Source: Candidatus Babeliales bacterium
Lineage (GTDB): Bacteria; Babelota; Babeliae; Babelales; Vermiphilaceae
Assembly: GCA_963743635.1 (NCBI GenBank)
Contig: CAVUQO010000002.1
Location: 320,001-384,000, forward strand
DNA length: 64,000 bases
Reading direction: 5' to 3'
Shown here: positions 1-64,000 of the stretch, piece after piece
Layout of the letters: each line of letters begins with the position of its first letter
Position numbering within the stretch: position 1 is the stretch's first letter
Notes under the pieces: model-generated
What the model was told of the DNA's origin: nothing
Databases searched by the model: none
The model's input: the letters and a program-made list of their open reading frames with translations, nothing else
Position numbers and translations under genes: made by a program

Positions 1-139
1 TTCTATGATGTAATTGCCATTTAATTTCTTAACCCTACTCACACCAAAAAAGAATCTATAAACCCGTTCGTCGTGAGATGTTTCGATCCATTAGGAGCGA
101 AATGTATCGAATGATTGAAAAGAACGGGATATATAAAAA

Positions 140-565
140 CTATTGATTATCGTCTTGTTGCTCTTGCCATCGACGATAGCGGACTTCTTGTTTTTCTAAG
201 TCCTTCAGACATTTTTCACTTTGTGCAATTCTTTTTTCTATATCATGTACATGATTTGCATCCTCTTCAGAAAGAATGGCAGCTGCATGTTCTTGACGGT
301 ACTCTTCCCAACGGGCCCATTGCAGGAGATCTTGTGCTTGCATTTGAAAAGCTTCCTTGCACAATTTGTGCTCTGCGACTGGACGCCCTTCGGTTATGAG
401 AGGGGTCATCATTAAACCGCACACCGCAGTAAGATAACAGCATGCTTTTACTGCATTGCCGTAGGCATTCGTAGATGATTTAGTTTTCGCAGTTTCCATT
501 TGCATAGCGTGCATGTGTGAAGTGCAGAGCGCAAAGGCCATGAGGCCGATTAATAGTTTTTTCAT
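140..565 (-). CDS. Secreted orphan protein (signal peptide ending HMHA|MQ), coiled-coil C-terminus
   Basis: ORF with MKK-hydrophobic-AxA N-terminus; AGGA RBS upstream. Confidence 0.75.
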   Translation of the reverse strand: MKKLLIGLMAFALCTSHMHAMQMETAKTKSSTNAYGNAVKACCYLTAVCGLMMTPLITEGRPVAEHKLCKEAFQMQAQDLLQWARWEEYRQEHAAAILSEEDANHVHDIEKRIAQSEKCLKDLEKQEVRYRRWQEQQDDNQ

Positions 566-614
566 TGGGTATTCCTATAGTGAATTTATCACGCCATAGC
601 GAAGCGACGGCGGA

Positions 615-1139
615 TTAATTTTTTTGATCTTTATCAGTGTTGTGTTGCTTTTGTGCGGACCGGTTGCTTGCATCTAATAATGCCTGTGTGTATGGATCTA
701 ATAATGCATAAGATGCTTGAATCCGTTTTTCGACCGCGTCGCCATAGATATAGCGATCTGCTAACGCAACTGCATCATCGATGGTTGCATGCCCCTTATG
801 ATCGATTTGCTCGAAATGCTGGAGAGCTCTTAATTTAACGTCTTCAGGTAAGTATTGAATACCTCTACGCAACACATCCCATGGAGAAGATGCCGTGGCC
901 CCTTCCCTTGGCCCTCTTATTCCAGCCAATCTCTCACCGGTAAGGTCAAAATCACTTTCCCCTACTATTTGAGGACGCATGTCAGAATTAATGCCAGGCA
1001 CTTCTCTCAAAAGATATGGTTTGTCTGCATCATTGCCATTCTCCCCATCCTTACCAATATTTAGTGGATTACCACTTCCCGCAACCATGCACAATGGCAT
1101 CATGAGTGCTGCGATAAAGATTTTTCTTAGATTATTCAT
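615..1139 (-). CDS. Secreted orphan protein
   Basis: Signal-peptide-like N-terminus, co-oriented in tandem cluster. Confidence 0.7.
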   Translation of the reverse strand: MNNLRKIFIAALMMPLCMVAGSGNPLNIGKDGENGNDADKPYLLREVPGINSDMRPQIVGESDFDLTGERLAGIRGPREGATASSPWDVLRRGIQYLPEDVKLRALQHFEQIDHKGHATIDDAVALADRYIYGDAVEKRIQASYALLDPYTQALLDASNRSAQKQHNTDKDQKN

Positions 1140-1146
1140 GTGAGTC

Positions 1147-1623
1147 CTATTGGTTTGATGAAAAATAATTAATCCAGCTTTGTACGTAGGCTATGGTGCG
1201 CGTAGTAAGAGTGGGCGTTTCTTGAACGGGAACGCTTGGTGCTTTTGTGACATCATTGTTCGCTTGTTCCCACTGTCTCAAAGTTCCAGGATTCCAGCTG
1301 ATCAATTGGCGTGCAGTGTTGAAACTATCCTGAAATTTTAATTGCTCTCGTTGATAGATATTTCTTGCGAGAGCGTGACATCTTTCTTGTTCCTCTTCAC
1401 TCATATGCTGACTGGATTCGTTTTCGTTAACATCCAAGGGTTCAGGAGGAACCGCCATCTGGCGTGCTGTATTAAAACTCATCGATGCGGGAAGATGCCC
1501 AATTGCAACTCGTTCACCTTGCGCATTTGTGCGGAACATTACTACTGAACTGAGACCAGATCTATCCATTGCGTGCAGGTGATGCGCTGCTATGAGCAAT
1601 ATGGTACATAATAGTTTTTTCAT
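1147..1623 (-). CDS. Secreted orphan protein (HLHA|MD)
   Basis: Signal peptide; short internal repeat SFNTARQ x2. Confidence 0.75.
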   Translation of the reverse strand: MKKLLCTILLIAAHHLHAMDRSGLSSVVMFRTNAQGERVAIGHLPASMSFNTARQMAVPPEPLDVNENESSQHMSEEEQERCHALARNIYQREQLKFQDSFNTARQLISWNPGTLRQWEQANNDVTKAPSVPVQETPTLTTRTIAYVQSWINYFSSNQ

Positions 1624-1710
1624 ACGATTTCCTTCTCATATGGTGATTGATAATTCTTCTTTCGTTTGCCCTGAGTATTTCGAGCCGACAGCGAGAAATG
1701 TGTCGAAGGG

Positions 1711-2601
1711 TTACTCAATTGAACCATAGTGAGCCACGCGTTTATCAGCATTCGCTTCATGCCAAAATGCTGCGTAACGATCTTGAGCACCGGGTTTGCT
1801 TGGTGAAAAATGCCAGTATTCATTGTGATAATTAGTGAGTCCTGCGAGTGCAGCAGCCATTTGCAAATAGAGGCGGTTACGTTTTTGAGTATCGGAAATA
1901 TCTTCTGAATAGGTTGGCACTGATGGATTTGCTCCCCAAATCACGCCAAATTTCCCAAGATCAAGATACTCTTTTTTCTTTTCATTCCATAAACGAAAAT
2001 CGATTGCTGCTCCGGTAGAATGCACGGGCACATTATTCTTAACCGGTGAAACCCATTTTGATGTTTCAGCGTCTGCTTGTTCGTCTGTCATTCCCATATT
2101 GGCCGCCATAATTTCAGCCTTTTTGTTATTGAAGAGCATCTCTTGCGTTTTTAAATCGCGCAATCCTTCAAATACTTTAATGGAAACTTCCGCAGGTTCA
2201 TAGCCAAAATGGGGCGATAATGTATCGAGATTTGGAATCATTGCCGCTACGGATGCATACACCGTTTTACGTACTTTCGATGCACTTGGTAATCCAGAGT
2301 TGCATGCATCGCTTTCAAAGGGGGTTGCAGGATCCGGCATCATCGTAATGCGTGGATTGTGGATTTCTCGTACGTCTACGAGTGATTCATGATTTTCTAC
2401 TATGGGTATGCTTCTTACGTCAGGGTGGGCGATGGCCGGAGCTTCACCGCGTGCAAATGCAGCTTGTTGGCGTTTAATAATTTCCAAGGCAGGGTATTGC
2501 TCAAAAAGAGGTTGATATTTTTGGAATAGTTCCGGCCAAGACATTGCTAGTGCATCAGAGTGCGTTGCCATAACGAGTGCTAAAAGAGCTATTTTTTTCA
2601 T
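1711..2601 (-). CDS. Secreted D-Ala-D-Ala dipeptidase-like Zn peptidase (M15D/VanX family)
   Basis: Motifs EGLR, HSTGAAID, EYWHFS; start taken at MKKIALL (ORF track extends to 2625). Confidence 0.85.
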   Translation of the reverse strand: MKKIALLALVMATHSDALAMSWPELFQKYQPLFEQYPALEIIKRQQAAFARGEAPAIAHPDVRSIPIVENHESLVDVREIHNPRITMMPDPATPFESDACNSGLPSASKVRKTVYASVAAMIPNLDTLSPHFGYEPAEVSIKVFEGLRDLKTQEMLFNNKKAEIMAANMGMTDEQADAETSKWVSPVKNNVPVHSTGAAIDFRLWNEKKKEYLDLGKFGVIWGANPSVPTYSEDISDTQKRNRLYLQMAAALAGLTNYHNEYWHFSPSKPGAQDRYAAFWHEANADKRVAHYGSIE

Positions 2602-2665
2602 GGTTAATTCAGTTGTTCTTATCATAGTAATTCCTTATGTTTGGAGTTTTTCGTGGTTTTAATTG

Positions 2666-3427
2666 CTATCGATTTATGCCATGAAGGCGTAGAGTTTGAA
2701 TCATTCTTTGTTTTTGTTCTTCATTCCAGTCAGTGCTCTGCACAATATTGGTTTCGATAATCTGTTGCTCCCCATTTGAAAGCTCTGGAACCTCATGCAA
2801 CATCTCTTCCAGCAGCTCTGGATACGAAGCATGGTTGGTACGACATACACCTAAACGATGCACAAAATTTCCATGCCGCATTAAGGTGCGTATTATTGCA
2901 ATATCGCACCAATTGACTGCTGCCTGAAATGCATGTTCACTGACGGGATGTCCCGCCTCTAAAAGCACGTCTATTGTGTCGCTGATTTGTAATGGATCGC
3001 CATTATGCTTGCTGGCAGCAAATGCTGCATCTATTAGAAGATCTTTTTGCTCGCCGAAGCATATTTCAAGATCATAACGAGCGCCTGCCTTAAGCAACAC
3101 TCTTGCTACCTCTGCGTGAAAATTACGCACCGCAAGGCCAAGTGCCGTACTTCGAAAGCCAAAGGATTGATATGTTGCATCAACTGATGCATCGGCAATA
3201 ATCAACGCTTGCGTTATATCCGCATGGCCCAGATAGGCAGCCCTATGTAATGGTGTCCGACCATATGTATCTTTGGTATTAACTAAACTTGGAAATTGCC
3301 TGATGAAGTCATACACATCCCGCGTATTTGCATTGTGTGCCTCTATAAGATTATGCAAAGGTCCAGCGCATAGGTTGCCTGTACTGAGCATGAGAAGAAG
3401 CGTATATAGAGATTGTATTCCTTTCAT
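2666..3427 (-). CDS. Secreted ankyrin-repeat protein
   Basis: GRTPLHRAAYLGHADITQALI and TALGLAVRNFHAEVARVLLKAGA ankyrin consensus; signal peptide. Confidence 0.85.
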   Translation of the reverse strand: MKGIQSLYTLLLMLSTGNLCAGPLHNLIEAHNANTRDVYDFIRQFPSLVNTKDTYGRTPLHRAAYLGHADITQALIIADASVDATYQSFGFRSTALGLAVRNFHAEVARVLLKAGARYDLEICFGEQKDLLIDAAFAASKHNGDPLQISDTIDVLLEAGHPVSEHAFQAAVNWCDIAIIRTLMRHGNFVHRLGVCRTNHASYPELLEEMLHEVPELSNGEQQIIETNIVQSTDWNEEQKQRMIQTLRLHGINR

Positions 3428-3626
3428 ATGAATCTTTCAGGTAAAAAGTGATATTTTCTATCATTATAGTATAGGTAAAACGCCTTTAAGTATGCTAGCA
3501 ATGGACGAAAAAGTCCATTAAGCCTGCATTTCAGTGTGAGGTTAACTCTAGAAAAGGAGAGGGGGTTGTGATACTCTAAGGGATATAAAAGCCTATATTA
3601 ACAACCTATTTTAGGGGGCAACCCTG

Positions 3627-4211
3627 ATGAATTACACTAAATACTTAGCATTATCGTTAATTGCACTTTTAAGCTCGGCGCCGGTATCTGCTCGGCGGGG
3701 AGAATCTGCTGAAGAAAAAAAAGCTTCTCGAGAGAGACAGGCGAGCCATACGTCATTCTATAGTGCAGACCTGCGACACATTATCGAAAACGGAAGCAAC
3801 GGATTTTATGTTCACACTTTTGTTGCATCTCGCTCTTTTTCCTCTGATGAGCCGCGCGCTATGAGCAATAATAACGTTGCCAACGGGCAAAACACTCGCG
3901 CAGCGGCACGCAACGAATCTCGGCTCGTTCCTCGCATTATTCACCACTTTGTGGAATTAACTCCCCATCCTGTCACTGGTGACGTTCTTACGGTCGAGAC
4001 CAGCACGGTTGTTACCAGCAATGAAGGCAACATTGTCGTTGAACTTCCCGGTGTTTCCGATCCAGAAGAAGCAAAAACAATGATCGGTCATGAAATTATC
4101 CCACCGCGTGTTATCACTGCAAGAAGCGAAGACTGGATCCGTGCTCAAGAAATCATTGAGCTATTGGATAAACCGGCTGTTCAAATGCCAAAAATCGAAG
4201 ACGTAGATTAA
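3627..4211 (+). CDS. Secreted orphan protein ending MPKIEDVD
   Basis: Signal peptide (PVSA|R), AGGGGG RBS. Confidence 0.8.
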   Translation: MNYTKYLALSLIALLSSAPVSARRGESAEEKKASRERQASHTSFYSADLRHIIENGSNGFYVHTFVASRSFSSDEPRAMSNNNVANGQNTRAAARNESRLVPRIIHHFVELTPHPVTGDVLTVETSTVVTSNEGNIVVELPGVSDPEEAKTMIGHEIIPPRVITARSEDWIRAQEIIELLDKPAVQMPKIEDVD

Positions 4212-4243
4212 AAATTAGAATGGTAACCATTCAGGGGGGCACT

Positions 4244-5281
4244 ATGAAAAAATATATGAGATTTATGCTCAGCTTGATGCTGTGCGCAGGGTTTTTGCAG
4301 CCAACGTTGCAGGCAGTCCCATCCGAAACGTGCGCAAAATGGGTAGCGCGCGGTGCTACACTTATATACTGGAATTTTTTGATGGGCCCAGCATTTGATA
4401 AAGCACTTGGTGCGATGAATTTACGTGTCGCTCGCAGCCATATAGATGAGCGGGCGTGTGATTTACAAGACATCGCTCCCGAATCGTATGCTGAAATTCA
4501 AAATATTTTACGCCAGGAAGGGTTGCCTGGATTAGATGGATATACTATCAAAAAGGCACCTAAAAATTCATCCGGATGCGAATGGGCATATTTTGGGGGT
4601 AAAACTATCATTGCGCCATCGAATGCTTTTGTACCCCGTGACGAACATGAAGAGAGCTATGCATCATCTTCATCGGCCGCAGCGGTTCCTGTCGATAAAG
4701 GTAAGCGGTTTAAAATAGTTGATTGTGAAGAGGCTGCTGCAATATTATCCCATGAAATGGAACATGAACGCAGAAAACATATTGAAAAAAGAGTCTTGAT
4801 CTCAGCAGTAGTGCCCTTAATCGCTCATACAATAGGAAAAGCAATGGCGAGCCCTCAGGTTGCGGGTGCCGTTTACCCAAGCATAGGGCGATCATTATTG
4901 CGTATACCATACGCGCTTGCCATCGTTATGCCGGTCTATTGGTTAGATTTATGGTATTCAAGAAGAACTGAACGAGAAGCAGATGCGATTTTACAACGCA
5001 GTCCAAAGCTTGCCCAGAAGTTTAGTGAGTTTCTTAAAAAAGATTATGCTTCGGTTGATGGAAAATTCGAAGAATCTAAGAGCAGCGTGTGGGATAACGT
5101 TCATAATGGAAATCTCACGAATGTCGGCATTGTAGATAGAGTATTGGCTCCCAATTTGAGTAAGCCTCGTTATATCGCAGCGATCAAAGATATTCATGGC
5201 CTCACTCAGACTCATCCATGGTGCTCAGAGCGTATTGCATATTGTGAAAAATGGGCCAAGGAAAAAGATCAGTCGAAATAA
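4244..5281 (+). CDS. M48-family Zn metallopeptidase with signal peptide
   Basis: HEMEH zincin motif, SRRTEREAD third-ligand motif, THP motif. Confidence 0.85.
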   Translation: MKKYMRFMLSLMLCAGFLQPTLQAVPSETCAKWVARGATLIYWNFLMGPAFDKALGAMNLRVARSHIDERACDLQDIAPESYAEIQNILRQEGLPGLDGYTIKKAPKNSSGCEWAYFGGKTIIAPSNAFVPRDEHEESYASSSSAAAVPVDKGKRFKIVDCEEAAAILSHEMEHERRKHIEKRVLISAVVPLIAHTIGKAMASPQVAGAVYPSIGRSLLRIPYALAIVMPVYWLDLWYSRRTEREADAILQRSPKLAQKFSEFLKKDYASVDGKFEESKSSVWDNVHNGNLTNVGIVDRVLAPNLSKPRYIAAIKDIHGLTQTHPWCSERIAYCEKWAKEKDQSK

Positions 5282-5304
5282 TCATTGTTGTTATACAAAA
5301 AATG

Positions 5305-5333
5305 AAAACCCCTCAAATTTTGAGGGGTTTTTT
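5305..5333. terminator. Bidirectional intrinsic terminator
   Basis: aaaacccctcaa-attttgaggggtttt hairpin between convergent genes. Confidence 0.8.
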
Positions 5334-5340
5334 ATGGTGT

Positions 5341-5988
5341 TTACTTATGAACCGTAAATCGATCGGGGCAGATGATGCCGCCGGATATGATGAGTGCCAT
5401 TGCTTCTTGTCGGTTGAGTTGCGTGATGGAGATTTTACTCTCAGGAACGATGATGAAAAAGCCGGTGGTGGGGTTGGGAGTTGTCGGTACGAAGACATTG
5501 AAGTATTTGATGTTGGTGTGTGGCGTGAGCGCCTGAGGCATTTCACCGCTCAGAAAACCGATGCTGTAAACGCCTTCGAGCGGAAATTCGAGCATGACTA
5601 CTTGTTTGAAGGTGACCTTATCTTGCGATGAGAATGCACCAACCAATTGTTTGATGCCGCCATAAATAGGGCGCACAAGCGGAAGTCTGAGAATGAACGA
5701 TTCGGCATAATCTATTAAAGTTCGCAAAACAAACACTTGCATGATGGCGCCAATGGCGAGAATGATCGCAATCGCGAGAAGAATTTCATAATGAGGAATT
5801 GTGCTTAAAACCGGTATTTCAAGCGTTTGTAATGGCGCAAGCCACTTTTTTATTTGCCCAAAAGAGAAGTTGAAAATAACGATGGTCAGAATGACGGGTA
5901 AGATCGTGAATAAACCGCTCAGGAATAATGACCAAATCGTGCGAAGAACGCGCATAATGGTTTCATGGATAGGAGTTAGCATACTCAT
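5341..5988 (-). CDS. DUF502 family membrane protein
   Basis: LPLVRPIYGGIKQ and VFVPTTPNPTTGF signatures. Confidence 0.9.
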   Translation of the reverse strand: MSMLTPIHETIMRVLRTIWSLFLSGLFTILPVILTIVIFNFSFGQIKKWLAPLQTLEIPVLSTIPHYEILLAIAIILAIGAIMQVFVLRTLIDYAESFILRLPLVRPIYGGIKQLVGAFSSQDKVTFKQVVMLEFPLEGVYSIGFLSGEMPQALTPHTNIKYFNVFVPTTPNPTTGFFIIVPESKISITQLNRQEAMALIISGGIICPDRFTVHK

Positions 5989-5990
5989 TC

Positions 5991-7328
5991 CTATTGGTTA
6001 AGGACTTTGGAAAGTTTTTGTGATAATGCCGTGCCGATAAAGGTAGCGTGTTCAAGTGTATCATCTTCAATCATGATGCGTAAGAGATTTTCAGTTCCCG
6101 AGTATCTAATGACGCATCTACCGGCATGTAGTTGATTTTCATAGTCACGAATGATGGTCGAAAACGGGGGAGTTGAGAGATCCTTTTTTTCCAATACGGG
6201 GACATTGATGAGTATTTGTGGATAGGGGCTGAAGGTTTTCATAGCCCAATTGCCATTCAGGCATAAGGTTTCGAGTAATCTGAGGGCAATGAAAATGCCA
6301 TCGCCGGTATTAAGATAGTCCCGCACGATAATGTGTCCTGATTGTTCGCCGCCGAGCAGCAAATTATGCGTTTCTAAAGCCAGTGCAACGTGCTTATCAC
6401 CCACATTGGTGCGCAATAATGTTTTTCCGCGTTGTGCGAGAAAATGAGCAAAGCCATGATTACTCATGCTGGTACCGACTACTTGAGGTGTATCTTGGTA
6501 GCGCGGATGATCGAGCAACAATGCGAGGATGGTGTCTCCATTGTGGATGGTGCCATCTGCACCGACGGCTACCACGCGATCTCCATCGCCATCAAACGCA
6601 AATCCCGCGTCAGCGCGATGTCCGACGACTGCCTGCGCCAACAGTTCGGGATGCAATGCGCCGCATCCTTGGTTGATATTGATGCCGTTTGGCGTACCGT
6701 GCAGCATGTGCGTGGTTGCGCCGAGTTGCTGAAAGATGGTTTGTGCGACGGTATGCGTTGCGCCCTGTGCACAATCAAGTACGATCGTTTTTCCCGCAAG
6801 CACATTATGGGGAAAAAGACTCATGATATGCGCGATGTAATCATGCGCTGCAGTGTGATAGAAAAAGCGGGAACCAAGATTGTTATAATCAATCGCAGGT
6901 GGCGTTGCATCATAAAAAAATTGCGTAATCATCTGCTCATCAGCTTCTGAAATTTTGCCATGTTTGCGAATGATTTTGATGCCATTATCGTGATACGGAT
7001 TATGTGATGCGGATATGATAATGCCGCAATCAATATCATCTTGAATGTGCGCAAGCAGACAGACTGCAGGCGTTGGGAGCGTGTGCGCATCACGTAATGT
7101 AACGGGATGTTGCAGCAAACCGCTTTCAAGCGCGCTTAACACCCATGAACATGAAATGCGTGTATCATGCGCAATGATGATGCGCGGGCGATGCGCGTGC
7201 GTTTGCAATGCCCAGCGTGCAATAGCTGCACCGAGTCGTGGTAAATCGTGGAGGGTGAATGGCATGTGGCCGACGCGATTGCGAATCCCATCGGTGCCAA
7301 ATAAATTGCATATCGGTGTGTTTTGCAT
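5991..7328 (-). CDS. glmM: Phosphoglucosamine mutase
   Basis: FGTDGIR, ISASHNP, FDGDGDR, GGEQSGH, RYSGTE; downstream of cdaA-cdaR. Confidence 0.93.
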   Translation of the reverse strand: MQNTPICNLFGTDGIRNRVGHMPFTLHDLPRLGAAIARWALQTHAHRPRIIIAHDTRISCSWVLSALESGLLQHPVTLRDAHTLPTPAVCLLAHIQDDIDCGIIISASHNPYHDNGIKIIRKHGKISEADEQMITQFFYDATPPAIDYNNLGSRFFYHTAAHDYIAHIMSLFPHNVLAGKTIVLDCAQGATHTVAQTIFQQLGATTHMLHGTPNGININQGCGALHPELLAQAVVGHRADAGFAFDGDGDRVVAVGADGTIHNGDTILALLLDHPRYQDTPQVVGTSMSNHGFAHFLAQRGKTLLRTNVGDKHVALALETHNLLLGGEQSGHIIVRDYLNTGDGIFIALRLLETLCLNGNWAMKTFSPYPQILINVPVLEKKDLSTPPFSTIIRDYENQLHAGRCVIRYSGTENLLRIMIEDDTLEHATFIGTALSQKLSKVLNQ

Positions 7329-7427
7329 GTCTGATCTGAAGCCCTTATTAGAGTTGTTATGTTATGCACTAAAGGATACATAATTTAGAATAATCTTGAA
7401 ATGAATGGTTTAAATAATTGCATAGAA

Positions 7428-8021
7428 TTATTTGTTACATTTTAGTGAAGGCTTTTCCAAGATACTCAAAATGCTCTCTGATTGTTGTATCCATTGCTGA
7501 GCCATTTCTATCGTTAGTTCATGAACTACTATTGGATTATAATTCGCTGCATATTCATCAAAACTAAAATAATTTTCAGATGGTTCAGGGTCTGAAAAAA
7601 GCCATGGGTAGGTGTAAGATATTTCTAAATAAATTTTGTTATTCCTTGTATAGAGCCATGTTTGTATTTTTGAAGGTGAGGACCATAGCCATAAAGGTTT
7701 ATAATCAATGTCATTATTATTGTTTTGTTCATCAAAGCTAAATGACAGGCTTGCCTGACCTAGCTCTATAGAAGATGGGAGTATCTGTTTGTTAATAAGA
7801 GCATGAGTTAAGATGTTTTTTAACATTTCGAAACACAATCCTACAGCATCTTCAAAGAGTGTTGTTTCGATACCACTATTACAGTAGATTATCGTAACAA
7901 TATCATAGATATGTAATCGTTCTGTTGGTGGATAATAATAGTTATCCTTGTGAGGAAATTCCGGAACCAAAATATCGATGTAGGCATTGTCATTTATTGT
8001 GAATCGAGTGATTGAGATCAT
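7428..8021 (-). CDS. Putative immunity protein of upstream Hint-toxin
   Basis: AT-rich, acidic/aromatic orphan; ATGA overlap with toxin stop. Confidence 0.6.
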   Translation of the reverse strand: MISITRFTINDNAYIDILVPEFPHKDNYYYPPTERLHIYDIVTIIYCNSGIETTLFEDAVGLCFEMLKNILTHALINKQILPSSIELGQASLSFSFDEQNNNNDIDYKPLWLWSSPSKIQTWLYTRNNKIYLEISYTYPWLFSDPEPSENYFSFDEYAANYNPIVVHELTIEMAQQWIQQSESILSILEKPSLKCNK

Positions 8022-8965
8022 AAAATTTTACCTTTTTTGTTTACCAAATTTGCCTTGATTAAAGCCGATTTCATGGCGTCTGTTAATTCTTTCCACGTGC
8101 GAACATGACCGTGAAATAATCCGTTTGCATGGCTATCTAATACGACGAGTTCTCCCTCGCTTATGCCTAATCTTCTACTTGAGCTTTGCGATATTTGTAT
8201 TGAATTATCCAATGCTTGTTGGCCGTTGCGAGGAGCTGGATTTTTTGTTCCTTGGCTATTTGCATGGTGGTAAGGGGCATTTTCATAGGTGCCATGGGGG
8301 TGCTTTTTCTTGTTTGGATCTTCAGGAGGTATGCCAGGGCAATTGTAGATCGGTTCAAGATTTGTGTTTTGAGCTTGGTTTTTTTGCTGATTATTTTTAA
8401 ATAGCTTTAGACCCATTAATCCAAGTACAAAAACCAATGTTTGCATCGCAATGGGGCTTTCCCAAGCGAGAGGAATAGCAAGAGCGGGAGCGAAATTGTG
8501 CACTACAAGTTCATCGTTTGTTATTAAAAAATTGTGAGGTGATTCCAATGAGATATCATAGGCGTGCATTTCCTGCGTGCTATATGTGCATGCAATGCAT
8601 TCAATGGTAGTCCCAGAACTGTTCATAAAATGAGATTCAGTGCCAATATCAGCAGCGGCTATCCATACACCTATTATCGGATCGTATAATTTTTGAGATG
8701 GAGAAGTGTAAAACTGTGTCGTGGGTGTTGTTATCCTATAACTGCCAGCAACTTTTTTAGAAGTTCTTTGTATAATGCGATTTTCGATAAGTCTGCCATC
8801 GGCAAAGGATAAGACTGTATCATCAACATTGAGCTGTTCAATTGGTATCAGTCCCCGAGGTGTTTTGACCAAGGTGCCTTCAATGAGGGCTGAAAAAATC
8901 GGCTGGGTTAATAGTAAGGTTACACTCAATACTACTGCGTAGTATTTGAATACAGTCCTTTTCAT
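8018..8965 (-). CDS. Polymorphic toxin: signal peptide + pretoxin Hint domain + C-terminal putative toxin
   Basis: Hint blocks ALIEGTLVKTPRGLIPIEQL...YDISLESPHNFLI...VVHN (aa 26-157); basic C-terminal domain with YHH and FHGHVRTW. Confidence 0.8.
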   Translation of the reverse strand: MKRTVFKYYAVVLSVTLLLTQPIFSALIEGTLVKTPRGLIPIEQLNVDDTVLSFADGRLIENRIIQRTSKKVAGSYRITTPTTQFYTSPSQKLYDPIIGVWIAAADIGTESHFMNSSGTTIECIACTYSTQEMHAYDISLESPHNFLITNDELVVHNFAPALAIPLAWESPIAMQTLVFVLGLMGLKLFKNNQQKNQAQNTNLEPIYNCPGIPPEDPNKKKHPHGTYENAPYHHANSQGTKNPAPRNGQQALDNSIQISQSSSRRLGISEGELVVLDSHANGLFHGHVRTWKELTDAMKSALIKANLVNKKGKIL

Positions 8966-8967
8966 AA

Positions 8968-9432
8968 TTAGGCCTGCTCATCAGAACTCTTGTCCGACGT
9001 AGCCTGAGCTAAAACGGAATTGGTGTGTGGTACACTGATAGAAAGATTTTGCGGGTTATCATTGTATGAAATAAGAATGTTTGATGGTGCATAGTGTACC
9101 ATTTTGATCGCATCTGGTACAAATAACTGTTCATTTTTTACGACACATTGATTGCTTCCGGTATGCAACGTTGAACCATCAACATGGATTGCAAGATTAT
9201 CAAGATCAAGATTGTAAAAATCCTGCAATTTTCCAGCCAATTTGACTTTTACTTTTTCGGGTGCTTGAAATTGCGCTGATTCAGGCACATTGTAAACGCA
9301 CAGCGGCACATCAAGATCATAGGAAATCGTTTGCGATTGACTCCAGATAAACCAAAAGGTGTATCCCATGATGAGTGAAACTGCTTTAAGCGTGAGGTTG
9401 TTTGTGATTATTGTTTTGTTCAGATGCTTCAT
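8968..9432 (-). CDS. cdaR: CdaR/YbbR-like single-domain membrane protein
   Basis: NNLTLKAVSLIMGYTFW N-anchor, PEKVKVKLAG YbbR-like motif, position after cdaA. Confidence 0.75.
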   Translation of the reverse strand: MKHLNKTIITNNLTLKAVSLIMGYTFWFIWSQSQTISYDLDVPLCVYNVPESAQFQAPEKVKVKLAGKLQDFYNLDLDNLAIHVDGSTLHTGSNQCVVKNEQLFVPDAIKMVHYAPSNILISYNDNPQNLSISVPHTNSVLAQATSDKSSDEQA

Positions 9433-10237
9433 AATGAATAGCTCCTGTTTCGTTGAGAGTGATCAATTTTTTTACAAATTTCAGTGCATGATGTGCAGCG
9501 ATATTTTCAAAACGTTTACCGCGCGTGATAATCGTGAAGTTGCGCGTTTTTGGATTAATGCCAAGCGTAATAGCATCAGTTTTTGACGTGAAGAACAGTG
9601 CGTCATGTTGCCATGCGGGAAAATCTGACGTTTCAATCGTTTTCCATAGTTCATCATTGGGTGTTTTCCAGGTGGCGTTTATGCCGCGCAAGGTACCCTG
9701 ATCGTTGAGCCAGATAAACGTAGTGTCATCATACGCGCTGCCGGTGATGAGCATATCGAAGGTGGCGCTGTGCAATTCCGCATTAAAGATAAAAGGGGAG
9801 GTTAAGAAATCTTGGAGGCTATCTTTTCGTTCAATCACGCATATGAGCGATTTATTATTATTTACGGCGACGATACCAGACCGTATAATCTGCTCAAGCC
9901 AATCGGTTGAGGGCGAACGTGCGGGCGTGAGCGAGCGTAATGCAACGAAATTTTTTTGCAGCTGCTCTTGGTGCATCATGAGAAAAAGCATGATGATGGC
10001 AGGGGAGAAGAAGAATAAGACGTTGCTGATTGTTTTAAGCTGAAGGCAGTAGGTCACGAGGCCAATTAAGCAGTAGCTATACCAGTAGACTAATAAATGT
10101 TGGTGACGATCTCTTTTGAGCCACAGCGAGAGCTGATAGAAGAGGGTCGAGAAAAACAGAATTTCAACAATGGCGCGCCAGGTTACAAAATAAGTATAGC
10201 TGTTGAAAAAAGCATTGAGTGTAGAAAATATATTCAT
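9386..10237 (-). CDS. cdaA: CdaA/DacA-like membrane diadenylate cyclase, catalytic motifs degenerate
   Basis: 3 TM helices + DisA_N-like LICVIERKDSL...SKTDAITL; synteny with ybbR and glmM; DGA and RHR absent. Confidence 0.75.
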   Translation of the reverse strand: MNIFSTLNAFFNSYTYFVTWRAIVEILFFSTLFYQLSLWLKRDRHQHLLVYWYSYCLIGLVTYCLQLKTISNVLFFFSPAIIMLFLMMHQEQLQKNFVALRSLTPARSPSTDWLEQIIRSGIVAVNNNKSLICVIERKDSLQDFLTSPFIFNAELHSATFDMLITGSAYDDTTFIWLNDQGTLRGINATWKTPNDELWKTIETSDFPAWQHDALFFTSKTDAITLGINPKTRNFTIITRGKRFENIAAHHALKFVKKLITLNETGAIHYEASEQNNNHKQPHA

Positions 10238-10270
10238 AGTGTTCCTTTTATAAGGTTATTATTTCCGTTA

Positions 10271-10414
10271 CCCATTCGATACATTTCTCTCCTTCGCCTT
10301 CGCTTTGCTCAGGACTTTGGATCGAAACACTCAGGGCGAACGGGAATTTGATCTCTCCCCGTTCGCCCTGAGTGTTTTTCATGAATGAAGTGAAATGAAA
10401 AATGTATCGAAGGG
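10271..10414. repeat. Inverted pair of REP-like palindromic elements
   Basis: ttcgatacattt...actcagggcgaacggg / cccgttcgccctgagtgttt...aaatgtatcgaaggg. Confidence 0.8.
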
Positions 10415-10504
10415 TAGGGGAAATTGCGTGATTTTCAATATATAAAGTACTCGTTCCTTTGGTAAAGGTGTTGTGCTATGATGTTCTAATCAGTATAGTC
10501 TTAA

Positions 10505-11530
<1,026 letters not shown>

Positions 11531-11609
11531 TCCGAATATTCTTTATTTACGACTCCCAAGTATGCTAGCCTACTTGGGTAAGTAACCTATAAAAAATAAA
11601 GGAGGGGGT

Positions 11610-12206
11610 ATGAACAAGGGACAATTGTTTACTCCACAAAAAGGTTTGATATACGGATATATCACGCCATTGCTGACAATTGCGTTATTCATTGTGTTAA
11701 TCGGCATATCCATATTTAGTCTCAGATATAAATCGCAAGCAAGCACCGCAAGTATTATTGAGCGAGATTTGGGACTGCTTATTGATGCATTCAAACGGAT
11801 CGACAAGGATTGTAGAATCCAGGGTTTCGATCATCAAATTACGCGTATTAATTTCTTGAATGTTAAATCATTCGCGGGTTCTGAAGTAGGGGATGTTAAT
11901 TTCGCGTTTCCACAACAATGGAAAGGTCCATATCTGCCGACTAATCCGACAATCCAGTCAGAAGAATATCTTGTCGTTGTCACCTACAAGGGTAACTTTA
12001 TAACGCCCGGCATTGGCGTTCAGCTTCCCAATGGAAAGACCGTTGATCGGAGTATACTTTTGAACAAAAATGCAGACATCGAGGCGATGATGAAGCCAGG
12101 AGCATTATTCAATCACGAGGGTAAGCCGTTAGCGGTAAAACTCGACGTTGGACCTTCGGTCACTGAGCAGATTTTGCGTGCACAATTGGCGGTGGATGAG
12201 GAATAG
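11610..12206 (+). CDS. Pseudopilin/GspG-like membrane-anchored protein
   Basis: N-terminal hydrophobic helix after KG, WKGPYL motif resembling GspG. Confidence 0.55.
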   Translation: MNKGQLFTPQKGLIYGYITPLLTIALFIVLIGISIFSLRYKSQASTASIIERDLGLLIDAFKRIDKDCRIQGFDHQITRINFLNVKSFAGSEVGDVNFAFPQQWKGPYLPTNPTIQSEEYLVVVTYKGNFITPGIGVQLPNGKTVDRSILLNKNADIEAMMKPGALFNHEGKPLAVKLDVGPSVTEQILRAQLAVDEE

Positions 12207-14636
12207 TTAGACCTTCGTGACAAATTTCTGATCTATTTTTTTAGTGCCGGACTTAAAATGTACGGTCAGAAAAACCTGTTCATTACCGCGAGTTTCGATA
12301 TTTTTAATGATACCAACCCCAAAGCTTTTATGCGCAACGGGTTGGTTCGTTTTCCAACCGTGTGTGGTTCGACTAGGCTCACCATGAGCGGGTATGATGG
12401 TGGCAACAACTGGTTCAGAAGCCGCCCCTCGATACGCTTTGCTACTCGGGATGACCGGGTGGGATGCGGTATAGCGTTGAGCAACCGCTTCTTTGATTTT
12501 TTGAGTGACCGTTTTTACAGCGCCTTTTGCACTTGCTGATCTGCCCGCCGTCTTGTCTGAAGTAGCCTTGGCACTTGATTTTGACGTAGACGTCTTAGTG
12601 AACGCAGAGCCACCAAACGTCATAACGGATGCGGGGATTTTAGTGTTGAGCCAATCAGCGAAAAATGCTTTTGCTTGAGTAATATTCCAGGAAGTGCCAT
12701 CAAACGATGGTGCCATTCGATCAGGAATTTCATCCAAGAATCGCGAAGAAATTTGATCGTTCATCTGACCGTACGTGTAGCGATGGCGGGCATGTGTGAT
12801 AAGCAATCGTTCTTTTGCACGCGTGATACCGACGTAAAAGAGGCGACGTTCTTCTTCCAAGCCTTCATCGGTGATAACTGAGCGAGAACTCGGAAATAAT
12901 CCTTCTTCAAGACCACACAAAATAACCATATCAAATTCAAGTCCTTTTGCGGCATGAAGGGTCATTAAAAGAACGGGGTCTTTAGCCTCATTCTCTTGCA
13001 TATGCTCTTGCATGAGCGCAATTTCATCGAGCAATCCGCGAATGGTGGTGATACCGTTCGCTTCAAAGTGTGCAATCGCACGCAATAATTCTTTTACGTT
13101 ATCCACGCGCGTTTGCGCTTCTTCCGTATCATACGCATTCTTGAGATAGGTAATGTAGGCAACCTGCGCAACAATCATTTCAAGGGCTCGTAAGGGGCGC
13201 GTGTCATGATTTAAAGTCTTAAAAGTGTGCGCAAATTGTTCTAGCGAAGTCTTCTTAGTGCCAGTCACTATCTTTTCAGCGACGAATGCTTTGATGATGG
13301 CGTCATAGGGCGAGAACGGTTCATTGTTCCAGCGTTCATAGAATAACTCTTCAAATTTTTCACCAAGACCACGCATTGGGCAGTTAATTACGCGAAAGAA
13401 TGCAGCGCGATCAAACGGATTGACCACGAGCCGTAAATAGGCCAAAAGATCTTTAATTTCTTTGCGATCATAGAACTGTGTGCCCCCGATAATTTTATAG
13501 GGGATGGAGTATTTGACGAGCGCTTCTTCGATGGTGCGTGATTGGTAGTGTGCGCGGTACAAGATGGCTATTGAGCTGAGCGATTGCTGTTTGGCAGCCA
13601 CCAGCATGAGTTGTGCGATTGTGTCGCCTTCTTGATAGCTCGACATGCACGCGATGGTGCGCACGCGATCTTTTGCCGGTCGATCGGACCATAAATTTTT
13701 CGGATTTCGTTGTTTGTTATTCTTAATCACGTGATTTGCGATATCTAAAATCGGCTGCACGGAGCGATAGTTTTGCTCAATTTTAATGATTTCAGTTTCA
13801 GGGAAATCATGCTTGAAGTTCATAACGTTAGCGACTGTTGCGCCACGCCATGAATAAATAGATTGATCTTCATCACCGACGACGCAGACTGAATCGATCA
13901 CCATCTTGCGCGGGCCATCTTGCGCCATTTGTTTGAGAAATTCATGCTGAATAACATTGGTATCTTGATACTCATCCACTAAAATGTGGCGCACTGTTTG
14001 CTGAAACTGTTTTTTAAACGGCGGATGTTTTTTAAAAAGATTGAGGCCTTCGATGAGTAAATCATCAAAATCGAGCGCTTTGCTGAGCCGTTTTTCTTTT
14101 TCATACGCATTGTAAAGATCGGTGAGTAATTTTGGATCGAGGCCACCAGAAAAGGTAAGTGGATCTTGCATCTGATTTTTAATTTGCGAAATCTGATATG
14201 AAAGTTGTTTTGCCGTGATGCGTTTGGTCAGAGCGCTGCGCTGAATAATGCCGTTGAGCAGCTTTGTTTGATCATCTTCATCAAGAATGGAAAGGAATGG
14301 TTGATCAAGATATTCACCATTCGTTTTGAGTAATTTTAAACAGTAGGAATGAAACGTGCCGATGAAAGGCAGGGTGTTTGCACTACCTAAAAAACGCGCG
14401 ATACGTTCTTTCATTTCATTTGCTGCTTTATTGGTAAAGGTAAGTGCAATAATCGCGCTCGGCGAAACATTCTCATTGAGTATGAGATTAGCAATGCGCG
14501 CCGTAATAACGCGCGTTTTACCAGAACCAGCACCAGCCACTACGAGCAATGCACCACATTTGGGTGTTACCGCTTGTTGTTGCGCTGGATTTAATTGTTG
14601 CGAAAAAAATTGTTTGAATGCTTGAGTATTTTCCAT
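12207..14636 (-). CDS. pcrA: ATP-dependent DNA helicase PcrA/UvrD with expanded linker before C-terminal Tudor-like domain
   Basis: AGAGSGKT, LTFTNKAA, VDEYQD, GDEDQSIYSWRGA, TLHAAKGLEF, EERRLFYVGITRA, V.H..FGVG. Confidence 0.95.
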   Translation of the reverse strand: MENTQAFKQFFSQQLNPAQQQAVTPKCGALLVVAGAGSGKTRVITARIANLILNENVSPSAIIALTFTNKAANEMKERIARFLGSANTLPFIGTFHSYCLKLLKTNGEYLDQPFLSILDEDDQTKLLNGIIQRSALTKRITAKQLSYQISQIKNQMQDPLTFSGGLDPKLLTDLYNAYEKEKRLSKALDFDDLLIEGLNLFKKHPPFKKQFQQTVRHILVDEYQDTNVIQHEFLKQMAQDGPRKMVIDSVCVVGDEDQSIYSWRGATVANVMNFKHDFPETEIIKIEQNYRSVQPILDIANHVIKNNKQRNPKNLWSDRPAKDRVRTIACMSSYQEGDTIAQLMLVAAKQQSLSSIAILYRAHYQSRTIEEALVKYSIPYKIIGGTQFYDRKEIKDLLAYLRLVVNPFDRAAFFRVINCPMRGLGEKFEELFYERWNNEPFSPYDAIIKAFVAEKIVTGTKKTSLEQFAHTFKTLNHDTRPLRALEMIVAQVAYITYLKNAYDTEEAQTRVDNVKELLRAIAHFEANGITTIRGLLDEIALMQEHMQENEAKDPVLLMTLHAAKGLEFDMVILCGLEEGLFPSSRSVITDEGLEEERRLFYVGITRAKERLLITHARHRYTYGQMNDQISSRFLDEIPDRMAPSFDGTSWNITQAKAFFADWLNTKIPASVMTFGGSAFTKTSTSKSSAKATSDKTAGRSASAKGAVKTVTQKIKEAVAQRYTASHPVIPSSKAYRGAASEPVVATIIPAHGEPSRTTHGWKTNQPVAHKSFGVGIIKNIETRGNEQVFLTVHFKSGTKKIDQKFVTKV

Positions 14637-14690
14637 ACATCATAGTGTAGCTGAAATGTGTACGTTATAAAAGCAATAAAACGTGACGCG

Positions 14691-15047
14691 TTATTTCCTT
14701 TCTTCGATCGTATGAGGATCTTGTGGGTTATCGATGAAGACCCAATTGTTTTCTGTTGAAAGAGGCTTAATGTGCGTGCGTATGTAGTGTATGAGTTGGA
14801 ACTTTTTTAGCAAGTTTATGCATGCCTGAGTGCGTTTTGCACTTTCCTGTTTGGTTGAATTTTGCGTTGTGAGCTTTTCCATTGCATGAAGATCGTAGGA
14901 TGCGCAAAAAACTAATGCGATGACGAGCGCGGTATAGCAAGACTTGCTAAGTGATGCACATTTATCCCTTATGTCCCGCGTTATGCCCCTGCGGGCTACT
15001 AGGGACGAACGGGAGTGGATATTTGTTAAAACATTAGGCTTTTTCAT
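14691..15047 (-). CDS. Secreted orphan protein (DLHA|ME) with in-frame REP-like insert in N-terminus
   Basis: Signal h-region TALVIALVFCA; REP copy at 14966-15014. Confidence 0.65.
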   Translation of the reverse strand: MKKPNVLTNIHSRSSLVARRGITRDIRDKCASLSKSCYTALVIALVFCASYDLHAMEKLTTQNSTKQESAKRTQACINLLKKFQLIHYIRTHIKPLSTENNWVFIDNPQDPHTIEERK

Positions 15048-15147
15048 ATGAATAATTTATGTTTTTTCCTTTGATAATACTTAATCAAACTAAAAATTCT
15101 CATCCCCGTTCGTCCCTAGTAGCGAAGCGTAACGCGGGACATAAGGG
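14966..15147. repeat. Inverted pair of REP-like elements (14966-15014 and 15104-15147)
   Basis: cccttatgtcccgcgtta...ctactagggacgaacggg is reverse-complementary to cccgttcgtccctagtag...taacgcgggacataaggg. Confidence 0.85.
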
Positions 15148-15217
15148 GAGCGCAGCTATTTCATAAAAAGGCCGCCACGTAATGTGACAGCCTTCTTTTG
15201 CTAGTGCTTAGAACGAT

Positions 15218-15979
15218 TTATTTTTTGGAGTAGAACCATGATAATGGTGACAACCAACTGCCTGCTGCAGGAGCTGGAGTAGATGCCGCTGCAGAAGACG
15301 AAGAAGATGATGAAGATGAAGAAGATGATGAAGCGATAGCATCTTGTGCATTGAGATTTACAAAACCATCCTTATCTTGATCTGGAAACAGATCGATGAT
15401 ATTTGGTGCTTGTTCTGCATGCACTGCTGATTTTGGATCAATGAAGTTTTTTAACGCTTTGATATTAGCTCTAATATTTTTTTGTTTTTCATGCAGGGCA
15501 TAGCTAATAGACTCTGATGCAATCAGTATTGATTGTGCTTCACGTTGTTCATCAAGTTTTCGGAGTGCTGCGAGATTGAGTGCTCGTTGATAATTGCAAA
15601 TATTTGAAAATAAGTGATTTCTTTTGTTAACGACATCCAATGCTGCATCCAATACTGCGATTTTTTGCATATTTATTTGTGTTGGGCGCTTGGCGATCAT
15701 ATCAAGCGATGGCTTAAATGATTGTAAATGTAGGCTTTGTTTTAACGCTTCAGCTCTATCAATTTGCGTTGCTTTTTGTTCAGTTTCTTCTACGAATGTT
15801 GCGAACCCATCAAAGAAAGGGAGCATATCGTCTTCTACTGGAACACTATTGCTGGATACGGCACTTATTGGTGCAACTGCGATAGCATTAGGTTTTTTCT
15901 TTCTTTTGCCGGCTTCAAGCGCTAACGGTGACGATAAAAGCAGTGTCAGTGATAGTGTGCTGATTATCTGTTTTTTCAT
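15218..15979 (-). CDS. Secreted orphan protein; basic GKRKKK after signal, poly-Ser tail
   Basis: Signal peptide LEA|G; low-complexity C-terminus. Confidence 0.8.
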   Translation of the reverse strand: MKKQIISTLSLTLLLSSPLALEAGKRKKKPNAIAVAPISAVSSNSVPVEDDMLPFFDGFATFVEETEQKATQIDRAEALKQSLHLQSFKPSLDMIAKRPTQINMQKIAVLDAALDVVNKRNHLFSNICNYQRALNLAALRKLDEQREAQSILIASESISYALHEKQKNIRANIKALKNFIDPKSAVHAEQAPNIIDLFPDQDKDGFVNLNAQDAIASSSSSSSSSSSSSAAASTPAPAAGSWLSPLSWFYSKK

Positions 15980-16028
15980 GAGGGCCCCTTTTGGAAAAGA
16001 TTAATTTTTTTAGAAAGACTATTCAGTT

Positions 16029-16268
16029 TCATTTTTTTTCACAACCATTTTTTTGATTAGGCGACTTAAAGAGTGGATTGAGCGTTGTGTTGGTGGCTGG
16101 TTCACCGTGCGTTTCTCTTTTTGCGTTTTTATCATGAAGCGCCAAGACTTCTTCCAGAGTAATTTCGTCTATTTGGCTGTTGGATTGCTTATTGTTGGGT
16201 TGCATTGCGTGCAGCGTGAAAGAAGAAACGAGAAGAGTTAGGACAAGGTTATTCCATATAATATTCAT
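16029..16268 (-). CDS. Small secreted orphan (TLHA|MQ)
   Basis: Start taken at MNIIWNN (ORF track extends to 16316); signal peptide. Confidence 0.6.
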   Translation of the reverse strand: MNIIWNNLVLTLLVSSFTLHAMQPNNKQSNSQIDEITLEEVLALHDKNAKRETHGEPATNTTLNPLFKSPNQKNGCEKK

Positions 16269-16350
16269 GAAAATCCTTTGGGCTCGCAAGGAGCATTTGG
16301 TATTGAAACGTCGCATTGTGTATATCGTGGTTTGTTAAAAAAGGCAACCA

Positions 16351-16680
16351 TCAGAGGATTATGCATTTTGAGCAAGCAGTCTCTTTGGTGTCATCGGTTT
16401 GATGATCAGAGAGTGGAATATCGGTGAAGCTACGGACATTATCTATTTTTTCTGCAAACACCTCGCTTATAGCATTTATATCGTCATCGTGGTGCGTGGT
16501 CATGTCTTGATTAAATTGGGGTTTCGGTTCTGCGGTAGTATTGGTAGTAGTGCTTGCATCGCTGTGCGTTCTTAATCTGTGTACAATTGCTTTGAGTGAT
16601 GCGATCGGCCCACTCATTATGCATGTGGGCGACGATAGTATAACGAGGGAGATTATAAGAGAGATATATGTATGTTTCAC
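16351..16680 (-). CDS. Small secreted orphan with C-terminal CaaX box (CSKCIIL)
   Basis: Signal peptide; ends C-I-I-L-stop. Confidence 0.7.
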   Translation of the reverse strand: MKHTYISLIISLVILSSPTCIMSGPIASLKAIVHRLRTHSDASTTTNTTAEPKPQFNQDMTTHHDDDINAISEVFAEKIDNVRSFTDIPLSDHQTDDTKETACSKCIIL

Positions 16681-16763
16681 CGTATGTTCCTTTATATCTT
16701 CAAAATAGAGGGATACAACACGAGTACTTTATCTCAGGAGTATTGGCATATACAAGAAATATA

Positions 16764-17069
16764 TTATTCTTTTGCGGGTTTAGGAGTTTTGGGCGTTCTG
16801 GGAGTAATGGGAGGGCGTGGGGAATTTGGATTAGAAGAACTACCATTGGAAGGGATAGAGATGGCAGCTTTTATTTTCAGGATAGTTTTGGTGTTGATAT
16901 TTTCTTCTTCGCAGAAGCTTTTATTGAGGGTTTCTTTTAATTCCTCGATGCGGCGTGGCGAAAAGGGAACGACTTCAGGGTCTGACGAAGGGGAATCTTG
17001 CATACCCATCAGCGAGGCAGTGCTTTGCGCAATAACCATGCATACTAGATAATAAATATGACGTTTCAT
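16764..17069 (-). CDS. Small secreted orphan with S/T-P-rich basic tail
   Basis: GGGAG RBS, signal peptide, SPRPPITPRTPKTPK. Confidence 0.7.
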   Translation of the reverse strand: MKRHIYYLVCMVIAQSTASLMGMQDSPSSDPEVVPFSPRRIEELKETLNKSFCEEENINTKTILKIKAAISIPSNGSSSNPNSPRPPITPRTPKTPKPAKE

Positions 17070-17112
17070 AAATCTCCCCTATAGATAACGTATGGCAGAT
17101 AATTCGAATATA

Positions 17113-17280
17113 TTTTATTTCTATTTCGCGGAATACCACGTGCTTCAGCGCGTGGATGAAAGCGAATAGAACCCGACGAAGCAAAACACTTCCTGAGGTA
17201 TAACTTCGAAGTATTAGCGAAGCCTGGGTCAAATTAATTCTGTGCGATACAACGGGTTTCAACCCGTTGAGTGCTTCATT
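17113..17280 (-). mobile_element. Non-autonomous IS200/IS605-like MITE, copy 1
   Basis: Subterminal hairpins aacgggttgaaacccgtt and ccacgcgctgaagcacgtgg; both ends homologous to 63259-63478. Confidence 0.65.
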
Positions 17281-18406
17281 ATACTGACTGTACTTTTTCT
17301 TGAGACCAAGAGTCAATGAAATTACGTAATGGTTCTAATCCTTCTTTGGAAGTCGCTGATACCAAAACATGTGGTTCGTAGCGGAATAAGAATGGCGTTA
17401 TCGTTGAAAGATCGGTAACTTTATCGATCTTATTAAAGACATACAGCATATCTTTCTCGATCTTAAGATCGCTTAAGATTTTGCGTACTACTTCGATATG
17501 GGTTTCCCAATTTTCATCAGATGCATCAATAACTTGCACGAGAAGATCTGCAAAATGCAGTTCGTCGAGAGTAGATTTGAATGCTTCAATTAATTTGGGA
17601 GGAAGTTGTTGGATGAATCCAACGGTGTCGGAGATGAGACCTTTTTTCTGACCGTGAATGTACAGTTCTCGTGTAGTGGTATCAAGGGTAGCGAACAGTT
17701 TGTCTTCAGCTAATACGGAACTTTTGGTTAACGCATTGAGAATAGTCGATTTGCCGGCATTGGTATATCCAATAAGACAAAGTTGCGGCATTTTGTTAAT
17801 GATGCGTCGCTTGCGTTGCTCTTCGCGTGTTTTACGAATGCGTTCAATTTGTCTTCTGAGTCTGAGAATGAGGAGTTCAATATGACGCGTTTCGCGTTGT
17901 TTTAACGTTTCACCTGGTCCTGCATTGACACCGATTCCGCCCGATTGTTGGGAAAGATCGATACCTTTTCCAGTCAGGCGTGTTTTAAGATATTGTAATT
18001 TCGCAATTTCAACTTGCGCCTTGCCTTCTGCTGAATGCGCAGCCTTTTCGAAAATATCCAAAATTAAGCGGGTGCGATCAAATACTTTGCAATGCAATGC
18101 ATCGGTCAGATTGCGTTCTTGTTGTGGCGTGAGTGTTTCAGAAATAATCACTTCATCGACTTCTAATTCGGTGCAGAGCTTCTGAAGTTCCTCAAGCTTA
18201 CCCTTGGTGAAAAAATAAGAGTTATCGATATCGCGTAATTTGAATACGACCATCTCTTGATAGTGAGTGCCGCTTGATTTTACTAAATTTACAAATTCAT
18301 CAATGTATGAATCGATATTAGTAAAGCTATGATAGGGCGCTTTGACGCCGATCAATAAGACTTTCGGGAGATAAACATCGAGCGTTTCAGCTTGTTTTTT
18401 TGCCAT
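17279..18406 (-). CDS. hflX: GTPase HflX
   Basis: DRTRLILDIF, GPGET, GYTNAGKS, LFATLD, DTVGFI, NKID. Confidence 0.95.
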   Translation of the reverse strand: MAKKQAETLDVYLPKVLLIGVKAPYHSFTNIDSYIDEFVNLVKSSGTHYQEMVVFKLRDIDNSYFFTKGKLEELQKLCTELEVDEVIISETLTPQQERNLTDALHCKVFDRTRLILDIFEKAAHSAEGKAQVEIAKLQYLKTRLTGKGIDLSQQSGGIGVNAGPGETLKQRETRHIELLILRLRRQIERIRKTREEQRKRRIINKMPQLCLIGYTNAGKSTILNALTKSSVLAEDKLFATLDTTTRELYIHGQKKGLISDTVGFIQQLPPKLIEAFKSTLDELHFADLLVQVIDASDENWETHIEVVRKILSDLKIEKDMLYVFNKIDKVTDLSTITPFLFRYEPHVLVSATSKEGLEPLRNFIDSWSQEKVQSV

Positions 18407-18596
18407 GGAATCACAACTTTTTATAAGAATCCTTCAACTCATCGCTTCAGGATGAGGATAAGACTATTCTATTAGAATATGTGAATAGTGTCAAGGAGAT
18501 GGCTGTTTTGATAATGTTTATTCATAGCAATTTTGCGGCAATGTGCTATAGTAATAACCATACCAAGACATATATTTAGCATGAGGTTATTCCACT

Positions 18597-19935
18597 ATGT
18601 TTGATTTCCTTTCAGAGAAGTTTTCAACTATTTTCTCTCGAATCACGGGTCAGGCGCATCTGAACGAACATAATATTAACGAGGCGTTAACCAAGGTAGA
18701 AGAGTCCCTGTTAGAAGCGGATGTACCCTACGCGGTGGTGAACACCTTTATTGAAGAAATTAAGCAAGAAGCGATCGGCAAGAAGGTACTTTTCTCCTTA
18801 AAGCCGGGCGATCAGCTCATTAAGATTGTACATGAAAAATTAAAGAGCTTTTTGGGTAGCCAGCAAGCGGCAGGGGATTTCTCCTTTCAGATACCATCCA
18901 TTGCCATGGTTATGGGTTTGCAAGGTTCAGGAAAAACTACTTCGATTGCCAAGTTGGCTCATTATGCCCAAAAACAGGCGAAAAAACGGGGCAAGACCCG
19001 CAAGATTTTAGTGGCATCAGTCGATTTTTATCGTCCTGCTGCGGTCGACCAGCTTGAAATTCTTGCAAGACAGGTTGGCATCGATTTTTATCGTGCCCAA
19101 AGCAGCAATCCCATTCGAGCGGCTGAAGAGATTCATGCCTATTATAAGCAGCATGGTTATGAGCTATTGCTCCTCGATACGGCAGGTCGTTTGCATGTGG
19201 ATCGATGAGATGCTTGAGGAGTTACGCGCTATTGATGCACGGCTCCAGCCTAAATATAAAATTTTGGTGCTTGATGCGATGACTGGTCAGGAATCCCTGG
19301 CGGTGGCGCAAGCATTTGACCAAGCGGTCGGTTTTCACTGGGCATTATTGAGTAAAATGGATAGTGAGACGCGTGGCGGTTCAGCCTTTGCGTTTCGTTA
19401 TGTGCTTAAAAAGCCAGTCCTTTTTATCGGTATGGGTGAAAAAATAGATGATCTTGAACAGTTCCATCCTGATCGGATGGCAGGGCGTATCCTTGGTATG
19501 GGAGACGTGCTGACCCTGTTGGAACGCGCTGAAGAGCGGGTGCAGATAGCCGATCAAGAATCATTGTATCAAATCAATTTCACGACGGGCATTTGACCTT
19601 ACAGGACTTTGCTGACCAAATTAGCATGGTCAATAAGATCGGTTCTTTGGGCAAATATGGTAAAATATATGCCGGGAATCGGCGGAAAGTTATCTCCTCA
19701 GGCAATTGAGCAGGGCGAGCGACAATTGGCTCAATTTAGGGCAATTATTAGTTCGATGACGATGAAAGAGCGTCTGGATCCACGTATCCTCAATGGTGAG
19801 CGTAAAAAACGCATAGCCGGCGGGGCGGGGGTAACGCCTTCTGACATCAATCTTTTGCTCGAGAGATTTGAACAAAGTCAGCAATATGTTAAACTTTTCA
19901 AGAAGATGAATAAATTCGGTAGTTTTTTCAAATAA
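18597..19935 (+). CDS. ffh: Signal recognition particle protein (frameshifts near 19200 and 19585, likely sequence errors)
   Basis: LLEADV, GLQGSGKTT, DTAGR, RMAGRILGMGD, IISSMT..ER across three frames. Confidence 0.92.
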
Positions 19936-19968
19936 ATAGATCATTTTTTTTACTTAAAGGACCATTTA

Positions 19969-20217
19969 ATGGCAGTTAAGATACGTTTAGCTCGTATTGG
20001 CAAAAAGCATGTACCTTTTTTCCGTGTCGTAGCACTTGATTCACGCAAGAAGCGTGATGGAGCATTTTTACAAGACCTTGGCACCTATGATGCCCTCAAG
20101 AGCACCCTTGTGCGTTTTGATGCAGAAGGTATCAATAGTTGGATATCCAAAGGCGCAATCATCGCTGATAGCGTAAAGCGTTTACAAAAGTTGCATAAGA
20201 AACAACAAGCAGTTTAA
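19969..20217 (+). CDS. rpsP: 30S ribosomal protein S16
   Basis: MAVKIRLARIGKK..PFFRVV. Confidence 0.96.
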   Translation: MAVKIRLARIGKKHVPFFRVVALDSRKKRDGAFLQDLGTYDALKSTLVRFDAEGINSWISKGAIIADSVKRLQKLHKKQQAV

Positions 20218-20302
20218 GCAGAACGCTTATGCTGGCTATCCCGTTCAGGGATAGTCCTAAGTAGCCCTGAGCAAGGGCGAAGGGCATAGCGAAGGGTTCG
20301 TA

Positions 20303-20530
20303 ATGATAAAAGAAATACTCGAACATGTAGTGCAGTCGCTTGCGACTAAGCCCGAGCTTGTATTGGTAGAAGAAACGTGCGAAGGCACGAACTGTACCTA
20401 TGAGATCGTCGTCAATGAAGCCGATCGCGGTCGGATCATCGGAAAAGATGGTCAGACGGTACGCGCACTACGCATGCTCGCTCAAGCTGCAGCGAGTGAA
20501 GGGCAAATGATTACCGTGACCGTGCGATAG
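20303..20530 (+). CDS. khpA: KH-domain RNA-binding protein KhpA
   Basis: DRGRIIGKDGQTVRALR; position after rpsP. Confidence 0.88.
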   Translation: MIKEILEHVVQSLATKPELVLVEETCEGTNCTYEIVVNEADRGRIIGKDGQTVRALRMLAQAAASEGQMITVTVR

Positions 20531-20533
20531 TCT

Positions 20534-21832
20534 ATGAAAGTTTCCATTCTCACGGTTTTTCCTGATATATATAACTGTTTTTTGCAGACCAGTTTAGTGC
20601 GTCGCGCGCAAGAAGCGGATCTCATTACGATTGAAACCCACGGGTTTATGTCCTATGTGCCGCCCAAAGTGCGCATCGACTCTCCTACGTTTGGTCCTTC
20701 TGCAGGTATGCTTATTCGGCCAGATGTGGTTGAACAGGCGATAGATTCATGTGAAAAAACACATGGCAATGCATTTAAAATCTTCTTTTCTCCGCATGGC
20801 AAAAAATTAGACCAACCACTTCTGCAATCGTTAGCCGATCGTTTAAAGGAACAAAAGCATTTGATGCTTATTCCTGCTCGCTACGAAGGTATGGATGCAC
20901 GCGTTGAGCAGTATTATGCCGATGAGATCATTTCCGTTGGTGATTTTGTACTCATGGGCGGTGATATACCAGCGATGATGTTGCTTGAAGGGTTGATGCG
21001 TTTGATACCAGGCGTCATCGGCAAACAGGAGTCAATCGAACGAGAATCGTTCAGGGGACCGTTTGTGGATCATCCTGAGTATACGGCGCCCGTCGATTGG
21101 AAAGGTATGCTGGTGCCCGAAATTGTACGCTCTGGACATCATGCGGCAATTGAGGCCTGGCGTCGGGAACAGTCTGCTGAACGAACAGTGCTTTCTCATT
21201 TTTCTTGGTTACGCGCTGCACCAATGACGGTTGCTGAGCGTGATCTTGCTAAAAAATACATTCCCAATCACTATGCCGTATTAATGCATGCGGATGTTAT
21301 GGTGCGTGGGAGTGATCAAGTGGGTACTACTTCGGTGACGTCTATTGATATTCATGATATTGCCAGATCAGCAAAAACGTATGGATTGGAACAATTTTTT
21401 ATTGTAACGCCTTTGCGTGATCAGCAGCATATCGTAAAAACGCTCCTTGATTTCTGGCAAAAGGGTGCCGGTTTTGAGTATAACGAATCTCGGTTCGAGG
21501 CGCTCAAGCAGGTGAATTTGCTCGATTCGCTGGATCAGGTTATGGCCGCGATAGAAGAAAAAGAGGGCAAAAAGCCACTCCTGGTGGTCACTTCAGCACG
21601 AGAAATGGGTAGCATTCCGACGATATCATATGAAGATCAGGCAATTGTATGGGCACATAAGCGTCCTGTATTGCTGATATTTGGTACCGGCGGGGGATTG
21701 TCTGAGGCTCTCATAGAGCGCTGCGATTACCTGCTCAAGCCAATTAAAGGCTTTTCATCCTATAATCATCTATCGGTCCGTTCTGCAGCAGCAGTGATAT
21801 TTGACCGGTGGTTGGGATTGAATGAAAAATAA
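20534..21832 (+). CDS. trmD: tRNA (m1G37) methyltransferase TrmD fused to Tm1570-like SPOUT domain
   Basis: RYEGMDAR, SVGDFVLMGG, HPEYT; C-terminal DIHDIARSAKTYG, FGTGGGL, YNHLSVRSAAA. Confidence 0.92.
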   Translation: MKVSILTVFPDIYNCFLQTSLVRRAQEADLITIETHGFMSYVPPKVRIDSPTFGPSAGMLIRPDVVEQAIDSCEKTHGNAFKIFFSPHGKKLDQPLLQSLADRLKEQKHLMLIPARYEGMDARVEQYYADEIISVGDFVLMGGDIPAMMLLEGLMRLIPGVIGKQESIERESFRGPFVDHPEYTAPVDWKGMLVPEIVRSGHHAAIEAWRREQSAERTVLSHFSWLRAAPMTVAERDLAKKYIPNHYAVLMHADVMVRGSDQVGTTSVTSIDIHDIARSAKTYGLEQFFIVTPLRDQQHIVKTLLDFWQKGAGFEYNESRFEALKQVNLLDSLDQVMAAIEEKEGKKPLLVVTSAREMGSIPTISYEDQAIVWAHKRPVLLIFGTGGGLSEALIERCDYLLKPIKGFSSYNHLSVRSAAAVIFDRWLGLNEK

Positions 21833-21834
21833 CT

Positions 21835-21985
21835 CCTTCGAGACGGCCTGACGGCACTCCTCAGGATGAGCGGAAACGGTTCATGGTGAGCTCTGATTCT
21901 TCAACTAGCTCAGAACTAAAGGCGCTAAAAGTCATTTATCCTGAGTTTGATGAAGGGAACGACGGAAGCGAAGGGATCGAAGGAC
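21835..21985. repeat. Cluster of REP-like elements after trmD
   Basis: ccttcgagacgg...ctcaggatgagcgg, gttcatggtgag, atcctgag...gatcgaagga. Confidence 0.65.
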
Positions 21986-22193
21986 GCCGGGCAAGCAGGA
22001 TTGATCGGGAAATAGATATCATTTTCATATCTAAAAATCGATCGGTCATAGATTTTGATTGGCAAAATAAGCTTTTTTTGATATATTTTCTTATATTCGT
22101 GAAAATCAGGTGTTTTGCTAATGGATTGGATCGAATAGAATCATAAGAAAATTCAGTAATTTTCAGAGCACTTAGTATCAAAGGTTTTCAGGT

Positions 22194-22628
22194 ATGAAAG
22201 CAAAAAAATTCACCCGCGAAACAATTCGCGATCTAGGGACTTACGAACGCCCCTTTCTAAATATAGAAGTAGGCAGCACCGTAGCAGTATCTCAACGTAT
22301 TAAAGAAGGCGACAAAGAACGTATCCAGGTCTTTGAAGGTGACGTTATTGGCATCAGCAATAATGGTCCATCTAGCACGTTTACGGTTCGTAAAATCGGT
22401 GCAAACTCAATTTCAGTAGAACGTATTTTTCCATTCTATTCTCCGCTTATTGAAAACATACGTTTTGTTAAAAAGGGTAAAGTTCGTCGCGCAAAACTGT
22501 ACTATATGAGAGATCGTGTTGGTAAAGCTGCTCGCGTTGAAGAGAAAATATTGACCAAAGAGCAAAAAGCACGCGCACAAGCGTCTCATGCTTCTGCGGT
22601 TGAAGCTCACGCTCCAGAACAAGAGTAA
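22194..22628 (+). CDS. rplS: 50S ribosomal protein L19
   Basis: [19 protein letters not shown]. Confidence 0.96.
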
Positions 22629-22636
22629 TAAAAATC

Positions 22637-22670
22637 AAGGGGCGTCCAGAAATGGACGCCCCTTTTTTTT
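22637..22670 (+). terminator. Intrinsic terminator after rplS
   Basis: aaggggcgtcca-gaaa-tggacgcccc followed by T run. Confidence 0.88.
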
Positions 22671-22685
22671 GAGGGAGATTCATAG

Positions 22686-23291
22686 ATGCGTCATGCGTTA
22701 ATATCTATGCTAATGGTGATGGCGATCGCGCTCGGTTCGTGCAGCGGATCGAAGCACGTTAAGCCGAAGGCATTACACGTTCATCCTTCAGCGAGTGAGG
22801 CGCACGTTCTTGCGCAACATAAAGAAGCAAATCCCTTTGCAGACTTATCCCTTGATGATATTCGTAATAACCGAGAATTTTTTGATACTGAAATCGCCAC
22901 CGGTGATCGCGCTACTCAGAAGAATGATCGTCGACAGATGCTTTCAGATGAGCATGAAGCTCGTCTGATTGATATCGCAATTCCCTTTGGAGCTCAATTT
23001 CTTGAGCAGTATGCGGATTCAGAATCTGCGGATAATGAAAAAGTCCTTGGTTATATAACCAGAATGTCCGTCACGGAACTGGTAGGATTTTACACTGAGC
23101 AGATGGAACGATTAGGATGGAGCTGTACGAGCCACGTGCGTGGATACGAGCAGCTTCTTTTATTTGAACGGCCTGATCGGCTCTGTGCAATCGTTATGCG
23201 ATCAGCCTCCGGTGCGCACCAGGGTGATATGCCGCTGACGAAAATCGTGATATTCATATCCCATCTGTCGTCAGGCTCCCTACTACGCTAA
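22686..23291 (+). CDS. Putative lipoprotein
   Basis: Lipobox LGSC; stop codon lies within a REP-like element. Confidence 0.7.
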   Translation: MRHALISMLMVMAIALGSCSGSKHVKPKALHVHPSASEAHVLAQHKEANPFADLSLDDIRNNREFFDTEIATGDRATQKNDRRQMLSDEHEARLIDIAIPFGAQFLEQYADSESADNEKVLGYITRMSVTELVGFYTEQMERLGWSCTSHVRGYEQLLLFERPDRLCAIVMRSASGAHQGDMPLTKIVIFISHLSSGSLLR

Positions 23292-23462
23292 AGCTTCGAA
23301 GGGCAGGCAGGGCGATCGGGAATAGGATTAACAAAAAAATACCCTCCCCCCGTCTTCGCTTTTACTTCGAAGTTTTACTTCACGATGTGTTTTGCTACGT
23401 CGGGCTGCGCCGTTCGTGCCGAGTGTTGGTAATTTCCGAAGGAAATGACCAATGTGCGAGGT
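23268..23462. repeat. Cluster of REP-like/MITE-derived elements
   Basis: tcaggctc...cagggcgatcggg; cttcgc..tacttcgaagtt...gtgttttgctacgtcggg matches interior of the 17113-17280 element. Confidence 0.65.
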
Positions 23463-23485
23463 ATTGTAATAAAATAATATTTCTT

Positions 23486-23536
23486 AAAAAGCAAAAGAGC
23501 ACGTAAGAGATAATCTTGCGTGCTCTTTTGCTTTTT
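23486..23536. terminator. Bidirectional terminator
   Basis: aaaaagcaaaagagcacg...cgtgctcttttgcttttt. Confidence 0.85.
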
Positions 23537-23546
23537 AACGGGGAGT

Positions 23547-23957
23547 TTACGAGTAGAGCTCTTCGAATTCTTCGATTACAACTGGTTGGTATGCATTTCT
23601 TTGTTGAGCTGGCGTGTTTTTAGTTTCTTTTTTGTGATGGCGTGATGACTGCTTAGACTGCGCTTCTTTGTCTGACTTGTTTTTGTCAGATTTCATAGCT
23701 TTATCTTTGCGTTCTTTCATCACATCGTTTCTGCCACGTGCATACTCTTTTTTCTCTTCTTCTCTCTCATATTTACGTTGTTTTCTATTGTGTGTTTCAT
23801 CTCTTCTGCCGGCCCAGTATGCATGTTTTTCTCTCCACGTTCTGTGGACATGCGCTGGCTTTTGTTCAGCTTCCGTTTTAGGAGCGGCTTGAACTACCTG
23901 CAGTGCTAACACGTTACAGATAATGATAGCGGCAAGAAACTTATTGATTAAATTCAT
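23547..23957 (-). CDS. Secreted basic low-complexity orphan protein
   Basis: Signal peptide VQA|A; K/R/E-rich. Confidence 0.72.
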   Translation of the reverse strand: MNLINKFLAAIIICNVLALQVVQAAPKTEAEQKPAHVHRTWREKHAYWAGRRDETHNRKQRKYEREEEKKEYARGRNDVMKERKDKAMKSDKNKSDKEAQSKQSSRHHKKETKNTPAQQRNAYQPVVIEEFEELYS

Positions 23958-23989
23958 AGTGTTTCCTTTTTATTAAACTTAACTTTTAA

Positions 23990-24355
23990 CTACTCTTGAT
24001 CTTGGTTACGTTCAGAGCGTTCGCGTCTGCGTTCACGTCTGCTTTGGCGTCTGTTAGAAGATTTAGATTCAGACTTGTTGCCAGATTTGATTTTGTTGCG
24101 TTCCTGTTCTCTGCAGCGATCATATTGTCTTTGTTTATAGCCACGTACCCATTCATGTCGGGGCGCGCCGTTTCTTTCATCTTCTTTACCCATTTGGCAC
24201 GCGTTGGTACCAACATGGAAGCCTAAGCCACTGTTATCATTATCATTATCGCCGCCAATGTGAAAACCAATATCCGCGATTGTTGTTTGTTGAATGCATA
24301 CTCCACTAATAACAACTATTGCTACCAATGTTTTTGCCTTTTTTACCCAATTCAT
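23990..24355 (-). CDS. Secreted Arg-rich orphan protein
   Basis: MNWVKK signal, GFHIG/GFHVG repeat, AGGAG RBS. Confidence 0.72.
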   Translation of the reverse strand: MNWVKKAKTLVAIVVISGVCIQQTTIADIGFHIGGDNDNDNSGLGFHVGTNACQMGKEDERNGAPRHEWVRGYKQRQYDRCREQERNKIKSGNKSESKSSNRRQSRRERRRERSERNQDQE

Positions 24356-24438
24356 TTTATCTCCTTTTAAAATGGGTTAATCATTACTTTAACTATATCG
24401 AAAATAAGTGCCTAAAATCAATAGTTTTTAATTATTCA

Positions 24439-24996
24439 TTAATCTTGTTCTTGGTATTGCAGGTTCATTGGCTGTCGCGGGGCATTCCGTCTTTGGGTAG
24501 AATAAGTAGGGCGTTTTACGGGGCCTCTTGGGCGGACATTGCCGGGGCGATTAGGGCGTCGAGCCTGCATATCCTGCGTAGCATCTTCCCAGCCACTGTC
24601 GTAGGCGTCACGTTCTGATCTATGTTTGAAATGTTTTTGGTAGTGTCTGCCATACTGCGCATCATGCATACCGCGATCGTACGCTCTGCGTTCTGCTCTT
24701 TGTCTTTCTTGACGTCTGCGTCGATCATGACGTTCGCTACGACTGCCTTCAGTAGCGGCAAGACCAAAAAGAAGGCCAGCACCAGCACCAATAGCAGCGC
24801 CTCTGCCACCACCAGCTGCTCCGCCGACAAGGGCGCCCGTAGCGGTTGTACCTAAGACGGTTCCTGCCTCTCTACCTCGTCGATCTCTATCGTAATAATA
24901 ATCATCGTCATAATAGGCGCGTGCGGTTTGTGCCACAACCATGCTGCTTACAGCGAGTATTGCGAGCAATTGCTGCTTCTTAGTTATCCAATTCAT
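24439..24996 (-). CDS. Secreted glycine-zipper, Arg-rich protein
   Basis: GALVGGAAGGGRGAAIGAGAG glycine zipper; AYD.G repeats. Confidence 0.8.
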   Translation of the reverse strand: MNWITKKQQLLAILAVSSMVVAQTARAYYDDDYYYDRDRRGREAGTVLGTTATGALVGGAAGGGRGAAIGAGAGLLFGLAATEGSRSERHDRRRRQERQRAERRAYDRGMHDAQYGRHYQKHFKHRSERDAYDSGWEDATQDMQARRPNRPGNVRPRGPVKRPTYSTQRRNAPRQPMNLQYQEQD

Positions 24997-25032
24997 TATT
25001 ATCTCCTTTTTAAAATGGGTTTATCTATCTCT

Positions 25033-25419
25033 TTATCTTCCAGGAATATTGTTATTGCCATACATCGGTCCATGGTCATACAGATCTGGAACGCTGGTTC
25101 TCTTTTCGTAATATAGTTTATTGACGCGCGATCGGAATGCTGAACGAGCAATTTTGCCTTCTGCTAAGTCTTTGGCATATTCCTGTCTACCGAGTCTGTA
25201 GGCTTCTTTTTTTCGTGAAAGTCGGTAAAGTTCGTTTTCGCGGTATGGCTTATTATGCTCTTCGTCGTATCTACCTTGCTGGTATGCCTGTGAATCTCTG
25301 AGATCTTGCACGTGTCCATTGGCATTTTTGCCGTTAGCAGCACATAATAATGGCGTTACGCCCGCAATATAGAGCACCGCGATTGTGATAATTATTTTTG
25401 ATTTTTTTACCCTGTTCAT
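25033..25419 (-). CDS. Secreted orphan protein
   Basis: MNRVKK signal; AYQQG/AYRLG motif. Confidence 0.7.
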   Translation of the reverse strand: MNRVKKSKIIITIAVLYIAGVTPLLCAANGKNANGHVQDLRDSQAYQQGRYDEEHNKPYRENELYRLSRKKEAYRLGRQEYAKDLAEGKIARSAFRSRVNKLYYEKRTSVPDLYDHGPMYGNNNIPGR

Positions 25420-25668
25420 AACCGTCCCTTTTTAAATTGGTTATTATTTACTTTAACTATATTAAAATAAGGACTTAAAAATCAATGATATGGTATTAAA
25501 AATAAAAGAATTACCTGCGTTTGCAGGAATGGAGGGGTAAAAAGGAGAGGCCTGCTACCCGTAGGGACAGGAGGAGGTTAATAAAAACCCCCTGGGACAT
25601 CATGTGTACACAGGGGGTTTTTATTGTTTTTTCAGTCAAGTTTCGACGTACTGATTTTTATCCGCATC

Positions 25669-26118
25669 CTAGTTTTGATTTAGAGGTTGCGTACGCGTCG
25701 CTGGTTGTTGTGCCAAGTTGTGTGCGATTTCCATTAAGTATTTATGTAGCCATTGTGACATTTCTGTGCCTTGTTCACCATCTTCCTCTAATAATAGAGG
25801 TTTTATTGCTAGATAGCGTGTATGGAGCTTATTTAATCGAGAGTGTGCGGCATAGTATCCAAGCGCATCTATTGCTTGCCAGGTTTCAAGCACGGTATTA
25901 GGAAAGTTACTGAAATCATCAGCGCACTTTGCCTTGAACTTTATTGAATTTTCCGTCCATTCGTTCTGCGGTATAACGCAGGTTTTGCGGCAATCTTCGA
26001 AGGTCATGCTCATTACTTGTCGGCAGCTAGCGAGGTCCTCATCCCGACCAGCAGATGCATTCTGGGTCGTCAGAAGGGCAGACAAGTATATTACTGTTGA
26101 AAGTATCTGTTTTTTCAT
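25669..26118 (-). CDS. Secreted orphan, paralog of 28573-29403
   Basis: Start at MKKQIL; shared RYLAIK...MSQWL...A.NL. Confidence 0.72.
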   Translation of the reverse strand: MKKQILSTVIYLSALLTTQNASAGRDEDLASCRQVMSMTFEDCRKTCVIPQNEWTENSIKFKAKCADDFSNFPNTVLETWQAIDALGYYAAHSRLNKLHTRYLAIKPLLLEEDGEQGTEMSQWLHKYLMEIAHNLAQQPATRTQPLNQN

Positions 26119-26195
26119 TATTTTTCCTTTGTTATATAGCTGCAATATGTGTTTATTCTTTAATTATATATTACAATAAGACTTATTGCAAAGGC

Positions 26196-26618
26196 CTATT
26201 GAGGTATTATTATTGCGGTTAATGCTGTTTTGGTCTCATTAAGCTTAACATCTTGTGGCTGTTGCCTGGGATTCTTTAAAAAGTCGAGCAAATAATTTTG
26301 ATCATTTGTCTCTGCTGAGGCATTCGACGCATGCTGACGGCGTTCCCATATACTCATCTTCTCAGCTGAGTTCGATACCAATGCCTTTGCTTGCAGTGAT
26401 GCACGTGTATGACCGCTCGGTTTAAAGTTTAAGGTTGCAGGATGTGGCAGTGGTATAGTTCTTTGAGTTCTTTCCCGGTACCGCTCTTGCTTTAAGGCCA
26501 GGCAAACAAGGTGCCAGATAGTAATTTCATCCTGCGATAGGCAGCCCTGGCCCGCATGGGCGGGGAAAATGGTGGCGCATGCGAAGATTATTGTTATGCC
26601 ATACATTGATCGATGCAC
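26196..26618 (-). CDS. Secreted orphan protein
   Basis: Signal peptide AHA|G. Confidence 0.6.
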   Translation of the reverse strand: MHRSMYGITIIFACATIFPAHAGQGCLSQDEITIWHLVCLALKQERYRERTQRTIPLPHPATLNFKPSGHTRASLQAKALVSNSAEKMSIWERRQHASNASAETNDQNYLLDFLKNPRQQPQDVKLNETKTALTAIIIPQ

Positions 26619-26730
26619 TATGTTCGTACTCTTATTATGAGATTTATGATTGCTTAATATACTGCGCCAATTGATTAATTTTTACTGCCCCCAGAAGGAG
26701 CACAAGAACGTCAGCGGCGATGCGTTGAAT

Positions 26731-28311
26731 TTATTCATCATCCCCATCATCATCATAGTCGTCGGGATTTGAACTATTGTCATTATCCTCGTCATCATCA
26801 TCGTCGTCATCATCATCGTCTTCAGCATTGAGCATACTTTGCATCTTCTGGATGCCCGCTAATGCCCGCGTGGTTTTATTGGCAAGAGTTATTCGTTGCA
26901 GATCCATTATTTTTTGAATATCGGTTGATTCTTGATTCTCGGGCGGCAGTGTGGGAATAATGTCGACGCCCAGATCTTGCGCAAAGCGATTTCTCAGCCG
27001 GTCACGCAGTGCGATATGTTCGGGATCTTCTACAGTAATGCCTTTGAGATAAAGAAGGCCCATATTAAGAACGTTTTGATAATGCTGTTGCCATTGCTTA
27101 ATGCGCTTAAGGTTTTGCGCATACGGTTTTACGTGATTGGCCTCAAGATTGCTTACATTTTCACTGATTTCTTGTGCGATGGAGATCATGCAGGGGGCGT
27201 CTTGCTTGATTTCAGGTGAGTGTAATATCGAACGCTTTTCTTGCTGATATGCTCGTAAATAAGAGGGAATATCTACCAAAGAATATTGTTCGCTTTCGGT
27301 ATTTGCGAAAACGAGGACGTTGAGCATGCTGAGCTTATCTGCCTGATCGATCATAGTGCGGGCGATAGCTTGAGACTCCGTTTTTAAGAAGTGATCACGG
27401 AATCCCTCATGCGCCATGATATTCGAGCGTTTGTGTATGGCATTAGTGTCATGGGCGTGTGAATGCAGGAGCGGCAAAAAGCCGGGATTTTTGGGGGTTG
27501 ATTGTGCTGCGGGCTGTGCAGCTTCAGGATCATCGTCGTCGTCATCATTTTCATCAATATGCACTCGCTTTAGATCATTGGTTACGATATCGTCCGAATC
27601 AGACGCATCTAAAAGTGTTCTTTTGTGAGATCCAGCTGCCGGAGCAGATGCTGGTGTTGTAGGCGTTTGGTTATTTGGAGGTATGCAGGACAAGGCAGAA
27701 AACTGGAGCATCTTCGAGGCGAGGTTGATTTCCTGATGTTCTAGGCGTAATTTGGCGATGGTTCTTGTTTGAGTGGTTATAAAAAATCGCTCATCAGAGT
27801 CATATTTGTTTAATATATTGCGTAAGTCAGTGATGAGGCAATGATACGGATTAGAAGCTTCAATATACGGGATTGCGCTGTGCGCGAACCTGTTGTAATA
27901 GAGTTGTAATCGCAAGATTCTTTCGGCCATTTCAGAATAGGTATAATTTATGCGTGGACCGATGTGGAGCCTGCGGTGAGAGGTGCGTGCGATATTTGCT
28001 TCAGTTTCTTTAATGTTGTTGATTATTTTTTGTATATCTCCGGCTAAAAGGTCCAATTGAGTTACAGGTTTTTCCTCTTTGATTATTTGGCGGCACAATG
28101 TTTGTTGATCCCATGGTTCTCCAGAGAATAGATCCTTGTCTTCAAAAATCTCTATAGCCTCTTGTGCAACATTTTTTCGAATATTTTGCAGTTCCGCGGT
28201 TAATCGATCGGTAACTTCTTCGCTTGGCGCGGCGATGAGTGTAGATGCTGCAATAAGAATGTAGAGCGTGAATGCTGCGGCGATACGCATTAGTGTTTGT
28301 ATTTTGTTCAT
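26731..28311 (-). CDS. Large secreted helical protein with two acidic tracts
   Basis: Signal peptide LIA|A; poly-Asp in the middle and at the C-terminus; start at MNKIQ (track extends to 28329). Confidence 0.8.
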   Translation of the reverse strand: MNKIQTLMRIAAAFTLYILIAASTLIAAPSEEVTDRLTAELQNIRKNVAQEAIEIFEDKDLFSGEPWDQQTLCRQIIKEEKPVTQLDLLAGDIQKIINNIKETEANIARTSHRRLHIGPRINYTYSEMAERILRLQLYYNRFAHSAIPYIEASNPYHCLITDLRNILNKYDSDERFFITTQTRTIAKLRLEHQEINLASKMLQFSALSCIPPNNQTPTTPASAPAAGSHKRTLLDASDSDDIVTNDLKRVHIDENDDDDDDPEAAQPAAQSTPKNPGFLPLLHSHAHDTNAIHKRSNIMAHEGFRDHFLKTESQAIARTMIDQADKLSMLNVLVFANTESEQYSLVDIPSYLRAYQQEKRSILHSPEIKQDAPCMISIAQEISENVSNLEANHVKPYAQNLKRIKQWQQHYQNVLNMGLLYLKGITVEDPEHIALRDRLRNRFAQDLGVDIIPTLPPENQESTDIQKIMDLQRITLANKTTRALAGIQKMQSMLNAEDDDDDDDDDDEDNDNSSNPDDYDDDGDDE

Positions 28312-28572
28312 GATTTGTTGTCCCTGCAATAAGTATCTTGTATTTAAATAAACATATGCAGCATATCAAAAACGCAATGTATAGGGCAAATGATTGCTAT
28401 TGGAAAATCTGTTTTATGCGCAATTTGCCTCGTATTGAATTGATTAAAATTGCATCAAGTGGGCAATAAAAGCATAAAGTGAGTCTATAAAAAAAATCCC
28501 CTTGTAATCTACAAGGGGATTTTTTGAAATTGCTTTGATTCTGTAAACATCTTTTGAATGCGGAACTTCTAT

Positions 28573-29403
28573 TTACTTTGAATTTTTTGTAATTTCGTTT
28601 TCTACCAAGTTCTGAGCAGCTTGTTCTAGTTTTTTCGCAAGCCATTGAGACATCTGTCGTCCATCCGTAGTTTCTTCCAATTGGCTTTTTATCGCTAGAT
28701 AACGCTTGTTGAGATGAGAGCATTCTTGAATCAAGTCGCTATCAAGAAAAAATTGTGATTCGCCGAGCAATAAGTCCACCCTTTTAGGAAAATTAGTTGG
28801 CCTTGCATAAGCGGAGAGGTTTGCAGAATTTTTGCTGAATCTACTCACTTTGGTTTGCCAATCTAACATGAGCGCTTTCTCATATATGATATCGCCACAA
28901 GAAGGCTGTTTGTCTAGTTTAACATTCATTACAGCTTGGCATTCGCGAAAATCTCGTAATGCCATCCTGTTAGCGTATGCGCTAGTCATATCAGGATCGT
29001 TATAGGTTATATTGTAGTTGCAAAAATGTTTGGACGCGCCTGGGTTAAATTCATTTGAGTTAGCAATCAATGCCTTAGCGGAAGAGGTTAGGTGATTTGC
29101 AATTGTTTTTGACCTCTTGTCCCCCCCTGGAGTTGCTTCTAAGCGTTCTTTTATTGCGCCATAGTCATCAGACAACGTTTTGTATGTAGTAAGCGTGCGA
29201 CTATAGAAGTCAGCATCGCCACACCATGGGAGAGGTGCTTCAAGAGCGAGGCAGCGTGCCTCCTGCTCGAGATCAGTTACTAAATTGCTGAATTCAGCAT
29301 TATCCATAGTAGGTTTGTTATTCATAGCAGATAGACTATCTACTGCAAAAATGCTGCATAAGACAACAATTCTAAAAAAATCGTTAGCATGTCTGTTTTT
29401 CAT
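28573..29403 (-). CDS. Secreted orphan (SLSA|MN) with duplicated helical motif
   Basis: Signal peptide; paralogous C-terminus to 25669-26118. Confidence 0.78.
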   Translation of the reverse strand: MKNRHANDFFRIVVLCSIFAVDSLSAMNNKPTMDNAEFSNLVTDLEQEARCLALEAPLPWCGDADFYSRTLTTYKTLSDDYGAIKERLEATPGGDKRSKTIANHLTSSAKALIANSNEFNPGASKHFCNYNITYNDPDMTSAYANRMALRDFRECQAVMNVKLDKQPSCGDIIYEKALMLDWQTKVSRFSKNSANLSAYARPTNFPKRVDLLLGESQFFLDSDLIQECSHLNKRYLAIKSQLEETTDGRQMSQWLAKKLEQAAQNLVENEITKNSK

Positions 29404-29669
29404 CAGTTTTCCCTTAAAAAAGTTATTAATACTATTTACAGTTTATCACAAAAAGCATCAATATCAAATGCCTTTTTGATATTGAGAGTAATTTTTTAGG
29501 TATAAGTGCAGAAGAATTAATCCTGTTATTGAGAAAGAATAGCAGCGATTATGGTGACAATCAGAATGCGTCGGGGGGCTATGGGTGGCATTGCCTGGTA
29601 TCCGTATCGGATGAGGAGCATGTTATGGTGATAGTGGTGCTATGATTGTCTTATGTAATGAAAAGTACT

Positions 29670-30140
29670 TTATATATTTGCAAAAAAGCAGCATCGGCGT
29701 TGATAGGCTTGTTCTACTCGTCGTCGTTCGAAAAGATTAGTAGTTGGAGCATGATTCTTTCTTCGTTCTTCAATGATAGCAGCTGTGAGGGGCACAATGC
29801 CTGGGCATACTGGGCCAAATAATAGGTGTTGGTTTTCTCCGGGCAGCTGTGAGTTTGGAGAGTGTTTGTTTTGTTTACTGCGTTCTTGTTCCATGAATAG
29901 ATAGTAGTAGACTATAGCCTCGTGATAATAAATTCTCTCATACGCTTGCTTGTTACATTGGCAAGGGCTCACGGGAGCAGGAAGAGTCTCGTCCGGTTTT
30001 ATTGTCGAGAACCACTCTTTATTCGCCACTCTTAAAAGATCAATATCATTAGTGGAGAGCCTTTCCATTGCACATAGCGTATGTGTGATAATCAGAGAGG
30101 AAATTAATAATAATAAAGATCGATTCATATAGGTGTTCAT
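29670..30140 (-). CDS. Secreted orphan (TLCA|ME), C-terminal RRCCFF
   Basis: Signal peptide. Confidence 0.7.
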   Translation of the reverse strand: MNTYMNRSLLLLISSLIITHTLCAMERLSTNDIDLLRVANKEWFSTIKPDETLPAPVSPCQCNKQAYERIYYHEAIVYYYLFMEQERSKQNKHSPNSQLPGENQHLLFGPVCPGIVPLTAAIIEERRKNHAPTTNLFERRRVEQAYQRRCCFFANI

Positions 30141-30169
30141 TGTTTTTTTTTACTTAAAAATTTGAATAA

Positions 30170-30632
30170 TCAATTCGAAGTTTTTATATTGCAGACTGGC
30201 GTTCCAATAAAAGTGGCTGATACCAACCCCGCTGATTCTTTATTATCGAGATTATCGAAACGAAGCGTGCCGGATAGCTCTATTTTCTCACCAGTTTCCC
30301 ACTCGAGAGTTGCTGTTACGTTTTGCACTTGCAGCATGGTGTAAAGCGATGTGTGGCGAGAGCACTCTTCTTCATCATCATCATCGAACGCCAGGATCAT
30401 CGCCTCTATTGCTTGGGCCAATGCAGTTGCTGCTTTTTCTTGCAATGCTAAGGCAGCATCATATTCAATGTGATAGTTCTCAAAATATGCGAGTGCCTTC
30501 TCCGATGCCATTTCTGAGGCTAGTTTCGCTTGTATCGCGGGCAGCTTTCAGCTCTTTGAGTCCTGCATTTGCCGGCAATGCAGCGCAGAGCATGATTATG
30601 GTGATGGAAGTACATAGATTGGAGGATTTCAT
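30170..30632 (-). CDS. Secreted orphan, apparently frameshifted near 30530
   Basis: MKSSNLCTSITIIMLCAALPANA signal from 30632 in a different frame from the MASEKAL ORF. Confidence 0.55.
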
Positions 30633-30639
30633 ATAATTC

Positions 30640-32030
30640 CTATGATTGCTTGATATAGTTTGCCAGTTGATTAATCCTTCCTGCGCCTAAAAGGAGCACG
30701 AGATCATCAGCGGCGATGTATTCATCCAAGCTTGCGCGTATTTGCGTGAATTCATATTCGTAGGGCACGTAGGTAACCGAGAATGTAGGATTACGTTCTT
30801 TGAGTGCCTCGGTGAACGCGATGCTCGTGATGCCGGGAATGACGTCTTCACTTGCGCCATAAATATCGGTGATGATCAGATGGTCGATCGGGCTGTTCAT
30901 GAAAATTTCGATGAACTGATCCCAGAGCGCCTTGGTCCTCGTGTACCGATGGGGTTGAAAAACAACGACGACGCGTCCTCGCGCACGATTTCGGGCTACC
31001 TTGAGTGTGACATCGATCTCGGTCGGATGATGGCCGTAATCGTCAAAAATTTCTGCGCCACGATAGGTGCCGTGGTACGAGAAGCGGCGATCGATGCCTT
31101 TAAAGCCGGCGAGCGCATGTTGGATAATTTCGAGAGGAATATCTAAATCTTGCGCAAGCGCGATGGCAGCGAGTGCATTGAGCACATTGTGTCGGCCTGG
31201 CAGATTAATTTTTATATCCCCAATTGGGTTATCTTGATGCATGAGAGTGAAGCGCGAATGGTCAGCAGCGAGGGTGATGTCGCGCGCCATGACGTCAGCG
31301 GGATTATCGATGCCATATTTAATAATTTTTAAGTGAGAGAGCGGCAATAGCGAGCGAATATGCTGCATCATCGATGCATAAAATTGCTTTGCCATAGAAA
31401 GGAAGATTGTTCAAAAATTGTAAAAACGTTTGTTTGATATCGTCAATATCTTTGAACACATCAAGATGCTCAAGATCGATATTAGTCACGAATTGCCAGC
31501 GTTGCGTGCAAATGAAGGAGCGAGCGATCGCTTTCATCTGCTTCCGCAACGAGGAATTCTCCATCTCCGAACCGAGCATTCGTGGAGATATTTTTCAAAT
31601 GGCCGCCAATGATAACGGTAGGGTTTAAGCCTGCTTCGATAAGAATATGTGAAACGAGCGAAGTGGTAGTTGTTTTTCCATGTGCGCCCGCAATAGCAAT
31701 GCTATATTTTGTTCGCATCAATTCAGCAAGCATCAAGGCTCGCGAAATCGTGGGGATGCCTCGGCGTTGCGCGGCAAGAATTTCTTCATTGTGTGCGCGG
31801 ATTGCAGAAGAATAAACCAAGATTTCAATTGAAGGATCATTGCATCCGGGAGTGTTGTTTCCCTCGTGAAGCGTGCAGCCCAACTCTTTTAACAGTTGCG
31901 CGCTTTTCTGGGTGACATCAAGATCGCACCCGGAAATCGTATAGCCTTGTTGACGGAGTATAGTTGCGATACCACTCATACCAATGCCGCCGATACCAAC
32001 AAAATGAATATGTGCTTTTTTGCGATACAT
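30640..32030 (-). CDS. murC: UDP-N-acetylmuramate--L-alanine ligase (frameshifts near 31490 and 31350, likely errors)
   Basis: [49 protein letters not shown]. Confidence 0.93.
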
Positions 32031-32078
32031 GGAATATATCTCTCGATAGCAGGGATAGTTAGAGTAGTTTTTGCAGTT

Positions 32079-32414
32079 TTACCAGACGTGCACGAATATC
32101 AAGGAGTTGTTTTTTAACGTCACTTGGTAATGGTCCGTGCTCGTGATGGTAGTTCGTTTTGACGCAATAATATCTTTTTTAGATGTTGCGCCGAGTTTTT
32201 GTTTTGCACCTGCAATGGTGAAACCTTGTTTGTAGAGTAATTCTTTGATGTATTCGAAGGTTGCAAGATCTTTACCTTCATAGAACCGTTGTCCGCCCTT
32301 TGAGCGCGTTCCTCTGAGGTTAAATTCTTTTTCCCAAAAACGAATAACAAATCGTTCTACATTGAGTTGTTTGGCTAGGTCGCCAATACGGAATTGCTTT
32401 CGCTGCATTTTCAT
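32079..32414 (-). CDS. MerR-family HTH transcriptional regulator
   Basis: FRIGDLAKQL..IRFWEKEF...GQRFY...GFTIAGAK. Confidence 0.88.
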   Translation of the reverse strand: MKMQRKQFRIGDLAKQLNVERFVIRFWEKEFNLRGTRSKGGQRFYEGKDLATFEYIKELLYKQGFTIAGAKQKLGATSKKDIIASKRTTITSTDHYQVTLKNNSLIFVHVW

Positions 32415-32600
32415 AATAAGTCCTTTTTAGTTTAAACTTGAACCAGTATAGCACTGTTTTTGTACTGGCGTAATGTAATTTTCCTTGATATCATAAGGAT
32501 TGTTACAGATTTATTCAACCTGGTGGTTTCTAACAGTAATAAATATCAATGCTATTTCGCAATAGTCGAATTAAATATTAAGGTAATTTAAGGTATCATT

Positions 32601-34138
32601 ATGAACACAAAAGATCTATTAGTTGTGATGGTTTTAGCGTTGGTGACAACATGGTCCGTTGATTATTTTTTTTATGGCAGGAAGCCATTTCAACGCACAA
32701 GCGAGTCTGGTCAGTCGGGTCAGCAGTTCCATGTGCCGGAACAAAAACGTGAATTATCCCCCCTCAATCGTGAAATAGATTTTATCTGTACTGAGCGCTC
32801 TCAGCCAGCAGAATGTTATACTGTGGAAACGGAATATGCCTCATACGTATTCTCAACCGATGGCGGATCAATCGATTGCGTGACTTTCAAAGAAGTTCGC
32901 GATGGCGCTACGATTGAATTAAATACCATACATTCCGAAGATGATACCAATCGAACACAACGTTGCTTCTTGCTTGCGCTCAACGAAAAGACTCCATACT
33001 TCTACACTTTGCATGAACATCGAGACCTCGATGATCAGGTGATCGTATCCTACAAGGCAGAAACGCCTGAGGTGTCAGTGCTTAAAACATTTACCATTTC
33101 GAAACTTACCTATCGCATTGATGTTGCCATTGCGCTGACTCCTAAAAAAGGTGAGATTAAACCGCGTCTCGTATTTCCATCGCCATTTATGCGCGCAATT
33201 CAGGAGCATGATAAGCTCTCTGCGGTTATGAGCAACCAACAAGGGGGTGTGGATATAGAAAAAACATTGAAGAATTTGGATGAAACTGGTTGGTTTGAGC
33301 CAACGCTCTTTGGTACTGCAAACAAATATTTCGTGCATGCAATGGTCAAGGATGAAGGTAATTTCGCCCATCGCGCTTACTACAGTCAGCTTGGCAACGA
33401 ACAGTTGTTGACCTTCCTTGAAGGCCCAACGATTAGTGAACCAACAACGTGGAACCTCTCATTCTACCTCGGGCCTAAGACTGAAGAAGCAATGAGTCCG
33501 GTCGATCCACGCCTTGAAAAAACACTCGATTATGCCGGATTATTGACGCCGATTTCTCAAGCGTTATTAAAATTGATGAAGCTCTTGCATTATTATTTAC
33601 ACAATTATGGTTTGGTGATTATTGCCATTACGGCACTCCTCAAGCTCATCTTATTGCCATTCACGATTGGCGGCGATAAAAAGGCGAAAGAACATGCAGA
33701 GTTCCAACGCAAGATGGCCTACATTCAAAAGAAATATAAAGACGATCAAGAAAGGCTCAAAGAAGAGCAAGCTGCATTGATTAAAAAGTATGGTCTTCCA
33801 GGTTTGCAGCGGATGTTTGCCGATGTTCATTCAGTTGCCGATATTCTTTGCATTAAATCCGATTTTGGGCAGTTCATTGCATCTCTATAAAGCGCCATTT
33901 TTATGGATTCCTGATTTATCAGCACGTGATCCATATTTCATATTGCCGGTGCTTATCGTGCTTTGCATGGTGATCCAGGCGTTGACGATGGATAAACAAG
34001 GCCGTTTGCCAGCATTGGCAATTGCATTAGTAATTGCAGCAGTTTCGATTAACTTTTCAGCAGGACTTTCGCTTGTATATTTTCACCAGCGCTTTATTGG
34101 GATTATTGCAATCGATGATACAAAAGAGGTTGGCGTAA
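32601..34138 (+). CDS. yidC: Membrane protein insertase YidC (frameshifted near 33810 and 34080)
   Basis: [37 protein letters not shown]. Confidence 0.9.
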
Positions 34139-34141
34139 TCT

Positions 34142-34745
34142 ATGGTACACAATGTCCCGTCCCTTGCGCAGCTGATTAAAACGTTGCAGCAGGTGCCGTA
34201 TTTAGCATCGAAAAATATCTATAAAGTTGCGAATCACTTTCTTCATATGGATGAAAAAAAGATCGAGCAATTTTGTGCGGTATTGCGCGATGCAAAGGCC
34301 AAGATCACGCAGTGCGATGTATGCGCCGCATGGCAAGAAAAGGGACATCCGTGTACGCTCTGTACCTCTCCAAAACGTGATCAATCTATTGTGTGCGTCG
34401 TTGAAACATGGCAGGAGTTTCTCGCCATTGAAAAGACGGGCGGTTACACCGGTGCCTATCACATTTTGGGCGGTGCAATTTCTCCGCTTAGAGGGCGTTG
34501 GTCCCGAAGATTTAACCATTGAACGTTTAGTGCGTCGGGTGCAAGAGGGAACCGTCAAAGAAGTTATTCTTGCAACCAATAACACGCCAGAAGGTGAAGC
34601 AACGGCTTCATTTATTGCCAGTAAAATCAAAAACATGCAGGTGCCGATCACGTGTTTAGCGCGCGGAGTTCCCGTTGGCTCATCATTGGAATATATGGAT
34701 CGAGTTACGGTGTATAAAGCGCTTTCAGATCGTCGCCCATTTTAG
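34142..34745 (+). CDS. recR: Recombination mediator RecR (frameshift near 34495)
   Basis: C4 Zn finger, [34 protein letters not shown]. Confidence 0.92.
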
Positions 34746-34751
34746 CTAAGG

Positions 34752-36065
34752 ATGCAGAGCATGAATCCCGAATTATATCGTAGTCGTAGAAATGAATTAC
34801 TTGAAAAGATACGCGAAGCGCATCCTGATAAAAAAGACGGCGCACTCGTCCTTTTTGCAGGATTTGAGCATGACGGCAGTGCGTTTCGCCAAGAAGGTTC
34901 ATTCTTTTATCTGACTGGCATTCGTGAACCGGGTGTAGCCTTATACGTAGACCTTGATGGAACTTCAACGTTATACATTCCCAACTGCGGCGAAACGCGC
35001 GCAAAATGGGTTATGGAAACTATTCCATTAACGCAAGAAAATGCTGATGAGTTGGGCGTTGATTATGTAAAGCCGCTTGGCGCACAATGCGTGAGTTATT
35101 CATTTCATCCATTTTTCCCTCAAGCAGAATATGAACATTTGCTCGCAGCACTTTCAGGAGTGCATGGCCGCGGCGGTTCGATCTTTACGCTGGCACCAAA
35201 CGATCAACGCAGTTGCGTTGAACAGCGCTTACTGCTCAAACGTTTAGAAGAATTTGTGCCAGGCATCCTTCAACCCGATCGTGGTGAGCAGAGTCGAACC
35301 ATCGTTGATGTATTGCCAATCATTGCGCATATGCGCCGCATCAAGAGCCAAGAAGAGATCGAATATCTCTATAAAGCAATTGAGATTACGGCACTCGCGC
35401 AGGAAGCTGCAGCTCATGCAATTGCAGATGGCGTGCGTGAATGTGAAGTGCAGGCAGGGCTTGAATACATTATTACCGGCTCAGCTTCGCGCACTACATT
35501 CCCTTCAATCGTGGCCACTGGTAAGAACGCAACGGTATTGCACTATAACATCAATCGCGACACGCTTATCGATGGTGATTTAGTGGTTGTCGATTGCGGT
35601 GCAGAATATGATTATTACTGCGCTGATATTACGCGAACCTATCCGGTTTCGGGTAAATTCACGGCGCGGCAAAAAGAGCTCTATACGATTGTGTTAGAGA
35701 CGCAGGAATATATCGCTTCCATTGCAAAGCCAGGCATGTGGCTCAACAATAAAGAAAAGCCGGATCAATCGCTCAATCATTTGACGAAGAAATTCTTGAA
35801 AGATAAAGGCGGCTACGATGAATATATGCCGCATGGCATCGGCCATTTCTTGGGCATCGATGTACATGATGTCGGTGATGTTTCAAAGCCGCTCGAAGAA
35901 GGTGACGTGATCACCATCGAACCGGGCGTTTATATCCCACAAGAAGGAATCGGCATTCGTATCGAAGATGATTATTGGATTGTTAAAGACGGCGCGGTCT
36001 GCTTGAGCGAAGATATCCCGAAAAGTATCAAAGAGATTGAAGCGCTCGTTAAAAAGACGCTATAA
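34752..36065 (+). CDS. pepP: Xaa-Pro aminopeptidase (M24B)
   Basis: LHY, DCGAE..YCADITRT, HGIGHFLGIDVHD, TIEPG, GIRIEDD. Confidence 0.92.
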   Translation: MQSMNPELYRSRRNELLEKIREAHPDKKDGALVLFAGFEHDGSAFRQEGSFFYLTGIREPGVALYVDLDGTSTLYIPNCGETRAKWVMETIPLTQENADELGVDYVKPLGAQCVSYSFHPFFPQAEYEHLLAALSGVHGRGGSIFTLAPNDQRSCVEQRLLLKRLEEFVPGILQPDRGEQSRTIVDVLPIIAHMRRIKSQEEIEYLYKAIEITALAQEAAAHAIADGVRECEVQAGLEYIITGSASRTTFPSIVATGKNATVLHYNINRDTLIDGDLVVVDCGAEYDYYCADITRTYPVSGKFTARQKELYTIVLETQEYIASIAKPGMWLNNKEKPDQSLNHLTKKFLKDKGGYDEYMPHGIGHFLGIDVHDVGDVSKPLEEGDVITIEPGVYIPQEGIGIRIEDDYWIVKDGAVCLSEDIPKSIKEIEALVKKTL

Positions 36066-36085
36066 ATAATAACGTTAATGTAAAA

Positions 36086-36119
36086 TAAAGAAGGCTCCCG
36101 ATGAAGGAGCCTTCTTTAT
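36086..36119. terminator. Bidirectional terminator
   Basis: aaagaaggctc...gagccttcttt between convergent genes. Confidence 0.8.
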
Positions 36120-36136
36120 TTGAGTGCGAACTTGAA

Positions 36137-36442
36137 TTATATATTGAGTGCATCAATGGCAGATTCAGCAGCATTTATAGCCATGCCGAGTGGAATGGTT
36201 ATTACAGTGGCAGCAATGAGGAGATGTGTGGCTGATAGTCCTCCTCTGTCGAGGCTTAGAGGATGTGTTGTGCGTGGCGCGACACATCCTTCATACATTA
36301 TGACGGCTGCTGCGCCTGCAGCATTGATAGATATGAAGGCGCCGGCCTTTGCTAGTGTGCATAACATACTCTCGTCACGACCGGCATGCGCCATAGGAAT
36401 GTTCAAGCAGAGTGCGAGTGCGGTGATTTGTAATAATTTCAT
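36137..36442 (-). CDS. Small secreted/membrane orphan, shared signal MKLLQITALALCLN
   Basis: Member of tandem triplet; two hydrophobic segments. Confidence 0.72.
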   Translation of the reverse strand: MKLLQITALALCLNIPMAHAGRDESMLCTLAKAGAFISINAAGAAAVIMYEGCVAPRTTHPLSLDRGGLSATHLLIAATVITIPLGMAINAAESAIDALNI

Positions 36443-36472
36443 AGGTTTCCTTTTGATTTTTTTTAAAGAGGT

Positions 36473-36838
36473 TTAGTTACATTTATTGTTATAGGCTATA
36501 GATTCGCAAGTCGTCATATAAATCCAGAAACCCGTTGCAAAGGCTGCGCCAACTGCGGCACATACAAAACCTTTTCGTATGTCATGCAAGGTATTGTTCT
36601 CTGGGGTTTGAGTTGTGTGTGTTGGAAGAAGAGGAGTATTTTCACGTGATGTGTTAAGAGCGGAGTTAATGCAATACATTCCATAGAGCCCCAATACAGA
36701 GGCGGCGCCGATCATTATGCTAAATGCTTCGAGTGAGTCCTCTCTTCCAAATCGCGAATAGCATCCTTGCTCGTCATTTGCAAGTGCCATGGGAGTATTT
36801 AAGCAGAGTGCAAGTGCGGTGATTTGTAATAATTTCAT
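36473..36838 (-). CDS. Small secreted/membrane orphan, shared signal MKLLQITALALCLN
   Basis: Member of tandem triplet. Confidence 0.72.
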   Translation of the reverse strand: MKLLQITALALCLNTPMALANDEQGCYSRFGREDSLEAFSIMIGAASVLGLYGMYCINSALNTSRENTPLLPTHTTQTPENNTLHDIRKGFVCAAVGAAFATGFWIYMTTCESIAYNNKCN

Positions 36839-36850
36839 GTATTAAACCTC

Positions 36851-37189
36851 TCAGTCCCATTCTTCACGCATGATATATTTGTACATGATAGAACTAATGC
36901 CAAGTAATCCGCCAGCCGTAAGATTTGCCGCTGCCTGGACACAGGCAACATCCTTTTGATATTGAATGTTGTATCGTTGTTCTGGAGTGAGATCTGTTTT
37001 TTTTAATTGGTTGTTATAGTGCCGAATATTCCATGCCTCCACGATGCCTGTAGCGACGAGATGGCTGGAGGCTATCGCGCCAACCCAATAAGTAGCCCTA
37101 ACATTAAGGGGTGAAATTTTGCCGTCATTGGCATGAGCTACGGGAATATTCAAGCAAAGTATGAGTGCGGTGATATGTAACAATTTCAT
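36851..37189 (-). CDS. Small secreted/membrane orphan, shared signal MKLLHITALILCLN
   Basis: Member of tandem triplet. Confidence 0.72.
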   Translation of the reverse strand: MKLLHITALILCLNIPVAHANDGKISPLNVRATYWVGAIASSHLVATGIVEAWNIRHYNNQLKKTDLTPEQRYNIQYQKDVACVQAAANLTAGGLLGISSIMYKYIMREEWD

Positions 37190-37202
37190 GATCGTTTTTT
37201 CG

Positions 37203-38801
37203 TTATGCTTTGGGTTTGTGGAGTATATGTATGCCGGTGAGCATGAGCAAGCAAAGGGTTAATCCGATGCTCATGGAGATGAGCGCGTTGGTGCTGGTGC
37301 TATAACCGGTTAACTGTCCTGAGATTAAAAATGCAATGCCGGTGCATATAATCGTTGGCAGTGCATAAAAAATTTGCGTATATGCATGATCCAAGGGATA
37401 TGATGTGGTGCTCGTTGCCGCCATGATAGTGGTTTCAGAAATAGGTGATACGTGATCACCGCAGACTGCACCAGAAAATATGGCACCAATAACCGGAAAC
37501 AAGAGCGGAATATCAGATGGTTCAAGTGGGAGCGGGAGTGATGTGGTAGCTACGAGCATTGGAATCGCGATAGGAAGCAATAATGCGATCGTGCCCCAGG
37601 AAGTCCCGGTCATGACTGCAGTGATAACCGCCACTACGAAGAATGCAAACGGAAGCATCATAATGCTCATGCTATGCAGTAACGTTGCTGCTAAATAGTC
37701 ACCGGTATGCAAATCATCTTTGAGCAATGCGCCGAGTACCGATGCAAGGGTGATCATGATGATTGCCTGAATCATAAGCTCAAAACCTTCGTATACCAAC
37801 GTTGGTATGGCCGTGATAGCAATGCGTTTGCGTATGAGTGCGCTGATAAAGCTCACTATTAAACTTCCGAGCCCTGCAAAGAATAACACCGCAAAGGTAT
37901 TATCATTGTGTTGGAGTGCTTCCAGAACTGAGTTGGGCCCGCCAAAAATGAAGCAATCGCCTTTATATAAAATGCCTAAAATAACGCTTGCGATGAGCAG
38001 CGTGAGCGGAAAAATAAGATCAAAGAGCGAGCTGTGCATATGATGCTGAGTTGGGAGCGTGGCGATAGGTGAGGGTTTGCCGCCTAAAAGATTGCCCGTT
38101 TGCGCAGCGATGAGTTCATGTTTTTGCATGGGTCCATAAGAAATCTGGTAATGAATAATGAACCATATCGATGCGATTAAGATGATTGAATAAAAAATAA
38201 ACGGTATCGAGTTCAAGTAAATAAAGAATGGATTGGCGTAAATTTTAAGGCTAGCGCCTGCTTCCTGACCTACGCCTGCATAGTGCAGGTTGCTCGTAAT
38301 CATGGCAACCCAGCTTGAGATGGGCACTAAAATTACAAGAGGTCCTGAAAGAGAATGCACCAAAAAAGCAAGTTTTGAGCGGGGAATGCCTACATGATCA
38401 GTGAGGGGACGCATGACGGTGCCCACGGTCAGATTACTTAAATAATCGTCGATAAAAAGAACCATGGAGAGAAAAAAGGAATAACGCTCAGCGGAAGACT
38501 TTCTTTTGAGTCGGGGCGCAATCGTTTTGGCGAGTGCTTGAACGCCGCCGGTGTAGGCAATGAGCGTAATAAGGCTGCCGATAATGATCAGAAAGCCAAA
38601 GGAATAGAAGGTATCAATGTCGGCTACTTTTTCAAAAAAACGTTTGGCGAGCAGGGTAATCGATCCAACAAGAGAAGCATCAGCGGCTATAAATGCGGCT
38701 GAAACGAGCCCGACAATCAGGGAAGGGTTCAATTTGCGGGTAATGCAGGCGGTAATGAGGACGAGCAAGGGAGGGATTACCGACACGAAACAATTCTGCA
38801 T
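37203..38801 (-). CDS. NhaC-family Na+/H+ antiporter-like transporter
   Basis: FIDDY, PISSW, TGTSWGT, GAVCGDHVSPISETT; multiple TM helices. Confidence 0.88.
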   Translation of the reverse strand: MQNCFVSVIPPLLVLITACITRKLNPSLIVGLVSAAFIAADASLVGSITLLAKRFFEKVADIDTFYSFGFLIIIGSLITLIAYTGGVQALAKTIAPRLKRKSSAERYSFFLSMVLFIDDYLSNLTVGTVMRPLTDHVGIPRSKLAFLVHSLSGPLVILVPISSWVAMITSNLHYAGVGQEAGASLKIYANPFFIYLNSIPFIFYSIILIASIWFIIHYQISYGPMQKHELIAAQTGNLLGGKPSPIATLPTQHHMHSSLFDLIFPLTLLIASVILGILYKGDCFIFGGPNSVLEALQHNDNTFAVLFFAGLGSLIVSFISALIRKRIAITAIPTLVYEGFELMIQAIIMITLASVLGALLKDDLHTGDYLAATLLHSMSIMMLPFAFFVVAVITAVMTGTSWGTIALLLPIAIPMLVATTSLPLPLEPSDIPLLFPVIGAIFSGAVCGDHVSPISETTIMAATSTTSYPLDHAYTQIFYALPTIICTGIAFLISGQLTGYSTSTNALISMSIGLTLCLLMLTGIHILHKPKA

Positions 38802-39050
38802 ACAATCCTTTGAAAATAATTAAGGAGAATAATAGAGACGATACTGGCAAATAGAGTATCATGAAAAAGGTTTTATCAGAAGGTTTTGTTTGACCAAATG
38901 GTTCTTTTACTTTACAGTTATAGAGATTCCGTTCTTCTCGTTCTTCCAAGGCCTCTATCCCGTTCGTCTTGAGGCGGAGCGTAGCGAAGATCGAAGGATA
39001 AAAAAAATTAGTCTTGATACAGAACACAAAAGAACAAAAGGTTCCTTATT

Positions 39051-39476
39051 ATGGATATGAATAAAGCTTTTTTCCTGAAAAATGAAGCACGCAAGCCGCG
39101 TTGGAAGCTAATTGACGCTAAGGGTAAAACCGTTGGTCGTTTGGCAACTCTTATCGCAGATACATTGCGCGGAAAAGACAAGGCTGAGTACACCCCGCAT
39201 ACAGACACTGGTGACTACGTAGTAGTTATCAATGTTGAGCACGTTGTGTTCACTGGTGATAAGTGGAATGACAAGATTTATGACCGCTACACAGGTTGGA
39301 TGGGTGGCTACAAAGTGGTTTCGGCTAAAGATATGCGCAAAAATCATCCAGAGCGCATTCTAGAGCAAGCAGTCAAAGGTATGTTGCCTAAGAACAAGCT
39401 TAATCGCCAAATCATCAAAAAGCTTAAACTTTATGCAGGTGCTGAGCACCCTCATAAAGCGCAAGTAACTTTATAG
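39051..39476 (+). CDS. rplM: 50S ribosomal protein L13
   Basis: GRLAT.IA..LRGK, YTPHTDTGDYVVVIN, GMLPKN. Confidence 0.96.
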   Translation: MDMNKAFFLKNEARKPRWKLIDAKGKTVGRLATLIADTLRGKDKAEYTPHTDTGDYVVVINVEHVVFTGDKWNDKIYDRYTGWMGGYKVVSAKDMRKNHPERILEQAVKGMLPKNKLNRQIIKKLKLYAGAEHPHKAQVTL

Positions 39477-39501
39477 TTCTGAGCGTTGCTTAAAAAATAC
39501 G

Positions 39502-39537
39502 AAAACCGGCAGGATTAATTTCCTGCCGGTTTTTTTT
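39502..39537 (+). terminator. Terminator after rplM
   Basis: aaaaccggcagga-ttaatt-tcctgccggtttttttt. Confidence 0.88.
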
Positions 39538-39591
39538 GATACTTTTTTTAACGGAAATTTGATCTAGTGCCGCAAGGGTAAAATCAAACTC

Positions 39592-40710
39592 TTACAGCGT
39601 AATGCCTATCATTCTGCAAATGTCATTGTAGGTTAAATACAGGGTAAGCGCGAGAATGCAAAGCCAGCTGGCGATGTGGATATACTCTTTTACTTGGTAA
39701 GGGAGTGGACGTCCTACAACCGCTTCGATGGTGTAAAATAGTATTTGGCCACCATCCAAAATAGGGAGCGGAATCAGGTTCAATACAGCCAAGTTAATGC
39801 TAATTACGGCAAGAAGGAAAATGAACGTTCCAAAGCCTTTGGTAGCACTGGTAGCCGTTTGTTGAATCATGCCAATCGGACCGCCCATGCCGGTGGTATC
39901 GAAAGTCTTGAAAATGCGCACGAATTGGTAGGCGGTATTTTTGATGTATGCATTGGCCATGCGGATACCTTGAGCGATAGACGCGCCCAGTGAGGCGCCA
40001 GGGACTGCTGCAATGTTAAATACTACTCCTAGAAAGGAAGTTGAGCCAAAATGGACGTTCACGGTATATTGTTCATTATTGCGCAGATAAGTTATCTGAT
40101 TTTCTATTTTTGGCGCATTAGTATCGGCTGCAGCTTCCTGAGCTTTGGCAGCGGCCGCTCGCATTGCTTGCACAAGCGTGAAAACATCACCATTGATTGC
40201 TTGGCCGTCAAAGGCGGTAATGGTATCTCCAGCCTGTAATCCTGCTTGAGAAGCCAACGATCCATCCTCGATATGGCTAATGGTAGGCGTTGCATTGAAG
40301 GGGTAGAGCATTTTAGAGTCAGGTAACCCGAGGCCACAGAGTGCAATGAGGGCGGTATAGGCAAAGATCAGGTTAAACATGATGCCGCCAAACATGACGA
40401 GCATTTTTTGATAGTAGGGCTTGCGGGCGAACGATCGATCATCGGCGCTTTGGGCATATTCTTGGTCGCCTTGGCCAACTTCAGCTGCTCCTGCAATTTC
40501 CACGTAGCCGCCAAGGGGGATCGCAGAAAGAGAGAATTCGGTGTCTCCAATGCGTTTGCTAATGAGCTTGGGGCCGAACCCTATCGAAAATGAGGGAGTA
40601 TGGATATTAAACAGCTTGCAAAAGAGAAAATGACCCAGTTCGTGAAAGCCTATTAGAAAGCCGACGCCAATAAGAGCGGGTAATATGAATAAAATATTGG
40701 TAAAATTCAT
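39592..40710 (-). CDS. rseP: RIP metalloprotease RseP (M50, PDZ)
   Basis: HELGH, FSIGFGP, PLGGYV, PDZ AGLQAGD, NLIPLPILDGG. Confidence 0.92.
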   Translation of the reverse strand: MNFTNILFILPALIGVGFLIGFHELGHFLFCKLFNIHTPSFSIGFGPKLISKRIGDTEFSLSAIPLGGYVEIAGAAEVGQGDQEYAQSADDRSFARKPYYQKMLVMFGGIMFNLIFAYTALIALCGLGLPDSKMLYPFNATPTISHIEDGSLASQAGLQAGDTITAFDGQAINGDVFTLVQAMRAAAAKAQEAAADTNAPKIENQITYLRNNEQYTVNVHFGSTSFLGVVFNIAAVPGASLGASIAQGIRMANAYIKNTAYQFVRIFKTFDTTGMGGPIGMIQQTATSATKGFGTFIFLLAVISINLAVLNLIPLPILDGGQILFYTIEAVVGRPLPYQVKEYIHIASWLCILALTLYLTYNDICRMIGITL

Positions 40711-41022
40711 AGATAATCCTTATACTAAGATACGAATAGAGAAATAAACTTTCATAAAGTTACCATCAAAGGTGTTATTCGTCTATAAAGTATCGCAAGA
40801 ACTAAAATTGCTTATTTGTATAAAGAACCCTCTGAGAGCGCGAGGGATAGCAGTTTCTTCTTTACCTGGATGACACTTGTATAATTTTCTTGAAAAAAAT
40901 TACAAAAAAGGTACACTACTAAGGACCTTCATGTCCCATTTTTTGTGCCAATAGCGCCTCAAAATGCGGTTTTTGAACTAAAGATATTACACGTTTTTCT
41001 AAAAATATAGGAACGGTTTACT

Positions 41023-41400
41023 ATGCCAACAATGAATCAACTTTGTCGATTTGGCAGAATCAGGCTTAAAATGAAGACCAAGAGCCCTGCGCTCAAAGGT
41101 GCTCCGCAAGCGCGTGGTGTGTGTACTCGTGTATTCACGCAAACGCCAAAAAAACCAAACTCAGCACTTCGAAAAGTTGCGCGTGTTAAGCTTTCAACGG
41201 GAATCGAAGTAACTGCGTATATTCCGGGCGAAGGCCACAATTTGCAAGAACACTCTGTGGTGTTAGTGCGTGGTGGCAGGGTAAAAGATTTGCCGGGTGT
41301 AAAATATCATATCGTTCGTGGTGCGCTTGATGCTGCCGGTGTTGAAAAGAGAAAGCAATCTCGTTCACTCTATGGTACCAAGATGCCAAAAGCTTCGTAA
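41023..41400 (+). CDS. rpsL: 30S ribosomal protein S12
   Basis: [19 protein letters not shown]. Confidence 0.98.
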
Positions 41401-41429
41401 CGAAATACAAATTATAAAGGATCTATGCT

Positions 41430-41912
41430 ATGCCTAGGCGCAAAAGAGAATTGAACAAACGAGTAATTGTTCCAGACTATCGTTATAACTCAGAGCTTAT
41501 TGAACGATTTATTAATGTAATTATGGAATGCGGCAAGAAAAGTACTGCGCGCGCCATAGTATATGATGCAATGGATATCCTTGCGACTAAAGCAAGTGGT
41601 GACAAGGCAAAGACTCTTGAAATGTTCAATAAAGCATACAACAACGTTGTTCCAGCTGTAGAAGTTCGCCCACGTAGAGTTGGTGGTAGTGTGTATCAAA
41701 TTCCTACCGAAGTTCGCCCAGATCGTGCGCGTGCATTAGCCCTCCGTTGGTTAAAGCAAGCTGCGCAAGAACGCACTGGTAAAACTATGGGTAACCGTTT
41801 GGCTCACGAATTGCTTGATGCTGTTGAAGGTCGTGGTGCTGCAGTGAAGAAAAAATCAGATGTCCACAGAATGGCTGAATCAAATCGTGCGTTCTCGCAT
41901 TTTGCTTGGTAG
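41430..41912 (+). CDS. rpsG: 30S ribosomal protein S7
   Basis: RRVGGSVYQIP, MAESNRAF. Confidence 0.98.
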   Translation: MPRRKRELNKRVIVPDYRYNSELIERFINVIMECGKKSTARAIVYDAMDILATKASGDKAKTLEMFNKAYNNVVPAVEVRPRRVGGSVYQIPTEVRPDRARALALRWLKQAAQERTGKTMGNRLAHELLDAVEGRGAAVKKKSDVHRMAESNRAFSHFAW

Positions 41913-41930
41913 TTGTAAAGGTTTTACAAA

Positions 41931-43994
41931 ATGAGTAATCCGCTTAATAGATACAGAAATATAGGTATTGCCGCTCACATTGATGCGGGCAAAACAACGG
42001 TGACGGAACGCATCCTTTTTTATACAGGTGTTTCTCACAAGATTGGTGAAGTTCATGAAGGTGAAACCACCATGGACTGGATGGAGCAAGAGCGTGAGCG
42101 TGGTATTACCATCACCTCTGCTGCGACACAGTGTTCATGGAAGAATCATGTCATTAACATTATTGATACTCCGGGACACGTTGATTTTACCATCGAAGTA
42201 GAGCGTTCATTGCGCGTGCTTGATGGTGTTGTTGCCGTATTTAGTGGTGTAGATGGTGTGCAGCCACAATCTGAAACCGTTTGGCGACAAGCTGATCGTC
42301 ATCATGTGCCTCGGCTCATGTTCATCAATAAGCTTGATCGTATTGGAGCTGACTACTTCAAGGTTGTGAGTGACGTCATCAACAAGTTGGGTGCTAATGC
42401 TGTAGCGATGCAAGTTCCTGTGGGATCGTCAGAAAACTTTAATGGTATCATCGATGTTCTTACCAACAGACTGGCAACATTCTCTGGTGAAATGGGTGAA
42501 ACTGTAGTTTGGACAGAAGTTCCCGCTGAATATGCAGATACCGTAGCGGCAACTCGAGAAAAAATTATTGCAGCTGCATGTGATTGTAGTGATGCGCTTG
42601 CTGATAAATACTTGAACGAAGAAGAGCTTTCAGTTGATGAAATTAAAGCAGCAATTCGTCAAGGCGTGATTGACATCAAGGTTGTACCAGCATTTGCGGG
42701 TAGTGCCTTTAAGAATAAGGGCGTACAGCTCCTTCTTGATGCAGTGGTAGATTATTTACCATCTCCTTTAGATGTTCCGCCTGTTGAGGGTATTAATCCA
42801 AAAACAGAGCAAAAGGAAAAGCGTGAGGCAGATCCTAAAGCGCCATTTAGCGCCTTAGTATTCAAAATTATGACAGATCCATTTGTGGGTGTTCTGAACT
42901 TTATTCGTGTGTATTCTGGAACGCTAGAATCAGGATCTTACGTAATTAATGCTCGTACGGGCAACAAAGAGCGCGTAAGCCGTTTGGTAAGAATGCATGC
43001 AAATAAACGTGAGGAAATTAACAGTGTTTCTGCCGGCGATATCGCAGCAGTTATGGGTGTTAAAGATGCAATTACTGGTGACACTCTCTGTGCAGAAGGT
43101 CATTTGATAGCTCTTGAATCAATTACACCTCCTGTTCCTGTTATTACCACTTCGGTTGAGCCTAAAAACAAAGCCGATTATGAAAAAATGGCTTTGTCTT
43201 TGAAAAAACTTATGCAAGAAGACCCGTCATTCCAATTCAGTTATGATGAAGAAACGGGGCAAACGGTAATTTCTGGTATGGGTGAGTTGCACCTTGAAAT
43301 TATTGTTGATCGTCTTAAGCGTGAGCATAAGGTAGAGGTGAATCAAGGTAAGTTGCAGGTTGCGTATAAAGAAACGATTCAAAAGCCGGTTGAAGCTGAA
43401 GGTAAATTCATCAAGCAATCGGGTGGTCGTGGACAATATGGACACGTGTGGTTTAAGTTTGAGCCTCTCGAACGTGGCAAAGGCATCGAATTCGAAAACA
43501 AAGTTGTCGGTGGAACAATTCCTCGTGAATTTATTCCTGGTGCAAAAAAAGGTTTCGAAGAAGCAGTTGTTACGGGAGTTCTTGGTGGATATCCGGTAGT
43601 TGATATTAAGGGAACTTTGTATGATGGTTCATACCATGATGTTGACTCTTCTGAACTTGCGTTCAAAATTGCTGCATCAATGGCATTTAAGAGCGGTTGT
43701 GCGAAAGCATCTCCGTGCTTGTTAGAGCCAATTATGAAGGTTGAAGTTGACACACCAGATGAGTACATGGGAGACGTTATGGGCGACCTTAACTCTCGTC
43801 GTGGTCGTGTCTTGGGTATGGATGCAAAGGGCGACAAGCAAGTTATTACTGCGGAAGTACCGTTAGGCGAAATGTTTGCATATGCAACCGCTTTGCGTTC
43901 AATGACCAAAGGTCGCGCGACATATTCAATGGTATTTGAATGCTATCGCGAAGTACCGAAAAATGTTGAGAGTCAGATTTTAGAAAAGAAATAG
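41931..43994 (+). CDS. fusA: Elongation factor G
   Basis: [29 protein letters not shown]. Confidence 0.98.
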
Positions 43995-44035
43995 TGTTGT
44001 GTGCGTTATAAAAGAATCCGTAGGAGTAAATAACA

Positions 44036-45226
44036 ATGGCAAAAGACGTATTTGAACGTAAAAAACCCCACGTAAACGTGGGTACAATCGGCCACGTTGA
44101 TCATGGTAAAACAACGTTGACCGCTGCAATTACAAAATATTTAGCATCAAAAGGCTTAGCGGAATTCCGCGCGTTTGATCAAATTGATAAAGCGCCAGAA
44201 GAAAAAGCACGTGGTATTACTATTTCTACTTCACATGTTGAGTATGAAACAGCTAATCGTCACTATGCACACGTTGACTGTCCTGGTCACGCTGACTATG
44301 TTAAAAACATGATCACAGGTGCCGCACAGATGGACGGCGCAATCTTGGTTGTATCAGCTGCAGACGGTGCGATGCCTCAAACTCGAGAACATATCGTTCT
44401 AGCTAAGAACGTAAACGTACCAGCACTTGTTGTTTTCCTCAACAAATGCGACATGGTAGACGACGTAGATATGATCGATATGGTTGAAGAAGAAATCAGA
44501 GATCTATTGAAAAAATATGATTTCCCTGGTGATACAATTCCATTCATCCGTGGTTCAGCATTGAAAGCTCTAGAGGGCGATTCAGGCGAATATGGATATC
44601 CGGCAATCGACAGATTAATGAACGCTCTTGATACCTCTATTCCTTTACCTACACGTGAAGTGGATAAGCCATTCTTGATGCCAGTTGAAGGTGTCTTCTC
44701 AATTTCTGGCCGTGGTACTGTTGCTACTGGTAGAATTGAAACAGGCCAAGTTAAAGTTGGTGAAGAAGTTGCGGTTATCGGTTTCGGTACTAATGCAAAA
44801 ACTATTGTTACTGGCGTTGAAATGTTCAGAAAGATTCTGAATGAAGGTCAAGCTGGTGATAACGTTGGTCTTCTTCTTCGTGGTATCAAAAAGGAAGACG
44901 TTGAACGTGGAATGGTTATTGCTAAGCCTGGTTCAGTGACTCCTCATAAGAAATTCAAATGTAAGGTCTACATTCTTTCTAAAGAAGAAGGTGGTCGTCA
45001 CAGTGCATTCTTCAATGGTTACCGTCCACAGTTCTATTTCCGAACCACTGACGTTACTGGTGTAGTAACATTGCCAGCTGGTCGTGAAATGGTAATGCCT
45101 GGTGATAACGTTGAGTTGAACGTAGAGTTGATTTCGCCTATTGCTATGAATAAAGACTTACGTTTTGCTATCCGTGAAGGCGGTAGAACGGTTGGTTCAG
45201 GTGTTGTAACTGAGATCACTGATTAA
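44036..45226 (+). CDS. tuf: Elongation factor Tu
   Basis: [24 protein letters not shown]. Confidence 0.98.
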
Positions 45227-45238
45227 TTAGGTAGCTCA

Positions 45239-45544
45239 ATGAAAAAACAAAAAATTCGTTTAACGCTCAAGTCATATGATCATCAGTTGCTTGATAAAGC
45301 AACTAAGCAAATAGCTTTGACAGTTAAAAGAACAGGTTCCGATTTAATGGGACCTGTTCCGATGCCTAACAAACATCGATGTTTTACAGTATTACGTTCG
45401 CCGCATGTTAACAAAAAATCGCGAGAGCAATTTGAGTTAATCACGCACAAACGTATTTTAGAAATTCTTTCACCGTCAGATCAAACGATGGATGCGCTTA
45501 TGAAGCTCAACATATCGTCTGGCGTTGATGTGGAAATTAAGTAG
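45239..45544 (+). CDS. rpsJ: 30S ribosomal protein S10
   Basis: [13 protein letters not shown]. Confidence 0.97.
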
Positions 45545-45563
45545 TCAGCGAGGGTCATTCAAT

Positions 45564-46193
45564 ATGATTACAGGTATTTGGGGTAAAAAAATAGGAATGA
45601 CGCAAATCTTTGCTGGTGAAAAGGCTGTACCAGTTACGGTTTTGGACATTTCAAATTGGGTTGTTACCCAAGTGAAAACCAAAGAACGTGATGGATACAA
45701 TGCAGTGCAGGTAGGTTGTATAAAAGACAAACATGCGCAGGCAACATTTGCGGATGCATGGTTGAAAAAACCGAATGCATATTTCCAATTTTTTAAAGAA
45801 ATTACATTGCATGAAAATGCAATAGCAGCTGAATTTGCGGTTGGCGCACCCATAGATGTACAGAAAATATTTACAGCAGGCGATAGTGCCGATGTTCGTG
45901 GTACGAGCAAAGGTTGTGGTTTTGCCGGGGTAATGCGTCGTCATAATTTCGCAGGGGGTCGGGCTAGTCATGGATCAACCATGGGTAAACGACCGGGATC
46001 ATTGAGCTTTATGCGTTCGCAAGGGCGTGTTATAAAAGGCAAAAAAATGCCTGGCCATATGGGAACCACAACACACATGGTGCAAAACCTTGATGTCGTT
46101 CAAGTGCGTCCTGAGGACAACCTTATCCTTGTAAAAGGGGCGGTGCCAGGTAAAGCCGGTTCATTAGTGTTTATTAGAAAAGCAAAGGCGTAG
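45564..46193 (+). CDS. rplC: 50S ribosomal protein L3
   Basis: GKKIGMTQ, DGYNAVQ, KGKKMPGHMG. Confidence 0.97.
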   Translation: MITGIWGKKIGMTQIFAGEKAVPVTVLDISNWVVTQVKTKERDGYNAVQVGCIKDKHAQATFADAWLKKPNAYFQFFKEITLHENAIAAEFAVGAPIDVQKIFTAGDSADVRGTSKGCGFAGVMRRHNFAGGRASHGSTMGKRPGSLSFMRSQGRVIKGKKMPGHMGTTTHMVQNLDVVQVRPEDNLILVKGAVPGKAGSLVFIRKAKA

Positions 46194-46200
46194 GTAACTC

Positions 46201-46863
46201 ATGAGTGATCAAAATCAATTGCGTGCAAACAAGCAAGAAGCGTCCAATGTGGTAAGGACTATATCCTTCGCAGACGTGAATATTGATGCGTCGCAAAAGA
46301 AGACAGTTTCTGATAAAGCTTTTTCAGTTTGGGTTAGAGCATTACTACAAAATTGGCGTCAAGGGACTGTTGCATGCAAAGGTCGCTCTGATGTAGCTTA
46401 TTCAAACAAGAAGCCGTGGAAACAAAAAGGTACAGGGCGTGCTCGTGCAGGTTCTCGACGTTCTCCATTATGGAGAGGTGGCGGTGTAATATTCGGACCA
46501 CAAGCGAGAGAGAAATTATTGCGAGTTCCGCAAAGTTTAAGAAAGAATGTCTTGGGTGCATTGGCATCTGAATATCTAGATGCAGGCAGAATTGCTTGCT
46601 TAGATTGGCATTTGCAAGGTGATGTGCCTAGAACGGCGCAAGCGTACATGGCACTAAAAGATGCCCAATTGGTTAGTAAACCGATTAATCTTTTTCTACC
46701 GACAGATGATCACTTAACGTATGCATCATTTGCAAATATTCCAAATGTTCGTATTTTCTTCTTCGATCAATCAAATGCATTTGATTTAGCAAACAGTTAT
46801 CATTGGGTATTTTTGAAAAAAGATTTTGACCGCTTTAAAGAGATGGTGACTAAATGGATCTAA
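46201..46863 (+). CDS. rplD: 50S ribosomal protein L4
   Basis: [15 protein letters not shown]. Confidence 0.96.
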
Positions 46864-47210
46864 GTATTTACGACGTTATTCAGAAACCTGTCATTAGTGA
46901 AAAAGCATATAAACTAAACAGAGATTTTAAAAAGCTCGTTTTGAGAGTGCATATGCATGCTAATAAGCCTATGATTAAAGAGGCTCTCAAGAAACTATTT
47001 AATGTTGAAGTAACGAATATTTGTATTCTTGTTCGTAAAGGCAAGAATCGTAGAGTTGGTAGAAGATCAGTGCAAGGTTCTGATGCGAAAAAAGCGATTG
47101 TAACTTTGGCAGAAGGATATTCTATCAATTTATTTGACCAAGCTGGGGATATGATCAATATTCCTGCTGCGGGTAACGTAGAACAAGCTACGAAACAATC
47201 GAAAGAGTAA
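46854..47210 (+). CDS. rplW: 50S ribosomal protein L23
   Basis: [14 protein letters not shown]. Confidence 0.95.
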
Positions 47211-47223
47211 TTAAGAGTTTTTT

Positions 47224-48054
47224 ATGGCAATAGTTACACGAAAGCCTCGAAATCCTTCGCTGAGATTTCAAACATTTGTTGATACAAGTGATATCACTAC
47301 AAACAAGCCTGAACGAAGCCTTGTTATGGGATTACGCAAAAAGGGTGGACGAAATGCATACGGACGCATTACCGTTCGTCACAAAGGTGGCGGCGCAGCG
47401 CGTAAGTATCGTTTAATCGACTTTAAGCGTAGTGAACGTGATATAGAGGGTAAATTAACCACTATAGAATATGATCCAAATCGAAACGTTCGTATTGGAC
47501 TCGTTGTTTATGCAAATGGGGCAAAAGCATACATGCTATTGCCACAAGACTTACACGTTGGAAGCTCAGTTATTGCAAGCGATAAAGCCGATGCGCGCGT
47601 AGGTAATGCGTTACCTCTAGCTCGTATTCCGGTTGGTTTTATGGTTCATAATATTGAAATGACACCGGGGACTGGCGGCAAACTTGTACGTAGTGCAGGA
47701 ATGGCGGCACAGCTTATGGCCAAAACTGAAGAACATGCGACATTAAAAATGCCATCGGGTGAAATTCGTATGTTACCGTTAAGCTGCTGGGCTACTGTGG
47801 GCGTTCTTGGTAATGCAGATTTCAAGAACATTTCATGGGGTAAAGCAGGACGTACGCGTAACAGAGGTATTCGTCCAACGGTGCGTGGTATGGCTATGAA
47901 CCCTGTTGATCACCCACATGGCGGTGGTGAAGGACGTTCAAAGTCAGGATCACATCCAATGACTCCATGGGGTAAAGGATGTAAGGGTACACGAACACGT
48001 GTGCGCAAAAATCCTCTTATCTTGAAACGACGTAAAACGAAGAAAGCTTCTTAA
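47224..48054 (+). CDS. rplB: 50S ribosomal protein L2
   Basis: EYDPNR, MNPVDHPHGGGEG. Confidence 0.98.
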   Translation: MAIVTRKPRNPSLRFQTFVDTSDITTNKPERSLVMGLRKKGGRNAYGRITVRHKGGGAARKYRLIDFKRSERDIEGKLTTIEYDPNRNVRIGLVVYANGAKAYMLLPQDLHVGSSVIASDKADARVGNALPLARIPVGFMVHNIEMTPGTGGKLVRSAGMAAQLMAKTEEHATLKMPSGEIRMLPLSCWATVGVLGNADFKNISWGKAGRTRNRGIRPTVRGMAMNPVDHPHGGGEGRSKSGSHPMTPWGKGCKGTRTRVRKNPLILKRRKTKKAS

Positions 48055-48070
48055 GTTAAGAGTATAAAGT

Positions 48071-48358
48071 ATGTCTAGATCAACTAAAAAAGGTCCCTAT
48101 GTACAACCTTGTTTGATGGAAAAAGTCAATAAGGTAAAAGCAGGCAATAAGCGAGATGTTATTAAAACATGGTCGCGCCGTAGCATGGTTCTCCCTGATT
48201 TTGTGGGAATAACCTTTGCAGTACATAATGGCAAAAAATTTGTTTCTGTCTTCGTGACAGAAAACATGGTAGGTCACTATTTGGGCGAATTTGTGCCAAC
48301 GCGCACCTTCAAACAGCATAGTGGTCAGCGAAAAGCAGGCGCTCCAGCCGCTAAATAA
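48071..48358 (+). CDS. rpsS: 30S ribosomal protein S19
   Basis: [16 protein letters not shown]. Confidence 0.97.
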
Positions 48359-48440
48359 GGCTTTGGGGCTTGCTGATATGCAAAAATACAGGTAAATTAT
48401 ATATATAATATATTGCAATAGTAACGTTGAGGTTTGCAGA

Positions 48441-48788
48441 ATGCAATTTAATGCAAAAGCCCGCTATGTGCGTTTTTCTCCGTATAAACTGAGACCTGTG
48501 GCAGATGTAGTCCGTGGTAAGGATGTTTCATTTGCCTTGAATTGGTTAGCTACGCATGCAGTTAAACGAATTGTACCGGTTCAGAAAGCGATTGAATCAG
48601 CGGTTGCCAATGCAAAACAGCAAGGCAATCTTGATAAAGGCATGCTCTATGTCGATGAAATTCGCGTAGACGAAGGTCCTTCATATAAATATTATAAACC
48701 GGGTGCTATGGGGCGTTCAAATCCCCAAAAAAGACGGTTTAGTCATATTAGCGTTATAGTAAAATCGTTATCCAAGAGTAAGGATTAG
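48441..48788 (+). CDS. rplV: 50S ribosomal protein L22
   Basis: SPYKLR, SAVANA, VDEGP. Confidence 0.96.
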   Translation: MQFNAKARYVRFSPYKLRPVADVVRGKDVSFALNWLATHAVKRIVPVQKAIESAVANAKQQGNLDKGMLYVDEIRVDEGPSYKYYKPGAMGRSNPQKRRFSHISVIVKSLSKSKD

Positions 48789-48789
48789 T

Positions 48790-49422
48790 GTGGGACAAAA
48801 AGTACATCCAATAGGATTTCGCTTAGGCGTCTATCGTACATGGGATTCTCGATGGTTTGCACGGGGTATGTATGGTACTGAGCTATTAGAAGATTTTAAG
48901 ATCAGAAAATATCTAAAGACCAAAATGAAGCATGCCGAAATCTCTAAAATTGAGATTGAAAAAGCAGGAGATAACGTACGCGTTATTATTCATGCTGGCC
49001 GGCCAGGTGTGGTCATTGGTAAAAAAGGTCAGGAAATTGAATCGTTAAAACTTGAGCTTGCTAAATTAGTGAACAGAAAGAACGTTGAAGTATCTGTTCA
49101 GGAAGTTGAAAATCCTGACATGGATGCTGTTCTTGTTGCCCAAAATATCGCTGAACAACTTGTTAAACGAGCAAGTTATAAAAAAGCGATGAAACGGGCT
49201 ACAATGTCTGCAATGAAGAGTGGAGCAAAGGGAATAAAAATTTGTTGCGCAGGTCGTTTGCAAGGTGCAGAAATCGCTCGGACAGAATGGGAACGAGTTG
49301 GTTCAACACCATTACATACTCTTCGGTCAAACGTTGACTATGGCTTTGCTGAAGCACTTACCACATATGGAATTATTGGGGTAAAAGTGTGGATTTGCAA
49401 AGGCGAATTTCAACATGCGTGA
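48790..49422 (+). CDS. rpsC: 30S ribosomal protein S3
   Basis: GQKVHPIGFRLG, PLHTLR. Confidence 0.97.
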   Translation: MGQKVHPIGFRLGVYRTWDSRWFARGMYGTELLEDFKIRKYLKTKMKHAEISKIEIEKAGDNVRVIIHAGRPGVVIGKKGQEIESLKLELAKLVNRKNVEVSVQEVENPDMDAVLVAQNIAEQLVKRASYKKAMKRATMSAMKSGAKGIKICCAGRLQGAEIARTEWERVGSTPLHTLRSNVDYGFAEALTTYGIIGVKVWICKGEFQHA

Positions 49423-49446
49423 TAGCTACTACATGGAAGATTAATC

Positions 49447-49878
49447 ATGTTGATGCCAAAGAAAATAAAATATAGAAAAGTGCAACGTGGGAATATGAGG
49501 GGATTGGCCAAAGCTGGTCGTACCGTCTTATTCGGAGAATATGGTCTTCAGGCTGTAGAACCCGCATGGCTCACTGCACAGCAAATTGAATCAGTTCGCG
49601 TAACAGTGGCTAGAAAACTAAAGAAAATAGGTAAATTCTTTTTACGTGTTTTTCCTGACAAACCGGTTACTAAAAAACCAGCCGAAACTCGAATGGGTAA
49701 AGGTAAAGGGGCTCCAGAATTTTGGGTTTCAGTGATTAGACGAGGCCGTGTATTGTGTGAGATTTCTGGACTTGATGAGCAATTGGCTCGTGAAGTGCTT
49801 AAACAAGCATCATACAAACTCCCTATGAAAACAAAGTTTGTAAAGAAAGAACTGGAATCAGAAGAAGGTAACGCGTAA
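49447..49878 (+). CDS. rplP: 50S ribosomal protein L16
   Basis: ETRMGKGKG. Confidence 0.97.
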
Positions 49879-49897
49879 ATAACGCTGGGTTATATAT

Positions 49898-50104
49898 ATG
49901 ATACTCAAGGAATTAAAGCAAGAGCTGCAAAAAATGGACGCAAATCAACTTAAAGAAAAAGTTGATGCACTCCGTCGTGAGCTTTTTGGTTTGCGTCTTA
50001 ACGCAACAACGTCACATGTAAAAGACTATTCGCAAATCTCCAAATTAAAACGTGGTATTGCTATGGGTCTAACGTATGCGGCACAAAAAACTCAAGCTCG
50101 TTAA
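49898..50104 (+). CDS. rpmC: 50S ribosomal protein L29
   Basis: LRRELFGLR; position. Confidence 0.9.
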   Translation: MILKELKQELQKMDANQLKEKVDALRRELFGLRLNATTSHVKDYSQISKLKRGIAMGLTYAAQKTQAR

Positions 50105-50122
50105 CAAGGAATATGAGTTGCT

Positions 50123-50389
50123 ATGAGTAACGAACAAAAAAAACGAATGCATATCGGCGAAGTAGTTTCAGACAAAATGGATAAAACCGTTGTGGTGAAT
50201 TTGCCGCGTTCGTTCAAACATAAACAATTTCATAAAACGATACGGACGTTGAAAAAATACAAAGTTCATGATGAAAATAATAGCGCTAAAGTTGGCGATG
50301 TTATTGAATTTTATGAAGGTCGTCCTGTATCAAAAACTAAGTGTATGTATCTTGCTCGCATCGTTAAAACAAACTCGGTTAATGAGTAA
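50123..50389 (+). CDS. rpsQ: 30S ribosomal protein S17
   Basis: VVSDKMDKTVVV, RPVSKTK. Confidence 0.96.
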   Translation: MSNEQKKRMHIGEVVSDKMDKTVVVNLPRSFKHKQFHKTIRTLKKYKVHDENNSAKVGDVIEFYEGRPVSKTKCMYLARIVKTNSVNE

Positions 50390-50408
50390 GGCATAGAGGT
50401 ATAAAGAA

Positions 50409-50774
50409 ATGATACAGAAAGAATCATACTTAATGGTGGCAGATAATTCTGGTGCAAAAGAATTACAATGTATTCACATTATCGGTAGCACGCGTAAGCG
50501 TTATGCCTATATTGGTGACACCATTAAATGTGCAGTTAAAAAAGCAATACCTGGCGGCACCGTTAAAAAGGGTGAAGTAGTTACAGCAGTTATTGTTCGA
50601 ACCAGAAAAGAATTCCGTCGTGCCGATGGTAGCTATATTCGTTTTGGCGACAATGCAGCAGTAATTATTAAGGATAAAGAACCGATTGCTACACGTATCT
50701 TTGGTCCTATTGCGCGTGAGCTACGACCTAAAGGCTACGCAAAGATTATTTCTTTAGCGCCTGAAGTACTATAA
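50409..50774 (+). CDS. rplN: 50S ribosomal protein L14
   Basis: [15 protein letters not shown]. Confidence 0.98.
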
Positions 50775-50785
50775 GGGGAAATGTT

Positions 50786-51094
50786 ATGGTGGCCAGAATT
50801 AAAATAAATGACACGGTAATGATTATTTCCGGTAAAGACAAGGGAAAAACAGGGACCGTCATTGATATTTTTGCCAAAAAAGGTAAAGTTATGGTTAAGG
50901 GCGTTTCTCTTGTTACTCGTCATGTTAAGCCGAGAAAACAGGGAGAAACTGGTGGAATCAAGAAACAGGAAGGTTATATTGACCTTTCTAATGTGATGCC
51001 AGTATGTCCAGAAACCCACAAGCCTGCTCGAATTGGCAGCAAAACTTTAGAAAATGGTGAAAAAGTTCGGGTGTTTCGTGTTGCAAAACGTTAA
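50786..51094 (+). CDS. rplX: 50S ribosomal protein L24
   Basis: GKDKGKTG KOW motif. Confidence 0.95.
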   Translation: MVARIKINDTVMIISGKDKGKTGTVIDIFAKKGKVMVKGVSLVTRHVKPRKQGETGGIKKQEGYIDLSNVMPVCPETHKPARIGSKTLENGEKVRVFRVAKR

Positions 51095-51136
51095 TCGTTT
51101 TGCATTAAGCCCGAGCAGCGCACTACAAGGATTATA

Positions 51137-51721
51137 ATGGCGAAAACAAAAGAAGCAGCACGTTCTACAAATGAGGCAGTAGTGCCACGTTTGAAAAAGA
51201 AATATGAAGACGAAATTCGTCCTCAATTACAAAAAGATCTTAAGCTTGCAAATATTATGCAAGTGCCAAGACTTGAAAAAATTGTTCTCAATGTTGGGGT
51301 CAAAGATGCTCTTACCAATAGCAAAGCGATTCAGGTCGTTGTAGACGGTATTGCGCGCATTGCAGGGCAGGCTCCCATTAAAACAATAGCAAAGAAATCC
51401 ATTGCAGGATTTAAGTTGCGTGAAGGAATGCCAATCGGCGTGAAAGTTACGTTGCGAAGAAAAAAAATGTACGAATTTTTGGATAAACTTATAACGTTAA
51501 GTTTGCCAAAAGTACGTGATTTTCAAGGTGTAACAAGAAAATTCGACGGGCAAGGTAACTACAATCTAGGTGTGAAGGAATGGTTCATATTTCCTGAGAT
51601 TGATTATGATGTAACTGATAAGTCTTATGGTCTTAACATTACATTGCATACCACCGCTCAAGACAATGACAGTGGTTTAAAATTATTAGAATCATTTGGT
51701 ATGCCATTCCGTAAGGCATAA
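51137..51721 (+). CDS. rplE: 50S ribosomal protein L5
   Basis: [21 protein letters not shown]. Confidence 0.97.
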
Positions 51722-51740
51722 CTCAGGCGAGGTATTATTC

Positions 51741-51926
51741 ATGGCCAAACAGGCATTGATAGAAAAAGCAAATAGAACACCAAAGTTTTCAACACGCGCA
51801 TATAATCGCTGTAAGCTTTGTGGCAGACCACGCGGCTACATGCGTTTTTTTAGTATGTGTCGTATTTGTGTCCGGAAGTTTGCCTTAGAAGGTTTGCTAC
51901 CAGGTGTTAAGAAAGCAAGTTGGTAA
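51741..51926 (+). CDS. rpsN: 30S ribosomal protein S14 (Zn-binding type Z)
   Basis: CKLCGRPR...CRIC. Confidence 0.95.
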
Positions 51927-51947
51927 TCGTAGGAAGGAACCATTCTA

Positions 51948-52346
51948 ATGTCAATAGATGCAATAGGAAATTTTCTCACTATCATTCGAAATGGCTTGAT
52001 GAATTCAAGTCCATTTGTAGTTATGCCATACTCAAATATGAGATATGAAATAACTCAAATTCTTAAAGACGAAGGTTTTATTAAGAATTTCGCAATACTG
52101 AACGAAAATGAATTAACTCAAAAGAGTATCAAGATTTTTCTTAAGTATGTTGATGGTGAATCCGCTATTCACGAAATTACGCGCATCAGCAGGCCTGGTC
52201 GTCGTATGTATTCAGGCATAAAAAACGTCAAGCCAGTTATTGGTGGCTTGGGTCTATCTATTTTAACAACAAATAAGGGCGTCATTACACACAAAAAAGC
52301 TAAAGAGCTAGGTTTGGGTGGTGAGGTTCTGTGTACGATCTGGTAA
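51948..52346 (+). CDS. rpsH: 30S ribosomal protein S8
   Basis: ISRPGRRMY, GGEVLC. Confidence 0.96.
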   Translation: MSIDAIGNFLTIIRNGLMNSSPFVVMPYSNMRYEITQILKDEGFIKNFAILNENELTQKSIKIFLKYVDGESAIHEITRISRPGRRMYSGIKNVKPVIGGLGLSILTTNKGVITHKKAKELGLGGEVLCTIW

Positions 52347-52358
52347 AAGGATGCAACT

Positions 52359-52895
52359 ATGTCAAAAATAGGTAGAAAGCCGATAGATCTCGACAATGTT
52401 GTCGTAGACATTAAGGGGCAAGATGTTCACTACAAAGGTCCAAATGCTTCGGGCGTTTACGTTGTAGCTGACGCATTAAAACCAGAGCTCAACGAAAAGC
52501 AGCTTGTGTTACGTCCTGTAAAAAAAACGCGTGATCTTAATGCAGTGTGGGGGCTCAACAGAGCATTGCTTGCAAACAAAATTAAGGGGGCAAGCCAAGG
52601 GTTCAGTAAGGACATTGTAATTACTGGTCTTGGTTTCAAAGCTGTTATGACGGGAAACAAAGTTGTTTTCTCTCTCGGTTACAGCCATAAAATAGATTTT
52701 GAATTACCAAAAAATGTTTCTCTTGATATTGATAAAAGTGGTCAAAAGCTCACTTTTAAATCTCCTGATAAAGAACTAGTTGGTTTTGTATGTAGTCAAG
52801 TGAAGGCATTCCGTGTATCAGAACCATATAAGGGAACTGGTATCAAGCTTTCAACAGAAACTATTTTCCGTAAAGCCGGTAAAACAAAATCATAA
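52359..52895 (+). CDS. rplF: 50S ribosomal protein L6
   Basis: MSKIGRKPI, EPYKGTGI. Confidence 0.96.
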   Translation: MSKIGRKPIDLDNVVVDIKGQDVHYKGPNASGVYVVADALKPELNEKQLVLRPVKKTRDLNAVWGLNRALLANKIKGASQGFSKDIVITGLGFKAVMTGNKVVFSLGYSHKIDFELPKNVSLDIDKSGQKLTFKSPDKELVGFVCSQVKAFRVSEPYKGTGIKLSTETIFRKAGKTKS

Positions 52896-52925
52896 TAAAT
52901 GATTAGAATAATATGAGGTATTACT

Positions 52926-53282
52926 GTGTCAGTATTACGAAAAATTCAACAAAGAAAAAATAGAAGAGCAATACGCGTGCGTACTTCTATACGTGCGTGT
53001 AGCTCATTGCCACGTGTTTCTGTACATCGAACGCTTAATCAAATTTATGCGCAAATTATCGATGATTCAGCAAGCAAGACAATGGTCAGCTTTTCTTCAT
53101 TAGAACTCAAAGATGTTTCTGGTGATAAAAAGACAGTAGCTCATGCAGTTGGCAAAGAACTTGCGCAGCGTGCACAAGCAAAAGGCATTGCATCAGTAGT
53201 ATTTGACAGAGGATCCTTCTTGTACCACGGGCGCATTAAAGCGCTTGCCGATGGATTACGAGAAGGTGGATTAACGCTTTAA
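52926..53282 (+). CDS. rplR: 50S ribosomal protein L18
   Basis: VFDRGSFLYHGRIKALA. Confidence 0.96.
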   Translation: MSVLRKIQQRKNRRAIRVRTSIRACSSLPRVSVHRTLNQIYAQIIDDSASKTMVSFSSLELKDVSGDKKTVAHAVGKELAQRAQAKGIASVVFDRGSFLYHGRIKALADGLREGGLTL

Positions 53283-53297
53283 GCAATAGGATAATTG

Positions 53298-53798
53298 ATG
53301 GCTGAAGCAAAGGAAACATCTATTGTTGATCACGTAGTCAATGTACGACGTGTAACAAAAGTTACTAAGGGTGGTAAGCGCTTTTCATTCTCAGCATTGG
53401 TAGTTTCAGGAAACCAAGCAGGAGAAATCGGTATAGCGCTTGGTAAAGGACGTGAGCTTTCACTTGCTATTACTAAGGCAACAAATAGAGCTCGCAAAGA
53501 AATGATCAAGGTTCCATTGCGTGGTAGTACTATTCCATACGATGTCATTGGACGTCATGGTGCAAGCAAAGTCATTATGCGCGCTGCATAAAAAGGTACT
53601 GGTATTATTGCGGGTGGTGCAGTTCGCTATGTAATGGCAGCGGTCGGTGTCAATGATGTACTTGCAAAATCTGTTGGTTCATCAAATCGACAAAATGTAG
53701 TTAAAGCAACTTTGAATGCGCTTGCTCAATTACGATCAGCGGCTCACTTGGCAAAGTTGAGATGAAAAACAGTTAAAGAATTGATGGGAACCAAATAA
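53298..53798 (+). CDS. rpsE: 30S ribosomal protein S5 (frameshifted, likely error)
   Basis: [20 protein letters not shown] continues in another frame. Confidence 0.92.
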
Positions 53799-54289
53799 TG
53801 TTACGTTTACATGAATTAACCGCGTTAGTAAAAAAAAGAAAAGAGTTGGACGTGGTGGTAGTCGCGGTGGTACTTCAGGACGAGGTACTAAAGGTCAACA
53901 AGCTCGTTCAGGTGGACGTAAAAGAAAACTTTCAGCAGGATTTGAAGGTGGTCAAATGCCATTGTATCGTCGTTTACCAAAACGAGGATTCAATAATGAC
54001 CGATTTCAGTGAAGCAGTAATGCAGATCATCAATCTTGAACAATTAAACAATGCCTTTGAAAAAGGTGCAATCGTTGATATGGCTGCATTGGTTGAAAAG
54101 GGATTAGTGTCTAAAAAGAAGAGTCAAAAAGGAATGAGCAACCAAATGATCAAGGTTCTTGGCAACGGTACGCTTTCTAAAAAGCTTATTGTTAACGCAG
54201 ATGCTTTTAGCAAATCTGCAATAACAGCCATAGAAAATCTTGGTGGTGAGGCTCGGTTAATGAAAGGAGATGTAGGTGGTACTTCTTAA
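53798..54289 (+). CDS. rplO: 50S ribosomal protein L15 (frameshifted)
   Basis: [13 protein letters not shown] and [18 protein letters not shown] in alternate frame; KVLGNG. Confidence 0.9.
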
Positions 54290-55600
54290 GAATTTCATCA
54301 ATATATTTTCAATCCCAGAATTACGTAAAAAAATTCTTATTTACGCTTGGTATTTTGGTTGTTTATCGTCTTGGTGTACATATTCCGGTTATCGGTGTTG
54401 AATATCGATGCGTTGCGTGCATTATTCGATCAAGGAAATAGGCTCGGGAATTTTTTTAGTTATCTTGATATGTTCTCAGGAGGCGCATTAAAAGAGTGTA
54501 CGTTGTTTGCACTCGGCATTAGTGCCTTACATTACATCATCGATCATGATGCAAATGCTTGGTATGACGATTCCGTCGCTTGAGCAATTACTCAAAGAAG
54601 GTGAATATGGACGTAAAATTATTAACCAATATACGCGATATCTCACATTTGCGGTTAGTATTTTCCATAGCCTTACGCTATGCATTTATTCTTGAACGTA
54701 ACGGCTTGGTGATAGAGCCAGGGTGGGCATTCCGATTGCTCTTCATTCTATCGTTAACGGTAGGTTCCATGTTTGTCATGTGGCTTGGTGAGCAGATTTC
54801 ATTATTTGGAATCGGCAATGGTAGTTCAATGATCATCTTTGCAGGTATCGTTGCACGTTTTCCAGGCTATGTAGGCTTAACCTATGTATCACGTAAGACA
54901 AGGTTTTATGGATCCTATTATAGCGATTCTTATCTTGCTATATTCTTGGCAATAACCGCAGTTGTCGTGTTCTTAGAACGCGGTGAACGTAAAATTCCCG
55001 TGCAATATACACGTCGCATTGTAGGACAACGAGTCTATGGTGGTCAAAGTACGTACATTCCATTCAAGATTAAATACCGCAAACGTTATGCCAGTTATTA
55101 TCACTGGTGCAGTAATGAGTATGCCGATGTTCTTGGTATCAATGTTCTCGGAAAAGTTTGCTATATTTAAGTGGCTTTCTGAAAACGTGTTTAGTCCTAC
55201 AACGATTCCTTATAACGTTATTGAATTCATTCTGATTGTTGCCTTCTCATTCATGTATACCGCATTGATGTATAATCCTGAAGAGCTTGCAGACAATATT
55301 AAGAAAAGTGGTGGCTTTATTCCAGGGATTCGTCCGGGCAAAAAGACTGCTGAATTCTTTTACTATATTTTGACGCGTGTAGGCTGCGTAGGTGCTTTGT
55401 ACCTTGCAACCTTGGCTGTGCTCCCTAACTTTTTAGGTATGTTGGTGCGTATGCCATTCTACCTGGGCGGCACCGGTATCTTGATCGTAGTGGGCGTTGC
55501 GTTAGAAATGGCCTCACAAATAGAAGCGTATCTTATCGAACATCGATATGAGGGCTTTTTGTCATCCGGCAGCAGATTAAAGGGCAGAGGCGTGCGTTGA
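54276..55600 (+). CDS. secY: Preprotein translocase SecY (multiple frameshifts)
   Basis: PYITSSI, WLGEQIS.FGIGNG, GGFIPGIRPGKKT, GGTGILIVVGV. Confidence 0.92.
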
Positions 55601-56294
55601 ACTTGAATAAAGAGATATTTAATATTTTTGGGTCCCCCGGGGTCCGGCAAGGGCTCTATTATCAGGGCTTTGTGTCAAGAATTTCGGGTGGACTCAACTT
55701 TCAACCGGAAATATATGTAGAAAGCATATAGCTGAGCAAACACAAGTTGGCAAAGCAATAGATTTTGCAATAAAATCTGGTAAACTAATATCAGATGAGC
55801 TTGTTACGAGTATGATAGAGCAATCGTTACAGGAGTGCCTGGAGAGTTCTTCAGTGATTATTCTTGATGGATACCCCCGAACGGTGGCTCAGGCTCGGCA
55901 ATTGAGCCAATTGCTCGAAACAAAATTTAAGAATATAAAGCTCAGATTGGTTCGATTTAACGTTCCTGATAAGCTCCTTGTTGAGCGTCTTTCGGCTCGT
56001 TATATCTGTAAAAACCAGGATTGTCAGGCGGTATATTCGCTTCTTTCTGGATCACAGCAGGCTCCTAAACATGACCTGGTGTGTGATAGATGCGGTCAGC
56101 CCCTTTACAGAAGGGAAGATGACCAGCCATCAGCAGTCAAAGAACGACTTAAAATGTATCATGCATATGAGCAAGATCTATTGAATTTTTACCGTACTGA
56201 AAAGCCGGAAGAAATAACAGATTTAGAGGCTGATAAGCCATTAATAGAAGTATTTGAAGATTTTAAAAAACGTGTGATGACCAAAAACGTATGA
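55597..56294 (+). CDS. adk: Adenylate kinase (frameshifted)
   Basis: GPPGSGKG, LDGYPRT, Zn-lid Cys motifs, REDD. Confidence 0.9.
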
Positions 56295-57065
56295 TTACCA
56301 TAAAGAACAAAGCATCCCTGCGTAAAATGGAGTGAAGCTGGTAGGTTACTGGCAGAAATCATGAAAGACCTTCAAGGTCGCCTTTGTTCCGGTGTGAGTA
56401 CGCTGGCTCTTGACGCGTGGATTGATCAAGAAATGACCAAAAAAGGCCTTAAGTCGAAGACAAAGGGTTTTATGACATACCGACATGTAAGTTGCATTTC
56501 GGTGAATGATGAGGTTGTTCATGGCGTTCCCTCCGCAGGTAAAATACTAAAAGATGGGGATGTCGTAAAAGTTGATATATGTGCTTCATGGGAAGGTTAC
56601 TGTGCCGATATGGCTCGTGCCTATTTTATTGGGACGGTTTCCAGAGGAAGTGCGAAATTGGCATTAGTTGCTCAGGCGGCTTTGATAAAGGAATTGAAAA
56701 GGCGCGCGAAGGTAATCGACTTTCAGATATTTCGGCAGCAATTCAAGAAGAAGTTGAAAGGCATGGATTTGGCGTTGTGCGTGATTTTGCAGGACATGGT
56801 ATTGGAAAACAAATGCATGAAGATCCTGAAGTATTGAATTATGGCAAACCTGGTAAGGGGCCCGTCTTGCGAGCCGGGATGACATTTGCTATTGAGCCAA
56901 TGATTACCATGGGTAAATATAATGTGTATGTACCGAAGATGGTTGGACGGTAAAAACCAAGGATAAAAGTTTGGCGGCACACGTTGAAGATACTATTGCA
57001 ATAACTCAGGGTGACCCAAAAATTTTAACACGAGAATGCAATGAAGAGGCTATAAAACCGCATGA
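56291..57065 (+). CDS. map: Type I methionine aminopeptidase (frameshifted; end approximate)
   Basis: [33 protein letters not shown]. Confidence 0.9.
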
Positions 57066-57295
57066 AAGATACCATAAACAAAAAGAAGAAGTAATAAAAG
57101 TTGATGGCATTGTAAAAGAAACATTGCCAAATGCAATGTTTCGCGTTGAAATTGAAGGCGGGCATGTAGTTTTGGGCATGTTTCTGGTAAAATGCGCATG
57201 CATTATATAAAAATTTTGCCAGGTGATCGAGTGGCGTTGGAATTTTCGCCGTATGATTTAAACGGGGAAGAATTGTTTTGCGATATAAAAATTAA
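57062..57295 (+). CDS. infA: Translation initiation factor IF-1 (frameshifted)
   Basis: [26 protein letters not shown]. Confidence 0.9.
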
Positions 57296-57330
57296 TTAAT
57301 AATGCAGGTATTACTTAAAGGAAAATACAG

Positions 57331-57447
57331 ATGAAAGTGAGAACATCAGTTAAAAAAATATGTGAATAATGTCGTATTATTAAACGTAAAGGCGTTGTTC
57401 GTGTTATTTGTAAAAGAAATGCACGTCATAAACAACGTCAAGGTTAG
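57331..57447 (+). CDS. rpmJ: 50S ribosomal protein L36 (apparent in-frame TAA, likely error)
   Basis: MKVRTSVKKIC..CRIIKRKG...HKQRQG. Confidence 0.9.
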
Positions 57448-57465
57448 GTTGAAAGTAAGGATTAT

Positions 57466-57859
57466 ATGGCAAGAATCGAAGGTGTTAATTTACCAGCGAA
57501 TAAACGAATTGAGTATGCGCTTGACATATCTTTTTGGTATTGGTCTTAAGACATCGCAAGATATTCTCAATAAATTAAAAATTGATTTCAATAAGCGTGT
57601 AAAAGATCTTACTGATGCAGAAGTTGCGGCAATATTTCAAAAGAAGTTTCCAGTAACTATATTACTGAAGGTGAATTGCGCAAAGAAATTACGCTGAATA
57701 TTAAGCGATTGCAAGAAATTGGTAGTTACCGTGGATTGCGTCATAAAAAGGGATTGCCGGTTCGTGGTCAACGTACAAAAACAAATGCGCGTACTCGTAA
57801 AGGTCCACGTAAAGCTGGTTCAGCATATCGCATTGAAGAAAAAAGTAACTAAGAAATAA
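57466..57859 (+). CDS. rpsM: 30S ribosomal protein S13 (frameshifted)
   Basis: [33 protein letters not shown]. Confidence 0.92.
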
Positions 57860-57890
57860 TTGTAAGATAGTTAACTGAGGTATTGTCAGA

Positions 57891-58272
57891 ATGGCATAAA
57901 AAAAAAGACGAAAAAAATTAAAAGACAGGTGATTCGGCGGTTGCGCATATTAAATCTACCTTTAATAATACGCTTGGTTTCGATCACCACACTAGAAGGT
58001 GATGTGTTATTGCGAGATAGTTCAGGCAAACTTGGATTTAAAGGAGCCGTAAAGGTACTCCATTTGCGGCATCGCAAATTGGCACAATACTTGCAAAAGA
58101 AATGGATGCAATGGGAATTCAGAATGTTGAAGTAAATATGCAAGGTCCTGGTTCCGGTCGTGATTCAGTTGTTCGATCATTGCAAGCATCTGGCATTGAA
58201 TGTTTCAGTTTTGCGTGATGTAACCCGTTTCCTCATAATGGTTGTCGTGCTCCTAAAAAACGTCGCGTATAA
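57891..58272 (+). CDS. rpsK: 30S ribosomal protein S11 (frameshifted)
   Basis: STFNNT, GPGSGR, PHNGCRAPKKRRV. Confidence 0.92.
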
Positions 58273-58310
58273 GTATATTGCGTATTAGAACCATGTTAAT
58301 ATAAGGTTAT

Positions 58311-58943
58311 ATGGAAAAAAAATCAACACGTTCAGATGAATCACAGCGAAAGAAGATCTCCACGAGGCAATGATGCTTAGCAAGAAAGCACACGCGGCGG
58401 TGAAGCTACGGTGAACGCAAGAACGACGTCTCGAAACGTTCAAAAAAATTGTCTGAATATGGCAAACAGCTTAGTAGAAAAGCAAAAAGTAAAAGAAATG
58501 TACGGATTGCGTGAAAAACAATTTAAACGTTTCTTTAGTATTGCGATTAAAAGTCGTGAAGGGGTACCGGGAGAAAATCTTATTGAGTTGCTTGAGCGAC
58601 GATTAGATAATATTATTTATCGTATTAAAGTTGGCAACAACCCGAACCCAAGCGCGTCAAATGATTACTCATGGACATGTTATGGTCAATGGTAGAAAAG
58701 TATATTCTCCATCATTTTTGGTTTCAGTAAATGATGAAGTTTCACTTGATCCAAAAGTTACTGAAAAAAAGGTATTTTTGGAGCAAGTAGTTGATAAGAG
58801 ACTTAACATTGGTATCAAAGTTCCTGAATGGCTTGAATTGAATAAGAAAGATCGCAAAGGTACAAGTATTACGCAATCCGGTTCGTTCTGATATTCAAGT
58901 GCCAATTGAAGAACACTTGATTGTTGAGTTGTATTCTAAGTAA
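58311..58943 (+). CDS. rpsD: 30S ribosomal protein S4 (frameshifted)
   Basis: [34 protein letters not shown]. Confidence 0.9.
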
Positions 58944-58997
58944 TAGTTTTTGTTTAGTGTGTATACGGTGATTTACTTTATGTGCCACGGAGGTTAG

Positions 58998-60054
58998 ATG
59001 GAAAAAAAGAATATAGACCATTAACTATTCCAAAATTAAATTGGAATAAGAAAGAATTAACTCATACTTATGGTGAATTGATTGCTCAACCTTTAGAGCC
59101 AGGTTTTGGTATTACTCTTGGTAATGCATTACGTCGTATTTTATATGCGGGCGTTGAAGGTTCTGCGGTAACATCAGTGATTATTAAAGGAGTAAATAAT
59201 GAATTTTCTTCATTGCCTGGTGTTGAAGAAGATGCAATGCAACTTATTCTTAATATTAAAGAATATTGTTGTTCGTAATAAAGACGGGAAACCGGGCAAA
59301 ATGCATTTGCATGTAAAAGGCGAAGCAGTTGCAAAGGTTGCAGATATTAAGGCAGATGAGCATCTTGAATTGGTTAATAAAGATCATGTGCATTGCGCAT
59401 GTTTCTGAAGATGGTGAACTTGATATTGAATTCTTTGTTGAACAGGTCGTGGTTATAAGCCGCGCAATGGCCAGTAGATAAATCGTTGCAAGAAGATGGT
59501 CGTATTTATATTGATGCGATGTTTTCTCCAATCCGCAAAGTAATGTTTGATGTTGAAAAAACTCGTGTTGGTAAAGATATCGATTATGATAAATTGACAT
59601 TCCGGATTCATACTGATGGTTCAGAAAATCCGCTTGATGTTTTGCATTATGCAGTTTCAGTACTTAAGAACACAACTAGAACATTTCTTGGCAAGCGCAG
59701 AAATTCCATTTAATGAAATTTCAGCTATCACCAGAAGAAGAGCAAGAGGGCGAACCGGTAGAATCTAGAACAATTGGGCCTCAAAGGTGTTTCAGCTGAT
59801 CTTTTACTTAAAGCCAATTGAAGAACTTGAACTTTCAGTGCGAGCACATAATTGTTTGATCAATGCTGGTATTAAACGTATCATTGATTTAGTTAACTTA
59901 AGTGAAGATGAAGCGCTTAAAATTAAGAATTTTGGCCGTAAATCATTGAGTGAAGTTAAAGAAAGCATGAAGGCATTTGGTCTTTCTTTTGGTATGAATA
60001 TCAAAGAAAATGAAGCTGAAGAAAGCGCTTGAACTAAGTGAAAGAAATGAATAG
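58998..60054 (+). CDS. rpoA: RNA polymerase alpha subunit (frameshifted; ends approximate)
   Basis: [39 protein letters not shown]. Confidence 0.92.
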
Positions 60055-60081
60055 TAACTGCATTAATAAGGTTGAGTAGTC

Positions 60082-60438
60082 ATGAGACATCAGAACGGTA
60101 GAAAAAAATTAAACTTAAGCCTTCACATAGAAAATCTACTAATGCGTAATCAAGTGATTCATTTGATTACCTATGGACATCTTAGTTCAACAAAAGCAAC
60201 AGTGAAAGAAGTACAACGTTTTGCTGAAAAGCTGGTGACTATCGCGCGTGAAGGCAATAATTTCAATGCACGTCGCCGTGCAAAGGCATTGTTGCCTTAT
60301 AAAGAAGAAGCGCTTATTAAATTGTTCACAGAAATTGCACCACACTACGTTTATCGTCCAGGTGGTTATACACGCGTGATTCCTATGGGTAAACGCATGA
60401 GCGATACGGCAACTATTGCTCGTCTTGAGTGGGTTTAG
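60082..60438 (+). CDS. rplQ: 50S ribosomal protein L17
   Basis: MRHQ..., RPGGYTR. Confidence 0.94.
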   Translation: MRHQNGRKKLNLSLHIENLLMRNQVIHLITYGHLSSTKATVKEVQRFAEKLVTIAREGNNFNARRRAKALLPYKEEALIKLFTEIAPHYVYRPGGYTRVIPMGKRMSDTATIARLEWV

Positions 60439-60441
60439 TCC

Positions 60442-60678
60442 ATGTCAGATCAAGAAGTAGTGCGTACAATAGAATCAGTATTAGACCAAATACGTCCAAA
60501 CATCCAAATGGACGGTGGTGATATTGAATTCGTTGAATTTCGCGAAGGAACCGTATACGTACGTCTGCAAGGCGCATGCATCGGCTGTCCATCCGCTATT
60601 TATACGCTGACTCTCGGTGTTGAAGACACGTTGAGAGATCAGATTGCACAAGTCCACAGTGTGGCACTCGTCGATTAA
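60442..60678 (+). CDS. NifU/NfuA C-terminal domain Fe-S scaffold protein
   Basis: IRPNIQMDGGDIE, GACIGCPS. Confidence 0.92.
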   Translation: MSDQEVVRTIESVLDQIRPNIQMDGGDIEFVEFREGTVYVRLQGACIGCPSAIYTLTLGVEDTLRDQIAQVHSVALVD

Positions 60679-60732
60679 GGTCACTCAATTGCCCTGAGGA
60701 GCGAAAGCGTCTCGAAGGGTGAGATAAAAATT

Positions 60733-60760
60733 AAAGGCACGTACATCACGTGCCTTTTTT
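60733..60760 (+). terminator. Terminator after the ribosomal operon
   Basis: aaaggcacg-tacatc-acgtgcctttttt. Confidence 0.8.
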
Positions 60761-60821
60761 ATTGGATCCGTAAGCTTTTAATGTAAGCGATAATTATGTA
60801 CAAAACAAAAAGGAATTCACT

Positions 60822-61160
60822 ATGAATGATTGGGGTTGGATTTATGTTATATGCGCCGGTATCGTTGAGATAATTTATGCAGCGGCAATGCCCAAAACGA
60901 ACGGCTTTACGCGGTTAGGCCCAACGTGTTTTTGCATAATCTTCATTTCGCTCAGTATGTACTTACTTTCGCTTGCAACTAAAACATTACCGATTGGCAC
61001 AGCCTATGCGGTTTGGGTAGGCATAGGGTCTCTGGGCACCGCGGCTTATGGCATTATGTATCTCGGTGAGGATGATAGTCCATTAAGGATTCTTTGTTTT
61101 ATATTCATTCTTTGCGGGATAATTGGTCTTAAAATATTATCAACAAGCTCTAAATCCTAG
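60822..61160 (+). CDS. SMR-family transporter (SugE/Gdx-like)
   Basis: AGIVE membrane Glu, LPIGTAYAVWVGIG; 4 TM helices. Confidence 0.9.
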   Translation: MNDWGWIYVICAGIVEIIYAAAMPKTNGFTRLGPTCFCIIFISLSMYLLSLATKTLPIGTAYAVWVGIGSLGTAAYGIMYLGEDDSPLRILCFIFILCGIIGLKILSTSSKS

Positions 61161-61288
61161 GTTTTGTGAGTCAAATTTAGATTCTGTCCTAAACTTCAAA
61201 AAGATTTTAAATTTCCCTTTCTTCAAGCTCAAATAATAATAACAACAATTGAATGAAGAATTCAGTGCACAACATCGATAAGAACTTA

Positions 61289-61324
61289 CGGGCTCCTCAA
61301 TAAAAAGAGGGGCCCGAATCTTTT
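61289..61324. terminator. Hairpin/terminator; a second, interrupted copy lies at 63249-63497
   Basis: cgggctcctc-aataaaaa-gaggggcccg-aatctttt. Confidence 0.7.
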
Positions 61325-61418
61325 ATAAACGATTGTGTTCTACGGATGTTTTTTGCCATCATAGGGTAAAGTAAGGTATGAACATAGGGTTCATATCAAT
61401 TATTAAAAAGGAGAGATA

Positions 61419-63227
61419 ATGGATAGAAATAAAATCATAGCGGGTGCAGTGCTCGCGATTGGCGTTATAGTATGGCGCGTGGGGGCGATGCAGCAGGGCA
61501 ACAATCAAATCGAGATAGAGCCCAATGATGGACCTGTAATACGCATGAACATCGATAGAGCATGCTTATCTGGCACGATTAAGAATCTCTATGATACTCT
61601 ACAAAATGAAGCTGGGGAGTTCAACGAGCCAATGCCAGTGTCGGTTTCAACTGCTGATCTGAATGCCGTATTTATCACCGAAGAACCGCAGATTTTGGCA
61701 GCACATGCGGCTTTTAATGATCGCACTCTCGCTGCGATCAGCGCATTGCCAGAAGAAGTGCGGAAAGAAAGAGCGAGGCGCGCTGCGAGTCTCATGGCTC
61801 AGACGCCGTACAATGCAGAGTTATTAAACCGCACTATGAAACGCTTTCAGGTTGCAGTCTATTTAGATATTCCGGAATTGTATGAGCGTGATGCGAAAAT
61901 AATTGCGGATATGTTGATCTCTGATGTGGGTCTTGCGGCATTGAGCGGTAATGCCGCGATTTTAAATGAATTTACGGTGGCATTAGAGACGGCAGTTGCC
62001 AACTATATTCCGGAACTCTGGCTCGAGGCGTGCACGTTAAGAGGGCATACTAATTGGGTTATATCAGCAGCATTTTCACCCGATGGCACTCTGGTGGTGA
62101 CGGTATCTATGGATAACACTGCAAAGATATGGAATGCTGCAACTGGTGCAATGGTCAGAGATCTTGATACTGGTGAGGTTAATTCAGCTCTTAAATCAGC
62201 AGCATTTTCACCCGATGGCACTCTGGTGGTGACGTTATCTGGTGATAACACTGCAAAGATATGGAATGCTGCAACTGGTGCAATGGTCAGAAATCTTGTG
62301 GGGCATACTGGGCTGGTTAATTCAGCAGTGTTTTCACCCGATGGCACTCTGGTGGTGACGGCATCTTGGGATCGCACTGCAAAGATATGGAATGCTGCAA
62401 CTGGTGCAATGGTCAGAGATCTTGTGGGGCATACTAATTGGGTTATATCAGCAGCATTTTCACCCGATGGCACACGGGTGGTGACGGCATCTGATGATAA
62501 CACTGCAAAGATATGGAATGCTGCAACTGGTGCAATGGTCAGAGATCTTGTGGGGCATACTGCTTATGTTCAGTCAGCAAAATTTTCACCCGATGGCACT
62601 AAGGTGGTTACGGCATCTGTTGATCGCACTGCAAAGATATGGAATGCGGCAACTGGTGCAATGGTCAGAGATCTTGTGGGGCATACTGAAGTGGTTTCTT
62701 CAGCAGTATTTTCACCCGATGGCACTCAGGTGGTGACGGCATCTTATGATAAGACTGCAAAGATATGGAATGCAGCAACTGGCGCAATGGTCAGAAATCT
62801 TGTGGGGCATACTGATGTGGTTTGTTCAGCAGTATTTTCACCCGATGGCAGACGGGTGGTGACGGCGTCTGCTGATAACACTGCAAAGATATGGAATGCG
62901 GCGACTGGTGCATTGGTATGGAATCTTGTGGGGCATACTGGAGCGGTTTTTTCAGCAGTATTTTCACCCGATGGCACTCAGGTGGTGACGGCATCTTATG
63001 ATAAGACTGCGAAGATATGGCAATTATTGCCAAGCTCGTTGCCCGGCGTGAATGATTTTGATGCGACCTTATTCGCTCATTTACTATTCTGGGCGCAAAA
63101 AAATAAACAAAAAATAACCGATACTTCGTGGGCGCCGAAAGTTGTGCATGCCATTAAATGGCATATGATGAGGCCTGCCGATAAGCAGTTGCTGCAAGGA
63201 TGGATTCGGGAAGCTATGCAGCACTAA
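61419..63227 (+). CDS. Secreted Skp1/BTB-like + 8x WD40 repeat protein
   Basis: Signal RVGA|MQ; SGTIKNL, EPMPV and AVYLDIPEL..AKIIADML resemble Skp1; GH...FSPDG..VVTAS.D.TAKIW repeats. Confidence 0.88.
   Translation: MDRNKIIAGAVLAIGVIVWRVGAMQQGNNQIEIEPNDGPVIRMNIDRACLSGTIKNLYDTLQNEAGEFNEPMPVSVSTADLNAVFITEEPQILAAHAAFNDRTLAAISALPEEVRKERARRAASLMAQTPYNAELLNRTMKRFQVAVYLDIPELYERDAKIIADMLISDVGLAALSGNAAILNEFTVALETAVANYIPELWLEACTLRGHTNWVISAAFSPDGTLVVTVSMDNTAKIWNAATGAMVRDLDTGEVNSALKSAAFSPDGTLVVTLSGDNTAKIWNAATGAMVRNLVGHTGLVNSAVFSPDGTLVVTASWDRTAKIWNAATGAMVRDLVGHTNWVISAAFSPDGTRVVTASDDNTAKIWNAATGAMVRDLVGHTAYVQSAKFSPDGTKVVTASVDRTAKIWNAATGAMVRDLVGHTEVVSSAVFSPDGTQVVTASYDKTAKIWNAATGAMVRNLVGHTDVVCSAVFSPDGRRVVTASADNTAKIWNAATGALVWNLVGHTGAVFSAVFSPDGTQVVTASYDKTAKIWQLLPSSLPGVNDFDATLFAHLLFWAQKNKQKITDTSWAPKVVHAIKWHMMRPADKQLLQGWIREAMQH
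62043..63020 (+). repeat. Eight tandem ~126-bp near-identical WD40-coding repeats
   Basis: gggcatact starts at 62043, 62301, 62427, 62553, 62679, 62805, 62931; unit 2 carries an indel. Confidence 0.95.
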
Positions 63228-63258
63228 TTCATCGCATTGAAAAAACGAAGGGCTTCTC

Positions 63259-63478
63259 AATGAAGCGCTCAACCGGTTAAAACCCGTTGTAACGCGCTGA
63301 AATTACGCCATAGCTAAAAACCCGCCTTCGCTCCCCTTCGACCCTTCGTCAGGCTCAGGGCTCAGGGCGAGCGGGGCCCGTTCATGGTGAGTAGTGAAAC
63401 GTATCGAACCACGGACGTGGTTCTTGTCGCCTTTATCCGCGCGCTAAAGCACGCGGTTTTCAGCGACGGCGAATAAAA
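63259..63478 (+). mobile_element. IS200/IS605-like MITE copy 2 with nested REP-like elements
   Basis: aatgaagcgctcaaccggttaaaacccgttgt...cgcctttatccgcgcgctaaagcacgcggttttc; interrupts a duplicated hairpin. Confidence 0.65.
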
Positions 63479-63504
63479 CGAGGGGCCCGAATCTTTTGTG
63501 GAGA

Positions 63505-64000
63505 TTATCCCTGCTCCATAATGCGCACGCTGCTGCCATTCGTTCCCTTTTCCACCATGAAATGGATCGGAAATTGATCCTTCATTGAAGGTAAGTGCGA
63601 TACGATAATGATCTTGGCAAAATCATCTTGGATCTTATGGAGTGCATCCATGATGTGTGCCAAGCCTTCTTCATCCTGCGAACCAAATCCTTCATCGATG
63701 ATGAGTGTTTGCAGCGAGGTGTTGGCACGACGCGCAAGCAGCTTAGAAATCGCGATGCGAAGGGCAAAATCGATTCTAAATGCTTCACCGCCTGAAAACA
63801 GTTCATAAGGGCGTACGCCGGCGGCATCAGATATTTTGATGTCGAGCGTTTCTTTGGTGCCACCCTTTTTTAAATCGCGCAATGATTCAATGAAAAGTTG
63901 CGCTTGATTATCAGTTAGTTTCGAAAGCAGATGATTTGCTTCCTGTTCAATTTCAGGAATAGCATCTTCGATCAGAAGTGCTTGAATGCCATCTTTGCTG
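63505..64000 (-). CDS. SbcC/Rad50-like SMC ATPase, C-terminal part (runs off window)
   Basis: FSGGE signature, LIIDEGFGSQD Walker B/D-loop, IVSH. Confidence 0.88.
   Translation of the reverse strand, partial: SKDGIQALLIEDAIPEIEQEANHLLSKLTDNQAQLFIESLRDLKKGGTKETLDIKISDAAGVRPYELFSGGEAFRIDFALRIAISKLLARRANTSLQTLIIDEGFGSQDEEGLAHIMDALHKIQDDFAKIIIVSHLPSMKDQFPIHFMVEKGTNGSSVRIMEQG

Follow-up and report, generated by a model that had tools for sequence, protein, structure and literature searches.

In Bacteroidetes, the substrates of signal peptidase I carry Gln at +1, and this residue is cyclised to pyroglutamate, which is described as the Q-rule (PMC5837995, PMC10653852). The pattern reported here in Babeliales is alike in being a lineage-specific, proteome-wide rule for the residue that signal peptidase I would expose, on ordinary Sec signal peptides, but the residue is Met and not Gln, the second position is specified as well (E, D, Q or N at +2), and whereas most substrates are covered in Bacteroidetes, the Met occurs only on a subclass of Babeliales signal peptides (about 23-38%). 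Furthermore, unlike for the Q-rule, we know of no enzyme that modifies the Babeliales +1 Met. In Plasmodium, the PEXEL sequence RxL|xE/Q/D is cut by an aspartic protease of the ER (plasmepsin V), and the new N-terminus specifies export into the host cell. The likeness to the PEXEL and its mature N-terminus export signal (PMC10653839) lies in a predicted secretory-pathway cut that would expose an N-terminus with E, Q or D as second residue, with the mature end and not the signal peptide as the putative export signal. The PEXEL differs in being eukaryotic, processed by an ER aspartic protease and preceded by RxL, whereas the Babeliales junction is a predicted signal peptidase I site without RxL, with position 1 fixed as Met. 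In eukaryotes, Met-Asp, Met-Glu, Met-Asn and Met-Gln form the NatB substrate class, which retains its Met. The identical dipeptide set is found at +1 and +2 in 89 of the 146 proteins with Met at +1 by M-aware site calling (the M class) of the 1.45-Mb Babeliales genome G000, but NatB substrates arise from translation initiation and are acetylated co-translationally, whereas the Babeliales N-terminus is predicted to arise from bacterial proteolysis. In surface lipoproteins of Bacteroidetes, the residues that directly follow the +1 Cys are acidic and form an export signal. In powdery mildew effectors, a Y/F/WxC motif directly follows the signal peptide (PMC2886064). Both resemble the Babeliales pattern, which would likewise be a short, low-information motif that opens the mature protein and singles out part of the Sec cargo to travel further, but residues, organisms and machineries differ, and in Babeliales there is neither lipidation (no +1 Cys) nor a conserved Cys. 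We found no published report of a Met-[E/D/Q/N] N-terminal rule, and the words "methionine", "TM6" and "Dependentiae" are absent from the main text of PMC5837995.

The window, a stretch of 64,000 nucleotides from a Candidatus Babeliales bacterium, had been noted in an initial annotation for nine secreted proteins with Met directly after the predicted signal peptidase site, eight of them with D/E/N/Q at +2, and both counts hold in direct translation, with the predicted cut, by our own crude (-3,-1) rule, falling directly before the Met. All nine presequences have a positive n-region and a hydrophobic core, followed by an aliphatic or small residue at -3 and a small one at -1 (A in eight, G in one). 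Eight of the genes lie on the minus strand. The orphan ORF at 140..565 (141 aa; signal peptide 565-506) has the predicted cut HMHA|MQ with the Met codon at 505-503, which is unchanged in a metagenome variant with three changes (506, 509 and 515). The orphan at 1147..1623 (158 aa; signal peptide 1623-1570, HLHA|MD, Met codon 1569-1567) has a strict signal peptide and an SD-like GAAGGA upstream, and a Pfam search gave no match for it. The sole member without D/E/N/Q at +2 is a D-Ala-D-Ala dipeptidase-like Peptidase_M15 protein (PF01427) at 1711..2601 (296 aa; signal peptide 2601-2545, DALA|MS, Met codon 2544-2542), whose Met is probably incidental, because its nearest homologues (76-77% identity) have A|LSQ in place of A|MS. 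The weaker signal peptides are those of two small orphans: at 14691..15047 (118 aa; DLHA|ME, Met codon 14882-14880), a 55-residue presequence offers no alternative ATG, GTG or TTG start, and at 16029..16316 (loose signal peptide, TLHA|MQ, Met codon 16205-16203), the longest ATG start is at 16316, while the initial annotation had placed it at 16268, and the n-region is charged only with a start upstream of the latter. Three further orphans lie at 16764..17069 (101 aa; strict signal peptide 17069-17004, SLMG|MQ, Met codon 17003-17001, SD-like GGGGAG upstream), at 28573..29403 (276 aa; signal peptide 29403-29326, SLSA|MN, Met codon 29325-29323), with a single, partial homologue (92% identity) among 5.8 billion proteins, and at 29670..30140 (156 aa; signal peptide 30140-30069, TLCA|ME, Met codon 30068-30066). 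The ninth, on the plus strand at 61419..63227, is a 602-aa protein with eight WD40 repeats (signal peptide 61419-61487, RVGA|MQ, Met codon 61488-61490); it belongs to a family of 14 paralogues that are all in the M class, and a relative from another metagenome (55% identity) retains WRMGA|MQ with differing flanks. Our automatic pipeline called 24 signal-peptide-like ORFs in the window, 15 of them strict and four of these with Met at +1, and recovered six of the nine; the signal peptides of those missed (140-565, 14691-15047 and 29670-30140) were assigned by eye from the translation.

These junctions are a sample of a genome-wide rule in the Babeliales (Dependentiae) bacterium. With genes called by our own gene caller and a signal peptide predictor that ignores the +1 residue, Met occupied +1 in 86 of 382 strict signal peptides of G000, a set that required a net positive n-region and contains some false signal peptides (for example those called on anchored glycosyltransferases, at their N-terminal anchor, and on a transketolase/DXS-like protein), against a Met background of 2.35% (binomial P 1e-56), an enrichment of about tenfold. 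When one representative per BLAST family was counted, the figure was 70 of 311 (P 2e-46); 117 of the 311 families have an M member and 109 of these are purely M, so paralogy is not the cause of the +1 Met. At the neighbouring positions from -6 to +7, Met frequency was 0-7.9%, where -3 and -1 cannot be Met under the site rule used, and every 200-kb bin of the genome with at least 14 signal peptides had 17-34% M. Upon examining the next residue at the blind sites, D/E/N/Q was found at +2 in 58 of 86 M-class proteins versus 73 of 296 other signal peptides (odds ratio 6.3, P 1e-12), whereas hydrophobic residues were depleted there (5/86 versus 68/296); in about one third of the M class, +2 is some other residue. 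This bias is specific to the post-cleavage Met, since the native start Met is followed by D/E/N/Q in only 59 of 309 (19%) non-secreted proteins, that is, those of the genome without a signal peptide. The usual E, D, Q or N is then followed by about ten polar, Gln-rich residues, and mature positions 3-12 are extra polar in the M class (mean hydropathy -1.0 versus -0.38). Overall, the class predicted to start with Met makes up about 23-38% of signal peptides and consists mainly of effector-like cargo.

By prediction, the presequence is a Sec signal peptide of the usual make, and its cleavage site is of the canonical A-x-A type. In the M class (n = 146), -1 is A in 68%, S in 18% and G in 14%, -3 is A/L/V/I in 75%, and the median signal peptide length is 21; M and non-M classes share their -3/-1 logos, and both often have His at -2. 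Of the 382 signal peptide start codons, 75% have an SD-like motif in front of them, compared with 2 of 160 (1.25%) Met codons at +1 and 8.5% of the 1878 internal Mets elsewhere; the predicted true start is the ATG upstream, which has the Shine-Dalgarno site. Several described signals were compared with the junctions and set aside. A lipoprotein (signal peptidase II) signal does not fit a +1 Met without lipobox Cys, Cys being at the blind +1 in only 5 of 382 strict signal peptides; a type IV prepilin-like signal does not fit a hydrophobic segment that precedes the cut, -1 Gly in 20 and Glu at +5 in 11 of 146, and polar positions 3-12; and RR in the n-region, as in a Tat signal, occurs in just 1 of 146. 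With respect to the Q-rule, Met is the top +1 residue and Gln falls outside the six most frequent, and with respect to the PEXEL, positions -3 to -1 obey the A-x-A rule and the organism is bacterial.

When partitioning the secreted proteins of G000 by domain, with a looser M label that includes at least three visibly false M calls, we observed WD40/WD-like (6/6), zf-C2H2 and STAND domains, GNAT domains (8/11 of the GNATs, one weak match included) and many orphans in the M class, and secretin, OmpA, BamD, an OMP barrel and the Ig-like surface proteins with Big_13 (3/3 of the Big_13 proteins) among the non-M signal peptides; the strong ankyrin proteins also lack the Met (3/3). Among three related genomes (G017, G010 and G028), the M class comprised Ank (6/6), LRR (3/3) and WD40 (2/3) proteins, and the non-M class M23, C11 (2), SpoIID, PLD, PEBP and GT17. 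Across the genomes combined, the split was 21 M to 8 non-M for eukaryote-like domains and 17 M to 40 non-M for the others (P 2e-4, with the two domain classes drawn post hoc). CaaX-like C-terminal ends were enriched on M-class proteins (8/225 versus 5/1275), and since this is a host prenylation motif, the enrichment fits a destination in the host cytosol; in the genome G058, three signal peptide proteins with CaaX-like ends lack the +1 Met, and host delivery would therefore be possible untagged. We saw no C-terminal motif shared among M-class proteins. Judged from their sequences, the carriers fall into over 100 families without relation to each other, which together make up a separate accessory class that evolves fast and contains GNATs, orphans and eukaryote-like repeat proteins. 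The envelope housekeeping proteins have the same kind of predicted signal peptide without the Met. The expectations of the initial annotation that Met at +1 and D/E/N/Q at +2 would exceed background, that the Met would not serve as an internal start, and that the motif would mark eukaryote-like or orphan secreted proteins and not envelope housekeeping ones are thus borne out by these counts.

Other genera and families of Babeliales show the rule too, on proteins that are not homologous. Per strict signal peptide, [AGS]M[DENQ] was found in 24/52 in G017, 13/27 in G010, 9/35 in G028 and 8/43 in G061, and it is nearly absent in G047 and G058 (1/35 each); in two outgroup controls it occurred in 0/23 and 0/17. 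M-class proteins are lineage-specific: few have homologues in a sample of 11 relatives (about 2 Mb of sequence), with 16 best-hit pairs, mostly via two repeat-domain families. In this sample, non-M signal peptide proteins gave 64 pairs, in 60 of which the partner was non-M as well.

Turning to the secretion apparatus, markers of type III (FHIPEP), type IV (VirB4) and type VI (TssC) systems were not found in G000, a genome that is 85% complete, and it encodes two GspE-like genes, two GspF-like genes and a secretin; a Sec-dependent two-step pathway is therefore the only recognised route, and more than 100 unrelated cargos on it would need some common mark. The rule does not follow the core apparatus: two secretins are present in all five genomes tested, and two GspE-like ATPases in four of the five, one of these four being G047 with its near-absence of the rule. 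In G000, contig C3 has two tandem lepB genes at about 523.0-525.0 kb, both above the TIGR02227 cut-off and both with the SGSM, KR.IG.PGD and GDNR..S.DSR boxes in their products.

Our preferred reading, which we hold tentatively and with somewhat less than even confidence, is that the tag on the mature N-terminus of effector cargo may be a linear signal for the next outward step after Sec export. Signal peptidase I would cut directly in front of the Met and expose Met-[E/D/Q/N] as a selected tag on the mature protein, by which effector cargo, once exported by Sec, would be told apart from proteins that stay in the periplasm or the outer membrane. The tagged cargo would then cross the outer membrane via the type II or type IV-pilus-like apparatus, or the signal would act at a later step. 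We count in favour of an export tag the retention of GA|MQ in the 55%-identical WD40 relative despite differing flanks. Counted against it are a core apparatus and a lepB duplication that do not go along with the rule, the three ankyrin proteins of G000 and the CaaX-ended proteins of G058 that lack the Met, the low information content of two residues plus polarity, and the fact that type II secretion takes folded substrates without a linear signal.

The same N-terminus may instead matter on the host side, where a delivered Met-[D/E/N/Q] would resemble a native eukaryotic one, being resistant to Met-aminopeptidase, free of an Arg/N-degron and of the NatB class, so that effectors would be stable and perhaps acetylated. 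The residues favoured at +2 coincide exactly with those of NatB substrates, the hydrophobic residues that would create a Met-hydrophobic degron are those depleted, the carriers and their CaaX-like ends point to the host cytosol, and D/E/N/Q is rare after native starts; listeriolysin O, a Sec-secreted protein, is reportedly degraded by the host N-end rule pathway, which provides a precedent. We nonetheless consider this reading unlikely, if well worth keeping in view: Ala, Ser and Gly at +1 suit signal peptidase I best and already escape the Arg/N-degron, so Met is unnecessary for that purpose, the main substrates of NatB are chains still being made on the ribosome, and NatB and N-degron pathways are universal in eukaryotic hosts, yet the rule is nearly absent in G047 and G058, the latter with its untagged CaaX-ended proteins. 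The data fit both a second-step export signal and a NatB-type, degradation-safe N-terminus seen by the host, the two readings offered in the initial annotation.

The remaining readings are less probable. In a neutral gene-birth process, a reusable promoter-plus-signal-peptide module would be fused to a cytoplasmic-type gene, itself acquired or duplicated, at its old start codon, and the Met would be a decaying fossil. This would suit the youth and lineage specificity of M-class proteins, their many cytoplasm-type domains (GNAT, WD40, zf-C2H2 and STAND), families that are mostly all-M or all-non-M, the loss of the M15 peptidase Met in close relatives, and near-identical signal-peptide-coding DNA across different mature-part BLAST families (28 M-M, 19 M-non-M and 3 non-M-non-M pairs). 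However, the Met stands sharply at +1 without scatter around the site, D/E/N/Q follows it in 61-67% of cases, far above the share after native starts, no fossil SD precedes it (below even ordinary internal Mets), the motif recurs on unrelated proteins across families of the order, and the Met is kept in the 55%-identical relative and all 14 diverged paralogues, which makes this origin quite improbable. A general cleavage preference of Babeliales signal peptidase I, for instance a P1' pocket favouring Met with no sorting meaning, is suggested by the two lepB paralogues with their catalytic boxes and by a motif that abuts the scissile bond. We regard it as very improbable, as conserved envelope proteins of the same genome have non-Met sites, the two classes do not differ in their -3/-1 pattern, and the number of lepB copies does not go along with the rule, with one gene shown in each of G017 and G028. 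Finally, the Met codon is an in-frame ATG and could be an alternative internal start for a cytoplasmic isoform, or the signal peptide a mis-annotated 5' extension; given the near lack of SD-like motifs before these Mets, the full n/h/c architecture upstream and its protein-level conservation among paralogues, we give this almost no credence.

Returning to the export tag, it is possible, though on balance doubtful, that Met-[E/D/Q/N] with its short polar stretch is a linear host-delivery tag of Dependentiae, perhaps doubling as a NatB-class N-terminus in the host. Dependentiae are widespread obligate parasites of protists and, to our knowledge, have no recognised effector-injection system. Signal peptides are found on a very large share of their proteins, in one cultivated member on 44% of CDS (PMC6561590). 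A simple and sharp sequence rule by which accessory, eukaryote-like secreted proteins can be told from housekeeping ones would serve at once as an effector predictor for the phylum, and it would provide a two-residue handle for export and stability experiments in cultivable amoeba systems. It would also be a second example, after the Q-rule of Bacteroidetes, of lineage-wide selection on the first residue past the signal peptide. If the export reading is true, this would be the first known sequence signal by which a diderm without type III, IV or VI systems tells Sec-dependent effectors from the proteins resident in its envelope, and genomes alone could then reveal the effectors of an entire uncultivated phylum.

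The genome from which the window (G000:C2:320001-384000) derives is a 1.45-Mb assembly in three contigs, with a G+C content of about 42% and a completeness of 85%. Its EF-G shares 74% identity with the EF-G of a 'Candidatus Babeliales bacterium' MAG, and the other 79 matches listed lie at 54-62%. The 58 related genomes of the comparison collection all belong to one order, in 14 families. On these grounds the organism is a member of the Babeliales (Dependentiae/TM6), which are obligate parasites of protists. Genes were called with our own crude caller, based on codon log-odds, which gave 1500 genes over 84.5% of the genome. Signal peptides were called with our own finder, which relies on nothing but the h-region and the (-3,-1) rule to place the cut and ignores the residue at +1, the first after it. 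The window carries ribosomal and other housekeeping genes, mixed with many small ORFs that start in signal peptides. In its ribosomal-protein/secY/adk/map/rpoA stretch (53800-59600), where the G+C content falls to 0.38, several essential genes are represented by a pair of overlapping ORFs or by short ones, among them secY-like ORFs at 54580-55170 and 55037-55600, a map-like pair at 56361-56837 and 56579-56953, and rpsD-like and rpoA-like pieces that are short; these splits may be assembly indels or real frameshifts. At least two studies of peat and soil yielded metagenome assemblies with sequence identical or near-identical to window positions 1-20000, which shows that this organism, or else a very close strain, is found repeatedly in habitats of this kind. 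The metagenome contigs aligned to the window are mostly of the same strain, and near the cleavage sites they vary solely around 506-515.

The initial annotation had described nine secreted ORFs of the window in which Met follows the predicted cut and Asp, Glu, Asn or Gln mostly follows Met. Upon translation, all nine junctions were found and every Met codon coordinate was confirmed, with D, E, N or Q after Met in eight of them. The signal-peptide calls are weaker at 14691-15047 (a 55-residue presequence) and 16029-16268 (start uncertain). The exception, with Ser at +2, is the M15 peptidase at 1711-2601, whose Met looks incidental because relatives at 76-77% identity carry A↓LSQ (arrow, predicted cut). 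Other homologues of this peptidase form a cluster with VFA↓MNWNE, in a few of which I or S replaces M; it includes P0037, P0042, P0045, P0050-P0052, P0064 and P0077, some source-labelled Chlamydiae or Parachlamydiales. Met at +1 followed by Asn is thus shared, for this one protein at least, by a second lineage associated with protists. The orphan at 28573-29403 has a single homologue, near-identical and partial, among 5.8 billion proteins searched, and a search with the N-terminal region of the WD40 protein returned one relative, 55% identical, in which WRMGA↓MQ is kept while both flanks differ.

Genome-wide, we found Met at +1 in 86 of the 382 signal peptides of the strict set (23%), with the site chosen blind, compared with a proteome Met content of 2.35% (binomial P 1e-56); the next commonest residues at +1 were G (10%) and A (9%). 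At the other positions from -6 to +7 the Met frequency was 0-7.9%, with -3 and -1 barring Met through the site rule. D, E, N or Q occupied +2 in 58/86 proteins with Met at +1, against 73/296 of the other signal-peptide proteins (odds ratio 6.3), whereas hydrophobic L, I, F, Y or W stood there in 5/86 and 68/296, respectively. A position-free count, made where the h-region ends, found the pattern [AGS]M[DENQ] in 100/382 proteins, compared with 30 when Leu took the place of Met and at most 16 for each of nine other residues. When site choice was made aware of Met, 146 proteins, some of them false, fell into this class (M class), with D in 25, E in 25, Q in 24 and N in 15 at +2. Mature positions 3-12 of the M class were more hydrophilic than those of other signal-peptide proteins (hydropathy -1.0 versus -0.38) and richer in Gln (10.6% versus 4.8%). 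As an observation, the +1 Met rule is robust.

Paralogy was rejected as its source, since Met still stood at the blind +1 in 70/311 when each family was represented once; BLAST sorted the mature parts into 311 families, of which 117 had an M member, 109 being purely M and 8 mixed. Internal starts or mis-annotated 5' extensions were rejected as well and are very improbable: a Shine-Dalgarno-like motif preceded 2/160 of the +1 Met codons and 8.5% of 1878 ordinary internal Mets, against 75% of the 382 signal-peptide starts, which show a clear G peak at -9 in the upstream region. A motif at the DNA level was discarded too, as the Ala codon at -1 shows no bias in its third base (A32, C20, G25, T21), so that selection acts on the protein, and native start Met residues of proteins without signal peptides are followed by D, E, N or Q in just 19% of cases (59/309). 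From these data, translation begins at the upstream ATG and includes the presequence, and it is the protein on which the bias acts. The analysis thus shows Sec signal peptides of the ordinary kind, whose upstream starts are genuine, and after them a sharp, family-independent Met-[E/D/Q/N] at the predicted mature N-terminus.

Next, we compared carriers and non-carriers in a Pfam scan of 127 strict-set proteins from the window and C3:1-400,000 of the same genome, in which the M label followed a looser rule and at least three M calls are visibly false. The M class held all WD40 or WD-like propellers (6/6), a C2H2 zinc-finger protein, a STAND NTPase, 8/11 GNAT acetyltransferases (one weak match included), 3/5 M48 peptidases, 1/2 Sel1 proteins, the M15 peptidase and 31 proteins without a family. 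The non-M class held a secretin, OmpA, BamD, an OMP barrel, three Big_13 proteins, 3/4 thioredoxin-domain proteins, several glycosyltransferase-like proteins, all strong ankyrin proteins (3/3) and 38 proteins without a family. Upon replication with 114 signal-peptide proteins from three other genomes, the M class comprised ankyrin (6/6), LRR (3/3) and WD40 (2/3) proteins, PPDK_N, GH1 and one AAA protein, and the non-M class comprised peptidases M23 and C11 (2), SpoIID, PLD, PEBP, GT17, HIT, TPR (2) and one each of GNAT, RING, lactonase-like propeller and methyltransferase. When pooled, eukaryote-like interaction domains divided 21 M to 8 non-M and other domains 17 to 40 (Fisher P 2e-4), in classes drawn post hoc and with paralogues that are not independent. 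M-class proteins are lineage-specific: in about 2 Mb from 11 relatives, best-hit pairs numbered 16 for the M class, mostly through two repeat-domain families, and 64 for non-M signal-peptide proteins, 60 of them with non-M partners. M-class genes show modest clustering, with 69 M-M neighbour pairs versus 55 +/- 4.6 after shuffling. The region C3:1-400000 encodes at least 11 signal-peptide-bearing GNAT acetyltransferases (for example at L123:1538-6429 and L118:9340-10509), eight with an A↓M junction; such numbers of secreted GNATs are unusual, and their targets may be host proteins. Genome-wide, stretches of near-identical signal-peptide-coding DNA (87-100% over 27-75 nt) stand before mature parts without BLAST similarity, as in a 287-aa and a 151-aa protein; this suggests that a conserved module at the 5' end is joined to bodies that are hypervariable or have been swapped.

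A common C-terminal signal was sought in the M class, and none was found beyond a CaaX-like subset. In eukaryotes, CaaX boxes signal prenylation, and other intracellular bacteria have effectors that make use of them. A plain count of Cys at -4 was not significant (7/146 versus 35/1354), whereas a stricter CaaX-like pattern, written post hoc after the ends CTIS, CSIL, CIIS and CSVQ had been seen, matched 8/225 signal-peptide proteins with Met and 5/1275 other genes (P 1.5e-4). The eight M-class proteins, which fall into four families and are encoded outside the window, end in CTIS, CSIL, CIIS, CSVQ, CSLQ or CTIQ, and a signal-peptide ORF at 16351-16680 on the reverse strand of the window ends in CIIL. 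Among the relatives, such ends occur in M-class proteins of G017 (3) and G014 (1) and in three non-M signal-peptide proteins of G058. They may be a pointer to the host cytosol.

Upon counting [AGS]M[DENQ] per strict-set signal peptide in samples of 119-220 kb per genome, we observed marked variation among the relatives. Within family f1 the counts were 24/52 (G017), 13/27 (G010), 4/31 (G009), 4/28 (G014) and 1/35 (G047), and +2 in G017 and G010 was mostly Glu; in other families they were 9/35 in G028 (f11), 1/35 in G058 (f6), 1/33 in G057 (f12), with Met at +1 in 6, 0/12 in G020 (f3) and 0/3 in G021 (f4). The count for G061 was 8/43, and the Pseudoduganella and Acidobacteriaceae controls gave 0/23 and 0/17. 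All 200-kb bins of the source genome with at least 14 signal peptides lay at 17-34%, and the low counts elsewhere are therefore real differences.

The source genome encodes two tandem signal peptidase I genes (lepB; 332 and 312 aa, catalytic boxes intact) at C3:523052-525004 (L082:436-2388), outside the window; G009, G010, G013 and G019 also have two copies and others one, with no correlation between duplication and rule strength. It further encodes two GspE/PilB-like ATPases, two GspF/PilC-like proteins and a secretin, and no match to the VirB4, FHIPEP or TssC families was found in this 85% complete genome. Copy numbers of secretin and GspE-like genes were likewise rejected as a cause, showing no correlation across five genomes, all with two secretins. 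Published comparative work counts two gspD genes and a type II system among the TM6 core (PMC4776705) and reports that 44% of the CDS of a cultivated member carry signal peptides (PMC6561590). Term searches within PMC6561590, PMC5837995 and PMC4776705 found no mention of a +1 Met rule, and the openly accessible literature searched yielded no description of one in Dependentiae or elsewhere. The nearest described bacterial phenomenon is the Bacteroidetes Q-rule, from which the present rule differs in its residue, its restriction to a subclass, its specified second position and the lack of a known modifying enzyme; the nearest in logic is the PEXEL mature N-terminus. The M-class junction is neither a lipobox, a prepilin nor a Tat signal. 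In the control Acidobacteriaceae bacterium KBS 146 (G060; L175-L184), Gln was predicted at +1 in 10/17 signal peptides, resembling the Q-rule outside Bacteroidetes, in a small sample and with our crude predictor.

Cleavage by signal peptidase I directly before Met would expose a Met-[E/D/Q/N] N-terminus, which we infer to be a selected tag. A general preference of signal peptidase for such sites is improbable. Except at +1 and +2, M and non-M signal peptides resemble each other. That the Met residues are neutral fossils, old start codons left when signal-peptide modules fused to genes, would agree with the signal-peptide DNA common to unrelated mature parts, but the sharp position of Met, the +2 bias and the absence of a fossil Shine-Dalgarno motif make this unlikely. 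Somewhat less doubtful is a role inside the host, where the N-terminus would be of NatB class, resistant to MetAP and silent as an N-degron: the residue set matches NatB exactly, hydrophobic residues are depleted at +2 and the CaaX-like ends may point to the host cytosol, yet Ala, Ser or Gly at +1 would already escape the Arg/N-degron pathway, and the rule is patchy although the pathways of the host occur universally.

We tentatively rank first, at somewhat less than even probability, that the exposed N-terminus would be a sorting mark for a step after Sec, read on the bacterial side, because cargos of more than 100 unrelated kinds must share some mark that sets them apart from resident envelope proteins, no other common motif was found, the patchy distribution suits a lineage-specific reader more than a universal host pathway, and the logic has a precedent in the cleaved PEXEL N-terminus (x-E/Q/D). 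Against such a mark stand the lack of a known reader, a core apparatus that does not co-vary with the rule, and the G058 proteins with CaaX-like ends, read as delivered without the tag. The sorting-mark and host-side readings are not mutually exclusive. Judged from the predicted proteins, Met-[E/D/Q/N] is confined to a class that evolves fast and resembles effectors; across the order it is found again on proteins that are unrelated.

Follow-up and report, generated by a model that had tools for sequence, protein, structure and literature searches.

Organisation of the gene and its product

The window analysed here is a stretch of 64,000 nucleotides from the Candidatus Babeliales bacterium assembly GCA_963743635.1, and all features described below lie on its forward strand. 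An open reading frame at 61419..63227 encodes a product of 602 aa. Five parts follow one another in it, namely a leader, a POZ domain of the Skp1 type, an extension made of helices, an eight-bladed WD40 propeller and a tail of three helices. A terminator-like hairpin at 61289..61316 (consensus match alone) with a 10-pair stem, 8 G-C pairs and a T-rich tail appears to close the upstream unit, so the 602-aa gene looks like a transcription unit of its own. Judging from the sequence, the GGAGAG at 61410..61415, 3 nt 5' of the ATG, is a Shine-Dalgarno-like element, and the paralogues show the same in-frame K-G-G translation upstream of the start.

The leader (aa 1-23, 61419..61487) has a basic N-terminal end, a 14-residue hydrophobic core, small residues and a final Ala. 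The POZ domain covers aa 28-166 (61500..61916) and corresponds to Skp1 residues ~3-130. It is followed by the lineage-specific helical extension (aa 167-200, 61917..62018), for which the model gives helices at 169-177, 180-184 and 187-194. The propeller (aa 201-536, 62019..63026) is seen in PF00400, in the predicted structure and in a 126-bp repeat. The C-terminal tail (aa 537-602) together with the stop codon occupies 63027..63227, with helices at 546-561, 571-578 and 586-599. The full-length model reached a pLDDT of 90.6 and a pTM of 0.83.

The WD40 part had been recognised in the original prediction and its eight repeats are certain, as PF00400 matched eight stretches with an E-value of 5e-82. 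The full-length model contains 32 strands, which we counted as 8 blades, and the best structural matches of the propeller are 8-bladed propellers (TMt 0.95-0.96); entries of Skp1-Fbw7 appear at ranks 26-42. At the DNA level the 126-bp repeat is present in 7.7 copies with 85% matches. The blades of the query differ mainly at positions 16, 17, 19 and 35 of their 42-residue unit, which we take to be where WD40 repeats make contacts on the top face.

Sequence relationship to Skp1

For aa ~28-166 a Skp1-like domain had been proposed. The likeness of the query by itself is below significance: a phmmer search of the PDB recovered Skp1 chains at no better than E 0.27-1.7, aligning query residues 30-81 with Skp1 ~4-55 in the same register as that proposed originally, and aa 1-207 had no Pfam Skp1_POZ (PF03931) or BTB match, even at E<=10. 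The claim is nevertheless borne out by the family. A profile computed from an alignment of 20 N-terminal domains from this genome matched Skp1 in the PDB with E 1.4e-8, and profile positions 10-135 were aligned to Skp1 3-127, an interval that includes both of the Skp1 motifs noted originally. The alignment stops near Skp1 residue 127-138. Elongin C followed with E 0.017-0.07, and there were no BTB proteins among the matches listed for this profile.

Individual members of the family gave a similar picture. With the lenient limit of E<=10, Pfam Skp1_POZ matched 9 of the 20 members (best 8.6e-7), the query being absent from the nine, and Pfam BTB (PF00651) matched 3 of the 20 (best 0.0016). The curated Pfam cut-off for Skp1_POZ is 21.9 bits. 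One paralogue of this genome scored above it with 31.1 bits. Among similarly built proteins from related genomes at least two of eight exceeded it (55.0 and 30.8 bits), as did five of seven in a second set of such relatives (30.0, 51.6, 23.8, 37.1 and 42.7 bits). The language-model neighbours of the domain belong to Skp1 and Elongin C clusters (0.87-0.89), which we treat as a lead only.

We conclude that the N-terminal domain is homologous to the POZ half of eukaryotic Skp1. Because the match begins at Skp1 residue 2-3, right after the leader and without an N-terminal extension, this POZ handle would appear to be of the Skp1 type and not of the dimeric BTB type; the domain opens at the first Skp1 strand and the N-terminal dimerisation elements of BTB domains were not encountered there. 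Against a reading in which the handle binds a cullin it counts that the query, which lacks a Pfam match, is the weakest Skp1 match in its family, and that the family residue aligned to the Asn in the Skp1 motif 'AANYL' varies.

Predicted fold of the N-terminal domain

The AlphaFold model of the N-terminal domain alone is of middling confidence (pLDDT 70, pTM 0.59); within the full-length model the POZ region has a pLDDT of 87-96. In a Foldseek search with the domain model every match listed down to rank 49 is a Skp1 chain, and these matches are weak, with E-values from 2e-3 to 3e-2 and TM-scores of 0.4-0.57. A second structural aligner superimposed model residues 6-160 on Skp1 2-141, with Z-scores of 6.2-8.1 over 92-132 residues and an rmsd of 2.9-4.6. 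The BTB domains of KEAP1 and SPOP as well as Elongin C are close behind (Z 6.2-6.4), and according to the aligner's own guidance a Z of 6-8 may reflect a common arrangement. The comparison with Skp1, BTB and Elongin C folds that had been suggested as a check of the original prediction thus places Skp1 at the top, followed by the other two. At the site of the long acidic loop of Skp1 the POZ domain carries a helical insertion. Family profile, relatives and fold agree with the original proposal of a Skp1-like domain joined in one chain to a WD40 propeller, and the design matches that of a one-chain adaptor and receptor behind what would be a Sec-type leader.

The missing F-box half and the C-terminal tail

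The molecule is an incomplete Skp1, because the C-terminal domain of Skp1 was not detected: a search of the genome with PF01466, which represents this F-box-binding domain, gave nothing at E<=0.1, and the 20 family members had no match either. This also counts against cullin binding. The place of the F-box-binding helices of Skp1 is occupied by the extension at aa 167-200.

The extension appears to have a partner within the same protein. When the N-terminal domain was co-folded with the tail we obtained a score of 0.83 (0.83, 0.84 and 0.83 in the individual runs), compared to 0.05 for the best control. Of 157 solved complexes 116 attain this mark, and of 215 mismatched pairs 2 do. The runs share at least 98% of their contacts and the partner has a pLDDT of at least 88. 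Predicted contacts connect residues 143-177 of the N-terminal domain (protein 166-200) with the tail at protein 536-574. The alignments built in this analysis served as input, and as both chains are parts of one polypeptide the score shows intramolecular packing. The tail is predicted to fold back on the helical extension, which would make the handle and the propeller one rigid unit. It is conserved in the family, with an invariant L and two invariant W, and has a pLDDT of ~90.

We also considered whether the tail is an F-box and rejected this for want of sequence support: aa 538-602 had no Pfam F-box match at E<=10 and the tail profile found no F-box protein in the PDB, so that the tail is a positional analogue at most. 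The F-box-like family PF12937 had no match at E<=0.01 in the genome, which is 85% complete. A design without an F-box is favoured by these results, as neither the F-box half of Skp1 nor F-box-like genes were found and a self-packing segment is present instead. A separate observation concerns the best PDB match of the tail profile, the unnamed chain 9hnh_A with E 0.0015, for which no single stretch passed alone.

The absence of the C-terminal half of Skp1 leaves room for a non-productive complex. The protein might then be a decoy: its handle would engage a host cullin, or some other partner of Skp1, without a productive outcome, and would either titrate SCF ligases or shield the bound host proteins. 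Homology and architecture agree with a decoy just as well as with the productive receptor proposed below. However, a rigid unit of handle and propeller is a property of productive receptors, and ~20 paralogues with blade-surface variation and an exchange of WD40 for LRR fit many targets better than a single titration job. We consider a decoy quite improbable.

Family, genome and distribution

The N-terminal domain was found on 23 ORFs of the genome, one copy being counted twice at overlapping contig ends. The net family comprises ~20 full and 2 partial genes, several of them in tandem arrays. Neither these paralogues nor the recurrence of the family in the phylum had been noticed in the original prediction. 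The assembly has 1.45 Mb and encodes 4 TLC nucleotide transporters, two secretins and signal peptidase I genes. For type III and type IV secretion we found no FHIPEP or VirB4 match in this 85%-complete genome. Chlamydiae and Rickettsiales were set aside as source lineages on this ground, which at such a completeness is a weak one.

The genome probably belongs to the Dependentiae. Of 260 genomes sampled from this phylum, 18 have the same handle, which is fused to WD40 or LRR wherever this was checked. A search of 1.84 billion representative proteins with the N-terminal domain returned 17 matches, one of which is spurious. This is P0010, a repeat protein of 1105 aa with 12 matched stretches, which has neither a leader nor WD40 repeats. 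Among the sequences searched the handle is confined to this host-dependent phylum. A scan for related loci with a single protein as the query kept 78 loci from many phyla, which match the propeller at 35-60% best-segment identity. The N-terminal domain is absent from all 78, and as the scan is dominated by the propeller it is uninformative on the range of the handle. In a search of mostly open-access literature we did not find a bacterial Skp1-type domain fused to WD40 described.

Leader and export

Residues 6-19 of the leader have a mean Kyte-Doolittle value of 2.7. Its sequence can be divided into n-, h- and c-regions and has a conserved Ala at -1, and Ala23 directly precedes Met24-Gln/Glu. 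Both A23 and M24 are at least 90% conserved across 24 aligned family members, and the leader motif W-[RHK]-x-G-[AV]-M is present on 16 ORFs of the genome. In the full-length model aa 1-27 have a pLDDT below 50. The leader is probably a Sec signal peptide, and we infer that it is cleaved after Ala23. Both the leader and the A|MQ junction noted in the original prediction are conserved. Alternatively the leader might stay uncut and anchor the protein in the membrane.

A Sec leader means delivery to the periplasm or to the outside of the cell, and we know of no route across the host vacuole membrane in this lineage. The leader counts against delivery to the host cytosol, as does the fact that no type III or type IV marker was found. 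It agrees with a different reading, in which the host cytosol is never reached. The protein would then serve as a scaffold for binding or adhesion, be it in the periplasm, on the surface of the bacterium or in the lumen of the vacuole, and the role of the POZ domain would be purely structural or oligomerising. Free-living bacteria commonly have WD40 blades of this type, as the 78 loci illustrate, and this also suits a scaffold. On the other hand, the handle specifically resembles Skp1, which is a cytosolic eukaryotic adaptor, and among the sequences searched was found in this host-dependent phylum only. Moreover, according to PMC6561590 and PMC4776705 it is the rule for Dependentiae to secrete eukaryote-like repeat proteins. 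The former gives signal peptides on 44% of the genes and on 78% of the ankyrin-repeat genes of a cultured member, where they were read as secreted effectors. We therefore regard the scaffold as unlikely.

Proposed function

We favour an interpretation of the protein as a putative mimic of substrate receptors of the cullin-RING (SCF) type, made of one chain and exported via Sec, and judge that this interpretation has an even chance of being correct. The leader would take the protein through the Sec pathway and signal peptidase I would cut after Ala23. The protein would then leave the cell, for which the two encoded secretins are candidates, and reach the host cytosol by a further step. There the Skp1-like face would dock on a host cullin, most likely one of the Cul1 type, at its N-terminal domain, and no F-box protein would be needed. 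A host protein caught by the propeller through its variable top face would be ubiquitinated by the host Rbx1 and E2, and different paralogues would have different host targets. We counted the ~20 paralogues, the tandem arrays, the variation at particular blade positions and the swap between WD40 and LRR in favour of a receptor-library pattern. The small genome, the TLC transporters, the secretins, signal peptidase I and the signal-peptide figures of the cultured member of Dependentiae were counted in favour of a host-dependent lifestyle and an export route.

A more specific version of the receptor interpretation is offered tentatively, as we find it somewhat doubtful. Protist parasites of a phylum that has no injection machines would have acquired the POZ half of Skp1 and swapped the F-box-binding helices for a private clamp that is shut by the protein's own tail. 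The resulting F-box-less SCF receptors would combine the POZ half and the clamp with interchangeable WD40 or LRR binders, giving in this genome ~20 exported degraders on host Cul1 that each mark another host protein. Once the leader is lost the new N-terminus would be Met-Glu/Gln, which in the host cytosol might be a normal and stable beginning like that of eukaryotic proteins.

Skp1 also has functions outside SCF ligases, one of them in the yeast RAVE complex, which assembles the V-ATPase. Handle and propeller might accordingly disturb, for example, RAVE and the acidification of the vacuole. The homology to Skp1 would fit such a role, as would a bacterium that probably dwells in a vacuole, which we infer from PMC6561590. 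Nothing points to this role specifically, however, and the modular combination of a handle with WD40 or LRR is typical of ligase receptors. We therefore see very little likelihood in it.

Comparison with known systems

Microbes are known to hijack host cullin-RING ligases by means of F-box, BTB-box and U-box effectors and viral copies of Skp1. If the receptor interpretation is right, a bacterial Skp1 handle fused to the part that binds the target would be a new way to the same end. An intramolecular clamp could then stand in for the two-protein junction of Skp1 and F-box, and engineered one-chain degraders would have a natural counterpart. The phylum, which is widespread but has hardly been studied, consists of parasites of protists and seems to depend on Sec-type export and not on injection systems; for it this would be a first concrete and testable effector mechanism. 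The ~20 paralogues with their variable propeller faces would be ready-made probes for host proteins that are important in infection.

A close comparison is with Skp1 and its F-box/WD40 partners (Skp1-Fbw7, Skp1-beta-TrCP and Skp1-Cdc4). Our POZ domain is homologous to Skp1 ~3-130, and in both cases a WD40 propeller is carried via a helical module. The bacterial gene, which has a leader, encodes one polypeptide whereas the eukaryotic system uses two, and neither a Skp1 C-terminal domain nor an F-box was detected in it. In their place we have the predicted clamp made of the segment before the propeller and the tail behind it.

PMC3597819 describes the BTB-Kelch and BTB-BACK-Kelch adaptors of Cul3 (KLHL11, KEAP1) as single-chain analogues of Skp1/beta-TrCP1. 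They likewise unite a POZ-fold handle, a helical linker and a beta-propeller in one chain. In contrast to them the handle studied here is of the Skp1 type by sequence, the propeller is WD40 and not Kelch, the N-terminal dimerisation element is missing and a 3-box was not identified.

Expanded families of F-box and BTB-box repeat proteins have been reported for the Parachlamydiaceae (Domman et al. 2014, PMC4209131). According to that paper these families are large, tandemly duplicated, encoded by obligate intracellular bacteria of protists, built from a ligase handle and repeats and read as effectors, all of which applies here as well. Chlamydiae are named there as the only bacteria then known to have BTB domains. 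The chlamydial proteins combine F-box or BTB-box with LRR or TPR and carry type III secretion signals, whereas the present family joins a handle of the Skp1 type to WD40, or to LRR in some relatives, has a Sec-type leader and comes from a genome in which no type III marker was found. The bacterial F-box effectors reviewed in PMC4209131, Legionella AnkB among them, share the presumed aim of redirecting host SCF ligases. They bring an F-box and need the Skp1 of the host, whereas here the Skp1-like part itself would be supplied. The AnkB-Skp1 structure 5k35 occurs among the structural matches of our N-terminal domain.

Gene structure and WD40 propeller

The query, a 602-aa fusion of a Skp1-like domain and a WD40 propeller, is encoded in a single long frame at positions 61419-63227 of the window (+ strand). 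A ribosome-binding site (GGAGAG) lies 3 nt 5' of the ATG on the same strand, and a terminator-like hairpin at 61289-61316 closes the upstream gene. The GC content of the gene is 47% compared to 42% for the genome. Five parts make up the protein: aa 1-23 form a leader, aa ~28-166 the N-terminal domain, aa 167-200 a helical extension and aa 201-536 eight WD40 blades, followed by a helical tail (aa 537-602).

The propeller named in the original prediction was recovered with Pfam (PF00400, eight stretches, E 5e-82). Its coding region is a 126-bp repeat of 7.7 copies with 85% matches. When the eight 42-residue units were aligned most positions were near-constant; positions 16, 17, 19 and 35 were the most variable, and we take these to be the contact positions on the WD40 top face. 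The blades match WD40 proteins of many free-living bacteria (78 kept loci, 35-60% best-segment identity), and the N-domain was found in 0 of these 78 loci. Because the blades resemble free-living bacterial proteins and none of those has the N-domain, the gene looks chimeric and we infer a eukaryote-derived handle (the POZ-type N-domain) joined to a bacterial-type propeller. Inside the repeat region two ORFs run antisense on the minus strand, at 62003-62503 (166 aa) and 62744-62977 (77 aa). Antisense frames of WD40 genes from other phyla match them as well, and they most likely arise as by-products of the repeat.

Identity of the N-terminal domain

By itself the query fails to reveal a likeness to Skp1: aa 1-207 had no Pfam match to Skp1_POZ or BTB even at E ≤ 10, and a phmmer search against PDB sequences returned Skp1 chains at E 0.27-1.7 only. 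The Skp1 register that had been read from the sequence was nevertheless reproduced, though at these E-values (query 30-81 = Skp1 ~4-55). The decisive step was the discovery of paralogues when the assembly that contains the window (1.45 Mb) was searched in six frames. From 20 paralogues the N-domains were aligned (alignment A1; 19-30% identity to the query), and the resulting profile matches Skp1 of animals, plants, yeast and Dictyostelium with a best E of 1.4e-8, positions 10-135 aligning to Skp1 3-127. The two Skp1 motifs named in the original prediction are the best-matched stretches of that profile alignment. Elongin C was matched more weakly (E 0.017-0.07), and BTB proteins are absent from the matches listed for the profile. 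At a lenient E ≤ 10 Pfam found Skp1_POZ in 9 of the 20 members (best 8.6e-7) and BTB in three, the query being in neither group. The genome-wide Skp1_POZ scan placed one paralogue above the curated cut-off (31.1 bits) and one below.

An AlphaFold model of the query N-domain, with A1 as the alignment, reached middling confidence (pLDDT 70, pTM 0.59); the pLDDT of this region is 87-96 when the full-length protein is modelled. A fold comparison had been proposed along with the Skp1 claim, and with Foldseek it came out in favour: every match listed, as far as rank 49, is a Skp1 chain, and the scores are weak (E 2e-3 to 3e-2, TM 0.40-0.57). A second structural aligner gave Z 6.2-8.1 for Skp1 (model 6-160 = Skp1 2-141), followed by the BTB domains of KEAP1 and SPOP and by Elongin C at Z 6.2-6.4, in a range (Z 6-8) that may reflect a common arrangement. 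The language-model neighbours were Skp1 and Elongin C clusters (0.87-0.89), which serve as a lead only. Taken together, these lines of evidence show homology: the N-domain is a Skp1-type POZ domain and the query is a divergent family member. That such a domain would interfere with a non-SCF Skp1 complex we consider highly improbable.

Helical extension and tail

The C-terminal domain of Skp1 (PF01466) has no match anywhere in the source genome at E ≤ 0.1, and the sequence alignment with Skp1 ends around residue 127-138. Past the Skp1-like part the model has three short, family-specific helices (169-177, 180-184 and 187-194). Family members also share a conserved tail behind the propeller, which forms three helices at a pLDDT of ~90 in the full-length model. 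Folded as two chains with our own alignments, N-domain and tail scored 0.83 (individual runs 0.83, 0.84 and 0.83) compared to 0.05 for the best control; in the benchmark 116 of 157 solved complexes scored this high, as did 2 of 215 mismatched pairs. At least 98% of contacts were shared between runs, the partner pLDDT was at least 88, and the predicted contacts join N-domain residues 143-177 (protein 166-200) to protein residues 536-574. Because both chains belong to one polypeptide and the alignments were our own, the co-fold speaks for intramolecular packing and not for a measured interaction.

In the models the chain would run from the POZ fold through the helices and the eight blades to a tail that returns to clamp the helices. 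The predicted clamp would occupy the spot where Skp1 would hold the F-box. The full-length model has a pTM of 0.83 and is consistent with a rigid unit. We also considered the tail as an F-box, and the sequence evidence speaks against it.

Distribution of the family

The source genome holds a library of paralogues, with 23 N-domain ORFs at domain E < 1e-5 (39.4 kb in total, 2.7% of the assembly). The starts of its contigs C2 (2-1954) and C3 (3-1954), ~1.95 kb inside a family gene, are 99.5% identical in reverse complement, and therefore one copy was counted twice; its removal leaves 2 partial genes and about 20 whose N-domain is full. The two contigs probably join or break at repeated family genes, and one version of the gene at their ends is split by a frameshift. 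Many of the paralogues form tandem arrays (C2:109-115 kb, C3:1-8 kb, C3:664-670 kb and C3:795-803 kb). As for the query, its gene is solitary and its POZ part is only 16-31% identical to other paralogues; it has a counterpart in a metagenome protein (P0002, 51-82% identical). At least two family genes are broken, each into two adjacent ORFs (C3:751807-753656 and C3:779252-780774), and are probably pseudogenes or sequencing frameshifts. A 1102-aa ORF at C3:504788-508096 (+) has a long unrelated N-terminal part, then the second half of the N-domain only (aa 677-792) and WD40-like repeats.

A HMMER search of 1.84 billion representative proteins with query aa 28-205 gave 17 matches at E ≤ 1e-3. 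Besides the query itself and a single repeat protein regarded as spurious, they are 15 proteins or fragments with the leader-handle-WD40-tail architecture. Three metagenome homologues (P0007, P0008 and P0013) end in Ser runs followed by Asn runs, a low-complexity tail not seen in the query. Within the phylum the N-domain was matched in 18 of 260 other genomes (E ≤ 1e-4) from 7 of 21 families, and several of these genomes carry arrays (11, 7, 6 and 4 matches); among closer relatives 5 of 40 had a match at E ≤ 1e-3. At least two of eight relatives' proteins lie above the Skp1_POZ cut-off (55.0 and 30.8 bits), as do five of seven N-terminal parts in a second set. The binder is exchanged as a module: of the eight, at least six combine the handle with WD40 and at least one combines it with LRR, and one further relative protein is LRR-like by eye. 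In one relative (G039, C1:973-982 kb; loci L107, L113 and L116) four tandem genes encode two to three Skp1-like domains in a row and then a WD40 propeller, one domain scoring 55 bits with Pfam Skp1_POZ.

Carrier genome, leader and proposed function

The source assembly (1.45 Mb, 85% complete) encodes four TLC nucleotide transporters, two secretins and signal peptidase I; FHIPEP and VirB4 had no match within this 85%-complete assembly. The 261 sampled genomes of the phylum all fall within one order, and where a size is listed (~60 genomes) it is mostly between 0.8 and 1.9 Mb; one genome reaches 2.4 Mb. In a Candidatus Babeliaceae MAG the flanks match two adjacent source-genome genes at 51-73% identity. 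These features fit the Dependentiae (TM6), to which the source genome probably belongs and which are described as small-genome protist parasites that encode ATP/ADP translocases as well as WD40, F-box, LRR and ankyrin proteins (PMC4776705); the accessible text of that paper has no occurrence of BTB or ubiquitin and describes no Skp1-like/BTB domain. Signal peptides, interpreted as marking secreted effectors, are carried by 44% of the genes of a cultured member and by 78% of its ankyrin-repeat genes (PMC6561590). The accessible text of PMC6561590, searched for WD40 (no occurrence), F-box and ubiquitin (one each, both in the reference list), likewise gives no description of a Skp1-like or BTB domain.

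The presumed cleavage site of the query is Ala23-Met24-Gln25 (window 61485-61493). Family-wide, Ala in position -1 and Met in position +1 are at least 90% conserved, usually followed by Glu or Gln, which bears out the A|MQ junction singled out earlier. A conserved Met as first mature residue is unusual; it may play a role in stability inside the host cytosol or mark an internal start. The leader motif is present on 16 source-genome ORFs, two of them with a different body: a 219-aa ORF (C2:115078-115737, +) and a WD40-only ORF of 201 aa (C3:33232-33837, -). As it is found on these two proteins with other bodies, the leader behaves as a portable export tag. An exported protein might also stay in the periplasm or on the surface as a scaffold that never meets a cullin, which we regard as unlikely.

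Our preferred reading, at roughly even confidence, is that the query is exported and mimics a cullin-RING substrate receptor in one chain. Its leader would be cut after Ala23 and the protein would exit the bacterial cell and cross into the host cytosol. There the Skp1-like face would dock on a host cullin, the variable face of the propeller would hold a host protein, and host Rbx1/E2 would carry out the ubiquitination chemistry. An unproductive decoy is somewhat less probable still than the scaffold.

In a search of main texts mostly outside subscription journals we found no publication that describes the fusion of a Skp1-type domain with WD40 in a bacterium. BTB-Kelch proteins have been termed single-chain analogues of Skp1/beta-TrCP1 (PMC3597819, accessible text); compared to these the query family would be a literal one-chain analogue that derives from the Skp1 branch of this fold. 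Among bacteria the nearest precedent lies in the expanded F-box and BTB-box families of the Parachlamydiaceae; according to the accessible text of PMC4209131 these differ in their handles (F-box or BTB-box), in their repeats (LRR or TPR) and in having type III signals.
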